NCBI GenBank assembly: GCA_965219535.1 | Contig: CBDCNV010000002.1 | Coordinates: 2,220,001-2,252,000, forward strand | DNA length: 32,000 nucleotides | Reading direction: 5' to 3' | DNA from: Opitutales bacterium | GTDB lineage: Bacteria; Verrucomicrobiota; Verrucomicrobiia; Opitutales; PNEW01 | Shown here: positions 1-32,000 of the stretch, one piece after another | How positions within the stretch are numbered: position 1 is the stretch's first letter | Layout of the letters: every line of letters starts with the position of its first letter | The notes under the pieces: generated by a model | Seen by the model: only the letters and a program-made list of their open reading frames with translations | Told to the model about the DNA's origin: nothing | Database searches by the model: none | Made by a program: the position numbers and the translations under genes

Positions 1-206
1 GGCGCTGTTGAATAATAAATTAACGGGAATGCCGGACCCGTCACTTGTATAATTTCGATTGGCGCTTTTCATTAATTTAAACGGAACCTGAAAAATTTGC
101 TGCGTATTATGGACACTATTATCTATCAAGGATTTCTCTCAGTTAATATAATATAGATACCGCATTTAATTTATCAAGTTAAAATAGGTAAAAAAACAGT
201 AAATAA

Positions 207-222
207 TAGGGTTTTAACCCTA
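207..222 (-). terminator. Candidate weak terminator hairpin downstream of the 270..1415 gene
   Basis: The palindrome TAGGGTTTTAACCCTA lies about 50 nt past the minus-strand stop. On that strand it is followed by a T-rich tract (TTATTTACTGTTTTTTT). The stem is short and the loop tiny. Confidence 0.3.
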
Positions 223-269
223 AATGCACTATTTTAGAGAAACTGCTGGAATTTTACCTTAGAATGCCT

Positions 270-1415
270 CTACCAGTTGTTCAAAGACCCGTCGCGCCGA
301 TAAATATGAGGTGCCTCCCAAAATTTAAAGGGTTCTTTGGTGGCGAGATCTTCATTAACATCTATACCCAACCCGGGGCCCTCAGGCACGGGAAATCGGG
401 CCCCCTCTAATTTGGGTTGTAGGGGAAAGATATCATCATCCTTTGAGGCCTGGTCTTTTGGTAACGCTTGTGCTTCCAGCCAGGCAAAATTGGTTACTGC
501 CGCCGCCATTTGGATCGTCGCTGCGGTGCAGATGGGGCCCAATGGATCGTGAGGCATGAGTTCGATATAGTGTGCCTCCGCCATGCTTGCTACTTTCATC
601 GCTTCGGTGAAGCCCCCAACATTGCAGATATCGATACGCGCAAAATTGGTAATGCCCCGTTCGATGTAAGGCAGAAAGTGCCATTTGCTCGATATCTCTT
701 CACCAATTGCAAAGGGGACATCGGTCATCGTTCGCAGTGATTCATAGGCTTCTGGAGTTTCATCGCGGATGGGTTCCTCCAGAAAATCAATCGTGCCTGA
801 AGGCATTCGCTGACAAAAAGACGCGGCTTCTGCTACATTCAAACGGTGATGGTAGTCAATGCCGAGAACCGGCTCATTGCCGACAGCTTCTCTCAGCTTG
901 GTTAACCAGGTAGCGGTTGGAGCAATGGATTCGCGTGGCTCAAAAACTCCATCCTGCTTTGCAGCAAAGCCAGTTCGTATCACATTCCACCCTTTTTCGA
1001 TCAATAAATTTGTATCATCGATCATCTGAGGAGCCGAGTTCATGGGGATCGTTGCAAAGCAGGGAACGAAATCGCGTTGTTTTCCCCCCAGCAGCTGATA
1101 GACAGGGATATTGAGTGCCTTACCAACGATATCATGAAGCGCGATGTCGATTGCTGAAATAGCCGCGCTGAGAACACGGCCGCCCTCAAAGTACTGGCAG
1201 CGGTACATTTCCTGCCACAGAGCACCCCTATGCATAGGGTCTCGGCCGATGAGGAACTCACGGTAATGCTTGACCGCACCTGCGACAGCTAATTCGCGAC
1301 CGGATAGCCCTGATTCTCCCCAACCGTAAATTCCCTCATCAGTTTCAACCTTGACGAGCATTTGGTTGCGTCTTCCCACCCAGACGGGGTAAGGTTTTAT
1401 ATCAGTAATTTTCAT
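270..1415 (-). CDS. Enolase-superfamily acid-sugar dehydratase (D-galactonate/D-mannonate dehydratase, DgoD/ManD-like)
   Basis: 381 aa ORF. The N-terminus (MKITDIKPY...VKVETDEGIYGWGE) and the segment AISAIDIALHDIVGKALNIPVYQLLGG fit this family. So do IDYHHR, the metal-ligand-type motifs FLEEP and IGEE, PHDPLGP, and a C-terminal ...RRDGSLNNW resembling DgoD/ManD ends. Confidence 0.88.
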   Translation of the reverse strand: MKITDIKPYPVWVGRRNQMLVKVETDEGIYGWGESGLSGRELAVAGAVKHYREFLIGRDPMHRGALWQEMYRCQYFEGGRVLSAAISAIDIALHDIVGKALNIPVYQLLGGKQRDFVPCFATIPMNSAPQMIDDTNLLIEKGWNVIRTGFAAKQDGVFEPRESIAPTATWLTKLREAVGNEPVLGIDYHHRLNVAEAASFCQRMPSGTIDFLEEPIRDETPEAYESLRTMTDVPFAIGEEISSKWHFLPYIERGITNFARIDICNVGGFTEAMKVASMAEAHYIELMPHDPLGPICTAATIQMAAAVTNFAWLEAQALPKDQASKDDDIFPLQPKLEGARFPVPEGPGLGIDVNEDLATKEPFKFWEAPHIYRRDGSLNNW

Positions 1416-1537
1416 AGGGTTACTTTATTAAATTAATTTAGACGCTAGACTTATGAATTTACAATTCTCGTGGCAAATAGAATCTAAATCGATTGCGGAT
1501 TGTCCCTAATGGTTATCAAATATTCATGTATTTACTT

Positions 1538-1776
1538 TTGTCATTGCGAGCGAAGCGAAGCAACCCAGGGGGATGTCGGTTGCGTAAGTAAAGTCTCAGG
1601 GTGTTAGGGTTTACTCTCACTTGAACGTATGCCTAACTTGAACAGATGAACCATCATGGGAAAGACTTGAGTGGTTCCTTTTATTCGAATGCAAAATGAC
1701 AATTCGCCTGGAATGGAAGATGTCGCTGCGCTCGGTAGCCACGTCTCCCGCTGTTGCGGGATCCTCGCAATGACAA
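1538..1776 (+). repeat. MITE-like element, family A copy 1 (long variant)
   Basis: The termini are inverted: TTGTCATTGCGAG (1538..1550) and CTCGCAATGACAA (1764..1776). The internal block GGAATGGAAGATGTCGCTGCGCTCGG is shared with the copies at 3117 and 11793. There is no coding capacity beyond spurious ORFs. Confidence 0.75.
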
Positions 1777-2135
1777 GATGGAAAGCAATCGCGACAAGAT
1801 TTAAATTCACGACTATCGGTCGACGGCACTTACGCTGTCTACCTTTGAGCACTTAGTGAAGTGTAGGTAGCTGGTTAATGTCTATCCATTATGTATCATC
1901 CACAATTTTGACTTATTGGCCCCTTTTGATCGTACGAATGTTTAGTCAGAGTATCCAAATATAATTAAGGCTGTCCCAAAGGATAATTGATCACAAAAGC
2001 TCATTTCGTTTAAAATACCATCGCGAGTAGGGTACAGGTGATCGTCAATCACGAGTATTTATATCTATGTTGCAGAAAGTGTGATAAATAATATCTTGGT
2101 CGAAAAATAAAGCGTTCTATATAAACGCTAAAAGA

Positions 2136-2879
2136 ATGGATATCGAGCAACATAATGAGGAAATCCAAGAGAACCTCCGGTATTGGGAGAATAAACCTTT
2201 ACTGAGGCAGATCTATAAAGATTTTCACCGCTTAATTGCCGAACATCTTGTTAATCTTCCTCATGGTCAGGTTGTAGAACTGGGATCGGGGATAGGAAAT
2301 ATCAAAGAGATAGTACCAAATTGCTTGAGGACGGACCTGTTTCCAAATCCATGGATAGATCGAGAAGAAAATGCATTTCAACTTTCGTTTAAAGATAATG
2401 AAGTATCCGATCTAATACTTTTCGATGTGTTCCATCATTTACGTTATCCCGGTACCGCGCTTAAAGAATTTCATCGAGTGTTGATGCCTCATGGGCGAAT
2501 AATTATTTTCGATCCCTGTTTAAGTTTACTGGGTTATATGCTCTATGGATTTTTTCATCACGAACCAATTGGGGCGAAAGAACCAATAGAGTGGTTTGCT
2601 CCGGAAAATTGGAACCCTAATGATATCGATTACTATGCGGCCCAAGGTAATGCTTCGCGGGTGTTCTTTAATAAAGAGTGGAAGCAGCATTTAGCGTCAT
2701 GGGATATCATTGCGAAAAAGCGACTCTCGGCCATTTCCTATGTCGCGTCGGGGGGGTATTCCAAACCGCAACTCTATCCAAACTTTACTTATCCCGTGAT
2801 GCGCGGGCTGGACAAGCTTTTTGATTATCTACCCTTTTTATTTGCCACAAGGCTCCTCATCGTCCTCGAAAAGAAATAG
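2136..2879 (+). CDS. Class I SAM-dependent methyltransferase
   Basis: 247 aa ORF with a motif I-like VVELGSGIGN and a downstream acidic/hydrophobic motif (ILFDVFHH, IIIFDP) typical of Methyltransf_11/23-type proteins. Confidence 0.75.
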   Translation: MDIEQHNEEIQENLRYWENKPLLRQIYKDFHRLIAEHLVNLPHGQVVELGSGIGNIKEIVPNCLRTDLFPNPWIDREENAFQLSFKDNEVSDLILFDVFHHLRYPGTALKEFHRVLMPHGRIIIFDPCLSLLGYMLYGFFHHEPIGAKEPIEWFAPENWNPNDIDYYAAQGNASRVFFNKEWKQHLASWDIIAKKRLSAISYVASGGYSKPQLYPNFTYPVMRGLDKLFDYLPFLFATRLLIVLEKK

Positions 2880-2894
2880 ATGGATAGGGAGGGA

Positions 2895-2925
2895 GAGTCA
2901 AAAGTCAAAGGTCGAAGGTCAAATG
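2895..2925 (+). repeat. GTCAAAAG-type octamer array (family C), copy 1
   Basis: GAGTCAAAAGTCAAAGGTCGAAGGTCAAATG begins 16 nt after the methyltransferase stop. It is nearly identical to 24151..24174. Confidence 0.7.
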
Positions 2926-2990
2926 AGGGAGCACGTATAAGTGGACACGAGTGTATGCAGCAATGCAATAACACGGATAATCTTTTGGAG

Positions 2991-3084
2991 GGACGCGCTC
3001 CGTCGCGTCCGCTTCATTTGCAGTCCCTAGCACGCTTCTTCAATTACTACATTTTCAACGCGGTAGGGACACCGCGTTCCACCT
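2991..3084. repeat. REP/BIME-like hairpin cluster (family B), copy 1
   Basis: It has three parts. GGACGCG-CTCCGT-CGCGTCC (2991..3010) is a perfect 7 bp stem. GTCCCTAGCACGC (3023..3035) follows. AACGCGGT-AGGGAC-ACCGCGTT (3057..3078) plus CCACC completes it. The same arrangement occurs at 7149..7222. Confidence 0.75.
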
Positions 3085-3092
3085 GGTTTTTT
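3057..3092 (+). terminator. Probable intrinsic terminator for the methyltransferase gene
   Basis: A perfect 8 bp GC-rich stem (AACGCGGT/ACCGCGTT) with a 6 nt loop, followed within 9 nt by TTTTTT (3087..3092). Confidence 0.55.
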
Positions 3093-3116
3093 AACACCTA
3101 AAACTTAACACTTCTT

Positions 3117-3234
3117 TTGTCATTGCGAGGAGTAGCACGACGCGGCAATCCAGGGGAAAGCCGGTCACGTGTTGAAAGCCCATGGAATGGAAGATATCGC
3201 TGCGCTCGGCTGATAGCCGTCCTCGCAATGACAA
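3117..3234 (+). repeat. MITE-like element, family A copy 2
   Basis: Termini are TTGTCATTGCGAG (3117..3129) and CTCGCAATGACAA (3222..3234). Internal CCAGGGG and GGAATGGAAGATATCGCTGCGCTCGG blocks match the other copies. Confidence 0.8.
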
Positions 3235-3326
3235 GAGGAAATTATATATAATTAAGGTTAGGCACAATCACCAATCCACATTCCCTACCGAGTGTATTAC
3301 ACGATATCCCTCATTCCGCAATCGGC

Positions 3327-4121
3327 TCATTCAATCGTCAATTCTTCAATTTCGACAGTAATCGCATCTCCATCTTCATTGGCGAATGTGGCGTCGATAC
3401 TCAATGTCGGTTGTGGGGTATTGTCCGATTTAAAATTGTTCTGTGTGATCAGGGTTTCAAACCCGGTCGTTGTCGATCCGCTCTCCGCGACAACGACCGC
3501 GGCACCGTTTGTTTGCATTAAGTCTCCCCCGGTGATTCTCAAACCGGGATTACCAGCGGGTACCGTGAATGATCCCTCACCGAATAGAAGATGCGGAACT
3601 GCGTCGCCATCGGCATCGATATCACCGACTGTCAAGCGTACCGCAATCGGTACCCCGCGCGCATCGACACCGACCTTTCCGGTGCTTCCACTGAACGCAG
3701 CATTTGACAGTTGCATGCCGCCCATGCCCGTGGAGTTAACAACTTCGACAAGCGTCACGTCTGCCTGTGCGTCATAGACTTGTCCCTCGGGGAAGAGGGC
3801 CTGGTTAACCGCGTTGATCGAGCCCACGGTGAAGATACTGAAGAAGGTATTGGCGTCAGCTCCGTCGATGATCACGCTCGGTTTGCCGGTTACGTACTCC
3901 ACTGCCTGGTTGTATCGCGGGGGAATGGCTGGGGCCAGGAAGGTCGCCGGGTCCAGAGTTACGTTAAAGGAACCGGCGCCCGAGAATTCGACTTGCACAA
4001 TGTCTTCTGTTTCATCCATGAAGGAGACGCGGGTAATCTGGTTCGGTCTCGCTTGTAGTTGGATGTTTTCACCCGTAAGTAAAATCTGGTCGAAGACATT
4101 ACCGTTAGGATGCTGGATGTT
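3327..4121 (-). CDS. C-terminal portion of a large secreted protein frame, or a separate hypothetical protein starting at ATG 4019
   Basis: The 230 aa ORF 3327..4019 stays open upstream for a further 34 codons, to 4121, in exactly the frame of 4122..5558. No Shine-Dalgarno-like sequence precedes ATG 4019 (the upstream mRNA reads CUCCUUC). I recognise no domain. Confidence 0.6.
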   Translation of the reverse strand, partial: NIQHPNGNVFDQILLTGENIQLQARPNQITRVSFMDETEDIVQVEFSGAGSFNVTLDPATFLAPAIPPRYNQAVEYVTGKPSVIIDGADANTFFSIFTVGSINAVNQALFPEGQVYDAQADVTLVEVVNSTGMGGMQLSNAAFSGSTGKVGVDARGVPIAVRLTVGDIDADGDAVPHLLFGEGSFTVPAGNPGLRITGGDLMQTNGAAVVVAESGSTTTGFETLITQNNFKSDNTPQPTLSIDATFANEDGDAITVEIEELTIE

Positions 4122-5558
4122 TTAACCGGCGATATCACCCGTGCCGTCGAGAACGAGGGGCACGGCCGGTGCTGCTACCGTGACGACTGCGGTTTCACTG
4201 TCCGCGGTCCCACCTACGTTAGTAATCTGTACCCAGAAGCTTGTGCTCGCAGTGAGGGCGCCCGTATTTAAAGTGTCTGTCGTTGCGCCCGCGACAGGAC
4301 TGGCGGTGTCACCGCTGTTTCCGGTATACCACTGGTAACTGAGATCATCACCGTTGGCGGCAACGGACAAGCTGGCCGCTGCACCAGATGCAACTTCCTG
4401 GTTCGCGGGCTGGGTGGTGATAGATGGAGCATCCGCGGGTGGGGGACCCTCGGAGCCGGTCCCAGGGGCGCCGATTGGGGTGAATCCAAAGTCGTCGATA
4501 CCTGTATGGCTGAATACATCATCGTTAAGATCGGGATCGTCCTTAAATACAAGTCTGCCAATTCCGCCTGGCGCTCCTAATTCCACCGCGTTGACGGTAA
4601 AAAATTTGGGTTTAAATTGCGGATCAAGACCCGACTCAAAATTAGTGAAGGTGCCGAGCAGATTATCATTAGTATCATAGACTTCAAATGAGCCATCGGG
4701 ATCCTGCAATTGTACTCTGACTACACTTTGAGCGTAAAAATCTACTTCATAAGCCGGTGTTTCAAAGATGACCGTGAATTCCTCACCATTTCTAATCGCA
4801 TAACCTTGTGATTGCGAGTGAATTAATCCACATGCGCATGAAACAGATGCTACAATCTGACCCCCATCAAAGGTCGCTGAATTGGGAGATGCACCAATAG
4901 TAATAGGGCCCGATAATCCTGAACCGACTCCAAATTCTTCAAACTGGGTGTAGACACTATTGTTGGCAGGCTTATCGGTAATTGTGTAGCCAAGATCATC
5001 AATGGAAAGTTTGGCTGTAACATTGAGAAACTTTATTTCTTTTATGCCTTCGATAAATTCCTGGTCAGTTCCATCAAGAAAATTACCACTGTCAGCGACA
5101 AAGCTTTGCAATGGGGGGTTGGCGCCCGGGCTGATGTTGGCTGGCAGTCCTTCAACCTCACCATTTTCTCCAATCACGGTCGTAACAAAAGGCAATCCGC
5201 CGGCGAGACCACCTTCTGAGTTTGCATCTCCTCTGATCTCGATTTTGCCACCCCCTGTTGATTCGGCCGCGTAAAATTCGATCGTATTAATACCTCGGCT
5301 ACTTACAATTCGCCCTTCCTGGCTGGGACCAAGGGTTAAAGCTTTTGTTCCTGAGTGCAATAGCGTCGGATCTTCTAAGGTCTCGATGGTGAAACCAAGA
5401 AACTGAATATCATTCGGCGGTTCACCGAGGGTGAATTGACCCGATCCTTCTGCCCCTTCAAAGTCGAGAAATACTTCCTGGTCTTGAGGTGCGGCCTGCA
5501 GGAATAATGGAAAAATCAGCAATGCTGACGTTACGGGTAAAAACTTTTTTAATTTCAT
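4122..5558 (-). CDS. Secreted protein with a C-terminal Ig-like domain (adhesin or glycan-binding-like)
   Basis: 478 aa. The signal peptide is MKLKKFLPVTSALLIFPLFLQA/AP. The C-terminal segment ITTQPANQEVASGAAASLSVAANGDDLSYQWYTGNSGD...AVVTV has the bacterial Ig-like pattern with a YQWY motif. The ORF ends at a TAA that is in frame with the next ORF. Confidence 0.75.
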   Translation of the reverse strand: MKLKKFLPVTSALLIFPLFLQAAPQDQEVFLDFEGAEGSGQFTLGEPPNDIQFLGFTIETLEDPTLLHSGTKALTLGPSQEGRIVSSRGINTIEFYAAESTGGGKIEIRGDANSEGGLAGGLPFVTTVIGENGEVEGLPANISPGANPPLQSFVADSGNFLDGTDQEFIEGIKEIKFLNVTAKLSIDDLGYTITDKPANNSVYTQFEEFGVGSGLSGPITIGASPNSATFDGGQIVASVSCACGLIHSQSQGYAIRNGEEFTVIFETPAYEVDFYAQSVVRVQLQDPDGSFEVYDTNDNLLGTFTNFESGLDPQFKPKFFTVNAVELGAPGGIGRLVFKDDPDLNDDVFSHTGIDDFGFTPIGAPGTGSEGPPPADAPSITTQPANQEVASGAAASLSVAANGDDLSYQWYTGNSGDTASPVAGATTDTLNTGALTASTSFWVQITNVGGTADSETAVVTVAAPAVPLVLDGTGDIAG

Positions 5559-5752
5559 TTAATTCCTGATCTCAGATTATTTATTGGGCTGTGGGAAAAG
5601 TATGGGAATTTCAATAATGGATACGCAATGTCATAATCATTTATCTGAGGCGAAAATTTTCATTGTTGAAATAAGTATAAAGCAAGTTACTGATGAAGCA
5701 AAATTATTGAATTTAATACGGATACAGCTGCAAAAAAAAGGGAGATCGGTAA

Positions 5753-7063
5753 ATGACACTCGAGGAATATGAAGTTTCTTTTAACCATATAGTATTGGAT
5801 GACGCGATGGATGAATATGGCCTTATACGTCACCAGTTGACGTCTCCGGATCGCAAACCACTCACTGATGAACACCTGCAGCAGGATCGGGATGAAGATA
5901 ACCGCCGAAAAGCTGCGGGTCAAAAAAGACATCCCCTGGCTGCAACCCCAGCTTATGTCATGTATGAGGACGCAAATTATGTGGGTAATCGTTACCTCAA
6001 CGCCCAAGTCTGGCGCTCACTTGCCACGGGGAGTTCCGATGCGAGAAATGATGCGCGTCGAGCCTACGAAGCCAGTCTGTATCCCTACCGGGAGGGTGCC
6101 AAGAGGGAGAAAGGATACTGGCCTAAACCTTATGGGGCATTGAAGGGTGATTACGCCATCGACAAGAATTATACTGAAACAAGCCTGGATCAGGCATATT
6201 CACCTGTGATTGCTCTATGGCGTTACTACCAGCACCTGGCAGATGACTCCGAGAAAAAGGAGATTGAAGAAGCACTTCATGCCCATGCTCATTGGTGGAT
6301 CCGTCACGATTACAACTACGACTACCTGGGTGAAAAATGGAATGTCTTCGATAGTAATATGCCCCCATTTACGGCGAATAAAATATCTTCACCGAGTGAA
6401 GCTCTGAAGATACCCATCGGAATGCATATTGCTTATCAGGTAACGGGAGATAAGCAGCTACTTGACGAGTGTGTAAGGATCATACGGAAGGGGATTGCGG
6501 ACGGGGGTGTTCAAATGCATCGCGGGCCGCGAGGAGAGATCAAGGAACTCTACCACTGGGCGGAGATATGCGACTACTTCCTGCGGGAGACTGAGCTGTG
6601 CCATGAAACCGATTGGTCAAATTTGATCGATGATTGCTGGCGTGCGGCTAAGAGCACGGTGCAAGAGGACGGCTTATGCATTGGTATGGGAAACTTCATG
6701 GACGATGGGAGCATCGAAAAGTATGAACCCGGTCCCGCAGATAGTGTGGATCATTATAATTACTGGAAAACTGATGGCAGGCATCCAGCTTCAACGGCAC
6801 AGATGGCATGCCTGGCAATGTTGATTCACGAACTGGGGTACGATGACAATGCCGGAAGCATTGGTAAGGAGCTTTTGTCAAAAGTGGCAGAAACACAAGT
6901 GGACGACTATAAACCCTTGCTAATGGATGAATACATTTACACTCATCCGGAGCAGATGCCTCCTTCACATCGGGATAATCCGCCGATGCCCATTTTCGCA
7001 ACGCGAACGGTCGTTTTCTGGCTGGACGCTTTTTGGCGTGGTAAATTACATGGAGTTTTGTGA
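5753..7063 (+). CDS. Hypothetical cytoplasmic protein, function unknown (possibly an all-alpha toroid hydrolase/lyase-like fold, speculative)
   Basis: 436 aa ORF with a GGGAG Shine-Dalgarno-like sequence about 10 nt upstream. No signal peptide. It is rich in W/Y/H residues, and I recognised no motif. Confidence 0.7.
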   Translation: MTLEEYEVSFNHIVLDDAMDEYGLIRHQLTSPDRKPLTDEHLQQDRDEDNRRKAAGQKRHPLAATPAYVMYEDANYVGNRYLNAQVWRSLATGSSDARNDARRAYEASLYPYREGAKREKGYWPKPYGALKGDYAIDKNYTETSLDQAYSPVIALWRYYQHLADDSEKKEIEEALHAHAHWWIRHDYNYDYLGEKWNVFDSNMPPFTANKISSPSEALKIPIGMHIAYQVTGDKQLLDECVRIIRKGIADGGVQMHRGPRGEIKELYHWAEICDYFLRETELCHETDWSNLIDDCWRAAKSTVQEDGLCIGMGNFMDDGSIEKYEPGPADSVDHYNYWKTDGRHPASTAQMACLAMLIHELGYDDNAGSIGKELLSKVAETQVDDYKPLLMDEYIYTHPEQMPPSHRDNPPMPIFATRTVVFWLDAFWRGKLHGVL

Positions 7064-7092
7064 GTAGAGGATTTGTGTAAATTTTCATTGAG

Positions 7093-7262
7093 CTTCGTCT
7101 TCGTCTGCCTCCTCGTCTTCGTCCATATTTATTTACGATCCAATTAATGTGGAGCGGGCTGTCCCTAGCACGCTTCTGCAGTTATAACTTAACCAAACGC
7201 GGTAGGGACACCGCGTTCCACCTTGATTTTGTATTATATAAATGAAGAGTACGAAGACGAAG
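7093..7262. repeat. Nested inverted-repeat composite: CTTCGT hexamer words flanking a BIME-like pair (family B copy 2, 7149..7222)
   Basis: CTTCGTCTTCGT (7093..7104, and again at 7112..7123) is the exact reverse complement of ACGAAGACGAAG (7251..7262). Between them sit GTGGAGCGGGCTGTCCCTAGCACGC, a 22 nt AT-rich spacer, and AACGCGGTAGGGACACCGCGTTCCACC. Confidence 0.75.
7196..7230 (+). terminator. Probable intrinsic terminator for the 5753..7063 gene
   Basis: AACGCGGT-AGGGAC-ACCGCGTT hairpin followed by CCACCTTGATTTTGTATT. Confidence 0.45.
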
Positions 7263-7351
7263 ATTATTAAATATACTACATATACTGATAACTAACGATA
7301 ACGGAACATTTACATTATCACCAAACCTATTAGAAACGCTAAAGACTTGGT

Positions 7352-9414
7352 ATGTTAAAAGTTTTGGATCTACACACTCTCGGCAACTATCGGATACAGT
7401 TCATCGTACTGATGATTGCGATTACAACTGCATCTATTGGTTGCAGTAGAAACATTGAGACTCCATCAGCAAGCGAAGAGAACGCATCTGAACGATCAGT
7501 CGTTAACACTGAAGGATTCAGTTTTGTTTATAAGGGTCCACGTCCCACAACATATAGTGAAGCTCCAGAATTGGCTAAGCGAGTTGCGAAAGGTGAGTTG
7601 CCTCCGGTGGAAGAGCGTCTGCCGGAAGAACCGTTGATTGTGCCAACCATTGAACGCATCGGTCAGTACGGTGGCACCTGGCGGCGGGGATTCACGGGGC
7701 GCGCGGACGGAAACAACTTCGATCGCTTAATACACGATCATTTGATTTACTATGACCTCGACGGCTATACTTTGGTGCCTCACATCGCGAGTGGATGGGA
7801 GATAAGTGAAGACGGGACTACTTTCACTTTCCATCTTCGTCGAGGCATGAAGTGGTCAGATGGTGCGCCATTCACCGCTGATGATTTCGTTTTCGCTTAC
7901 GAAGACTTGACTTTGAATGAAAATATCAACCCCGTCATTCCCAGCCCGACAAAAGCGGATGGACAAGTGTATAAGGTGGAAAAGATAGATGAGACCACCG
8001 TTCGTATTACCTTTCATAAAGCAAACTATATGTTTACCGAAAATGTTGGCGCATTAGCCATAGGGGGCAATTCACTCGTGAATGGGCTTGTCCACTCTAC
8101 GCTCCCCGGCATTATTTAATGCAGTTTCTTCCGAAGTATACCCCCGAAAGTGATCTGCAAGAGAAATTAAAAGCGGCCGGGGACAAAAATTGGATGCAAC
8201 TCTTTAAACGCATGGCCACACCTCTCGAGAACCGGGATTTGCCGGTGGTCGGGCCATGGAAAATGGTTACTCCAATTACGAGTGATGTATGCACTATGGA
8301 ACGTAATCCCTATTACTTTGCCGTTGATCCAGATGGGAATCAGTTGCCATATATCGATAAGATTGTAAGCCCCTTCGTTGAGAACCTGGAGGTATTCAAT
8401 GCACGCGTCATGGCTGGTGAAGTGGACATGCAGGCTCGACATGTTTTGTTGGATAAGGTTCCTGTCCTCAAAAGGGAAGCAGCAAGAGGTAATTATCGTG
8501 TTCTTATCTGGCCTAATTCAGGTGGATCTGACGCCGCGATTATTTTTAATCAAACTTGGGAGGGAGACCCGGAAATAGAAAAGTGGTTGAGAAACCGTGA
8601 TTTTCGAATTGCGCTCTCTGTTGCCATCGATCGAGAAGAGATTAACGAATCAATTTTTCTGGGCATGGGTCAGCCAAGAGCGTACGTGGCAACACCGGAT
8701 AATCCGTATTATCCCGGTCCTGAATTTGAAAAAAAATATGCAGTCCGCGATCTGGATAAGGCCAATAAAATCCTGGACAAATTAGGCCTCGATAGAAAAG
8801 ACCGTGACGGATACCGTTTGCGGTCTGACAATAAGGAACGTCTTATTATTACTCTCTCCGTCTTGAGGCAGGCGATGTTGAATTTTGAAGGAGTTGCTGA
8901 ACTTCTCACGAACCACTGGAAGGGTGTAGGTATATATACACATTTAAGTGTTGAAGAACGAAGTTATCACAGTAAACGCCATTCAACCAATGAACATCAA
9001 CTTAGCATGTGGACATCAGGTGGAACGGAAAATCCCTGGACTTCTGGTACCCTGACCTGTCCCGTCGGTAGCGCTGGTTTTGCGCCTCTCGTCGGCACCT
9101 GGTATATAACTAACGGGCAAAAAGGTGTGGCGCCCACCGGAGGTCTCAAGCGCTTGCTGGAAATTTTTGAAGAAGGCAATAGTCTCCCCCGTGACATGCG
9201 GACGGAATTGGGTAAAGAATTATGGAGAATCCATGTTAACAACCTCTACATGATTGGCACCGTTGGACAATCACCGGCGATGAACGGCGTTGTCGTGGTA
9301 AAAAATAATTTTCGCAATGTTCCCGACGTCGCGCCCAACAGCGCCGCAATGCAGAACCCGGGTATTGCCCGAACGGAACAATTCTTTTTTGATCGCAGTT
9401 TAAAAAATAACTGA
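7352..9414 (+). pseudogene. Family-5 (peptide/oligosaccharide type) ABC solute-binding lipoprotein, split by a frameshift
   Basis: ORFs 7352..8119 and 8119..9414 together make one SBP_bac_5-like protein. A lipobox-like ASIGC lies near the N-terminus, followed by WSDGAPFTADDFVF. The downstream frame is already open from 8020 and reads ...GQFTREWACPLYAPRHYLMQFLPKY, the typical family motif. The likely shift site is the GGGGG run at 8063..8067. Confidence 0.8.
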
Positions 9415-9430
9415 GAAGACTTCGAATATT

Positions 9431-10234
9431 ATGAGCAAATTACACTGGAGTGTCGATTACGCCTATGCATCCCCACTTTCCGCAGAAAAGAGCCAGGAGA
9501 ACTTTGAGGGAGAATTTGAACAGATACTGGCCGGTGTAATTTTGTCATCGCCCGTCGATTGTAATGCGGAAACGAAAACACACCATTATACCTTACTGCC
9601 GAATTTCTGGGGGGGCTTCAAGAACGGAGAAGATCCATACCTGAATATCGGGCGGGTCTCTATTAAACGAAGACGGGATGACGGGGATGTCTGGCGGTAT
9701 ACGATCGTGCATGAGAATACGAGTAGCGGCGAGGAACTCTTCCTCAATTTTACCTGCGACAACAAACCGGAAAGACCGTTAGTCGGTTCGTGGCAGATTC
9801 GCACCGAGAACAATGCGGACGGTTCTTATTCTTCTCTCTCTCTGACGGGAGCTTGCAATGAGAAGAGCGACGGAGAGCGTGTCGTATCGATTACGACAGC
9901 AAATGGACTTTCAATTGCCGCGGGAAACATTGAGGAAGATGAAACACTCACTTGTAATTGGGCATTGTTCGATATCCTTCCCCTGTTGAGTGAAAAAGGT
10001 AACCTGGATCATCTCGCGATACTCGACGACCTTGAGATACTCAAAAATGATTGCCGAATTAGTCGCCTCGAAGATTGGGTGATCGAAGTCGGCAATGAGC
10101 AGCATATACTTTCCGGATTCTGTGTTTTCGGCACGGGGTTACCTCCTACATACTGGTGGCTGACTGAAAGCGGGGAGGTAGCGGTCATGTCTACGATGTT
10201 GGCCACCTATGTTCTTAATGAAAGAAGCGATTAA
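9431..10234 (+). CDS. Hypothetical protein in an operon with the binding protein and the sulfatase
   Basis: 267 aa ORF, 16 nt after the upstream stop and 6 nt before the sulfatase start. No signal peptide and no recognisable motif. Confidence 0.65.
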   Translation: MSKLHWSVDYAYASPLSAEKSQENFEGEFEQILAGVILSSPVDCNAETKTHHYTLLPNFWGGFKNGEDPYLNIGRVSIKRRRDDGDVWRYTIVHENTSSGEELFLNFTCDNKPERPLVGSWQIRTENNADGSYSSLSLTGACNEKSDGERVVSITTANGLSIAAGNIEEDETLTCNWALFDILPLLSEKGNLDHLAILDDLEILKNDCRISRLEDWVIEVGNEQHILSGFCVFGTGLPPTYWWLTESGEVAVMSTMLATYVLNERSD

Positions 10235-10240
10235 AATTCC

Positions 10241-11728
10241 ATGGCGGATAATCTAAACATTCTCTTTATTAATACGGACCAGCAAACTTGGAACGACATC
10301 TCTTCGTACGGTAATCCAAACGTTCACACGCCGTACATTGACCGGTTGAAGCAGAACGGCATATCTTTTATGAGTAGTTATAGTGCGGATCCAGTCTGCG
10401 CGCCGGCGCGCGCAAGCTGGGTGACGGGACTTTATACTTCTGAAAATGGTGTTCCCTTTAATGGTGGCAGATTGCACGAGGACATCCCAGACCTGGGCCA
10501 GGTTTTGACGCGTAACGGTTATCATGCAGTCCATTGCGGTAAGTGGCATGTGGAAGGCCGCCCTATGCGGGAAAGTTTTCACAATCTCTATACAGGTAAG
10601 CGAGATATTGGCGCCTGTGGTGGCGAGTATTACGACCGCGTTTCCACCCATGCGGTGATCGATTTCCTGGATCGCTATGAGCAAACGATGTCTTTTTACC
10701 TACAGGTCGGGCTGGTGAATCCGCACGATATCTGTGAATACCTGCATAATCACGAGCAGAAGACTATTCCTGGACCGATCGAACAAAACCTGCTCTCGAT
10801 TGAAGATCTTCCACCCCTTCCCGATAATTTCGACTACGATAAACGGGAGACTCTCCTGCAACAAATGTTTCATAGAGATGAGGAACCAGTTATGCACGCC
10901 CCGATATTTAATGGCATTCGCAATTGGACAGAAACCCAATGGCGGTACTTGGCCTGGAATCACCTTCGCTTTGTCGAAGCCGTCGACCAACAGATCGGTC
11001 TTATCCTGAATGCGCTTGATAAGAGCCGTTTCCGTGACAATACGCTGATCATTTTTTCTGCCGATCACGGAGAGTCAAAAGGGCGCCACCGGGCATTCCA
11101 GAAATTCTCTCTCTACGAGGAAAGTATCTGCGTCCCGTTTATCATCGCTGCTCTCAATGATCAGCTGAATGTACCCAAAGACGTTTCAGATACTGAACAC
11201 TTTATATCTGGTGTCGACCTCGTGCCGACTGTCCTCGATTACGCCGGCATTGAAATGCCCGGCGGCGTTCAGGGATTGAGTCTGAAACCACTGGTTGAGC
11301 TCGCTCACCGAAATGTCACGCCTGAAATCAACGCAGGTGAAACGGATGCAGCGACAGCCGCGCAAGAAATTACGTGGCGTGAATTTGTCTACGTTGAATC
11401 CAACTACTGGTCCCGAGCAATAATAACCGAGCTTTATAAGTATATCATGGAGTACCGTCCAAAACAGGAGGAAGATTTTGTTCCACCTGGTCCGGATACA
11501 GATTCCGTTGGCATTGAACAGCTCTTCGATCTGCGCGACGATCCATCGGAAACAAAAAACCTTGCCGGTGATTCGCACTTTGACGATGTGCTCGCGGACA
11601 GTCGTGAAAAACTTTTTTCTTTTGAAGAGAAACTGCATCGCCGACCCTTGCGTAACGGTCGACCGCGCGAAGTGGTCGGGAAATGGTCTGAGCAGCTACG
11701 TGAACGTTGGGCGGTGCATGAAAGTTGA
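10241..11728 (+). CDS. Sulfatase (Cys-type, formylglycine-dependent family) without a signal peptide
   Basis: 495 aa. It starts with NILFINTDQQ (metal-binding start) and carries the C-x-P-x-R signature in SADPVCAPARASWVTG. Later conserved blocks include HCGKWH and FSADHGE. The upstream stop is only 6 nt away, so there is no room for a leader peptide. Confidence 0.9.
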   Translation: MADNLNILFINTDQQTWNDISSYGNPNVHTPYIDRLKQNGISFMSSYSADPVCAPARASWVTGLYTSENGVPFNGGRLHEDIPDLGQVLTRNGYHAVHCGKWHVEGRPMRESFHNLYTGKRDIGACGGEYYDRVSTHAVIDFLDRYEQTMSFYLQVGLVNPHDICEYLHNHEQKTIPGPIEQNLLSIEDLPPLPDNFDYDKRETLLQQMFHRDEEPVMHAPIFNGIRNWTETQWRYLAWNHLRFVEAVDQQIGLILNALDKSRFRDNTLIIFSADHGESKGRHRAFQKFSLYEESICVPFIIAALNDQLNVPKDVSDTEHFISGVDLVPTVLDYAGIEMPGGVQGLSLKPLVELAHRNVTPEINAGETDAATAAQEITWREFVYVESNYWSRAIITELYKYIMEYRPKQEEDFVPPGPDTDSVGIEQLFDLRDDPSETKNLAGDSHFDDVLADSREKLFSFEEKLHRRPLRNGRPREVVGKWSEQLRERWAVHES

Positions 11729-11792
11729 TATTTGGAATGCTAATTTTGCCGGTGATTTTAATAATATTATTTTTAACTATGTATAGTCCCTT

Positions 11793-11924
11793 TTGTCATT
11801 GCGAAGGAGGCAAAGCCGACTGCGGCTACCAAGCGCAGCGACATCTTCCATTCCAGGGTGTCGACGATGAGCGTTCGACGTTCCCCTGGATCGCCACGGC
11901 TGACAAGCAGCCTCGCGATGACAA
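11793..11924 (-). repeat. MITE-like element, family A copy 3 (inverted orientation)
   Basis: Termini are TTGTCATTGCGAAGG and CTCGCGATGACAA. The internal AGCGCAGCGACATCTTCCATTCC is the reverse complement of the block in copies 1 and 2. Confidence 0.8.
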
Positions 11925-12101
11925 GTGGAGTTAATCTCAAATCGATAAATCCCTTACACGGGAGTCACACACTGTCTTTCTGCTTCGAAAGTTTTGTCTT
12001 GGGTTTTAGTAAAAATAAAGTATAGTTATTCTTTTGGTTGAATTTTCAACGCGTGCTTTTGTTAGCACACTAAAACTTCCTTCGAGGGATACCCCATATT
12101 T

Positions 12102-13925
12102 ATGAGCACTGAATTAATTCGTAATATTGGTATTATTGCCCATGTCGACCATGGCAAGACCACGCTGGTGGACTGCATTCTCAAGCAAGGTGGTACCTTC
12201 CGTGAATATAAGGAGGTGGAAACCTGTGTCATGGACAGTAATGACTTGGAGCGCGAGCGCGGCATAACCATTTTTTCCAAGAACGCGTCCATCCGGCACG
12301 GTAATTATAAAATCAATATCGTGGATACCCCGGGCCATGCCGATTTCGGTGGTGAGGTGGAACGTATTTTGAAAATGGTCAACGGTGTTTTATTGATTGT
12401 CGACGCCGCTGAGGGCCCCATGCCGCAGACCCGGTTCGTCCTCAAAAAATCGCTCGATCTAGGACTGAAGCCAATTGTGGTGATCAATAAAATCGACCGC
12501 AAAGGTGCCGACCCGGCGAAAGCGCTCAACGAAGTATTCGATTTATTTGTGAGTCTGGGCGCGAGCGACGCGCAATTGGATTTTTCTACGATTTATACCT
12601 CAGCCAAAGATGGGTTCTGCCGACTCGAGCCGGATGGTGAAAATCAGGACATGAAACCTCTGCTCAATCTTATTGTAGAAAGAGTGGAGCCACATGACGG
12701 CAACCCGAAGGGCTCATTCCAGATGCTGGTGTCTTCGATTGATTACAATGATTACGTTGGACGTATCGCAATCGGTAAAATTCAGCGTGGCAGTTACGAT
12801 TCCAGTAAGCGATATACGCTGATCAATCGAGCGGGGGATATGCAGGAATTTAAGATTACCAAACTGTTCACCTACGAGGGATTAGAGCAGGTGGAAGCGG
12901 AAGTTGCCTCGACGGGTGACATTATTGGAGTTGCCGGGATGAAGGAGGTGGATATCGGTGAAACGATCGCCGATAGCGACTATCCTGAAGCACTGCCGGT
13001 AATCGAGATCGATGAACCGACCTTGTCTATAAATTTTGTCGTTAATGATTCTCCGTTCGCTGGTAGGGAAGGGAAGTTTGTCACCACACGACAATTACGT
13101 GATCGCCTGTTTAAGGAAATTAAAAAAAATGTGGCCCTCCGGGTCGAAGAGATTGGTTCGGGGGAAGCATTCAAGGTTTACGGTCGAGGGGAACTTCATC
13201 TCGGCATACTTATAGAACACATGCGCCGGGAGGGCTATGAATTTGCGGTGTCGCGACCGGAAGTCGTGATGAAGGAAGTCGATGGTAAAACGATGGAGCC
13301 CGAGGAGTTTGTAATTATTGATGTCGACAAAGCCTATATGGGCCCGGTGATGGAAGAGATGGGACAGCGCAAAGGTAATTTGAAAAACATGAATGATACT
13401 GAATCGGATAGGATTCGTTTGGAATTTGTGATACCGACCCGCGGCCTGTTCGGTTTTCGTTCGCAGTTAATGACCCAGACCAAGGGGACGGGAATAATGA
13501 ATTGTAGTTTTCATAACTATATTCCCTATTGTGGACCGCTGGCGCGTCGTAACAATGGTGTGTTGATCTCCCTCGAAGGCGGTAAGACGACCGGCTATTC
13601 TATTTGCAACCTGGAAGAGCGGGGGACGATGTTCATGGGACCTGGTGAAGAGGTTTACACGGGAATGATCATCGGGGAAAATAATAAAGACGACGACCTG
13701 GTGGTTAATATATGTAAGGGTAAAAAGCTGAGCAATATGAGGAGCGCGGGGTCGGACGACACGGTCACCCTGGTACCTCCTCGACGGATGAGTTTGGAGC
13801 AGATTCTAGGTTATCTGAATCATGACGAATTGGTAGAGATTACACCCGCTAATATTCGCTTGCGCAAAAAACAGCTCGATGAACATGCCCGCAAACGAGA
13901 TTCTAAGAAAGAGGCAGTCTCCTGA
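12102..13925 (+). CDS. typA: Translational GTPase TypA/BipA
   Basis: 607 aa. G1 is [13 protein letters not shown]3 is [14 protein letters not shown] and G4 is NKIDR. Length and C-terminal domain organisation are typical of BipA. Confidence 0.95.
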
Positions 13926-13964
13926 CTTTTAGTTGCCTCTTCCCTGTAAGCTGCAAGATGGGGT

Positions 13965-14097
13965 GATGACGATCCGTTGGAAATCTAATACCTTGCCGGT
14001 GATTCGCGAAACGCCGATGTGCGACGGTCGACCGCGCGATTATACCCGAAAAATGTCGGTGCGGCTTCTTGAATGCTTGGCCGTGATTGACGGGTAA
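13965..14097 (+). pseudogene. Relic of a sulfatase gene 3' end
   Basis: It aligns to 11536..11728 of the intact sulfatase. ACCTTGCCGGTGATTCGC is an 18/18 match and ACGGTCGACCGCGCGA is 16/16. The relic also has an internal stop (13986..13988) and a deletion of about 60 nt. The last 24 codons of both end at the same stop position (NGRPREVVGKWSEQLRERWAVHES* versus DGRPRDYTRKMSVRLLECLAVIDG*). Confidence 0.7.
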
Positions 14098-14121
14098 GAA
14101 AAGTTAAAATAGAAATTAACA

Positions 14122-15750
14122 ATGACCACTACAAGGAATCAGCAGATAGGATGGAGGGGAACTAGCACTGCTGGTGTCGTTGCCGCAGGCAGCGCCGAGT
14201 CAGTCGCTGCAGGAATCAGAATACTCGATGATGGTGGAAACGCGGCAGATGCTGCCGTTGCCACCATCTTTGCACTCAATGTCACCGATCACGGTGCATG
14301 CTCTATTGGAGGAGAGGTTCCGCTTCTCATTTATGACGCGCGGCAAAAGGAGGTTAAAGCGCTCAGTGGTCAAGGGCGTGCCCCGTTATCACAAGAAGCC
14401 ATCGATTGGTACATGAAGCATGGAATCCCCGGCGGGGGAGATATCAAGATGGCCCCGGTCCCCTCGGTTGTAGACTTGTGCATTACCACACTCCAGCGGT
14501 ACGGCACACGGACGTTGAAAGATGTCGTGACATCTACACTTGCTCTCCTCGATGCGGGAACGGAATCCTGGCACCCGAAACTCGCAGTCACCTTTCGCAG
14601 AATGGTTGAAGAGGAAGAGATTGCTTCCGGGAGCCGAGAGGAAAAACTCCAGGCGGCAGCTGATCGTTTCTACGGTCGGAACGAGAATAGAAATGACATA
14701 GTAGATGATCTGGAAGCGTATTACATCGAAATGGGTGGATTTCTCCGAAAAACTGATCTTGCGGCCCACTTAACCCTGATCGAAGATCCGGTAACGGTCG
14801 AGTACCGAGGCTATACGATCTGTAAGTGCGGGCCCTGGACGCAGGGTCCCTTTCTCTGCCAGGCTCTGAGACTGTTGGAGGGCTTTGACCTGAGAGCCAT
14901 GGGCCATCTCTCGGCTGACTACATACATGTCGTTACAGAAGCCATCAAGCTGGCTATGGCGGATCGTGACGAGTACTACGGCGACCCCGATTTTGTTGAC
15001 GTCCCCTTGCAAGCTCTACTCTCAGATGCCTACACCGAAATCCGCAGCCCGCTTATCGATAGGCAACAGGTATCCCTGGAAGCGCGTCCAGGCGATCCTC
15101 TCGAGATGAAACCGCTTAAGAATGGTGGTGTCTTTCGACCCGGGGTTGGAGGGACAACGACCTGTGTCGTGGCAGACTGCTGGGGTAATGTGATTTCTGC
15201 CACGCCAAGTGCCAATGTCGCAATAGAACCACGAGATGGTGGTAAAGCTGGCGTTACTTTTGGCAATCGCCTACGCAGTCTTAATACGACCCCGGGACAT
15301 CCAAACTGTATTCAGCCTGGTAAACGGCCCCGTATCACGCTTACTCCTACGCTCGTTCTTAAAGAGGGCAAGCCTGTCATGGCGATCAGTGTAGCAGGAG
15401 GTGATCTGCAAGATCAGGTGGCACTGAATTTACTTCTTAATGTTATCGAGTTTGGGATGCTCCCTGAAGCAGCTGTAACGACGCCACGCTTCGCCACTGC
15501 ACATCACCAGGACTCCTTCGATCCCAATCACGACCGCACGCAAACCTTCATCGAGCCAGGTTCGCTATCGATCAGTGATCAGGTGAGTGAGTGTGTTCAG
15601 GAAGAACTTTCTCATCGTGGACATAAGTGCGAGATAATGGCATCCCCGATTGCTTCACCCGTCATGCTCACTATCGATCATGGAAGTGGATTGTACCATG
15701 CTGCGGGTGATCCGAATACCCAACGTCACGCCGCTGGGTTAGACAGATAA
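14122..15750 (+). CDS. Gamma-glutamyltransferase family protein (Ntn hydrolase), no signal peptide seen
   Basis: 542 aa. NAADAAVAT lies near the N-terminus. A GGTTTCVVADCWGNVISATPS segment corresponds to the autoprocessing/catalytic Thr region of GGT-family enzymes. Confidence 0.8.
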   Translation: MTTTRNQQIGWRGTSTAGVVAAGSAESVAAGIRILDDGGNAADAAVATIFALNVTDHGACSIGGEVPLLIYDARQKEVKALSGQGRAPLSQEAIDWYMKHGIPGGGDIKMAPVPSVVDLCITTLQRYGTRTLKDVVTSTLALLDAGTESWHPKLAVTFRRMVEEEEIASGSREEKLQAAADRFYGRNENRNDIVDDLEAYYIEMGGFLRKTDLAAHLTLIEDPVTVEYRGYTICKCGPWTQGPFLCQALRLLEGFDLRAMGHLSADYIHVVTEAIKLAMADRDEYYGDPDFVDVPLQALLSDAYTEIRSPLIDRQQVSLEARPGDPLEMKPLKNGGVFRPGVGGTTTCVVADCWGNVISATPSANVAIEPRDGGKAGVTFGNRLRSLNTTPGHPNCIQPGKRPRITLTPTLVLKEGKPVMAISVAGGDLQDQVALNLLLNVIEFGMLPEAAVTTPRFATAHHQDSFDPNHDRTQTFIEPGSLSISDQVSECVQEELSHRGHKCEIMASPIASPVMLTIDHGSGLYHAAGDPNTQRHAAGLDR

Positions 15751-15788
15751 TAATTGTACCGTTTGACCCCTTTTTTTCGATTCATTCG

Positions 15789-15810
15789 GGCCTGAACTAT
15801 TTTTCAGGCC
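15789..15810. terminator. Candidate hairpin between convergent genes
   Basis: GGCCTGAA-CTATTT-TTCAGGCC forms a perfect 8 bp stem between the GGT-family stop (15750) and the aldolase stop (15894). There is no strong T-tract on either side. Confidence 0.35.
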
Positions 15811-15867
15811 AAGAATCCCGATAGTTTTTAATTTGATATACTTGTTGCTCACTGAACATAACGTTTA

Positions 15868-15896
15868 CGTCTTCAACATTTTGACCTTTTGACTCA
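15868..15896 (-). repeat. GTCAAAAG-type octamer array (family C), copy 2
   Basis: On the minus strand it reads TGAGTCAAAAGGTCAAAATGTTGAAGACG, starting at the aldolase stop codon. The tail GTTGAAGACG matches 24304..24315 and 27098..27107. Confidence 0.7.
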
Positions 15897-16784
15897 ATCC
15901 ATTTTCCGTTGGGTATACTCTCGTCCGATCTTCGCCACTTCTTCAAAACGGCCTGAAATAATTCTGGCCCCTGAATCTATTGTTTTATCAATATCATCGG
16001 GGGTTCCACCACCTATAAAAACGATACCCTTTTCCTTACACGCGTTATTAACTCTTTGCCGCGCTTCTATAATCCTTTTGTCCTGATCAAGGTCAGCACC
16101 GCTTTTTGCTTCTCTAACAATACCCATAGACATGGACAAGTCCCCCGGACCCATTTCAGCAAAACCTATTCCTGGCACACTTAGTATCGCTTCACAATTT
16201 TCCAAGCCTCTTACCGATTCAATCTTCAAGCCTAATAAAAGTTCTCCTTTGGGATTAAGGGGCCAGGGATCGGCGAGAGAAATATAATCACTTGGGTCGA
16301 TTCCCCACACGGTTGAGGCAGTACCTTCAGAACCGACACCCCGGGTCCCCTTGCTTAAACCTTCCCCGACACCGAGAAGATTTCTTGGATACCGACAGGA
16401 TTCCACAAAGGCTTTAACCGCATCGGGGCTCTCGGCCTGACATAATAATATGCCGTGTACACCTCTGGCTAAAATCTGTCTGATCTGCCAGGCATTAAAC
16501 CGAATAAGATCCTCACTAACGCCCTCAGCAGGTAATTCCACGATAAGCGTCGGCGTTTTGTGGCCGGATTTTGTGGGGCCACCATCAATTAATCCTTTGA
16601 TATAGTTTTCAAGGCCGGTCATATCAAAACAGCCATGTTCCATTCCGATATTGATGTAATCGGCCCAAGTTTGCGCATCTTTTTTCCCCTCTTCATAAGT
16701 CAAAACATGACCTGAATGGGCACCAATATAATAAACTGGCTGATCAACACTTAATAATTCTGCTGCTTTATTGATTTGTGGCAT
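15894..16784 (-). CDS. HpcH/HpaI-family aldolase (2-keto-3-deoxy sugar-acid aldolase type)
   Basis: Family-like segments include INIGMEHGCFD, ILLCQAESPDAVKAFVESCRYP, GLKIESVRGLEN and GFAEMGPGDLSMSMG. The maximal ORF runs to a GTG at 16853, but that extension covers a 24 bp inverted repeat. ATG 16784 (MPQINK...) is the more plausible start. Confidence 0.75.
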   Translation of the reverse strand: MPQINKAAELLSVDQPVYYIGAHSGHVLTYEEGKKDAQTWADYINIGMEHGCFDMTGLENYIKGLIDGGPTKSGHKTPTLIVELPAEGVSEDLIRFNAWQIRQILARGVHGILLCQAESPDAVKAFVESCRYPRNLLGVGEGLSKGTRGVGSEGTASTVWGIDPSDYISLADPWPLNPKGELLLGLKIESVRGLENCEAILSVPGIGFAEMGPGDLSMSMGIVREAKSGADLDQDKRIIEARQRVNNACKEKGIVFIGGGTPDDIDKTIDSGARIISGRFEEVAKIGREYTQRKMD

Positions 16785-16811
16785 AAATCTTCTGAGTAAT
16801 GTGGAAAAATG

Positions 16812-16904
16812 AAAGGGGTGATGTCGATCTTTTTGTGTCTTTCGAGTTAGCACTTCGATCGCTAATTTCTAAATTATAAGCAAAAAGATCGACATCACCC
16901 CTTT
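16812..16904. promoter_or_regulatory. Perfect 24 bp inverted repeat with a 45 bp spacer in the divergent aldolase/deacetylase intergenic region
   Basis: AAAGGGGTGATGTCGATCTTTTTG (16812..16835) is the exact reverse complement of CAAAAAGATCGACATCACCCCTTT (16881..16904). Confidence 0.6.
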
Positions 16905-16924
16905 TGTTTAACCTTCATACAACT

Positions 16925-17686
16925 ATGAATAAAGACCTTCACCCCATCCCCGACGGACTGATTGTTCTTGTATTCGATGATGCCGTAAAATCCCATATTA
17001 CCTTTGTCGCGCCGCTGCTCAAAAGCTACGGCTTTAATGCCACTTTTTATATTTCCGAGGGCTTGGGCTTTCTGAAAAATAAAGAACGCTATATGACTTG
17101 GGAAGAGGTTCGGGAGCTGCATGAAGCGGGTTTTGAAATCGGAAATCATACCGGCCAGCACAAAGCCGTGAGTAAGCAGTCACGTGAGGAATTGATCGCT
17201 GATATCGAGAAGATTGATAGCCGATGCGAAGAATATGGCATTCCCGTCCCTGTAACATTTTGTTATCCTGGAGGACACCATTGCCCGGAGACCGTAGCGG
17301 TTCTCGAAGAGAGACAATTCCTTTTCGCAAAACGAAGTTTTGAGATGGAACCCTCTTGGTCAGAGGATGTTGACGGAAACGGGGGGCTAGGCTCTGCTTA
17401 TGATCCCACACTTCACCCTCCCTTACTCATCCCAACGACCGGAATGTCAGGACCCAACTGGCCATTTGAAGATTTTATCCGTGCGGTAGAGCTGGCCAGG
17501 GATGGGAAAATCACGGTATTTACTTTCCATGGCGTGCCGGATCTGGATCACCACTTTGTAAACACGGATCCGGATAAGTTTAAAACTTATATGGAATACT
17601 TACACGAGCATAACTGTACCGTTATTGCCGTCCGTGATTTGACTAAATTTGTAGACCCTTCGACTGGGCGAATCAGTGAACAGTAA
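16925..17686 (+). CDS. Polysaccharide deacetylase (carbohydrate esterase family 4-like)
   Basis: LVFDDAVKSH (Asp-Asp motif), GNHTGQH (H-x-x-x-H type metal motif) and MTWEEVRELHEAGFEIG. The track ORF starts at TTG 16904 inside the inverted repeat, so ATG 16925 (MNKDLHP) is more plausible. Confidence 0.75.
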   Translation: MNKDLHPIPDGLIVLVFDDAVKSHITFVAPLLKSYGFNATFYISEGLGFLKNKERYMTWEEVRELHEAGFEIGNHTGQHKAVSKQSREELIADIEKIDSRCEEYGIPVPVTFCYPGGHHCPETVAVLEERQFLFAKRSFEMEPSWSEDVDGNGGLGSAYDPTLHPPLLIPTTGMSGPNWPFEDFIRAVELARDGKITVFTFHGVPDLDHHFVNTDPDKFKTYMEYLHEHNCTVIAVRDLTKFVDPSTGRISEQ

Positions 17687-17708
17687 ACGGTAAACAGTGA
17701 ACAGTAAA
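17674..17708 (+). repeat. CAGTGAA-type heptamer array (family D), copy 1
   Basis: Five units: CAGTGAA CAGTAAA CGGTAAA CAGTGAA CAGTAAA. The deacetylase stop codon (17684..17686) lies inside unit 2. Confidence 0.8.
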
Positions 17709-17747
17709 TAATCCTTCTGGATCTTAACACGCGTTGGCGATTTTTCA

Positions 17748-17780
17748 TTTTGACTTTTTGACCTTTTGACTTTTTGACTC
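17748..17780 (-). repeat. GTCAAAAG-type octamer array (family C), copy 3 (reverse orientation)
   Basis: The plus strand reads CATTTTGACTTTTTGACCTTTTGACTTTTTGACTCAAT and ends 6 nt before the ATG at 17786. Confidence 0.75.
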
Positions 17781-17785
17781 AATAA

Positions 17786-18604
17786 ATGACTGAAGAACAG
17801 AAGTTCTTTTTTGATCTCCGCGGGTGGATACTATTGCCAGCCGTGTTATCACCAGCCGATATTGATGAGATGAAAAAGGAGGTGTATGATGGCGCGAAGA
17901 ATAGCTATGAAGGGTCACTTCAGAAGCTGCTCGACCATCCGGCCATCGTGGGTATTCTGACCGAGCTTCTCGCGGAGCCCTCTTTTGTTTCGGACGATTA
18001 CTACAGCTTCCGTTGTGAAGGTTCTTTTACGACAGTCCGTCCTTCCGGATGGACTTTAACCGAGAATGCAAAAGTAAAAGGCGGTACCGCTACACCCCAT
18101 GTCGTGCGTCCTCCACAGCAGGCTAACGCCATGCGATACCAGGTAGAAGGAAACAAGATTTTTGCAGGATTGACCCGTGTCGTCTGGGAGCTTGAAGAGG
18201 TGAAGGCGGGACAGGGGGGTACTACTTTTCTCAGCGGATCACACAAAGCGCATTTCAACTATGGAGGACCCGACCCCTATGCGCCCAATGTCAGTGACTC
18301 ACCCTGGGAACAAAGCATTCGTGAGGCGATGGACGAATACAGCTGTCCAGCTGGTTCTGCCATCGTATTCACGGAAAGTCTCTTACATGCAGCCCATGAT
18401 TGGACCAATCCCGATAACCCCCGGTGCGCGGTGTTCAATTGCTACAACTCTCTATGGGCTCAATGGCACCTGCTCAACCTGGACAACGAGATAATAGAAA
18501 AAATGCCGGAAAAACGGCGCACCCTCTTTCGCGGTACCTGGGAATTAGGAGAGTTAAATGGTAGCCGCAATCACAGCTATGCGGAAAATAATAGAAGTCT
18601 TTAA
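17786..18604 (+). CDS. PhyH-like Fe(II)/2OG oxygenase family protein (divergent)
   Basis: 272 aa. It shows a PhyH-type N-terminus (FFFDLRGWILLPAVLSPADIDEM), GGTTFLSGSHK and LLHAAHDW. I could not locate a canonical HxD/E at the expected place; the sequence there reads TPHVVRP. Confidence 0.6.
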   Translation: MTEEQKFFFDLRGWILLPAVLSPADIDEMKKEVYDGAKNSYEGSLQKLLDHPAIVGILTELLAEPSFVSDDYYSFRCEGSFTTVRPSGWTLTENAKVKGGTATPHVVRPPQQANAMRYQVEGNKIFAGLTRVVWELEEVKAGQGGTTFLSGSHKAHFNYGGPDPYAPNVSDSPWEQSIREAMDEYSCPAGSAIVFTESLLHAAHDWTNPDNPRCAVFNCYNSLWAQWHLLNLDNEIIEKMPEKRRTLFRGTWELGELNGSRNHSYAENNRSL

Positions 18605-18630
18605 AACGCGATAGTGTATCAGCGCGTTTT
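18603..18630 (+). terminator. Intrinsic terminator after the 17786..18604 gene
   Basis: AAAACGCG-(12 nt loop)-CGCGTTTT overlaps the stop codon, giving an A-tract/T-tract flanked GC stem. Confidence 0.55.
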
Positions 18631-18721
18631 AGGTTAGAAAAGGTTCACGGTTCAGAGTTGAGTTGAATATTTTTTAAAATAAATATTTTAAATCCCTCCT
18701 ACCTTTGCTTGTAATAAAAAA

Positions 18722-20005
18722 ATGCGAATAACAAAGTTTGAAACGGTGCGTGTCGGCGAGCAGCCTCATATCATTTGGGTTCGGGTTCACACCGATACTG
18801 GCTTGATCGGCCTAGGCGAAAGCTTTTATGCAGCAAGCACCATTGAAAGCGCAGTTCACGACCACTTTGGTTGCATGCTCGTGGGCCGCGATCCGCTTGC
18901 CATAGAACGGCACTGGATGGATATGTTCAAACTGTCAGATCATGCCGGTTACGGCGGCGCTGAGATGCGGGCGATTTCGGCAATCGACATGGCCCTTTGG
19001 GATATCAAGGGGCAGCACGCCGGGGTGCCGATCTACGAGCTGTTGGGGGGTGGCGTCCGAAATAAAATTCGTGTCTATGCTACGGGCGGTCCTTACAATG
19101 GAGCGGGTGACCTGGCTAAAGAGCTCCTCAACGACGGTATCATCGCCATGAAGCATGGACCTACGATTACAATCGCAACCCCCACAGACGGCCAGCTTCT
19201 TCACCCGAAAGACCTGGACTTCGCCCTCAAGCCGATCCGCGAAATTCGCGATGCGGTCGGCGATGACATTATGATTGCCAATGACGGACACGGCAAATGG
19301 GCATTGCCACAGGCGATTCAGATTGCGGAGGCGATGGAGCCATACGACATCATGTGGCAGGAAGATCTGATGCCACTGATGAATCCCTCTGCCCTGCTGC
19401 GCCTGCAGGAAGCAACGTCAGCACCGGTCTGCATCTCGGAGCGCTTACTTAGCCGCTGGCAATTCCGGGAGTTCATTGAAAATGGTGCCGCCAGAATTGT
19501 CATGCCTGATCTGATCTGGACTGGCGGTATATCCGAAGTTTACAAGATTGCCGTGATGGCTTCCGCTCACCAGGTCCCGGTGGCACCTCATGATGCAACT
19601 GGGCCTGTGAATATCTTTGCCTGTGCCCAGATCTGCATGAGCATTCCAAATGCCATGATCATGGAACACGTTCGACCATTCTTCCAGGGTTGGTACAATG
19701 ACTTCGTTGAACCTAATCTGCCAATAGAACATGGCTGGCTTCATGCCCCCCAGGAACCGGGTATAGGCACCCGCCTTAAAGCGCAGGTGTTCGAGCGATC
19801 TGACGTCAGCGTAAAAGTGAGTGACGAGGACGTCCGAGTCGGCCTTCCAGATGAAAATTTTGCGTGCTACAGCGAAGACCAGCGCTTCAAGTCCGGTGCC
19901 TATACTACACCTGATGGGTGGACGGAAGAGATGGCTGCCGAGGTCCATGACATTTGGGCCTATCGAAAACAGCAGATTATTGAATCAGATAGTGATCAGT
20001 CATGA
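18722..20005 (+). CDS. Enolase-superfamily (mandelate racemase/muconate lactonizing enzyme family) dehydratase-like protein, paralog 1
   Basis: 427 aa. MRITKFETV...GLGES, AISAIDMALWDIKGQ..PIYELLGG, the metal-ligand-type positions IANDGHGKW, WQEDL and ISERL, and the His motif VAPHDATGP. Confidence 0.88.
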   Translation: MRITKFETVRVGEQPHIIWVRVHTDTGLIGLGESFYAASTIESAVHDHFGCMLVGRDPLAIERHWMDMFKLSDHAGYGGAEMRAISAIDMALWDIKGQHAGVPIYELLGGGVRNKIRVYATGGPYNGAGDLAKELLNDGIIAMKHGPTITIATPTDGQLLHPKDLDFALKPIREIRDAVGDDIMIANDGHGKWALPQAIQIAEAMEPYDIMWQEDLMPLMNPSALLRLQEATSAPVCISERLLSRWQFREFIENGAARIVMPDLIWTGGISEVYKIAVMASAHQVPVAPHDATGPVNIFACAQICMSIPNAMIMEHVRPFFQGWYNDFVEPNLPIEHGWLHAPQEPGIGTRLKAQVFERSDVSVKVSDEDVRVGLPDENFACYSEDQRFKSGAYTTPDGWTEEMAAEVHDIWAYRKQQIIESDSDQS

Positions 20006-21219
20006 AGATCACACAAATCAAAACCATCCGCGTAGCTCAGTTCCCCGATGTCATCTGGGTTGAGGTTTACACCGATGCCGGGATCGTTGGACTTGGCGAA
20101 ACCTGGTATGCCGCGACGACCGTCGAAGCAGCTATCCACGACTACTTCGGTCCTCTCCTTATCGACAAAGACCCTCACGAAGTCGAAGGCCACTGGCAAA
20201 CAATGTTTCGACTATCGGACCACGCGGGTTACGGCGGCGCAGAGCTGCGGGCGATATCAGCGCTCGATATCGCCCTGTGGGATATTAAAGGACAGGCACT
20301 GAAGCTGCCAATCTACGAGTTAATTGGTGGAGTCACTCGTCATCGGATTCGAGTTTACAACACCCTCGGTGTATATGGTGATATCAAAGACGGCTACGAT
20401 GTCTGGCGAGACCCGGTCGACGTCGCGAAGAGCCTGTTGGACGAGGGCATCAAAGGAATGAAGATGTCGCCGACCGATTTCATCGCTCGCTCATCAGAGG
20501 GTCAACTCCTGTTCAAGAAAGACCTCGATCGTGCGCTGAAGCCGATTCGAGATATCAGAGATGCACTGGGGATGGATATCCAGATTGCCAACGACGGGCA
20601 TGGTAAATGGAACCTGCCCAACGCGATTCGAATCGTGAGGGACATGGAACCGCTCAAGCCAATGTGGCACGAGGAGCTAATTTCGCCGTTGAACGAGGAC
20701 GCGCATCTTCAACTTCAGCGAGAGACGATAACGCCAATAGCCGTGGCAGAACGTCTGATGACTAGTTACCAGCACCGCCGTTTCATTGAGTCAGGCGCGG
20801 CACGTATCGTCATGCCGGATTTGACGTGGACTGGCGGTATTTCTGAGACCCGAAAGATCGCAATACTGGCGTCGACGCACCAGTTGCCGATTGCCCCTCA
20901 CGATTGTGTCGGCCCGGTGAATATGTTTGCCTGCGCCCATATCTGCGTGTCACAGCCAAATGTGATGATCATGGAATACAACCGGGCGATGGCCCAAGGT
21001 TGGTACGGCGAATTCGTGGATCCGATGTTTAAGGTCATAGATGGTTTTCTTATGGCACCTGAAGGATCAGGACTAGGCACGCGACTCAGGCCCGAGATTA
21101 GTGAACGTCCTGATGCAACGGTGCGATTCAGTAATGAACCCCGAAATTCCTGGTTGACCTCGCCACAGCGCTACACCTATCCCCCTGAAGACTTACGCAC
21201 AGAATTCTCTCAAGGATAA
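20002..21219 (+). CDS. Enolase-superfamily dehydratase-like protein, paralog 2
   Basis: 405 aa and collinear with the upstream paralog: IANDGHGKW, WHEEL, VAERL, IAPHDCVGP. Its ATG (20002..20004) overlaps the upstream TGA (20003..20005). Confidence 0.88.
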   Translation: MKITQIKTIRVAQFPDVIWVEVYTDAGIVGLGETWYAATTVEAAIHDYFGPLLIDKDPHEVEGHWQTMFRLSDHAGYGGAELRAISALDIALWDIKGQALKLPIYELIGGVTRHRIRVYNTLGVYGDIKDGYDVWRDPVDVAKSLLDEGIKGMKMSPTDFIARSSEGQLLFKKDLDRALKPIRDIRDALGMDIQIANDGHGKWNLPNAIRIVRDMEPLKPMWHEELISPLNEDAHLQLQRETITPIAVAERLMTSYQHRRFIESGAARIVMPDLTWTGGISETRKIAILASTHQLPIAPHDCVGPVNMFACAHICVSQPNVMIMEYNRAMAQGWYGEFVDPMFKVIDGFLMAPEGSGLGTRLRPEISERPDATVRFSNEPRNSWLTSPQRYTYPPEDLRTEFSQG

Positions 21220-21399
21220 ATAGGGCTCTACCTGTAGTGTTTATATACAAAAGCAGGATAAGATTTTCCCTTTACTAACTTAAAATTTTTATTTTTGAGT
21301 ATATCAAATTGATAATTGTACCGAGGACGAAGTCCGACATCTTCCATATCGACATTTGATTGACTCTCCCCTTATTCGAATAAATTAGAAGATTGTGCA

Positions 21400-22233
21400 A
21401 TGAGCATTTTAAGCAAAGATGATCGATCGTTTTGGGACGAGAACGGTTATGTTATCATTCACGACGCCGTTTCTCCAGAAAATATTAAAGCTACCTATGA
21501 TGAAGTTTGGAATTTTTTGGATATGCAACCCGACGACCGGGAGAGCTGGTATCCGGACCCGCCGCGGCTGGGCCTCGGAGTGAAGATGCATCATCACCAG
21601 GTTTTGTGGAACAACCGTCAGCACCCCCGCGTGCACCAGGCCTTTGCGGAAATCTGGGGAACGGAGAAGTTGTGGGTAAGTTTTGACCAGTGCAGCATGA
21701 GCCCCCCGCTCCGCCCGCATTTGAATGACGGCGGGAAATTACACTGGGATACCCCTTTAGAACCACCTATTCCGTTTTGCTGTCAAGGTGTGCTTTACCT
21801 GACAGACACTGAAGCGGATAGGGGAGCGTTCACCTGTGTGCCGGGGTTCCATCAAAAACTCGAAAGCTGGTTGGAGTCCTTGCCACCGGAGGCCGATCCC
21901 CGAAAGCAGGACCTGATGCGCCTCGGGGCCATACCTGTTCCCGGTAAAGCTGGTGACTTCATCATCTGGCACCATTTACTCCCTCATGGGGCAGGTGTGA
22001 ATACGGCGGACCAACCTCGGGTCGTGCAGTACATCTCCATGTTCCCAGCCCAGGAAGTGGATGAAGATTTTGTAAATTACCGCATTGACGCATGGAAAAA
22101 TCGTCTTGCAGGTGGAGGTCATTCCGGCACGAGGGTTGAGTTGGAAAAAGGAAAAGAATATGAAAATGGTCAGACCGCGGAATTGACCCCCTTAGGACGA
22201 AAATTGCTGGGTCTAGATTCTTGGGAGCGCTAA
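21400..22233 (+). CDS. PhyH-family Fe(II)/2OG dioxygenase, group I paralog 1
   Basis: 277 aa. FWDENGYVIIHDAVSPENI N-terminus, LHWD (HxD), CVPGFHQK and LPHGAG (distal His). Confidence 0.82.
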   Translation: MSILSKDDRSFWDENGYVIIHDAVSPENIKATYDEVWNFLDMQPDDRESWYPDPPRLGLGVKMHHHQVLWNNRQHPRVHQAFAEIWGTEKLWVSFDQCSMSPPLRPHLNDGGKLHWDTPLEPPIPFCCQGVLYLTDTEADRGAFTCVPGFHQKLESWLESLPPEADPRKQDLMRLGAIPVPGKAGDFIIWHHLLPHGAGVNTADQPRVVQYISMFPAQEVDEDFVNYRIDAWKNRLAGGGHSGTRVELEKGKEYENGQTAELTPLGRKLLGLDSWER

Positions 22234-22234
22234 T

Positions 22235-22334
22235 GCGCGTCAAAAAGTCAAAAGGTTGATGGCGGGGGAGAATCAGTGAACAGTGTATCGAGTGTATAGC
22301 CCGACATCTTCCACGGTAAACAGTGAACAGTGCT
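22235..22334 (+). repeat. Family C octamers followed by a family D heptamer array interrupted by a 28 bp insert
   Basis: GCGCGTCAAAAAGTCAAAAGG (22235..22255) comes first. Then CAGTGAA CAGTG, an insert at 22286..22313 containing CCGACATCTTCCA, and CGGTAAA CAGTGAA CAGTGCT. Confidence 0.75.
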
Positions 22335-22355
22335 GCCGCTTGTATTAAATTTTAA

Positions 22356-23090
22356 GGGTCATGCCTAGAATAGACACATATCAGATGTGTAAGCTATTCT
22401 AGACAAATGAGAAATAAGTATGTACATCGTTCAAAAATTTCTGAGGCCAAATTTCGGCAGTTAGTAAAGTGTTTTAGCTTGGATATGGAAGCGTTGAAGA
22501 TAGCCCAATTGACAGGATTGAATCGTAACACGGTCAACCGTTATTTGCGCTTGTTGCGGGAGCGTTTGTTGCAGCAATGTGCGCAGGCCTCGCCTTTTAG
22601 GGGGTCGGTGGAAATGGATGAGTCCTACTTTGGAGGCAAAAGAATTCCAGGGCAAAGAGGTCGGGGTGCATTCAAGAAAGTGCCCGTCTTCGGGTTGCTC
22701 AAGCGTAATGGGAAAGTCTATACCCAGGTTGTACGCAATGTCTCCAGAGCCGCTCTGCATGCGGTGATCCAAGGGAGAGTTACTTTTGACAGTGTGCTTT
22801 ATTCTGACGGGTGGCGTGCTTACAACGGCCTCGTGGATCTGGGCTATAAGAAGCATTACCGTGTCAATCACAACGACAACGAGTTTGCCCAGGGACACTC
22901 CCACATTAACGGGATTGAATCTTTTTGGGCTTTTGCTAAACTTCGATTGGCTAAGTTCAAAGGTCTTTCTCGTAGGACCTTCCAACTGCACCTCAAAGAA
23001 ACTGAATATCGCTTTAACCATCGTCATCAAAACCTCCATCGTAACATCCTTAATATGTGCTTAAGATACCCTCTGTTCTAGGCATGACCC
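22356..23090 (+). mobile_element. IS1595-family insertion sequence, IS1016 group-like, apparently intact
   Basis: 735 bp. Perfect 15 bp terminal inverted repeats are GGGTCATGCCTAGAA (22356..22370) and TTCTAGGCATGACCC (23076..23090). An 8 bp direct duplication AATTTTAA flanks it (22348..22355 and 23091..23098). It holds a single transposase ORF. Confidence 0.9.
22407..23081 (+). CDS. ISXO2-like (DDE_Tnp_IS1595) transposase
   Basis: 224 aa. VEMDESYFGGKR, LYSDGWRAYNGL and HINGIESFWAFAKLRLAKFKG are typical of IS1016/IS1595 transposases. Confidence 0.9.
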   Translation: MRNKYVHRSKISEAKFRQLVKCFSLDMEALKIAQLTGLNRNTVNRYLRLLRERLLQQCAQASPFRGSVEMDESYFGGKRIPGQRGRGAFKKVPVFGLLKRNGKVYTQVVRNVSRAALHAVIQGRVTFDSVLYSDGWRAYNGLVDLGYKKHYRVNHNDNEFAQGHSHINGIESFWAFAKLRLAKFKGLSRRTFQLHLKETEYRFNHRHQNLHRNILNMCLRYPLF

Positions 23091-23113
23091 AATTTTAAAT
23101 AATGGTTCAAATA

Positions 23114-23140
23114 GGTGGAACGTGCTGTCCCCAGCGTGTT
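23114..23140 (+). repeat. REP-like hairpin (family B), copy 3, with a T-rich tail (possible terminator)
   Basis: In GGTGGAACGTGCTGTCCCCAGCGTGTT the stem AACGTGCT/AGCGTGTT pairs with G-U wobbles. It is followed by TTGAAGTTATA. Confidence 0.6.
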
Positions 23141-23172
23141 TTGAAGTTATATAGAATAAATAATCTCCCTAC

Positions 23173-23225
23173 TTGTCATTGCGAAGGAGGCGGTAGCCGC
23201 GTCGCGTTGCTTTTCGCAATGACAA
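23173..23225. repeat. MITE-like element, family A copy 4 (short deletion derivative)
   Basis: TTGTCATTGCGAAGGAGGCGGTAGCCGCGTCGCGTTGCTTTTCGCAATGACAA. The termini and first 20 nt match copy 3. Confidence 0.7.
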
Positions 23226-23271
23226 TTTAAATTGATGTATACTCAAACAAAGACTTAATGGTGAACTGAGA

Positions 23272-24150
23272 ATGAGTGTATTAACTAAAGAGGATAAAAC
23301 CTTCTGGGAGGAGAACGGTTACGTTGTCATTCACAACGCCGTTCCACCAGAAAAGGTCAAAGCTGCAAAGGCTGCGGTTTGGGATTTTTTGGAAATGCAG
23401 CCCGACAACCCGGATAGTTGGTATCCCGACCCGCCCCGGAAGGGGATCATGGCAGAGATGTATCAGCACCAGACATTGTGGGACAACCGCCAGTACCCCC
23501 GCGTTCATCAAGCCTTTGCTGAAATCTGGGGAACAGAGCGATTGTGGGTAAGTATTGACCGCGCAAGCATGAACCCACCGGACCGCACATCCCGAAAAGA
23601 AGCTGGGAAATTGAACGGTGATTCCCCTTCAAAACAGCCAATTCCGTTGCCGTTGCATTGGGATATCCCTGTAGAACCACCCATACCGTTATGTGTTCAG
23701 GGGGTGCTCTATCTGACGGACACAGCAGCGGATGGGGGAGCGTTCATCTGTGTGCCGGGGTTCCATCGAAAACTCGAAGCGTGGTTGGCGAATTTACCGG
23801 CGGATGCCGATCCGCGTAAGCAGGATTTGATGAGTCTGGGTGCAACACTGATTCCAGGTAAAGCCGGTGATCTCATCATCTGGCATAGTTCTCTGCCTCA
23901 CGGGGCAGGTCTTAATACAGGAAGGTATCCACGGGTCGTGCAGTACATCACCATGTTCCCGGTGCAGGAAAAAGACGAAAATATTCTAACTCGTCGCGTT
24001 AACGCATGGCGTAATAACCTGGCAGGTGTGATCGTCGAAAGCACCGGCTGGAAGGGGGAATTACGTAAGGAAAAGGAACATGAACTAGGGCAAACGGCGA
24101 AGCTGTCACCGTTAGGGCGAAAGCTGTTGGGGTTGGATTTGTGGGAATAA
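23272..24150 (+). CDS. PhyH-family Fe(II)/2OG dioxygenase, group I paralog 2
   Basis: 292 aa and collinear with 21400..22233 and 26167..27060: FWEENGYVVIHNAVPPEKV, LHWD, CVPGFHRK, LPHGAG. Confidence 0.82.
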   Translation: MSVLTKEDKTFWEENGYVVIHNAVPPEKVKAAKAAVWDFLEMQPDNPDSWYPDPPRKGIMAEMYQHQTLWDNRQYPRVHQAFAEIWGTERLWVSIDRASMNPPDRTSRKEAGKLNGDSPSKQPIPLPLHWDIPVEPPIPLCVQGVLYLTDTAADGGAFICVPGFHRKLEAWLANLPADADPRKQDLMSLGATLIPGKAGDLIIWHSSLPHGAGLNTGRYPRVVQYITMFPVQEKDENILTRRVNAWRNNLAGVIVESTGWKGELRKEKEHELGQTAKLSPLGRKLLGLDLWE

Positions 24151-24174
24151 GAGTCGAAAGTCGAAGGTCAAATG
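24151..24174 (+). repeat. Family C octamer array, copy 5a
   Basis: GAGTCGAAAGTCGAAGGTCAAATG lies directly after the stop codon. Confidence 0.7.
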
Positions 24175-24193
24175 TCTAAAGCGGGGGAAAAGT

Positions 24194-24228
24194 CAGTGAA
24201 CAGTGAACGGTAAACAGTGAACAGTGGG
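24194..24228 (+). repeat. Family D heptamer array, copy 3
   Basis: CAGTGAA CAGTGAA CGGTAAA CAGTGAA CAGTGGG. Confidence 0.8.
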
Positions 24229-24238
24229 GGAGCGCTAG

Positions 24239-24315
24239 CGCGCGTCAAAAAGTCAACAGCCGTCGCCAAGGCTATGGCCGTCAAGAAAGGTCAAAAAGTC
24301 AAAATGTTGAAGATG
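24239..24315 (+). repeat. Family C octamer array, copy 5b (degenerate, with an internal non-repeat stretch)
   Basis: GCGCGTCAAAAAGTCAAC ... GTCAAGAAAGGTCAAAAAGTCAAAATGTTGAAGATG. Confidence 0.65.
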
Positions 24316-24328
24316 AGAAATTGTCGTA

Positions 24329-24355
24329 GGTGGAACGCGGTGTCCCTACCGCGTT
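24329..24355 (+). repeat. REP-like hairpin (family B), copy 4
   Basis: GGTGGAACGCGGTGTCCCTACCGCGTT is the exact reverse complement of the distal arms at 3058..3084 and 7196..7222. Confidence 0.75.
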
Positions 24356-24398
24356 ATTCTTGACACTCTTTGTTTATTCTTAGTTAAGATCGCAACTG

Positions 24399-25241
24399 AT
24401 GTTAAGTCGCAGAAAAGGGTATTTGAAGCCGCGGACGGGCCGCGTTTCTAAAGCAAGTCGTCAGTTGGAGGACGAGGGTTACACACTTTTACGGAAGGTG
24501 CTTAGCGAAGAGGAAGTCAATAATCTCGCACAAGAAATCAATGAGGTTTATGATAAGCTGCCTCCCGATCGCCGGGCGAGCCTTGGTATTTTGGAAGAGG
24601 ATCAGGCTTTTCGTTATGAAATGTTCAATCGCAGTGCCTTGTGCCAGGAAGTTGTCGCCCATCCGAATATCTTGAAGACTATAGAACCTTTGTTGGGTGA
24701 AGATTGTCACGTTATTGCGAACACGAGCTGGCGCAATCCACCGGGTTCAGATCCGGAACATAAGGGCGGAGTCTGGCACATAGACGGCGGTCCACACATT
24801 CCACTTACCGATGATCAGGTATGGCCGAGCGACATCCCACATCCGATTTTTGCGATCGGTACACATATCTTTCTCAAGGATTGTCCAATGGAATGCGGCC
24901 CTACGGGCGTAATTCCCGGGAGCCATCTTTCAGGCAAACCGGCACCGCTCAATTATGATATGTCGGTGACTTGGAACAATGTTTCGGTAAAGCCCCTTCC
25001 TGCCAAAGCGGGCGATGTCGCGATGTTCGTCTCAGATATTTGGCACAGACGGATGCCAACATCCGAAGAAGATAGTGGCCGATTCTTTCTCCAGGTGCAT
25101 TACGCGCGAAGAGACATAGCGCAACGATTAAGACGGACAGCTGATGTCAATCAAGTCTCGCCACAAGCCATCGCGCGCATCAAAAGTGATCGTGAAAAAA
25201 CATTACTCGGGTTGCACCCCCCGAAATTCTATGACGGTTAA
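24399..25241 (+). CDS. PhyH-family Fe(II)/2OG dioxygenase (singleton type)
   Basis: 280 aa. LEDEGYTLLRKVLSEEEV N-terminus, WHIDGG (HxD), GVIPGSHLSG and IWHRRMP. Confidence 0.8.
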   Translation: MLSRRKGYLKPRTGRVSKASRQLEDEGYTLLRKVLSEEEVNNLAQEINEVYDKLPPDRRASLGILEEDQAFRYEMFNRSALCQEVVAHPNILKTIEPLLGEDCHVIANTSWRNPPGSDPEHKGGVWHIDGGPHIPLTDDQVWPSDIPHPIFAIGTHIFLKDCPMECGPTGVIPGSHLSGKPAPLNYDMSVTWNNVSVKPLPAKAGDVAMFVSDIWHRRMPTSEEDSGRFFLQVHYARRDIAQRLRRTADVNQVSPQAIARIKSDREKTLLGLHPPKFYDG

Positions 25242-25259
25242 AAGAATCAAATAAACCAA

Positions 25260-26015
25260 ATGGAATTAAAAGGAAAAGCAGCTTTAATCACGGGCGGCAA
25301 CAGCGGAATCGGTAAAGCTATCGCATACGCCTTGGCGGAAAGGGGAACTGAAGTACTGATAAGTGGCCGACGGGAAGACCAGAACCGCGCGGTTGCCGAA
25401 GCGATCAGTAAAAAAACCGGGACCCGGGTAGAGGCGGTAACCGCCGATGTCAGTCTTGAGGAAGATTGTGAAATGATGGTGCGCCGAACAATTGAACTGT
25501 TTGGAAAAATCGATATCTGTGTTAATAGCGCCGGGGTCTCAACGGGACCCCAATTTTCGGACCTTTCCACTGAAGTCTTTGATCAAGTACTGAAAACCAA
25601 TTTATACGGAGCGTTCTGGTGTTCACGAGCCGCATATAACGCGATGCGTAAGAATAAACTAAGTTCTCCGGATGATATTCGTGGTTATATCATAAACATA
25701 TCATCGGTTGTAGGACTGGAAGCTTACGCGCGAAGTGGGGCTGGGAGCGGCGTTTACAGCGCTTCCAAATTCGGCATGATGTCGCTCAACCAGGGCATGT
25801 CTGGTTCGGGGCAGAAGGAGTTGATAAAAGTTACCGCGATCTGCCCGGCAATGGTTGCTACGCCAATGACTGACGAATGGAGAAACAACAACAGTAAAGA
25901 AGGTGATGAATTTATTGAACCAGAAGATGTAGCAGAAACGGTCCTTTACCTCACACGCCTCTCACGTGCCGTCTGGCCCGTGCAGGAAGTTTTACCCCGA
26001 CGTGAAGTGGAGTAG
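25260..26015 (+). CDS. Short-chain dehydrogenase/reductase (SDR)
   Basis: 251 aa. Cofactor motif ITGGNSGIGKA, NSAG, catalytic-type NISS and YSASK (YxxxK). It starts 18 nt after the upstream dioxygenase stop. Confidence 0.88.
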   Translation: MELKGKAALITGGNSGIGKAIAYALAERGTEVLISGRREDQNRAVAEAISKKTGTRVEAVTADVSLEEDCEMMVRRTIELFGKIDICVNSAGVSTGPQFSDLSTEVFDQVLKTNLYGAFWCSRAAYNAMRKNKLSSPDDIRGYIINISSVVGLEAYARSGAGSGVYSASKFGMMSLNQGMSGSGQKELIKVTAICPAMVATPMTDEWRNNNSKEGDEFIEPEDVAETVLYLTRLSRAVWPVQEVLPRREVE

Positions 26016-26060
26016 AAGAGCTAAGCGATAATGCGTATATGCGTGAACGAGACAATTGAA

Positions 26061-26086
26061 GATTGCGGATATCGGATTGCGGATTT
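26061..26086 (+). repeat. GATTGCGGAT-word repeat (family F), left copy
   Basis: GATTGCGGATATCGGATTGCGGATTT. 23 of 25 positions match the reverse complement of 27266..27290. Confidence 0.7.
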
Positions 26087-26115
26087 ATCGTAATGAAATC
26101 AACTATCTTTACCTT

Positions 26116-26157
26116 GAACCCTGAACCCTGAACCCTGAACCCTGAACCCTGAACCCT
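26116..26157 (+). repeat. Perfect tandem heptamer (GAACCCT)x6
   Basis: Six exact GAACCCT units ending 9 nt upstream of the ATG at 26167. Confidence 0.95.
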
Positions 26158-26166
26158 GCAACGTGC

Positions 26167-27060
26167 ATGTCCGTATTAAGTAAAGAAGATAGAGCATTCT
26201 GGGACGAGAATGGTTACGTTATCATTCACGAAGCTGTCCCCCCGGAAAATATAAAAGCTGCATCAGATGCGATTTGGGATTTTTTGGAAATGCAACCCGA
26301 CGATGAGGAGAGTTGGTATCCCGATCCGCCCAGCAAAAGTATAGGGGTCAAACTGTATCATCACCAGGCTATATGGGACAATCGTCAGTGCCCTCGCGTA
26401 TATCAAGCCTTTGCAGAGATCTGGGGAACGGATCATTTGTGGGTTAGTTTTGACCAGGCCAGCATGAGCCCACCGGATCGTTCTCACCCAAAAGATTCTG
26501 GAAAACTGTTCAGTGAGAACTCTTCAAAACAACCCATTCCGATGCACTGGGATATCCCATTAGAACGACCATTGCCATTTGCTGTTCAAGGGGTGCTCTA
26601 TCTGAAAGACACAACAGCGGAAATGGGAGCGTTTACCTGTGTGCCTGGATTCCATCGCAAGACAGAAGCATGGTTAGAAAACTTACCTGCGGATGCCAAT
26701 CCGCGTAAGCAAAATCTCATGAACCTCGACGTAAAGCCGATTTCCGGTAAAGCTGGAGACCTCATCATTTGGCAAGGTGCACTGCCTCACGGTGCAGGTC
26801 AGAATATAGCGAGGCATCCCCGGGTTGTGCAGTATATTAGTATGTTCCCGGCAAAGGAAGAGGACGAAGAAACGCGAAATTATCGCATCGATTCATGGCG
26901 CAATAACCTGGTAGGTGGTGGGGCTTGGGGTGTGATGCACGAGTTACCTTTCAGCAAGAAAGTGGAGTTGCACAAGGAAAAGGAACATGCGATAGGTCAG
27001 AGAGCAGAGTTGACCCCCTTAGGCCGAAAACTGTTGGGATTGGATTCCTGGGAACGCTAA
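26167..27060 (+). CDS. PhyH-family Fe(II)/2OG dioxygenase, group I paralog 3
   Basis: 297 aa. FWDENGYVIIHEAVPPENI, MHWD, CVPGFHRK, LPHGAG, and the same C-terminal LTPLGRKLLGLDSWER as paralog 1. Confidence 0.82.
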   Translation: MSVLSKEDRAFWDENGYVIIHEAVPPENIKAASDAIWDFLEMQPDDEESWYPDPPSKSIGVKLYHHQAIWDNRQCPRVYQAFAEIWGTDHLWVSFDQASMSPPDRSHPKDSGKLFSENSSKQPIPMHWDIPLERPLPFAVQGVLYLKDTTAEMGAFTCVPGFHRKTEAWLENLPADANPRKQNLMNLDVKPISGKAGDLIIWQGALPHGAGQNIARHPRVVQYISMFPAKEEDEETRNYRIDSWRNNLVGGGAWGVMHELPFSKKVELHKEKEHAIGQRAELTPLGRKLLGLDSWER

Positions 27061-27108
27061 CGCGCGTCAAAAAGTCAAAAGGTCAAAAGGTCAAAAAGTT
27101 GAAGACGG
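27061..27108 (+). repeat. Family C octamer array, copy 6 (best preserved)
   Basis: CGCGCGTCAAAAAGTCAAAAGGTCAAAAGGTCAAAAAGTTGAAGACGG begins at the first base after the stop codon. Confidence 0.85.
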
Positions 27109-27133
27109 ACTCCTAAACTCAACATAACTTTTA

Positions 27134-27157
27134 AACGCGCTAGGGACAGCCCGCTCC
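27134..27157 (-). repeat. REP-like hairpin (family B), copy 5
   Basis: The minus strand reads GGAGCGGGCTGTCCCTAGCGCGTT, matching the proximal arm at 7151..7173. Confidence 0.7.
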
Positions 27158-27265
27158 GCAGTAAACTAGTTAGTATCAAAATTCTCTCTTGTGCCTTTTG
27201 TGGCTATCTTTTCTTTTACTCAGTTACCTCTGCGCCTCTGCGGTCCAATCTTCTTCCCCAATCAG

Positions 27266-27290
27266 AAATCCGCATTCCGACATCCGCAAT
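27266..27290 (-). repeat. Family F repeat, right copy (inverted)
   Basis: The reverse complement is ATTGCGGATGTCGGAATGCGGATTT. It sits 6 nt past the GH32-like gene stop. Confidence 0.7.
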
Positions 27291-27295
27291 TGTTA

Positions 27296-28750
27296 TCAGT
27301 CTACTTCTGGGGCCCAGATACGATTCTCTTTGGCTTCGAGGAAACCCTGGTTGGTGGGTTTGAGTTTCCAGATTTCCAGTTTTTTGATTCTTGTCGGGTT
27401 GTTGCCCCATATGCCGAAGAAGGTATACGCTTTTAGACTGTTACCTTCATCTTTGTAAGTCATATGGGCGGTCAATGCCGCCTGACGGCCGTTGATGAAG
27501 ACTTCCACCAGGTACTTATCGACGAAGATACGCAGGTCAAAATCTTCCCCATCCGGGAGATTGGCGACAGAAAACGGTGCCTCGGTTTCGCCGATGCATA
27601 CAGTACCTGTCTCGGGACGAATCAGAATAAGGAGGCCTTCACTGTTTTCGCCGGCGAACAACCGGAAGCCGAAACGCCTGCGGTCAGCCGCTGCTCTTTC
27701 CATGGAGACGCGCACCTCGAAAGCATCCGTCTCGATTTCGGCGATGGACAGCTCCTCTGACGAAATCACTTCGAGGTCGTTGAATATTTGTTCTTCGTGC
27801 CGAAGCGTCTCGAGCTCACGCAGTGGTTGAATATTCAGGCTTCCATCCTCGTGAAGACTCAGCTCACGTGGTAATGACTGGATCGACTTCAGGTTGATTT
27901 CCGGATCGAGGGTCGTAAGCCATGACCACATTACACGGCGACCATCTGCTGTGAGGACACTTTCCGGTGCAAAAAAGTCACGGTAGCAAGGCTCTGTGAG
28001 TGACTGACCGAGCCGTCTCCAATTCATACGTCCATGGGTGTGAGGAACGAACTGCTCGGCTTTGGTATCCCAGTCGCCGAGGTAGTAGCGGCAGCCGATC
28101 GTATGGCTGATACACAGCAGCATCCACTGGTTTTCAAACGGGTAGAAATGGGCGCACGAAAGATCTTCGCCGATCGCAACATCCGGCATGTCGTGCTTCA
28201 TGAATGGCCCGACATAAGTCCAGTTGATTAGATCAGTGGACTTGCACAGCGGAACATCGTCGGCAGCGGAATAGGCGTAATAAGTGTCGTCGATGCGAAA
28301 ACAGTCAGGATCGTGGGTTAAACCGATATCCTTTCCGTCGGGACCACCTTTCGGCAGTATCGGATAGGGTTTCTCCCATTCACTGAGCTGATTGTCCTTT
28401 GCGACCGCGATGTACGTTTGATTCGGTTCTGCCAAACCCGCGTAGATGGCCGCATGTTTTCCCTCCGCGGTAATGAATCCGGTGCCGCTGAACATGCCGG
28501 TAGCGGTAAAGGAAGGTTGCAGCTTGGTGGACTGCCATGTCCAGTGCAGCATGTCGGGACTGGTGACGTGGACAAAAGAGTAGGAAGTTTTATTCTGAAA
28601 AAGATGTCGCAGAATGTAGTGCAGGTGGTAGACACCGTCCAAGTAATAGGCGACGTTAGGATCGCCCGGTGCACTGTCACCACCTGGGTGCATCAAGTGG
28701 TAGTTGAGTGTCAAGTCGTCGGAAACGATTTCTTCATCAGTGTGTTTCAT
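27296..28750 (-). CDS. Glycoside hydrolase family 32-like protein (beta-propeller plus C-terminal beta-sandwich), cytoplasmic
   Basis: 484 aa. YHLMHPGGDSAPGDPNVAYYLDGVYHLHY resembles the GH32 WMNDPNG...G.YHLFYQ block. The C-terminal FDLRIFVDKYLVEVFINGRQAALT resembles the GH32 beta-sandwich signature. No signal peptide. Confidence 0.65.
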   Translation of the reverse strand: MKHTDEEIVSDDLTLNYHLMHPGGDSAPGDPNVAYYLDGVYHLHYILRHLFQNKTSYSFVHVTSPDMLHWTWQSTKLQPSFTATGMFSGTGFITAEGKHAAIYAGLAEPNQTYIAVAKDNQLSEWEKPYPILPKGGPDGKDIGLTHDPDCFRIDDTYYAYSAADDVPLCKSTDLINWTYVGPFMKHDMPDVAIGEDLSCAHFYPFENQWMLLCISHTIGCRYYLGDWDTKAEQFVPHTHGRMNWRRLGQSLTEPCYRDFFAPESVLTADGRRVMWSWLTTLDPEINLKSIQSLPRELSLHEDGSLNIQPLRELETLRHEEQIFNDLEVISSEELSIAEIETDAFEVRVSMERAAADRRRFGFRLFAGENSEGLLILIRPETGTVCIGETEAPFSVANLPDGEDFDLRIFVDKYLVEVFINGRQAALTAHMTYKDEGNSLKAYTFFGIWGNNPTRIKKLEIWKLKPTNQGFLEAKENRIWAPEVD

Positions 28751-28913
28751 TAGTGTGTCCTCTCAATTCTATTCATTATGGAAAATTCAATCTTTTCAAA
28801 AGGAGATGATAGGTTAAAATATTTCACAAGAAAATATTCGACCATATTCTATATCAATTACAATAAGATCGACATGGTTCCTTATGAATTTGCCTCCTTA
28901 GTTACCATTCGAT

Positions 28914-29753
28914 TTATTTTTTTATTAAAGAGGACAAATCATTTCCTTGTGGTCTGGAGTGACAGGTCCAATAATTATATCGATTCTTTCCTCTACATAG
29001 AATCGATTTTTCTGCATAATTTTTCTGCTTATTATCAATAACGTGGACTTCAGGAGGACAGTAGCGAATGGTGAGTCCGCATCGCCTGCGCATTGAATCA
29101 TTTGAGGTTGAACCGTGAACCATCATATCGGCATAAAGAGAAATTTCCCCCGCTTTTAAATTATTAAATACGGGTTTGCCATACCGTGTTACATTTGTGA
29201 TTTCCTGCTCTAATACTGCGGGTTTATCAGTTTTTTCCCAATTGAAATGCCCGAGCTTATGCGTGCCGGGAATAAACTGCATGGCCGCGTTATCAGGATC
29301 GGCATCGTCGATCGCAAGCCATACGGTAACGGTTCGCGATGGGCTTATCGGCCAATAGGATGCATCCTGATGCCAGGGAACTACCTTTTTGTCCTGCGGC
29401 AGTTTACAAAAATAGTGAGTCCCCCAGGCGATGATGTCGGGCCCGATCAGATCTTCCACGTAATCGAGTATTCTGGAGTCCGTTACTATATCCCAGATTT
29501 CTCCACAATGGACATGATAACCATTAATCGCATAGGCCAAATCGCCCTTGTGTTTCCCATTTAGGAGATTGAGCAAATGATCAAAGTAGTCCCGGTTCTT
29601 TATTACCTCCGCGTCAGAGAAAATTCTTAATGGTTTCAAATAACCATTTTTATTATAGAAGCTTATCTGCTCAACCGAAAGACTCTTAGGGTGGCCATTG
29701 ATCACCGGTTTAAATGACAGATCTTTTTTTTCTAAAACAGATTTGTTTTGCAC
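28914..29753 (-). CDS. PhyH-family Fe(II)/2OG dioxygenase (classical PWHQD type)
   Basis: 279 aa. FYNKNGYLKPLRIFSDAEV, PWHQDASYW (HxD), QFIPGTHKLG and MVHGSTSN. Confidence 0.85.
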   Translation of the reverse strand: MQNKSVLEKKDLSFKPVINGHPKSLSVEQISFYNKNGYLKPLRIFSDAEVIKNRDYFDHLLNLLNGKHKGDLAYAINGYHVHCGEIWDIVTDSRILDYVEDLIGPDIIAWGTHYFCKLPQDKKVVPWHQDASYWPISPSRTVTVWLAIDDADPDNAAMQFIPGTHKLGHFNWEKTDKPAVLEQEITNVTRYGKPVFNNLKAGEISLYADMMVHGSTSNDSMRRRCGLTIRYCPPEVHVIDNKQKNYAEKSILCRGKNRYNYWTCHSRPQGNDLSSLIKK

Positions 29754-29785
29754 AATTTAATTCAGTATCAAATATTAAATGATGG

Positions 29786-29806
29786 AGCTTTGAACATTTC
29801 AAAGCT
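29786..29806. promoter_or_regulatory. Palindrome in a divergent promoter region
   Basis: AGCTTTGAA-CAT-TTCAAAGCT has perfect 9 bp arms. It lies between the divergent dioxygenase genes starting at 29753 (minus) and 29872 (plus). Confidence 0.35.
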
Positions 29807-29871
29807 AAGTTGTATTTTAGACATTGCGCATTGGGCTTAGCAAAACATTTAATTTATAGAGGAATCGCTAA

Positions 29872-30645
29872 TTGAAACTCAAGGAATCAGAAGTTCAATC
29901 ATTTCAACAAGAGGGATACTTGAAGGTCCCTCATCGGGTAATCGAGGAAGAACACCTCCAACGTCTTGTCAGATCTTATGACGCGGTATTTAATGACCAT
30001 GAAGTAGGAGAGGGTGTACGCAACCTTTCGAAAGCGGAATCGACAACTGAAGAAACCGTGGAAACAGATGACGGGAAAATGTGGCAGGTAATGGGGATGT
30101 GGAAAAGAAGTGAGGATTTCCAGCAACTACTCTATCACAAACCGTTACTAGACATTGCTGAGAGTCTGATTGGTGGAAACATACAGTTATATCATGACCA
30201 GGCACTTTATAAGCCGGCAAACAACGGCGGGCCTATTCCGTGGCATCAAGACAATGCCTATTGGCGTTGTCAGCCGGCAGGCCTGGTCAGTATCTGGATT
30301 GCTCTTGACGATGCCGATGAAGAAAACGGTTGTATGAATGTCATCCCCGGCAGTCACGCGAGAGGTGCGTTGGAGCATTCGCGGGCTAAGACGGGCGATG
30401 GGAATACATCAGCTATATTAATGACATCCCAGGTAGATGATAGCAAAGCAGTTCCCATACCTCTGACCGCGGGCCATGCCATGGTTCATCACTGTTTAAT
30501 GTTCCATACCACGCGACCAAACTATTCCAACCGTGACCGGCGGGCAATGGTCATTCACTATATGCCAGTGGGCACCCGCAATGGTGAAGGGGAGTTGTTG
30601 GAAGAGGAAGACTATCCGCTATTGAGAGGAAAGAACGTTAATTAG
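29872..30645 (+). CDS. PhyH-family Fe(II)/2OG dioxygenase (classical PWHQD type)
   Basis: 257 aa with a TTG start in the ORF track. FQQEGYLKVPHRVIEEEHL, PWHQDNAYW, MNVIPGSHARG and LMFHTTRPN. Confidence 0.82.
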   Translation: MKLKESEVQSFQQEGYLKVPHRVIEEEHLQRLVRSYDAVFNDHEVGEGVRNLSKAESTTEETVETDDGKMWQVMGMWKRSEDFQQLLYHKPLLDIAESLIGGNIQLYHDQALYKPANNGGPIPWHQDNAYWRCQPAGLVSIWIALDDADEENGCMNVIPGSHARGALEHSRAKTGDGNTSAILMTSQVDDSKAVPIPLTAGHAMVHHCLMFHTTRPNYSNRDRRAMVIHYMPVGTRNGEGELLEEEDYPLLRGKNVN

Positions 30646-30881
30646 ACAAGTAAGCAGGTCCTTCGGCGACGCTCAGGGCAGGCAGGTGTCGGGTGTCGGA
30701 AGAGATAGTCGCTATCACGTTTATGATCAATCTGGATTCTGCAATTGATTCGGCCACCGCTTAGAGCTAATGGAGATATATGATGGACAATGAAAACGAC
30801 GGTCAATAGACTGGATTGGAACTGGATGTTTATTTGAATTCCATGCACGCTTAATTTTACACGAAAGATAAAAATGGAAGA

Positions 30882-31658
30882 TTGCCGATGCTAACCAAAC
30901 AGCAAGTTACATTTTTTAATACCTTTGGTTTTATCATCCTCAGAAAAGTGTTTTCGGAAAATGAACTCGCTATTATTAATGATGAGTTTAATCGAGGGGC
31001 TATAGATAAGCGGCAAATCCACCCGACGCTTACTAACTGGTCTAACCTTGGCACAGAAGCATCTTTCTTAAGCGAGTTGCCGGAAGATCCGCGAATATGT
31101 GTAACGGCAGAACAGTTATTTGGAGAAGACGCGGTAGCGATGTCATCGAACAGTAGCCGCCGCGTGGGCGACACACACTGGCATACTGATCGGCCTGACC
31201 CCCATTCTTACGGAATGAAATTTTCCGCTTATCTGCAGCCTATCGATGCCAGTAATGGCGCGCTTCGTGTCATACCGGGATCACACAAGAAACCCTATAT
31301 AGATAATCTGAAAAAAATGGAATTGAATACTCCGGATATAAGTGTGCCCGCGTATACCTGTGAGTCATATCCAGGAGACATTGTCCTTTTCAACTTAGCT
31401 ATATGGCATTCCAGTTGGGGTGGATCCTCTGACCGCCGCGTGTGTACCATGGACTTTTACAAAAATCCTAAAACACCTGAAGAAGAAGAGGCTATTTATG
31501 ATCAGGTGAAAATCGATAAAGAAGTTTACGCAAAACTCCGTACTAGCGGGACGAATTTCCATCCCCAATGGGTAGCCAATTCTAAAAACAGTTCCCGACG
31601 TCAGCGCTGGATCGATTGGTTGCGGAAATATGAGTATGTCGAATCGAATGCGACCTGA
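30882..31658 (+). CDS. PhyH-family Fe(II)/2OG dioxygenase (group III)
   Basis: 258 aa. FFNTFGFIILRKVFSENEL, HWHTDR (HxD), LRVIPGSHKKP and IWHSSWGG. Confidence 0.8.
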   Translation: MPMLTKQQVTFFNTFGFIILRKVFSENELAIINDEFNRGAIDKRQIHPTLTNWSNLGTEASFLSELPEDPRICVTAEQLFGEDAVAMSSNSSRRVGDTHWHTDRPDPHSYGMKFSAYLQPIDASNGALRVIPGSHKKPYIDNLKKMELNTPDISVPAYTCESYPGDIVLFNLAIWHSSWGGSSDRRVCTMDFYKNPKTPEEEEAIYDQVKIDKEVYAKLRTSGTNFHPQWVANSKNSSRRQRWIDWLRKYEYVESNAT

Positions 31659-31731
31659 ATAGTTTTGACCAGCTTAGTGAAGGTATTTATCTTCGTCCTT
31701 TCTGATTCCCAATCTCAAGTTAACTAAAATT

Positions 31732-32000
31732 ATGATACAGGAAAATCACAGTCTTACAGAAAAGCAGATCCAACATTTTGAGACCTTTGGTTTTTTGGTC
31801 CGACGCCAAGTGTTTAGTCCAGAGGAAATTGAACGTATTGACGGAGAGTTCGAAAAACATTTAGTCGAAATGAAAGAGGAGTATGAGCAAAAGAAAGAAC
31901 GGCCCTGGCCTAATTGGTCAAATCTGATTCCGGAGACTCCTTATATTGCCAATCTATTGGAAGATCCACGTATCTGTGTGCCCACCGAACAATTGCTGGG
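31732..32000 (+). CDS. PhyH-family dioxygenase (group III paralog), 5' partial at the window edge
   Basis: My own translation from ATG 31732 is MIQENHSLTEKQIQHFETFGFLVRRQVFSPEEIERIDGEF...WSNLIPETPYIANLLEDPRICVPTEQLLG. It is collinear with the N-terminus of 30882..31658 (WSNLGTEASFLSELPEDPRICVTAEQLFG) and still open at the window end. Confidence 0.75.
   Translation, partial: MIQENHSLTEKQIQHFETFGFLVRRQVFSPEEIERIDGEFEKHLVEMKEEYEQKKERPWPNWSNLIPETPYIANLLEDPRICVPTEQLL

Follow-up and report, generated by a model that had tools for sequence, protein, structure and literature searches.

Repeats and neighbouring features in the window

The window analysed here is a stretch of 32,000 nt (G000:C2:2220001-2252000) in the genome of a member of the Opitutales (Verrucomicrobiota), which is 4.47 Mb in size, has 45% GC and is assembled in two contigs (C1 and C2). 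A 27-nt REP unit, in which a GGTGG head precedes an 8-bp stem with a 6-nt GTCCCT loop, is repeated along it. According to the original prediction, the motif recurs at least seven times in both orientations, and every one of these sites does carry it, as six complete 27-nt copies and one truncated copy. The units are divided into type A, GGTGGAACGCG[G/C]TGTCCCTA[C/G]CGCGTT, and type B, GGTGGAGCGGGCTGTCCCTAGC[A/G]CGCTTCTT, and a covariance model (R1) was built from 43 distinct sequences of the REPs of this genome. The copies and the repeats bracketing one of the doublets are located as follows.

3023 to 3040, plus strand: truncated type B REP (GTCCCTAGCACGCTTCTT) without head and 5' arm, earlier listed as 3023 to 3035
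3057 to 3083, minus strand: type A1 REP paired with the truncated B copy above, covariance-model match
7093 to 7123, no strand: CTTCGTC-type 7-nt repeats forming the left arm around the doublet at 7148-7222 (context, not a REP)
7148 to 7177, plus strand: type B REP (TGTGGAGCGGGCTGTCCCTAGCACGCT) with a TCT tail, left half of a tail-to-tail doublet (27-nt unit at 7148-7174, 42.9 bits)
7178 to 7195, no strand: AT-rich tail-to-tail spacer of the doublet (21 nt including the B tail)
7196 to 7222, minus strand: type A1 REP (GGTGGAACGCGGTGTCCCTACCGCGTT), right half of the doublet (47.7 bits)
7244 to 7262, no strand: GACGAAG 7-nt repeats forming the right arm, the left arm in inverted and complementary form
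23114 to 23140, plus strand: solo variant of type A (GGTGGAACGTGCTGTCCCCAGCGTGTT) whose stem includes two G-T wobble pairs (40.7 bits)
24329 to 24355, plus strand: solo type A1 REP in the gap separating two PhyH-family paralogues, covariance-model match
27134 to 27160, minus strand: solo REP (TGCGGAGCGGGCTGTCCCTAGCGCGTT), 5' arm resembling type B and 3' arm type A, head mutated (37.5 bits)

The two pairs that had been described as facing each other across an AT-rich spacer, at 3023-3083 and 7148-7222, are both real, with spacers of 20-21 nt. In the left half of the latter, a T replaces the first G of the GGTGG head and the GTGG tag is whole, while the right half, GGTGGAACGCGGTGTCCCTACCGCGTT, is a master sequence with 30 identical copies in the genome. 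The copy at 23114-23140 lies 33 nt beyond a transposase ORF of the IS1595 family, and the copy at 27134-27160 sits between convergent genes. A scan of the whole window against Rfam at gathering thresholds gave no match.

Several other features were noted around these copies, partly through comparison with the nearest named genome, a metagenome-assembled genome of the same genus (Opitutales MAG OY829953.1, referred to as G001), and with G003, a genome of the same family. The words CTTCGTC/GACGAAG occur within 80 nt of 44 of 147 REPs in the genome (30%), compared with 5% of random intergenic positions. A separate hairpin at 2991-3010, GGACGCGCTCCGTCGCGTCC, follows a methyltransferase gene; it is the top terminator-like call of the region and is kept in G001, and a 24-mer containing it, GGAGGGACGCGCTCCGTCGCGTCC, is found seven times in the genome. 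At about 3119-3232 there is a 114-nt element with terminal inverted repeats (CTCGCAATGAC being the right end and GTCATTGCGAGGAG the left), which is missing from the orthologous place in G001; 44 occurrences of its 14-mer were counted in the genome. Two neighbouring ORFs at 3327-5558 (minus strand) encode 230 aa and 478 aa, the latter with an Ig_7 / CHU_C-associated domain, and G001 and G003 each contain dozens of their paralogues at 72-80% DNA identity. The IS1595-family (ISXO2-like DDE) transposase ORF at 22407-23081 (plus strand) is missing here in G001, and a 91% identical copy is present in G003. Finally, three tandem paralogues of a PhyH-family dioxygenase occupy 23272-27060, with REPs in two of the gaps, and the array has expanded differently in G001.

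The hairpin family across the genome

The bare GTCCCT hexamer is not enriched (16 observed, 12.6 expected), whereas the whole 27-mer is far above chance. A seeded approximate search of the genome found 147 copies at three edits or fewer and 179 at five or fewer; the same search of the reversed genome, as a control, returned none at five edits or fewer and seven at six edits. At least 148 copies were recovered by R1, and counting of heads gave approximately 220 units after a chance expectation of 86 had been deducted, placing the copy number at about 150-220. Master sequences with 33, 30, 19 and 7 identical copies were identified, and one-step variants cluster around each of them. The GTGG tag, which takes up positions 2-5 and adjoins the stem, is nearly invariant in this genome. 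In the 12 nt upstream of the heads, genome-wide, AA is strongly preferred directly 5' of GGTGGA (78 and 85 of 116 copies), and this dinucleotide could belong to the element or reflect a preference for the target.

According to a crude ORF map, in which ORFs of at least 100 aa were picked greedily, 143 of the 147 copies lie outside such ORFs, which make up 84% of the genome. Gaps between convergent genes hold 37% of the copies as against 17.5% of the intergenic length, and divergent gaps are under-used. Tail-to-tail doublets number 61, more than random pairing would produce, and in 57 of these a type A copy is paired with a type B copy; their spans cluster at about 75, 105 and 145 nt. About half of the copies are solo REPs. 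The concern that the copies might be mere fragments of one larger repeat is answered by this distribution, since they are dispersed singly as well as in doublets. CRISPR repeats were rejected for this family because the copies are dispersed and not arrayed, and tRNA-derived elements and uptake sequences were also rejected as its identity.

When folded as single-stranded DNA, the type A forms reach -9.2 and -9.5 kcal/mol and type B reaches -6.7 kcal/mol, with a fixed G.A or G.G mismatch of type B at pair 10-23. The whole doublet region at 7146-7224 could form one long hairpin as ssDNA (-16.9 kcal/mol, z -3.2). The stems had been described as variable and still pairable, which was borne out, including the G-T wobble pairs at 23114. 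Covariation is present within the genome and is stronger across genomes. Within the genome, pair 7-26 (AU 29, GC 11, GU 3) and pair 12-21 (CG 33, GC 8, UG 2) alternate between Watson-Crick states, with mixed forms nearly absent, and lone copies add further compensated changes; these represent few independent events, because the copies are related. The cross-genome set combined nine representative rows from this genome with ten foreign rows that represent two further families of the order as well as one Opitutus MAG. In this set, changes on both sides were found in five of the eight stem pairs and 97.4% of cells pair, while none of 500 shuffles reached the observed pairing and slid registers did not come close either.

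RAYT genes, related genomes and probable mobility of the repeats

Pfam Y1_Tnp has four matching places in the genome, and two of them are RAYT ORFs, both lying outside the window, in agreement with the original statement that no RAYT gene is present in it. A search for a RAYT/IS200-IS605-like gene elsewhere in the genome, which had been proposed together with that statement, thus returned two RAYT genes, each flanked by the repeats described above.

C1:184973-185407: RAYT ORF of 145 aa, Y1_Tnp match
C2:885322-885756: RAYT ORF of 145 aa, Y1_Tnp match

The two ORFs are 94% identical, and both are intact single-domain Y1 proteins with the motifs PDHLHALL (HUH) and TYIRHNP (YxxxNP, with the catalytic Tyr) kept. 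They pass the Pfam Y1_Tnp cut-off of 23 bits with 25-26 bits. Against NCBIfam NF047646 they score 77.0 and 78.1 bits over the full length (E about 1e-21) and narrowly miss the equivalog cut-off of 80 bits, a score that is consistent with a divergent member of the RAYT family. The best match among solved structures is the E. coli TnpA-REP (4ER8), a weakly similar protein (23 bits, E 6e-4) with which the PDHLH and YIxxNP motifs align. Each gene has a type A copy (plus strand) on one side and a type B copy (minus strand) on the other, both with the head pointing away from the gene; in addition, the inner spacers are common to the two loci, as is a 25-nt head-to-head linker that connects to another B copy. 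G001 encodes three intact RAYT copies and one broken copy, compared with two in G000 (the genome studied here), and the C1 locus adjoins the same gene in G001.

Among the 41 genomes searched, REPs recognised by R1 were found in five, with 129 copies in G001, 72 in G003, 34-62 in G025 and 5 in G015, while the 36 other genomes of the order gave no R1 copy. A RAYT homologue is present in all five, a co-occurrence that describes genomes which are kin and is not a statistical test, and seven genomes without R1 matches possess distant RAYT homologues only. RAYT homologues of 47-52% identity were found in Opitutus sp. GAS368, an Oleiharenicola MAG and G025, where the flanking hairpins retain the GGTGGA head and have palindromes and stems that differ from those of G000; the GAS368 copies also retain a TGTCCCCA loop. 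The GTGG tag is invariant across the variants from G000, G015, G025 and GAS368.

The comparison with G001 covered about 150 kb of synteny between the two genomes, whose genes are 86-96% identical. In the gap that holds the doublet at 7148-7222, G001 has a corresponding doublet in which the A and B copies have exchanged places and the spacer is unrelated; a segment of about 250 nt that includes the partial doublet at 3023-3083 is missing from G001; the copy at 24329 is kept at the orthologous position; and no REP was found in the G001 gap orthologous to that of the 27134 copy. Alignment of five sites over this synteny revealed no clean empty site, insertion boundary or target duplication, and none is definable, because the intergenic DNA of the two genomes is too diverged.

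The core of the original prediction, a REP/BIME-like hairpin family bound by a protein, is supported by the genome-wide family, the covariation and the RAYT genes flanked by the repeats. The hairpins of the window are very probably GTAG/GTGG-tagged REPs, many of them arranged in A/B REPINs, and mobile, most likely moved by the genome's own RAYT. As non-autonomous mobile DNA, they would be recognised by this Y1 HUH tyrosine transposase, which, by analogy with the E. coli TnpA-REP and IS200/IS605 enzymes, is expected to bind the hairpin and the neighbouring GTGG tag in single-stranded DNA, and then to cut and rejoin the DNA beside them, so that REPs would be transposed as single strands.

A different transposase might instead move the REPs as a MITE, with the RAYT uninvolved, and the other two Y1_Tnp matches of the genome are candidates, namely an IS200-like TnpA (C2:935795-936259), with one REP-like copy about 590 nt beyond its gene, and a 327-aa Y1 protein (C1, about 90.4-91.4 kb). 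However, neither gene has A and B copies on both sides, whereas both 145-aa RAYT loci, as well as the homologous RAYT loci in other Opitutales, are REP-flanked, and such an origin is therefore very unlikely. It is extremely improbable, too, that the copies are decaying relics of a past expansion, immobile and changing only through recombination and small indels. Many copies are indeed truncated or carry loop inserts, and a clean insertion or excision event is not reconstructable, but master sequences with 19-33 identical copies, two intact RAYT ORFs with preserved motifs and a REP occupancy that differs between sister genomes with 86-96% identical genes all argue for continued movement.

The hairpins might also be non-mobile and selected by the host as intrinsic terminators or stabilisers of mRNA 3' ends, their likeness to REPs being incidental. 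Their stability, their enrichment in convergent and depletion in divergent gaps, and the T-rich stretch that follows the stem on its own strand in 55 of 147 copies would fit this, but most of this T-richness is due to the TCTT tail that is fixed in type B. The earlier suggestion that several copies are followed by T-rich tracts and probably act as terminators is not supported by the sequence of the window: none of the five copies scored (27134-27160, with more than three edits, was excluded) has a canonical T-tract, taken as at least five T in the 8 nt directly 3' of the stem, and all that the terminator scan called at these repeats are 5-bp stems at 3066 and 7205, which are out of register with the REP stem. 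In addition, dozens of identical copies in unrelated contexts and the two repeat-flanked RAYT genes point to copying, which makes a purely structural origin highly unlikely, and a secondary role of the REPs in termination or RNA stability may exist. Some observations count against mobility driven by the RAYT, among them the NF047646 scores slightly under the cut-off and the absence of a clean empty site or target duplication in the comparison with G001. No strand bias of the REPs relative to GC skew was found, although lagging-strand targeting might predict one, and the RAYT is present in two copies in G000 and three to four in G001, whereas the classical REPIN-associated RAYT is single-copy (PMC3116915).

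One of the closest described systems is from the same order. Opitutus terrae harbours GTAG-tagged REP families that form HH and TT dimers, and the tag of its GTAG-20 family is GTGG (Di Nocera, De Gregorio & Rocco 2013, PMC3733652). They share with the repeats of the present genome a short palindromic form, a GT[A/G]G tag at one end adjoining the stem, several coexisting sub-families that differ by complementary stem changes, HH/TT dimers, heterodimers and association with a RAYT. Unlike the O. terrae families, the repeats reported here have a different sequence and belong to an uncultured lineage with 45% GC, and nearly all of them are extragenic, while an intragenic position has been reported for many REPs of O. 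terrae; the strings searched for in the supplements of that paper were not found there.

The E. coli BIMEs are bound by IHF, gyrase and Pol I. Their resemblance to the present doublets lies in two REP types that alternate in orientation, semi-conserved linkers and a fixed mismatch in one type (PMC3479197), which here is pair 10-23 of type B; the E. coli TnpA-REP (4ER8) is likewise a Y1 HUH enzyme whose HUH and Tyr motifs align with those of the RAYT. The differences are the tag, which is GTAG in E. coli and GTGG here, and the weak similarity of the proteins given above. Previous study of the REPIN-RAYT systems of Pseudomonas fluorescens and Enterobacteria (Bertels & Rainey 2011, PMC3116915) described inverted pairs of REPs, separated by a short spacer, that are able to fold into a single long hairpin, master sequences surrounded by variants, and repeats flanking the RAYT gene, all of which are paralleled here. 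By contrast with these systems, the doublet in the present genome is a strict A/B heterodimer, with three to four fixed differences between the arms, and roughly half of the REPs are solo.

The REP/REPIN-RAYT system described here is ordinary and well supported and belongs to a class of element that is already known, so existing knowledge of that class is unchanged. It is a thoroughly documented example of such a system from outside the Proteobacteria, in an uncultured lineage of Opitutales, with a strict two-type doublet and a head tag that is kept across the order while the palindromes change with the transposase. It may be of use for comparing how RAYTs recognise their substrates, and, in annotation, such hairpins are not to be labelled as RNA genes or terminators.

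The loop and its inserted modules

The GTCCCT loop had been called almost invariant, which is correct as far as it goes, but nearly every other position is equally constant (mean column identity 90%), and the constancy of the loop may reflect recent copying as much as selection. Of the earlier proposal that structure and loop are both selected, for example as a protein-binding site, the part concerning a protein-bound REP-like family is supported; it is less clear that the constant loop serves recognition, since about 30 copies hold a 30-nt insert in it. These long-form REPs (57-66 nt) carry the module CCTGNCNGNCATAGCCTTGGCGANGGNTGN between GCTG and TCCCTA, and the loop therefore tolerates interruption. 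The module occurs 61 times in the genome, 25 times in intact REP loops, nine times with a one-sided REP arm and 27 times at non-REP places.

One doublet with the same flanks in both genomes (G000 C2:2205179-2205283 and G001 C1:2787161-2787239) differs by exactly 30 nt in one loop, and the REP concerned is given below.

G000 C2:2205227-2205283 and G001:C1:2787213-2787239: orthologous REP with and without the 30-nt module

A second module of 24 nt, CCTGCGACGAGCTCAGTCGAATCG, also occurs in REP loops and behaves like the 30-nt module. It is conceivable, as a tentative suggestion, that the REP loop is a preferred landing site for a second and smaller class of insertion modules, to which CCTGNCNGNCATAGCCTTGGCGANGGNTGN and CCTGCGACGAGCTCAGTCGAATCG would belong; the long-form REPs of 57-66 nt would then be nestings of mobile DNA in mobile DNA. 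In G001, the 24-nt module is found in the REPs that flank a RAYT gene.

Follow-up and report, generated by a model that had tools for sequence, protein, structure and literature searches.

To our knowledge, intergenic repeats built of heptamer units have been described from cyanobacteria since 1990, and later from Beggiatoaceae and Xanthomonas, with no accepted origin or function. In the STRR of heterocystous cyanobacteria (Calothrix PCC 7601), as summarised in PMC4692102, a few defined heptamer words are arranged in tandem at many intergenic loci with a variable number of units. [quoted passage not shown] The GGGAATC and GGGGA(C/T)T repeats of Xanthomonas and Nostoc are also intergenic and located near gene ends; among related species their position is conserved, their length and sequence variable (Rehm et al. 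2015, PMC4692102). In the 23S IVS of Coxiella burnetii, an S23p four-helix-bundle ORF occupies the loop of a stem formed by inverted ends, and a tandem GACAGAT heptamer, present in two to three strain-variable units, is found just upstream of this ORF (PMC4990558).

The arrays considered here come from an Opitutales MAG (G000; 4.47 Mb, two contigs, about 45% G+C), in which the window, that is the whole analysed stretch of 32,000 nucleotides, corresponds to C2:2220001-2252000. It was compared with a sister genome of the same genus (G001) and with a genome of another genus (G003), all three belonging to one family. A preliminary description of the window had reported three CAGTGAA/CGGTAAA arrays, the middle one split by 28 bp, and these were confirmed (Table 1); a 32-nt array pattern matches the window at 17674 and 24194, and none of 100 shuffles gave a match. 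Upstream of copies 2 and 3, an octamer or AGTCGAA-type array is followed by a GGGGG linker, while at copy 1 a reversed octamer array lies downstream and has three units at the G001 site. The ordered composite that had been proposed from these modules is real in copies 2 and 3 but is not a rule, since among 43 strict arrays in the genome both parts (octamer or AGTCGAA array and G-run) precede only 7, and a G-run 16. Similarly, the block at 18643-18663, GGTTCACGGTTCAGAGTTGAG, had been taken for a degenerate related array in reverse; it is present and may fairly be called related, being composed of the sister words GTGAACC/ACCCTGA, one to two substitutions off CAGTGAA, but it is not a reversed CAGTGAA array. 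The surrounding interval (18605-18721) holds only a short repeat mosaic in G000, including a reversed GGTTCAC array, and in G001 (L139 5525-6802) a gene for a 332-aa alpha/beta-hydrolase-like protein is found there. A long perfect inverted repeat lies at 16812-16904, between the divergent aldolase and CE4 genes, and its weak, sub-threshold Rfam matches are hairpin-like only.

Table 1. Repeat modules, mini-elements and associated genes (window coordinates unless a contig is named)
Feature	Position	Strand	Remarks
CE4 polysaccharide deacetylase gene (PF01522)	16904..17686	+	TAA stop at 17684-17686
Heptamer array 1	17674..17708	+	CAGTGAA-CAGTAAA-CGGTAAA-CAGTGAA-CAGTAAA = CAGTGAACAGTAAACGGTAAACAGTGAACAGTAAA; overlaps last four CE4 codons and stop
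Octamer array GTCAAAAR x4	17748..17779	-	abuts start of next PhyH-like gene and points away from it
Degenerate sister-word array GTGAACC/CTGAACC (GGTTCACGGTTCAGAGTTGAG)	18643..18663	-	inverted; downstream of PhyH-like gene 17786-18604
Intact mini-element GTACCGAGGACGAAGTCCGACATCTTCCA	21318..21346	+	upstream of PhyH gene 21400-22233
Octamer array (GTCAAAAAGTCAAAAGG) and GGCGGGGGAGAAT linker	22239..22273	+	precede array 2
Heptamer array 2	22274..22332	+	CAGTGAA-CAGTG (22274-22285), 28-nt insert, CGGTAAA-CAGTGAA-CAGTG (22314-22332)
28-nt mini-element TATCGAGTGTATAGCCCGACATCTTCCA (TACCGAG-(hairpin)-GACATCTTCCA)	22286..22313	+	inserted in array 2 after CAGTG of unit 2; stem mutated; G001 site empty
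AGTCGAA-type heptamer array and GCGGGGGAAAAGT linker	24152..24193	+	precede array 3
Heptamer array 3	24194..24228	+	CAGTGAA-CAGTGAA-CGGTAAA-CAGTGAA-CAGTGGG; CAGTGAACAGTGAACGGTAAACAGTGAACAGTG at 24194-24226
Next mosaic modules after array 3	24229..24310	+	GAGCGCTAGCGCGCG, then octamer array split by second small element (CCGTCGCCAAGGCTATGGCCG)
CAGTGAA-armed four-helix-bundle gene (PF22296+PF05635)	C2:1168043-1168477		between inverted CAGTGAA arrays, nested inside GGGTTCA and GGTGTCG arrays

The CAGTGAA arrays are a genome-wide class of short intergenic STRR-like tandem repeats. The sequence CAGTGAACAGT occurs 187 times in G000 against about 2 expected occurrences, and a regular-expression search for strict CAGTGAA-type arrays of at least three units recovered 43, with 3-16 units each, on both contigs. 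TRF returned 2,126 rows for G000, reduced to 1,285 non-overlapping arrays with 6-9-nt units (768 intergenic, 98 overlapping ORF ends), in which the commonest units were AAGACG (93), GTCAAAAA (67), GTCAAAAG (55), CAGTGAA (51), ACCCTGA (48) and AGTCGAA (39). The 51 CAGTGAA arrays of this set, again on both contigs, are intergenic in 36 cases, overlap ORF ends in 13 and lie inside crude ORFs in 2. With about 50 arrays in the genome, and others in the two related genomes, the earlier view that the arrays form a family rather than local by-products was borne out by the inventory. Among 41 Opitutales genomes, arrays of this word are present in G000, G001 and G003 only, and the exact (CAGTGAA)x4 sequence is common in heterocystous cyanobacteria (records of Brasilonema, Nostoc, Anabaena, Scytonema and Calothrix) and scattered in other phyla. 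The arrays of G000 are concentrated in hot regions (C2:1100000-1600000 and C1:1100000-1200000), where those with 6-9-nt units make up 8-18% of intergenic DNA, as opposed to 0-3% in most of the genome. The intergenic fraction itself is not unusual in these regions.

Head-to-tail 7-nt units (at least three), many dispersed and mostly intergenic loci and a unit number that varies between relatives place the arrays with STRR-like repeats, while their variable length and lack of terminal inverted repeats set them apart from MITEs and transposons. In tandem heptamer structure, intergenic location at many loci, variable unit number and lack of a known function, they resemble the STRR. They differ in that the host belongs to the Opitutales, that octamers and hexamers join them in ordered trains, that their strand bias tracks GC skew and that a four-helix-bundle cassette shares their word.

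The G000 genome encodes 14 PF05635 four-helix-bundle proteins, and 10 of these 14 genes have arrays on both sides, compared with 0.8 of 14 for random genes. One of them is flanked by CAGTGAA arrays (Table 1), and the genes of eight homologous proteins (65-82% identity), at 10 loci of other assemblies, all have CAGTGA[A/C/T] arrays on their flanks, for the most part in inverted orientation. Among the 41 Opitutales genomes, homologues with 80% identity or more are found only in G000, G001 (three copies) and G003, all with CAGTGAA arms. Other arm words are seen at the other 12 G000 copies and at four-helix-bundle genes of lower identity (47-52%). By these comparisons, the arm word is specific to the protein subfamily, and CAGTGAA is the word of this one. 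The three genomes that combine the arrays with the cognate gene form one clade, so their co-occurrence counts as a single event. In the G001 orthologue of the CAGTGAA-armed gene (G001:C1:30174-30605), an internal TAA is present, and the two other G001 copies are intact. Like the Coxiella IVS, the G000 cassette consists of a small four-helix-bundle ORF between inverted ends with tandem heptamers (PMC4990558); in contrast, its neighbours on both sides are protein genes rather than rRNA, complete heptamer arrays form its arms, and about 50 arrays without the ORF accompany it.

The window arrays themselves are not IVS-like cassettes, as no PF05635 gene stands beside any of the three. Most arrays are solo, an inverted partner within 1.5 kb being found for only 5 of 43. 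The number of arrays per 50-kb bin follows the four-helix-bundle genes only weakly, with the hottest bins devoid of such genes, and the extent to which cassettes cover the top array families does not reach significance (P = 0.115). An HMM built from the 14 G000 proteins detected no four-helix-bundle gene within about 8 kb of 118 foreign loci with at least four perfect CAGTGAA units. This result and the scarcity of inverted partners speak against a simple derivation of the solo arrays, so that their descent from cassettes, or their seeding by them, is presumed rather than read directly from the loci.

Comparison of orthologous sites reveals both persistence and rapid change. Arrays 2 and 3 lie in paralogous 3' flanks of duplicated PhyH genes, and these flanks are conserved in two genera; at a third PhyH paralogue, the octamer module is present and the heptamer module absent. 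The site orthologous to array 2 has five uninterrupted units in G001 (CAGTGAA CAGTGAA CGGTAAA CAGTGAA CAGTG) and seven in G003, and the array orthologous to array 3 contains two small inserts in G001 and one in G003. At the 20 G001 loci compared, perfect arrays differ between G000 and G001 in unit number (13 vs 6+3.6, 16 vs 3, 3.5 vs 7.7), and several arrays are present in only one of the two genomes. The substitution identity of the intergenic mosaic is 0.84-0.97 against G001 and about 0.76 against G003, and that of 4-fold sites is 0.85-0.91 against G001 (CE4 and PhyH-1) and 0.82 against G003 (CE4). The mosaic diverges at an about neutral rate, close to that of 4-fold sites, and the comparison of intergenic and 4-fold-site identity with G001 and G003 gives no sign of purifying selection on the arrays beyond their position. 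A gene for an IS1595-family transposase (window 22407-23081) directly follows the array-2 mosaic; its absence from the syntenic G001 region marks it as a recent insertion.

The variant order CAGTGAA-CGGTAAA-CAGTGAA-CAGTGGGG is found again at many G000 loci, which points to a defined sequence being copied and not to slippage starting anew each time. The reading considered best, with a probability of roughly 0.55, is that of an STRR-like class whose word is the cognate arm repeat of one bAvd/S23p subfamily and most of whose copies are solo. CAGTGAA would be the arm repeat of four-helix-bundle genes held between inverted arrays as IVS-like hairpin cassettes, while most G000 copies, including the three of the window, are solo arrays without the gene. 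The arrays may have been seeded by copying of a defined sequence instead of arising in place, and unit number would be altered by replication slippage; some copies have spread along with duplicated gene flanks. They would represent selfish or neutral DNA that selection excludes from coding sequence; stops in all frames would allow an array to sit flush at the 3' end of a gene, and an invaded ORF would gain only a few codons, as may be the case for CE4 and about ten others. The bias towards the G-rich strand would reflect orientation-dependent gain or loss of units during replication. Under a simple hairpin model of such slippage, however, the length bias should be the reverse of that seen, and only weak folds are predicted. 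A far-reaching extension of this reading, in which every heptamer word serves its own bAvd/S23p protein as a recognition or propagation repeat and the approximately 50 solo arrays were seeded in trans in a replication-coupled manner, would explain the G-rich-strand polarity, but is offered as a rather unlikely one.

The arrays may also be read as functional cis-elements that mark gene boundaries and are bound by a regulator or a nucleoid protein, possibly the four-helix-bundle protein itself, acting on DNA or in the untranslated ends of mRNA. The arrays lie at a median distance of 18 nt from stop codons, and 35 of 43 point away from the nearest gene boundary (35:8), regardless of gene direction and independently of G-rich-strand polarity. 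Translational neutrality as the cause of this orientation was rejected, as it fails for the octamers, whose stop-free strand points away. Array 2 is moreover retained at its orthologous site in two genera, and heptamer repeats of Nostoc and Beggiatoaceae have been proposed to affect regulation. The boundary orientation and the retention across genera could each mean function, and both are counted against the best explanation. On the other hand, all four configurations of flanking genes occur, so that CAGUGAA would be in the transcript of some genes and UUCACUG in that of others, and most genes have no array, the arrays being regionally clustered. The about neutral divergence and the frequent gain and loss between congeners also speak against cis-elements, as do the Rfam, promoter and terminator scans, which gave no signal at the arrays. 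A functional cis-element is considered improbable, at about one chance in a handful.

Independent, microsatellite-like slippage at each site, with the recurrence of the word reflecting a 7-nt mutational preference and no link to an element or protein, is regarded as somewhat more doubtful still. Heptameric repeats are over-represented in many bacterial genomes, which has been ascribed to polymerase slippage (PMC4692102), and the strong differences in unit number between G000 and G001 are what such a process would produce. Nevertheless, the single-copy word is neither unusual nor skewed outside arrays (398 vs 362, or 0.52; rank 3,908 of 16,030 heptamers), yet about 50 arrays of that very word exist. 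The fixed position of CGGTAAA inside CAGTGAA at many loci, the occurrence of the word beside homologous four-helix-bundle genes in unrelated assemblies and the regional clustering on C2 also argue against such an independent origin.

The strand polarity of the arrays is pronounced. In 34 of the 43 strict arrays (34:9), CAGTGAA is carried by the G-rich, putatively leading strand; the TRF set yields 41 of 51 (p = 1.5e-5), and all 11 arrays with at least six units have this orientation. The octamer arrays show a similar bias (about 80%), and the mini-hairpin and MITEs show no strand skew. In G001, the arrays are oriented '-' below 0.43 Mb, '+' from 1.09 to 2.85 Mb and '-' above 3.46 Mb, and sampled GC skew over these three stretches is mainly negative, positive and negative, respectively. 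The dnaA gene (G000:C2:2039591-2040076; G001:C1:2598060-2598545) is located in the middle of a positive GC-skew domain, off the skew switch, in both genomes, so the direction of replication is that implied by GC skew only. G-rich linkers were rejected as the cause of the polarity, since arrays without G-runs still give 33:10. As single-stranded DNA, the array strands are predicted to fold weakly, with no advantage over shuffled sequences. The Xanthomonas and Nostoc repeats form G-quadruplexes and have no leading or lagging preference (PMC4692102), whereas CAGTGAA contains no G-runs and is strongly strand-biased.

This polarity in G000, along with the switch of array orientation with the skew domains of G001, is what would be expected of tandemly clustered, replication-polar chromosome signals such as KOPS or Chi. 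Such a role is nonetheless very improbable: unlike a polar motif, the single-copy word is unbiased, most of the chromosome is free of arrays, which cluster in hot regions, and local GC skew around 107 foreign arrays (61 positive, 46 negative) reveals no significant bias. With the arrays masked, the most strand-skewed heptamers are the G-rich AGGGTAG, AGTAGGG, TAGGGGA and GGGTAGG (about 0.70 on the G-rich strand), and these AGGGTAG-type words are candidates for a KOPS-like polar motif of the lineage.

At array 1, the CE4 protein ends in ...VDPSTGRISEQ-TAA, with ATC AGT GAA CAG TAA lying in units 1-2. The statement that the final ...ISEQ and the TAA are encoded by these two units holds for ORF 16904-17686, the whole ...TGRISEQ tail being specified by G-rich linker-like sequence plus the array units. 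The CE4 orthologue of G001 (97% identical) has an identical array and an identical ...GRISEQ* end; that of G003 (90% identical) ends in ...VDPSAANRD*, three residues earlier, and is directly followed by a different heptamer array, and three CE4 paralogues (64-68% identical) have an equivalent end point. All these proteins thus end within three residues of one point and share conserved sequence up to VDPS, so no conserved part of CE4 is missing, and of the replacement or truncation of the native 3' end proposed earlier there remains a replacement of the last 5-6 residues at most. Truncation of CE4 by the repeat is only weakly supported by the alignments, and the overlap is incidental. That a repeat insertion truncated CE4 with functional consequence is highly unlikely, for despite the last codons and stop lying inside the array and the tail differing from the G003 orthologue after ...VDPS(A/T), the Pfam domain occupies residues 17-136, and orthologues and paralogues share the end point to within three residues.

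The contribution of an array to a gene end is not confined to CE4. A forward CAGTGAA array contains TGA or TAA in all three frames within 21 nt, for which reason arrays supply the stop codon of an ORF in 12 of 67 cases (at least two units), giving ...SEQ* or ...SER* tails. The TAACTGA repeats are similar in being intergenic heptamers found across phyla, with stops in all frames and overlaps with ORF ends (PMC4679880). They differ in that most sets lie just upstream of start codons, while CAGTGAA arrays are more often found just after stops, and the TAACTGA paper makes no mention of strand bias or of a four-helix-bundle gene (PMC4679880). In G003, the PhyH orthologue of window 21400-22233 (L140, G003:C7, ~7664-8560) is interrupted by an in-frame TAA (HHH*VLW), and its native stop is gone; the frame reads on through octamer array and linker up to a stop within the heptamer array (...KAKERSVNGER*).

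The arrays also harbour smaller elements. The 28-nt insert of array 2 includes the word CCGACATCTTCCA, and its reported recurrence at 21333-21345 and, in variant form, in family A MITEs was verified in both respects: the second site lies within the complete GTACCGAGGACGAAGTCCGACATCTTCCA element, and variants are found in the GTCATTGCGAGG-type MITE arms at 1707-1740 and 11824-11857. Genome-wide, GACATCTTCC occurs 133 times vs 8.5 expected, nearly always within an element of roughly 28 nt with the structure TACCGAG-hairpin-GACATCTTCCA, the hairpin of which is short and has compensatory variants. ACCCTGA, CAGTGAA, AATCG-type and CCGGAAAG-type arrays and one MITE arm host this element, which within heptamer arrays comes after CNNTG and takes the place of AA. 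In array 2, the site is filled in G000 and empty in G001, which shows insertion or loss since the species split; comparison of the two states yields no clean target duplication for the 28-nt insert. In G001 (L139 11613-11642) and G003 (L140 10741-10770), array 3 is interrupted at CAG|TGAA by another small element of about 30 nt (CCGCCGTCGC..GCTATGGCGTGCCAAGG), and a related copy splits the octamer array at window 24256-24285. Comparison of the loci shows that the arrays serve as insertion sites for mobile mini-elements of roughly 28-30 nt. The TACCGAG-hairpin-GACATCTTCCA insert, though not the arrays, may be likened by description to the SDR of Nostocaceae, small dispersed repeats which reportedly (Elhai et al., 2008) nest inside other repeats: it is likewise tiny, dispersed and nested in repeats.

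Heptamer arrays of this kind are shown here in a Verrucomicrobium. What is new is the G-rich-strand polarity, the orientation away from gene boundaries, the turnover between congeners, the mini-hairpin landing sites and the word shared with bAvd/S23p arms. Three testable handles are provided: a subfamily gene that always comes with a CAGTGAA-type arm word, a strand polarity that follows GC skew, and arrays that serve as landing sites for tiny hairpins. The repeat-supplied stop codon is a simple consequence of the sequence of the word and has a published precedent (PMC4679880). With respect to annotation, ...SEQ* and ...SER* tails, as well as short ORFs running through reversed arrays, are repeat-encoded. 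If the reading of one word per protein were true, the 35-year-old STRR puzzle would gain a protein partner and a mechanism.

Follow-up and report, generated by a model that had tools for sequence, protein, structure and literature searches.

An array of PhyH-family oxygenase genes among sugar and sugar-acid genes of an Opitutales bacterium: a possible catabolic island

The stretch of DNA analyzed in this study (32,000 nucleotides, referred to here as the window) belongs to an Opitutales bacterium (Verrucomicrobiota) and carries an array of PhyH-family oxygenase genes that continues past its downstream end. About 20 kb of the 487-kb parent contig holds at least 11 PhyH genes, which constitute 11 of about 21 consecutive genes. 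A reading made from the sequence alone (the sequence-only reading) had assigned nine ORFs of the window to this family, and the assignment was upheld. In a Pfam search of the window ORFs, eight of the nine scored above the PF05721 (PhyH) gathering score of 22 bits, at 31 to 125 bits; the ninth runs past the end of the window. Its 89-codon fragment (31732 to 32000) alone gave no Pfam match; the full gene on the parent contig encodes 283 aa, for which a PhyH match was precomputed. Two further PhyH genes lie just beyond the window, downstream. According to Kamke et al. (2014, PMC3909097), PhyH genes make up about 2% of the genes of Poribacteria and <0.05% in every non-poribacterial genome; the proportion seen here lies far above either rate. 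The nearest public relative of the bacterium is the Opitutales MAG chromosome OY829953.1.

Of the 11 PhyH proteins compared, eight of them encoded in the window and three in the extension, 10 have an HxD motif, and all have a distal His with an Arg 10 to 12 residues beyond it. The exception, as expected from the earlier claim of an HxD...H triad in all but one, is the protein encoded at 17786, in which a motif search detected no HxD/E anywhere. All 11 ORFs are intact, with catalytic residues present, and judged by these residues the genes encode catalytically competent Fe(II)/2-oxoglutarate (2OG) oxygenases. Inspection by eye revealed no hydrophobic N termini on the PhyH ORFs, in agreement with the reported lack of signal peptides, and the proteins look cytoplasmic. 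The grouping proposed from the sequence was mostly right. The group I proteins (21400, 23272, and 26167) have a mutual identity of 63 to 66%; the PWHQD pair (28914 and 29872) is only 32 to 33% identical and has a common motif without being close paralogs. The remaining pairs are at most about 30% identical, which indicates at least six deep subfamilies.

The gene at 17786 to 18604 (plus strand; PF05721, 31 bits) encodes a HygX-like PhyH-family oxygenase with a relocated carboxylate. We propose that H105 (in H-V-V), E197, and H201 (in E-x3-H) are its metal ligands and that R213 is the 2OG-binding Arg; R131 falls at the alignment column of HygX Lys137. The protein is a member of a small and very conserved family that carries the HygX-type triad (H-x-G/V...E-x3-H), and the HygX motif has been described previously (PMC13374393). 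A diverse profile of this family (A4) matched HygX (4xcb/4xc9) over positions 11 to 221 with an E value of 1.7e-17, E197 and H201 being aligned to HygX "NEALMH," and profile-profile comparison placed H105 on the group I HxD histidine with 88% probability. Homologues at 70 to 85% identity are annotated as Poribacteria and Latescibacteria, and such identity across proteins annotated to different phyla implies strong purifying selection.

The three group I genes (WYPDPP...HWD) are located on the plus strand at 21400 to 22233 (PF05721, 75 bits; triad H115/D117/H196, Arg R207), 23272 to 24150 (61 bits; H129/D131/H210, R221), and 26167 to 27060 (56 bits; H127/D129/H208, R219); the His, Asp, His, and Arg columns are invariant in the family alignment (A3). 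The 23272 gene is 92% identical to its ortholog in the relative at the nucleotide level. The AlphaFold2 model of the 26167 protein (mean pLDDT, 80) matched generic PhyH folds only, at a TM score of about 0.5 (TlxI, FtmOx1, EctD, KanJ, YbiU, and HygX); this protein has 1045 homologues, including Poribacteria-annotated ones. The singleton at 24399 to 25241 (plus strand; 63 bits; H127/D129/H216, R228) had no PDB relative by phmmer and a weak match to TIGR04436, "putative 2OG-Fe(II) oxygenase" (NCBIfam name SpoChoClust_3). No informative characterized relative was found for either group I or the 24399 type.

The WHQD-type gene at 28914 to 29753 (minus strand; 91 bits; H128/D130/H213, R224) lies upstream of a GH32-like gene on the same strand. 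Its PDB relatives are SyrB2, PAHX, and EctD (1e-14 to 1e-15), but the Asp of the triad is retained, so the protein is not a halogenase. No counterpart was found in the region fetched from the relative, and loci L086 and L006 gave no DNA match. The other WHQD-type gene, at 29872 to 30645 (plus strand; 125 bits; H125/D127/H212, R223), is the most canonical member of the array. It retrieved EvdO2 (1.2e-21) and PHYHD1 (2.8e-18) from the PDB and is 27% identical over its full length to a 2'-O-methyl-nucleoside demethylase from Poribacteria. Group III (FxTFGF...HWHTD) begins with the gene at 30888 to 31658 (plus strand; 51 bits; H99/D101/H174, R184), which had three matches, AviO1 among them; gene callers start this gene at 30888 instead of 30882. 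The second member, of which the window holds the N-terminal 89 codons in translation on the plus strand, occupies positions 10845 to 11696 of locus L004 at full length, where it has an HPD motif; it is 38% identical to the 30888 protein and 64% identical to a third member just past the window. Apart from one 290-bp remnant, nothing corresponding to these three tandem genes was found in the region fetched from the relative.

The PhyH genes are interleaved with genes of sugar and sugar-acid metabolism, most of which had been recognized in the sequence-only reading. An HpcH/HpaI-family aldolase of the 2-keto-3-deoxy-acid type (15894 to 16853, minus strand; PF03328, 51.7 bits), with weak, below-cutoff NCBIfam matches to HpaI, 2-keto-3-deoxy-L-rhamnonate aldolase, and GarL aldolases, probably catalyzes the last step of a nonphosphorylative sugar-acid pathway. 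It adjoins, in the relative as well, a CE4 polysaccharide/oligosaccharide deacetylase gene (16904 to 17686, plus strand; PF01522, 70.6 bits), which lies directly upstream of the HygX-like gene; a CE4 protein 53% identical to it is found in Latescibacterota locus L007, where there are also PhyH genes. Two enolase-superfamily genes with Pfam MR_MLE_N and MR_MLE_C domains follow on the plus strand: a galactonate-dehydratase-like acid-sugar dehydratase (18722 to 20005; NCBIfam galactonate dehydratase, 245 bits, below the cutoff of 311; 97% identical in the relative) and a second dehydratase (20002 to 21219; 242 bits, also below the cutoff; 98% identical). Their genes overlap by 4 nt, suggesting translational coupling. 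A short-chain dehydrogenase/reductase (SDR) gene (25260 to 26015, plus strand; adh_short, 165 bits; 96% identical in the relative) starts 19 nt downstream of the 24399 gene, with which it is probably cotranscribed; in the relative, too, a counterpart of the 24399 gene lies upstream of the SDR gene. The GH32-like glycoside hydrolase (27296 to 28750, minus strand; Glyco_hydro_32N and 32C) has no signal peptide by eye and is 94% identical to its counterpart in OY829953.1 and 55 to 74% identical to homologues across several phyla. The sequence-only reading had reported no permease, which is true within the window; however, two NanM-like/SSF genes (mutarotase-fused sodium/solute symporters) lie 2 to 9 kb beyond position 32000, and a cupin gene also lies just downstream. 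The proposed connection of the island with sulfated glycans is weak; the housekeeping genes bipA and ggt stand between it and the sulfatase of the window. Most genes have a spacer of their own of 100 to 250 nt, and in consensus scans promoter- or terminator-like sites were no more numerous than in shuffled sequence; cotranscription of the array is therefore not established.

Genes shared by the two strains are 89 to 97% identical at the nucleotide level (72 to 98% for orthologous proteins), and the CE4, both enolase-type dehydratase, SDR, and GH32-like genes form a common backbone with interleaved PhyH genes. PhyH content is less stable: there are three group I copies here versus five in the relative, which also carries a tandem duplicate of the 29872 type; the 28914 gene and the three group III genes are found here only, and sulfatase and alpha/beta-hydrolase genes are found in the relative only. 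These differences indicate that the array is turning over quickly. An IS1595-family insertion sequence (22356 to 23090, plus strand; DDE_Tnp_IS1595, 101 bits) with 19-nt terminal inverted repeats (22356 to 22374 and 23072 to 23090) is likewise present in this strain only, the same spot measuring 916 bp here and 188 bp in the relative; its transposase ORF (22407 to 23081) had been missed in the earlier gene inventory. Lineage-specific octamer and heptamer tandem repeats occupy the spacers, several near strain indel junctions.

One reading of this turnover is that PhyH genes of unrelated function are gathered and duplicated here at a recombination hot spot, the clustering reflecting arrival and amplification with no common pathway. 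The copy-number differences, the insertion sequence, and the repeats would fit, as would the low identity between subfamilies, most of which therefore did not originate here by duplication, and the GC content of the 28914 gene (0.42), below that of its neighbors on both sides. The stable non-PhyH backbone, however, argues for selection on the ensemble, and the catalytic residues are retained in all copies. We consider this reading unlikely as a sufficient explanation; it is compatible with, and does not exclude, the catabolic role that we tentatively favor. That the array is now without function, as a set of decaying paralogs or an artefact of assembly, is scarcely credible: the ortholog of the 17786 gene is frameshifted in the assembly of the relative and an insertion sequence lies inside the array, but the 11 ORFs are intact, the gene order is identical in two independent assemblies of the strain (contigs of 487 kb and 42 kb), and both the conserved orthologs and the purifying selection on the 17786 family speak against it.

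To call the island undescribed, as the sequence-only reading tentatively did, goes too far. Poribacteria, which are sponge symbionts, were reported in 2014 to have undergone a massive and diverse PhyH expansion, with PhyH as their most abundant Pfam domain (PMC3909097), so the expansion itself is known, and the island is a local concentration of it. The three subfamilies searched have homologues annotated as Poribacteria at 52 to 74% identity, one of them also in Latescibacteria, and from the taxa of these homologues the bacterium is probably a sponge symbiont. PhyH genes adjacent to GH32-like genes or in their vicinity recur in MAGs of Latescibacterota, Spirochaetia, Caldilineaceae, Trueperaceae, Poribacteria, Lentisphaeria, and Opitutales, and none was found in the flanks of 66 other GH32-like loci. 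Where a genome is rich in PhyH genes, chance alone would be expected to place some of them next to sugar genes.

Conservation of the neighborhood holds over a short range only: the backbone is kept in OY829953.1, but Poribacteria homologues of group I and the 17786 type stand in unrelated contexts. It is conceivable, if less likely, that the oxygenases work on small molecules other than carbohydrates, available from the host or from seawater, and that the sugar-acid genes are mere neighbors. Betaines, osmolytes such as ectoine, phosphonates, modified nucleosides, branched lipids, and halogenated alkaloids would be candidates. Among the characterized PhyH enzymes are EctD, phytanoyl-CoA hydroxylase, amino-acid hydroxylases, and PhnY-type phosphonate hydroxylases, all of which gave weak matches here, and some poribacterial PhyH genes are linked to phnY/phnZ (Kamke et al., PMC3909097). 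The Poribacteria homologues of the 17786 type neighbor an ICL/PEP-mutase-family gene, a citrate-synthase-like gene, and an unknown 481-aa gene, with no glycan genes, which suggests organic acids rather than glycans; the group I homologue lies among mostly housekeeping genes, adjoined by just a GFO_IDH gene and one other PhyH gene. Against this, three subfamilies have enzymes that act on sugars as their best structural relatives, the PhyH genes remain interleaved with SDR, GH32-like, and MR/MLE genes in the relative, and the gap between the 24399 gene and the SDR gene is 19 nt. The Latescibacteria homologue of the 17786 gene lies within a tight carbohydrate operon (GFO_IDH, PL14-like, PhyH, and YdjC-deacetylase genes), its deacetylase mirroring the CE4-PhyH adjacency of the window, and a scan of window and extension genes turned up no phnZ, ectABC, or acyl-CoA genes.

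We tentatively favor, at somewhat less than even confidence, a fast-evolving array of competent PhyH oxygenases inside a cytoplasmic sugar/sugar-acid catabolic island of a probable sponge symbiont. Family membership, active-site residues, gene order, conservation in one relative, and copy-number turnover are the observations on which this explanation is based; the substrate class, the order of the steps, and the sponge origin are what we infer. Once imported via the adjacent symporters, small carbohydrate-like molecules would be processed in the cytoplasm by two trimming enzymes, the GH32-like hydrolase and the CE4 deacetylase. Each PhyH enzyme, with O2 and 2-oxoglutarate, would then hydroxylate one C-H beside O or N on a modified sugar, giving an unstable hemiacetal or hemiaminal whose collapse would in effect be an O- or N-dealkylation, an ether cleavage, or an oxidation yielding a keto or lactone form. 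The SDR, the two dehydratases, and the HpcH-type aldolase would convert the products further, finally to pyruvate and an aldehyde, and the many divergent paralogs may cover many different modifications.

Several members have orthosomycin or hygromycin oxygenases (HygX, EvdO2, and AviO1) as their closest solved relatives, and the cluster could instead tailor an oxidized oligosaccharide natural product of an orthosomycin-like or aminoglycoside-like kind. We regard this as highly improbable. Identities to the biosynthetic enzymes are low; the companion genes are of a catabolic type (acid-sugar dehydratases, aldolase, glycoside hydrolase, deacetylase, and uptake symporters); and a scan of window and extension genes revealed no glycosyltransferase, NDP-sugar synthesis, aminotransferase, resistance, or export genes and, in agreement with the sequence-only reading, no NRPS, PKS, or RiPP genes.

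No PhyH of the array reached an NCBIfam equivalog cutoff, and identity to any characterized enzyme is at most about 27%; the chemistry and substrate of the catabolic explanation are therefore extrapolated. The chemistry suggested earlier (demethylation, deamination, or hydroxylation) nevertheless has precedent in HygX and EvdO2, which act on sugars, and in PhyH-family enzymes, one of them from Poribacteria, that O-demethylate 2'-O-methyl ribose (PMC12709175). By sequence comparison, the nearest characterized relatives of array members act on sugar C-H bonds: the 17786 family resembles the sugar-acting HygX at the profile level, the 29872 protein is nearest to EvdO2, PHYHD1, and the Poribacteria 2'-O-methyl-ribose demethylase, and the 30888 protein resembles AviO1, one of its three matches.

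All eight complete ORFs of the array were assigned to the PhyH family (PF05721) by Pfam, at 31 to 125 bits against a gathering cutoff of 22; they start at 17786, 21400, 23272, 24399, 26167, 28914 (minus strand), 29872 and 30882, and the genes are named here by these positions. Exact look-up of the 258-amino-acid (aa), TTG-start form of the 30882 ORF gave nothing, and since gene callers start it at 30888, that name is used below. The window stops inside the ninth ORF (31732-32000). By exact look-up, its sequence was traced to two assemblies, a 486,629-bp metagenome contig (ENA ERZ25072670) and another of 42 kb. A precomputed match on the parent contig identified the full ninth gene as a 283-aa PhyH protein, and such matches also mark the two further PhyH genes there. 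The nine genes that the sequence-only reading had counted are thus all present, but the battery is larger. Downstream of them on the parent contig lie, in order, a tenth PhyH gene (291 aa), a NanM-like mutarotase beta-propeller fused to a sodium/solute symporter (SSF; 857 aa), an eleventh PhyH gene (280 aa), a small cupin gene, a gene for an Ig-like-domain protein (746 aa, Pfam Ig_7) and a second NanM-like/SSF fusion. The battery therefore comprises at least 11 PhyH genes, extending from 17786 to approximately 37.7 kb on the window scale, and accounts for 11 of about 35 genes within the 42 kb that were read of the 487-kb contig. The absence of a permease, also claimed from the sequence, holds inside the window but not just outside it, where the NanM-like/SSF symporter genes are found.

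The active sites are largely complete. An HxD motif and a distal histidine are found in 10 of the 11 PhyH proteins; the exception is 17786, which has no HxD/E motif at all, as the sequence-only reading had noted in allowing the triad to "all but one." The "PGSH" histidine, distal histidine and an arginine 10 to 12 residues later are common to all 11. This arginine, which we take to be the binder of the 2-oxoglutarate (2OG) C5 carboxylate in the PhyH family, occupies the aligned column in eight proteins; in the three of group III (30888, the 31732 gene and a third just past the window), it is shifted by one column toward the N terminus. It is invariant in the family alignments of group I (A3, R219) and of the 17786 family (A4, R213). 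For group I (21400, 23272 and 26167), AlphaFold2 predicted a double-stranded beta-helix (mean pLDDT, 80; pTM, 0.83), and Foldseek matched this model exclusively to PhyH-type 2OG oxygenases (probability, 1.00; TM, ~0.5). Since these matches were generic PhyH folds only, transfer of a function to group I from the model was dropped.

The three group I proteins are 63 to 66% identical to one another. Within group III, the two window genes are 38% identical, and the second matches the third, which lies beyond the window, at 64% identity; the "WHQD" pair, 28914 and 29872, is only 32 to 33% identical, and all remaining pairs are at or below about 30%. Because most pairs are so divergent, most of the diversity of the array must be old, with local duplication the source of only part of the array. 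Judged by their sequences, the eleven genes are intact and encode enzymes of at least six subfamilies that are predicted to be active. That the array is a product of decay or of faulty assembly is barely credible beside eleven intact genes.

The 17786 protein belongs to a small family, with 526 representatives at an E value of ≤0.001 among 1.84 billion proteins; the best 120 clusters are 70 to 99% identical, several of them carrying Poribacteria or Latescibacteria annotations. In an alignment of 23 diverse members (A4), His105 is invariant and is followed two residues on by Gly in most sequences, the window's subfamily having Val instead; an invariant Glu197 stands four residues ahead of the nearly invariant His201. 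The A4 profile matched HygX (PDB 4XCB/4XC9) with an E value of 1.7e-17 over positions 11 to 221, near full length, and the E-x3-H of the family aligned with the HygX "NEALMH." The HygX triad has been described as H-X-G…E-X3-H, in which the acid is relocated and Lys137 fills the gap (2026 review, PMC13374393); Arg131 of 17786 falls at the Lys137 column. The proximal-His loop is offset by approximately eight residues in the HMMER alignment of A4 to HygX; therefore, the assignment of this ligand rests on its invariance and on an hhalign profile-profile comparison with group I, which placed His105 on the HxD histidine with 88% probability. The missing carboxylate had first suggested a halogenase, a candidate that was dropped on the basis of the HygX profile match and the E-x3-H motif. 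From these alignments, we conclude that 17786 is a HygX-type variant with predicted ligands H105, E197 and H201 and that it is neither a dead enzyme nor a halogenase. An AlphaFold2 model of 17786 built from a shallow alignment (A2) reached a pLDDT of only 39. The orthoester cyclization of HygX is unlikely for 17786, because no aminoglycoside biosynthesis genes were found among the nearby genes scanned; set between the HygX match and this catabolic context, the reading of the whole locus as a biosynthetic tailoring cluster is very improbable. Small and very conserved, the HygX-type family is a specific target for enzymology.

None of the PhyH proteins reached any equivalog cutoff in an NCBIfam scan. 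The best scores were 39.6 bits against a cutoff of 336.5 for the ectoine hydroxylase EctD (TIGR02408), 81.7 bits against 226 for the Fe/2OG halogenases (TIGR01762; 28914, in which Asp130 is kept) and 51.4 bits against 500 for PhnY-type phosphonate hydroxylases (NF052437: methylphosphonate/aminoethylphosphonate). These sub-cutoff scores ruled out EctD, halogenase, PhnY-type and pentalenolactone-hydroxylase identities, and no HD-domain (phnZ-type) gene occurred among the window and extension genes scanned. Among solved structures, the best relatives of 29872 were EvdO2 (1e-21), the uncharacterized monooxygenase 6ZYK (7e-19) and, third, PHYHD1 (2.8e-18); those of 28914 were SyrB2 (1.9e-15), PAHX and EctD, the aspartate being kept in 28914; and those of 30888 were EctD, a methyltransferase-fused oxygenase and AviO1, all weak. 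A PDB search with single group I sequences gave no relative, and a profile matched SnoK and PAHX weakly; the PDB sequence search with 24399 had no match. PhyH-family enzymes have been shown to demethylate 2'-O-methyl ribonucleosides, one active example coming from Poribacteria (Stonkus et al. 2025, NAR, PMC12709175). The 29872 protein is related to that demethylase over its full length (pairwise E = 3e-22); however, at only 27% identity, it is too distant for orthology to be established or for the same substrate to be inferred. Several subfamilies are thus nearest, by sequence, to enzymes that attack sugar C-H bonds, at distances too large for substrate transfer. It is possible, though rather unlikely, that the PhyH substrates are instead non-carbohydrate host metabolites.

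The PhyH genes are set in a sugar-acid island. Inside it lie a CE4 deacetylase gene (16904-17686), the GH32-like hydrolase gene (27296-28750, minus strand), an HpcH/HpaI aldolase gene (15894-16853, minus strand) and two galactonate-dehydratase-like MR/MLE genes that overlap each other, and an SDR gene (25260-26015) starts 19 nt after the 24399 PhyH gene. Our tentative reading, to which we give a little less than an even chance, is that the PhyH set comprises cytoplasmic C-H hydroxylases of differing specificity that act on imported modified sugar-like molecules and feed a sugar-acid route. The analysis demonstrates family membership, active sites, gene order and turnover; substrates and pathway order are what we infer here: dealkylation, ether cleavage or oxidation by the PhyH enzymes would yield products that could then pass through the SDR, an MR/MLE dehydratase and the HpcH aldolase. 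Upstream of the island are ggt, bipA and then a sulfatase gene, which is preceded by a peptide-type solute-binding protein gene in two ORFs. These, at 7352-8119 and 8119-9414, match different parts of one SBP_bac_5 model, and 7352-9414 looks like a single gene broken by a frameshift, whether it is a pseudogene or was misread in sequencing. The proposed tie to sulfated-glycan catabolism is weakened, because these housekeeping genes, ggt and bipA, separate the sulfatase from the island. The earlier interpretation of an undescribed oxidative island is supported in part: it survives in its PhyH family assignment and active sites, but "undescribed" and the sulfated-glycan link were overstated.

The GH32-like protein, which has no signal peptide as judged by eye, belongs to a well-conserved family whose members in Verrucomicrobiota, Planctomycetota, Chloroflexota, Bacteroidota and other groups are 55 to 74% identical. 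The gene adjoins sulfatase genes in many loci, and in one Planctomycetota locus, it is flanked by two NanM/SSF-like genes; these sulfatase and NanM/SSF neighbors suggest a substrate other than ordinary fructans.

The window protein of this family is 94% identical to one encoded on a 4.49-Mb chromosome, OY829953.1 ("MAG: Opitutales bacterium"), which places the window in the Opitutales (Verrucomicrobiota). The gene order of this relative is ggt, HpcH, CE4, the 17786 ortholog, the two MR genes, group I copies, the 24399 type and SDR, followed by a group I copy, the GH32-like gene, the 29872 type, NanM-SSF and the eleventh PhyH gene, and the shared genes have 89 to 97% nucleotide identity. Around this backbone, the content has changed. 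The window strain has three group I copies and a single 29872-type gene, whereas the relative has five and a tandem duplicate, respectively. In the part of the relative's chromosome that was fetched, neither the 28914 gene nor the three tandem group III genes of the window strain turned up, except for a 290-bp group III remnant. Conversely, only the relative has a sulfatase gene between ggt and HpcH and an alpha/beta-hydrolase gene after the 17786 ortholog. The 17786 gene is intact in the window strain, whereas its ortholog appears frameshifted in the relative. There, two reading frames (region L086, 4013-4829) cover residues 1-148 at 97% identity and residues 136-272 at 93%, a split that a true frameshift or a fault in the assembly would explain. 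An IS1595-family element is present in the window strain and absent at this site in the relative; it is complete, spans 735 bp (22356-23090) between two group I genes, is bounded by 19-nt terminal inverted repeats and encodes a transposase of 224 aa. The GC content of 28914 is 0.42, compared with 0.52 and 0.48 in the flanking genes, and recent acquisition would fit both this low GC content and the missing counterpart in the fetched part of the relative's chromosome. It can be asked whether the locus is simply a recombination hot spot whose genes share no common pathway; given this turnover on the one hand and the conserved backbone on the other, we regard that explanation as improbable. The relative offers a natural comparison strain for separating stable genes from those that come and go.

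The island spacers are also rich in short repeats. Tandem arrays of the octamer GTCAAAAR occur at 15879-15893, 17748-17778, 22239-22253, 24244-24258, 24290-24304 and 27066-27096, with a further array at approximately 41331-41361 on the parent contig (20444-20474 of the fetched region), and the window holds 11 matches, compared with 0.21 expected by chance. Most arrays start a few bases from a stop codon and run in the same sense as the gene upstream of them, and several are near indel junctions between the two strains. They are confined to the window strain and its close relative; no other locus that was fetched has them. They may, for example, be RNA-level signals, sites of regulator binding or substrates for recombination. 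Other short tandem repeats lie at 17673-17705, 22299-22331, 24193-24226 and 26111-26165; the heptamer GTGAACA/GTAAACA has six matches, compared with 0.03 expected, and (CCTGAAC)x6 directly precedes the 26167 PhyH gene. Scans for consensus promoters and terminators performed no better than on shuffled sequence.

Beyond the close relative, conservation is looser. In a synteny survey anchored on the GH32-like gene, 10-kb flanks of 80 loci were scanned for PhyH genes, which were found in 14: nine genes at the close relative's locus, two to six in MAGs of Latescibacterota, Spirochaetia, Caldilineaceae, Opitutales and Trueperaceae, and one in each of six other loci, directly beside the GH32-like gene in a Poribacteria and a Spirochaetia locus. 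PhyH genes were absent from the 10-kb flanks of the other 66 loci, many of which carry sulfatase genes instead, and PhyH as a general partner of the GH32-like family was rejected, since only a minority of MAGs show the association. In Latescibacteria, a homologue of 17786 lies in a tight GFO_IDH/PL14-like/PhyH/YdjC-deacetylase run, whereas Poribacteria homologues of group I and 17786 have unrelated gene contexts. Co-localization with the sugar genes is thus kept in the relative, not scattered, but is strong only at short evolutionary range. In five loci with 72%-identical homologues of 17786 (L088 and L090 to L093), a 481-aa protein without a Pfam match is always encoded 19 nt after the 17786-type gene, followed by an ICL/PEP-mutase-family gene and a citrate-synthase-like gene, in a conserved module; clusters at this level carry Poribacteria annotations.

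The next-best matches of the GH32-like protein come from MAGs of Latescibacterota, Opitutales, Spirochaetia, Trueperaceae, Dehalococcoidales, Poribacteria and Caldilineaceae. Homologues of the PhyH proteins are annotated as Poribacteria or Latescibacteria, and Poribacteria are described by Kamke et al. (2014, PMC3909097) as almost exclusively sponge associated; hence, we infer from the taxa of the homologues that the window organism is probably a sponge symbiont. A broader possibility, which we consider unlikely, is a cross-phylum PhyH toolkit shared and exchanged among sponge-associated Opitutales, Poribacteria, Latescibacterota, Spirochaetia and Caldilineaceae for the O2- and 2-oxoglutarate-dependent cytoplasmic removal or oxidation of host or algal sugar modifications, with the HygX-like family (H-x-V/G…E-x3-H) as a core member. 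The modifications could be O-methyl, N-alkyl or ether groups and possibly esters. If true, such enzymes would form a new class of oxidative carbohydrate-active enzymes beside the glycoside hydrolases and sugar-acid dehydratases.

Non-phosphorylative acid-sugar routes (such as those for galactonate, fuconate or rhamnonate) use an enolase-superfamily dehydratase and then a 2-keto-3-deoxy-acid aldolase, and the two MR/MLE genes, the SDR and the HpcH/HpaI aldolase of the island resemble them; however, all island scores are below the equivalog cutoffs, and to our knowledge, these pathways contain no battery of 2OG oxygenases. The 17786 family shares with HygX, the hygromycin B orthoester synthase of PDB 4XC9/4XCA/4XCB, a near-full-length profile match, the relocated acidic ligand and a basic residue (R131) at the Lys137 column, but Val takes the place of Gly after the proximal His in the window protein and in the proteins closest to it, and the context is catabolic. 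Like the halogenases (SyrB2, CytC3 and WelO5), the 17786 family lacks a carboxylate at the HxD position; unlike them, it supplies Glu from E-x3-H, as HygX does, and 17786 has a bulky Val where halogenases need space for the halide. SyrB2 is the top solved relative of 28914, but 28914 retains the Asp of its WHQD motif and scores below the "chlorinating enzyme" cutoff. The PHYHD1/FJS demethylases, cytoplasmic catabolic enzymes that remove O-methyl groups from a sugar ring (PMC12709175), share the PhyH family and the WHQD motif; however, the other ten PhyH proteins are still more distant from them than is 29872, and the island has no nearby nucleoside-salvage genes.

The closest precedent is the expansion reported by Kamke et al. 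(2014, PLoS One, PMC3909097), because of which the PhyH-battery phenomenon counts as already described in this microbial guild. According to that report, PF05721 is the most abundant Pfam domain in Poribacteria, making up >1.9% of genes there and <0.05% outside them; its 305 sequences fall into 193 clusters at 60% identity, their function unassigned except for one phnY/phnZ pair. Literature searches on PhyH in connection with sulfatases, sponges, Opitutales or metagenomes returned only Kamke 2014 and Stonkus 2025, and no paper after 2014 was found that gives most Poribacteria PhyH genes a function. If even one enzyme of the island de-alkylates or oxidizes a modified sugar, oxidative 2OG chemistry would be added to marine glycan degradation, and this would help to explain the abundance of PhyH genes in symbionts of oxygenated sponge tissue. 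With eleven intact enzymes interleaved with symporters and a recognizable sugar-acid pathway, the locus is a compact, testable case: not a system of a new kind, but a good place from which to approach an unsolved question by experiment. It shares with the Poribacteria expansion the Pfam family and the many deeply divergent paralogs without assignable function, and homologues of the three subfamilies searched, the group I, 17786 and 29872 types, are annotated as Poribacteria at 52 to 74% identity. It differs in its host, an Opitutales bacterium, and in its organization as a dense tandem array among sugar-acid genes and symporters, where the accessible text of the 2014 report gives genome-wide counts and sequence clusters; its strain-level turnover and the recognition of the HygX-type family are likewise additions to what was described.

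Follow-up and report, generated by a model that had tools for sequence, protein, structure and literature searches.

Repeat arrays in the window and their neighbouring genes

The 32,000-nt stretch of Opitutales DNA analysed here (the window) contains seven to eight intergenic tandem arrays of the type (GTCAAAAR)n or (GTCRAAR)n, a count far above chance, and ORF and Pfam calls confirmed that the genes next to them encode a methyltransferase, an HpcH-type aldolase (an exact-protein look-up of which gave no match) and several PhyH-family dioxygenase paralogs. The PhyH-family genes are unusually expanded, with at least eight paralogs in the window (17786–31658) and five more just beyond it; the region L111 1–10000 holds seven, two of which are the window's own. 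They are interleaved with genes of the MR_MLE enolase superfamily and with SDR and GH32 genes. Elsewhere in the window, a family-5 solute-binding protein gene (7352–9414) is present as two abutting ORFs (7352–8119 and 8119–9414), of which one matches the first part of the Pfam model and the other the second, and is probably frameshifted or a pseudogene.

The arrays were placed by Tandem Repeats Finder and by direct reading of the sequence, and all seven of those located were intergenic. The word GTCAAAAG is found nine times in the window against 1.4 expected, a number reached by none of 100 shuffles, and the double unit, with up to two mismatches allowed, 12 times against 0.36 expected. Every position given in the preliminary description for the repeated A-rich arrays was confirmed, exactly or to within a few bases. 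A same-strand stop codon lies 0–17 nt ahead of six arrays (139 nt in the case of one remnant), and one array lies 7 nt before a start codon, on the opposite strand.

The array after PhyH paralog 3 consists of four octamer units, GTCAAAAA GTCAAAAG GTCAAAAG GTCAAAAA (27066..27097, + strand), and begins 5 nt past the TAA of that gene (27058–27060). It had been thought to start at 27061, the first base after the stop codon, but 27061–27065 (CGCGC) belongs to a separate module, GAACGCTAACGCGC (27052..27065, + strand), which supplies the last two codons of paralog 3 (Glu-Arg) together with its stop; the same module is found at 22225–22238 and 24230–24243, and beside arrays in the related genome OY829953.1. 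On its inner side the array is followed by GTTGAAGACG (27098..27107, + strand), the recurrent degenerate unit that closes many of the arrays, as the earlier mention of a frequent terminal tail had suggested. No terminator-like site (a GC-rich hairpin with a U-tract) was found in 26950–27400, the spacer between paralog 3 and the GH32 gene. The array after paralog 1 (22239..22264, + strand), which comprises two units and the tail GTTGATGGCG and likewise starts 5 nt past the stop codon, is homologous to that at 27066, and its ortholog in the OY829953.1 region L044 has three units. Paralog 2 is followed, 2 nt past its stop, by four units of a 7-nt variant, AGTCGAA twice, GGTCAAA and TGTCTAA (24152..24181, + strand), and further on by an octamer array (24244..24315, + strand) that is split by a nested 22-nt element (24258–24279) and ends in the tail GTTGAAGATG; directly ahead of this second array lies a remnant gene end, GGGGGAGCGCTAG (24227–24243).

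The remaining three arrays flank other genes. A two-unit array with a GTTGAAGACG tail (15868..15893, − strand) adjoins the TGA (15894–15896) of the HpcH-type aldolase gene directly, and a four-unit 7-nt variant, AGTCAAA twice, GGTCGAA and GGTCAAA (2896..2923, + strand), begins 17 nt past the methyltransferase stop. The unit period is thus 7 nt (GTCRAAR) in the arrays at 2896 and 24152, and the octamer originally assigned to all of them applies to most. The only array next to a start codon is a four-unit one at 17747..17779 (− strand), antisense to the adjacent gene and 7 nt before its ATG at 17786, which bears out the lone opposite-orientation copy noted before; its mRNA strand reads (YTTTTGAC)4. 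Single arrays are without self-complementarity and essentially unstructured as RNA on either strand (0 to −2.2 kcal/mol), in agreement with the previous view that they are not terminator hairpins.

Several of these arrays are not independent. The 3′ ends of paralogs 1 and 3 align past the stop codon into the array (...TGGGARCGCTAAYGCGCGTCAAAAAGTCAAAAGG), and the arrays after these two genes and at 24244–24315 are homologous copies rather than separate events. In the orthologous region L044, which is collinear with window positions 20866–26870 at approximately 92–93% identity, a complete extra PhyH paralog is followed by a four-unit array, and approximately 2.6 kb of this DNA is absent from the window; the array at 24244–24315 is the 3′ flank of that paralog, the gene itself having been deleted in the window. 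Judged by these alignments, three of the five cases described as sense-orientation copies in the 3′ flank of a gene are one ancestral array that was duplicated together with the tandem PhyH genes, so that the positions stand but their independence does not. Independent targeting of stop codons within the window was accordingly rejected, since paralogs 1 and 3 and the remnant at 24227 remain homologous across the stop and into the array, as was the insertion of an 85-nt element at the end of paralog 2, where L044 shows instead a 2.6-kb indel with an extra paralog.

In this indel between close relatives, window positions 24203–24352 correspond to L044 2616–5309, which includes two extra genes, one of them the PhyH paralog; all that is left of the lost PhyH gene in the window is its final 17 nt and its array, and the left breakpoint falls within a CAGTGAA array. 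With the nested element at 24258–24279, this breakpoint adjoining the arrays supports the earlier suggestion that they are sites of rearrangement. The extra PhyH paralog (L044 4262–5230) is without its usual stop and reads through the octamer array, which is stop-free in every sense frame, so that the read-through adds approximately 22 Lys-rich residues. Between PhyH paralogs 1 and 2 the window has an IS1595-family transposase gene (22407–23081); the orthologous OY829953.1 site (L044) is without it, and the insertion is therefore recent.

Position and orientation in related Opitutales genomes

Species-representative genomes were scanned with three perfect units, which gave at least 29 loci in the Opitutales MAG OY829953.1 (4.49 Mb) and at least five in a second Opitutales MAG (CBDANS...). 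From OY829953.1 we analysed 232 kb in 8-kb blocks, each chosen because it contains an array, with genes called as our own longest ORFs, a procedure that misses ORFs of less than 100 amino acids, e.g. the HU gene. The sample contains no tRNA genes. Of its 82 arrays (81 of them non-edge), 76 were intergenic. Among these 76, 56 have their 5′ (GTC) end no more than 25 nt from a gene edge and none has its 3′ end so close, whereas 2000 trials of random placement and orientation in the same intergenic regions gave 11.6 on average and 25 at most. The end nearer to a gene is the 5′ end in 70 of the 76 (sign test, approximately 3e-15). The rule can also be put in terms of the intergenic region: a '+' array always occupies its left edge and a '−' array its right edge, and the order '− +' was never seen in the sample. 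The second Opitutales genome agrees with this polarity in eight of ten arrays and the window in six of seven. The non-random placement, the tie to gene ends and the orientation rule that had been noticed in the window are supported.

The adjacent edge is a start codon for 41 arrays and a stop codon for 35, with approximately 190 edges of each kind available. Start-side arrays are antisense and their distances peak at 6–10 nt before the ATG, and stop-side arrays are in sense at distances of −1 to 10 nt. Mapping the motif against stop codons and strand, as the preliminary description had proposed, thus upheld an orientation bias and gave no stop-codon bias across the 232 kb, and the specificity for stop codons and 3′-UTRs put forward there did not hold. 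The 6:1 ratio of stops to starts in the window reflects a small sample that includes three paralogous copies; the after-stop pattern of the window is one half of the edge rule, inflated by the PhyH array duplication. At the HU gene the array is placed after a canonical terminator and not after the stop codon, indicating that what is abutted is the functional unit.

Other short-period repeats in the same DNA behave differently. Among 83 non-octamer arrays of 5–10-nt units, 67 were intergenic and 25 of these were edge-associated against a null of 17.5, a weak excess, and so the polarity rule is specific to the GTCAAAAR family. The same octamer occurs in Bacteroidota and other phyla, where it is intergenic and not polar, and the six viral contigs with the motif are unrelated low-GC contigs. 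The arrays are thus shown to be copies of a discrete tandem-repeat element, intergenic and direction-sensitive, that belongs to an Opitutales (Verrucomicrobiota) lineage. Its place is the outer edge of the intergenic region, where the GTC end lies next to the adjoining gene, after a stop or before a start.

Array structure, conservation and possible explanations

The perfect arrays comprise two (20 arrays), three (21), four (34) or five (one) units, i.e. a mode of four and a ceiling of five with no slippage-like tail, and the 7-nt variants of the window likewise have four. Of 159 pairs of adjacent units, 39 have the same eighth base, where shuffling gives 60.5 (minimum of 40 in 5000 shuffles); this indicates that A and G alternate, with an effective period of 16 bp. 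On the outer side 38 of the 76 arrays are flanked by TA, and on the inner side 72 are flanked by G. The inner end is sharp: one partly array-like unit follows, with no gradual decay of similarity beyond it. We considered a 'conveyor-belt' growth at the gene-proximal end and rejected it, since decayed units do not form a gradient.

Fifteen inverted pairs bracket whole intergenic regions with their GTC ends outward, with potential stems of 16–32 bp (MFE −23 to −113 kcal/mol); four of the 15 enclose cores of 69–70 nt that are 26–36% identical (OY829953.1 L010, L018 and L021; merged M1 5533, 7595 and 12407; M2 12824). TA is found on both sides in four of 14 pairs, as expected from independence. 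Two arrays per intergenic region are mildly over chance (OR 2.5, p=0.05) and two across a gene are not (OR 1.5, p=0.44), and 53 of the 67 array-bearing regions have a single array. As the cores of the pairs are unrelated and co-occurrence is mild, or absent across genes, the arrays are mostly per-edge events. The lack of association across genes also led us to discard a model in which the gene is a unit with arrays at both ends.

The arrays were compared at several evolutionary distances. In three strains 99.97% identical with the window the octamer arrays are identical, and between the window and OY829953.1 one array has two units in the former and three in the latter. Between two Opitutales species with a coding identity of 70–85%, the array is kept at four orthologous edges in intergenic DNA that is otherwise unalignable, with unit numbers of 3 v 5, 2 v 4 and 4 v 4, and at one kept edge the units are of 8 nt in one species and 7 nt in the other. 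In two kept arrays all 49 core positions are identical and four of seven eighth positions are different. In a further intergenic region, each of the two edges bears one unit in one species and four units in the other. At about half of the orthologous edges the array is lost, decayed or replaced by a different repeat family, and any constraint is consequently weak. Homologs of the GH32 protein with 74–77% identity are found in genomes of 60–63% GC that are free of arrays, which makes the octamer family lineage-specific.

The edge rule is indifferent to which way genes are transcribed, the unit core is conserved although its eighth base drifts, and array size is capped. We infer from this that the arrays are most likely read at the level of DNA, and tentatively propose that each may be a phased and oriented binding platform of double-stranded DNA. 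In this proposal a putative oligomeric protein would read the arrays as duplex DNA and the bound platform would mark or insulate the edges of gene units, while the arrays would persist through gain and loss of units in situ and through hitch-hiking with duplicated genes. Ribbon–helix–helix repressors bind operators (MetJ metboxes, omega heptads) of two to five contiguous 7–8-bp units, which act as an oriented, co-operative protein-binding platform. These operators are the nearest working analogy for the putative platform, which would occupy perhaps hundreds of sites here, at gene ends as well as starts. Strict helical phasing is awkward, since 7-bp and 8-bp variants occupy equivalent positions. 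Taken whole, with the edge element and its putative function as a DNA-binding platform, we give this explanation an even chance. The platform function by itself is possible rather than probable, and roughly on a par with an origin as neutral or selfish DNA that selection has filtered.

According to the latter alternative, which we hold to be possible without favouring it, the arrays are a by-product, slippage-prone intergenic simple-sequence DNA whose position is simply where selection tolerates it, the tolerated zone extending to the coding sequence minus the few bases needed ahead of a start codon. The variation in unit number between species and the loss or replacement of arrays agree with it, as does the fact that the only polymorphic site among the 99.97%-identical strains is itself an array, (ACCCTGA)n. 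The genome is packed with other arrays of 6–9-nt units (156 in 264 kb) and the octamer recurs without polarity in unrelated phyla. A non-functional origin is further favoured by analogous families for which no function has been found, related repeats having been known for 10–35 years without a demonstrated one. However, such an origin leaves the strict polarity (56 v 0 of 76) unaccounted for, and equally the four-unit ceiling and the alternation of A and G, given that slippage by single units should make neighbouring units alike. Nor does it account for the sharp inner end, for the persistence of perfect cores amid intergenic DNA saturated with changes, or for the weak edge association of the other arrays in the same genome.

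An action at the level of RNA is less probable, and we consider it unlikely. Here (GUCAAAAR)n after stops would be a 3′-UTR element for protein binding or stability, and (YUUUUGAC)n before starts would be a U-rich leader free of structure, to which ribosomal protein S1 or a cold-shock protein would bind and which would permit Shine–Dalgarno-independent initiation. Both strands are indeed essentially unstructured, a Shine–Dalgarno-like motif precedes only 22 of 130 genes in the genome analysed here, start-side arrays end tightly at 6–10 nt from the ATG, and terminators, where present, are usually downstream of the array, so that stop-side arrays would be transcribed; the same roles have been proposed for TAACTGA arrays (PMC4679880). 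As starts are as frequent as stops, however, the transcribed strand is GUCAAAAR at half of the sites and YUUUUGAC at the rest. Two functions would therefore be needed for complementary RNAs that obey one symmetry rule at the DNA level, with starts and stops used equally (41:35), and no single RNA-level role, such as 3′-UTR stability or protein binding, can account for an edge rule that is symmetric in this way. The array beyond the terminator of the HU gene, the absence of any Rfam 15 match at gathering score in the window, and a C:G ratio of 1:1.5 to 1:2 per unit (one C and one or two G), unlike a Rho loading site, also speak against an RNA element.

The least probable of the alternatives, which we consider very doubtful, is a MITE- or Correia-like element that fills the intergenic region and has the arrays as its terminal inverted repeats or stem arms, single arrays being decayed halves: the 15 inverted pairs with GTC ends always outward and foldable into 16–32-bp stems, the TA at half of the outer ends and the mild excess of same-region pairs would suit it, but the cores of the pairs are unrelated (26–36% identity for the four compared), TA on both sides is no more frequent than under independence, most arrays are single, no gene is enclosed by facing 3′ ends (0/76 within 25 nt), there is no autonomous parent with such ends in the sample, and orthologous sites differ as one v four units rather than as empty v filled.

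Three narrower candidates were also set aside. Replacement of terminators by arrays does not fit, since canonical terminators are rare everywhere and, where present, are usually downstream of arrays. A promoter function (−35 TTGAC) was rejected on inspection of the sequences, in which the ATG is too close for a −10 element and a transcription start to fit in. A three-frame TGA stop barrier toward the gene holds for YTTTTGAC, but is not general because the GGGAATC and GGGGAYT families described below are without it.

Known repeat systems and other repeats near the arrays

A literature search found no paper on the GTCAAAAR octamer or on such repeats in Opitutales, and to this extent the element is undescribed, as first supposed; its kind, however, has been described (PMC4692102 and PMC4679880). 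Rehm et al. (2015, PLoS One, PMC4692102) reported heptamer arrays of GGGAATC in Xanthomonas and of GGGGA(C/T)T in Nostoc/Anabaena, which lie upstream of ORFs on the non-coding strand and downstream on the coding strand, where they may overlap stop codons. Four units were preferred, which the authors ascribed to G-quadruplex formation, and no function was found. The Opitutales arrays resemble these in being intergenic short-unit tandems with a preference for four units and with inverted pairs, in having the 5′ end near the ORF in any orientation (averages of 28 v 160 nt there and medians of 9.5 v 150 nt here), and in lying between the same genes in related species with varying length. They differ in the unit, which is 8 nt (with a 7-nt variant), A-rich and without G-runs, in the host phylum, here Verrucomicrobiota, and in showing no depletion in divergent intergenic regions, of which 13 of 32 have arrays. 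We are confident that they belong to the polar intergenic short-unit repeat arrays of this type. As the unit has no G-run, GTCAAAAR cannot form a G-quadruplex, and G-tracts are probably not essential to the kind.

MacGregor (2015, PMC4679880) described TAACTGA direct repeats in marine Beggiatoaceae, some cyanobacteria and Bacteroidetes; in BOGUAY, 147 of 170 arrays point toward start codons and 12 toward stop codons. These also consist of two to six tandem units, are nearly all intergenic, change by unit-sized indel steps between strains and end a few nucleotides from start codons in Shine–Dalgarno-poor regions, matching the start-side half of the pattern seen here. The unit is another one, and the bias to starts there contrasts with the equal use of starts and stops in the Opitutales sample (41 v 35).

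The Opitutales family repeats the two oddest published properties of such arrays, namely a gene-abutting 5′ end regardless of gene direction and a preference for four units, with a unit that is unable to form a G-quadruplex. No other structural explanation has so far been put forward, and with its removal a cause that does not depend on sequence is indicated, be it a binding platform or the way in which the arrays arise. It is conceivable, although improbable, that Xanthomonas GGGAATC, Nostoc GGGGAYT and Opitutales GTCAAAAR form a phylum-spanning class with one shared mechanism, an oriented protein–DNA or single-strand-binding boundary complex that would mark or insulate gene-unit edges and would work without a G-quadruplex and with a lineage-specific unit and cognate binder. 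In several bacterial genomes, few unexplained features are as abundant as short tandem arrays of 7–8-nt units. Those described here overlap stop codons, can be read as coding and sit at called start codons, and gene calling is affected as a result; they also adjoin an indel between near-identical genomes.

The STRR heptamers of heterocystous cyanobacteria (Mazel et al. 1990) reportedly form many dispersed intergenic tandem arrays, which fall into several unit families in each genome and are not known to have a function. Their organisms and units differ from those of the GTCAAAAR arrays, and identity with cyanobacterial STRRs, which heptamer arrays such as CAGTGAA and ACCCTGA had suggested, was rejected because no cyanobacteria were among the main matches listed and the window is 92–93% identical with an Opitutales MAG. 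REP and REPIN sequences have an imperfect-palindrome hairpin as their unit, whereas the Opitutales arrays are without self-complementarity, although REP-like hairpins lie beside some of them. One such 27-nt hairpin, GGTGGAACGCGGTGTCCCTACCGCGTT, has three identical copies in the window at 3057–3083 (−), 7196–7222 (−) and 24329–24355 (+) and a diverged copy at 27134–27157. Related copies in OY829953.1 display compensatory stem changes and inverted doublets (REPIN-like, L018 about 803–1090), and some of the REP-like hairpins follow an array and GTTGAAGACG at a fixed spacing. The 22-nt element AGCCGTCGCCAAGGCTATGGCC is nested in octamer arrays at window 24258–24279, L056 about 6179, L073 about 6518 and L018 about 850, as if these arrays were its preferred insertion target.

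Other short-unit arrays also lie close to genes in the window. The polysaccharide deacetylase ORF (16904–17686) has its TAA stop inside a CAGTRAA heptamer array (17674–17708), and the same spacer has an octamer array at its other edge. Heptamers of the family TGCGGAT/GATTGCG (27262–27295, − strand) lie in sense 7 nt after the GH32 stop codon and are also present upstream of paralog 3 (26061–26085). Finally, the (ACCCTGA)n array at 26109–26158 ends 8 nt before the ATG at 26167, and over 10–15 kb three 99.97%-identical strains differ at its upstream edge alone.
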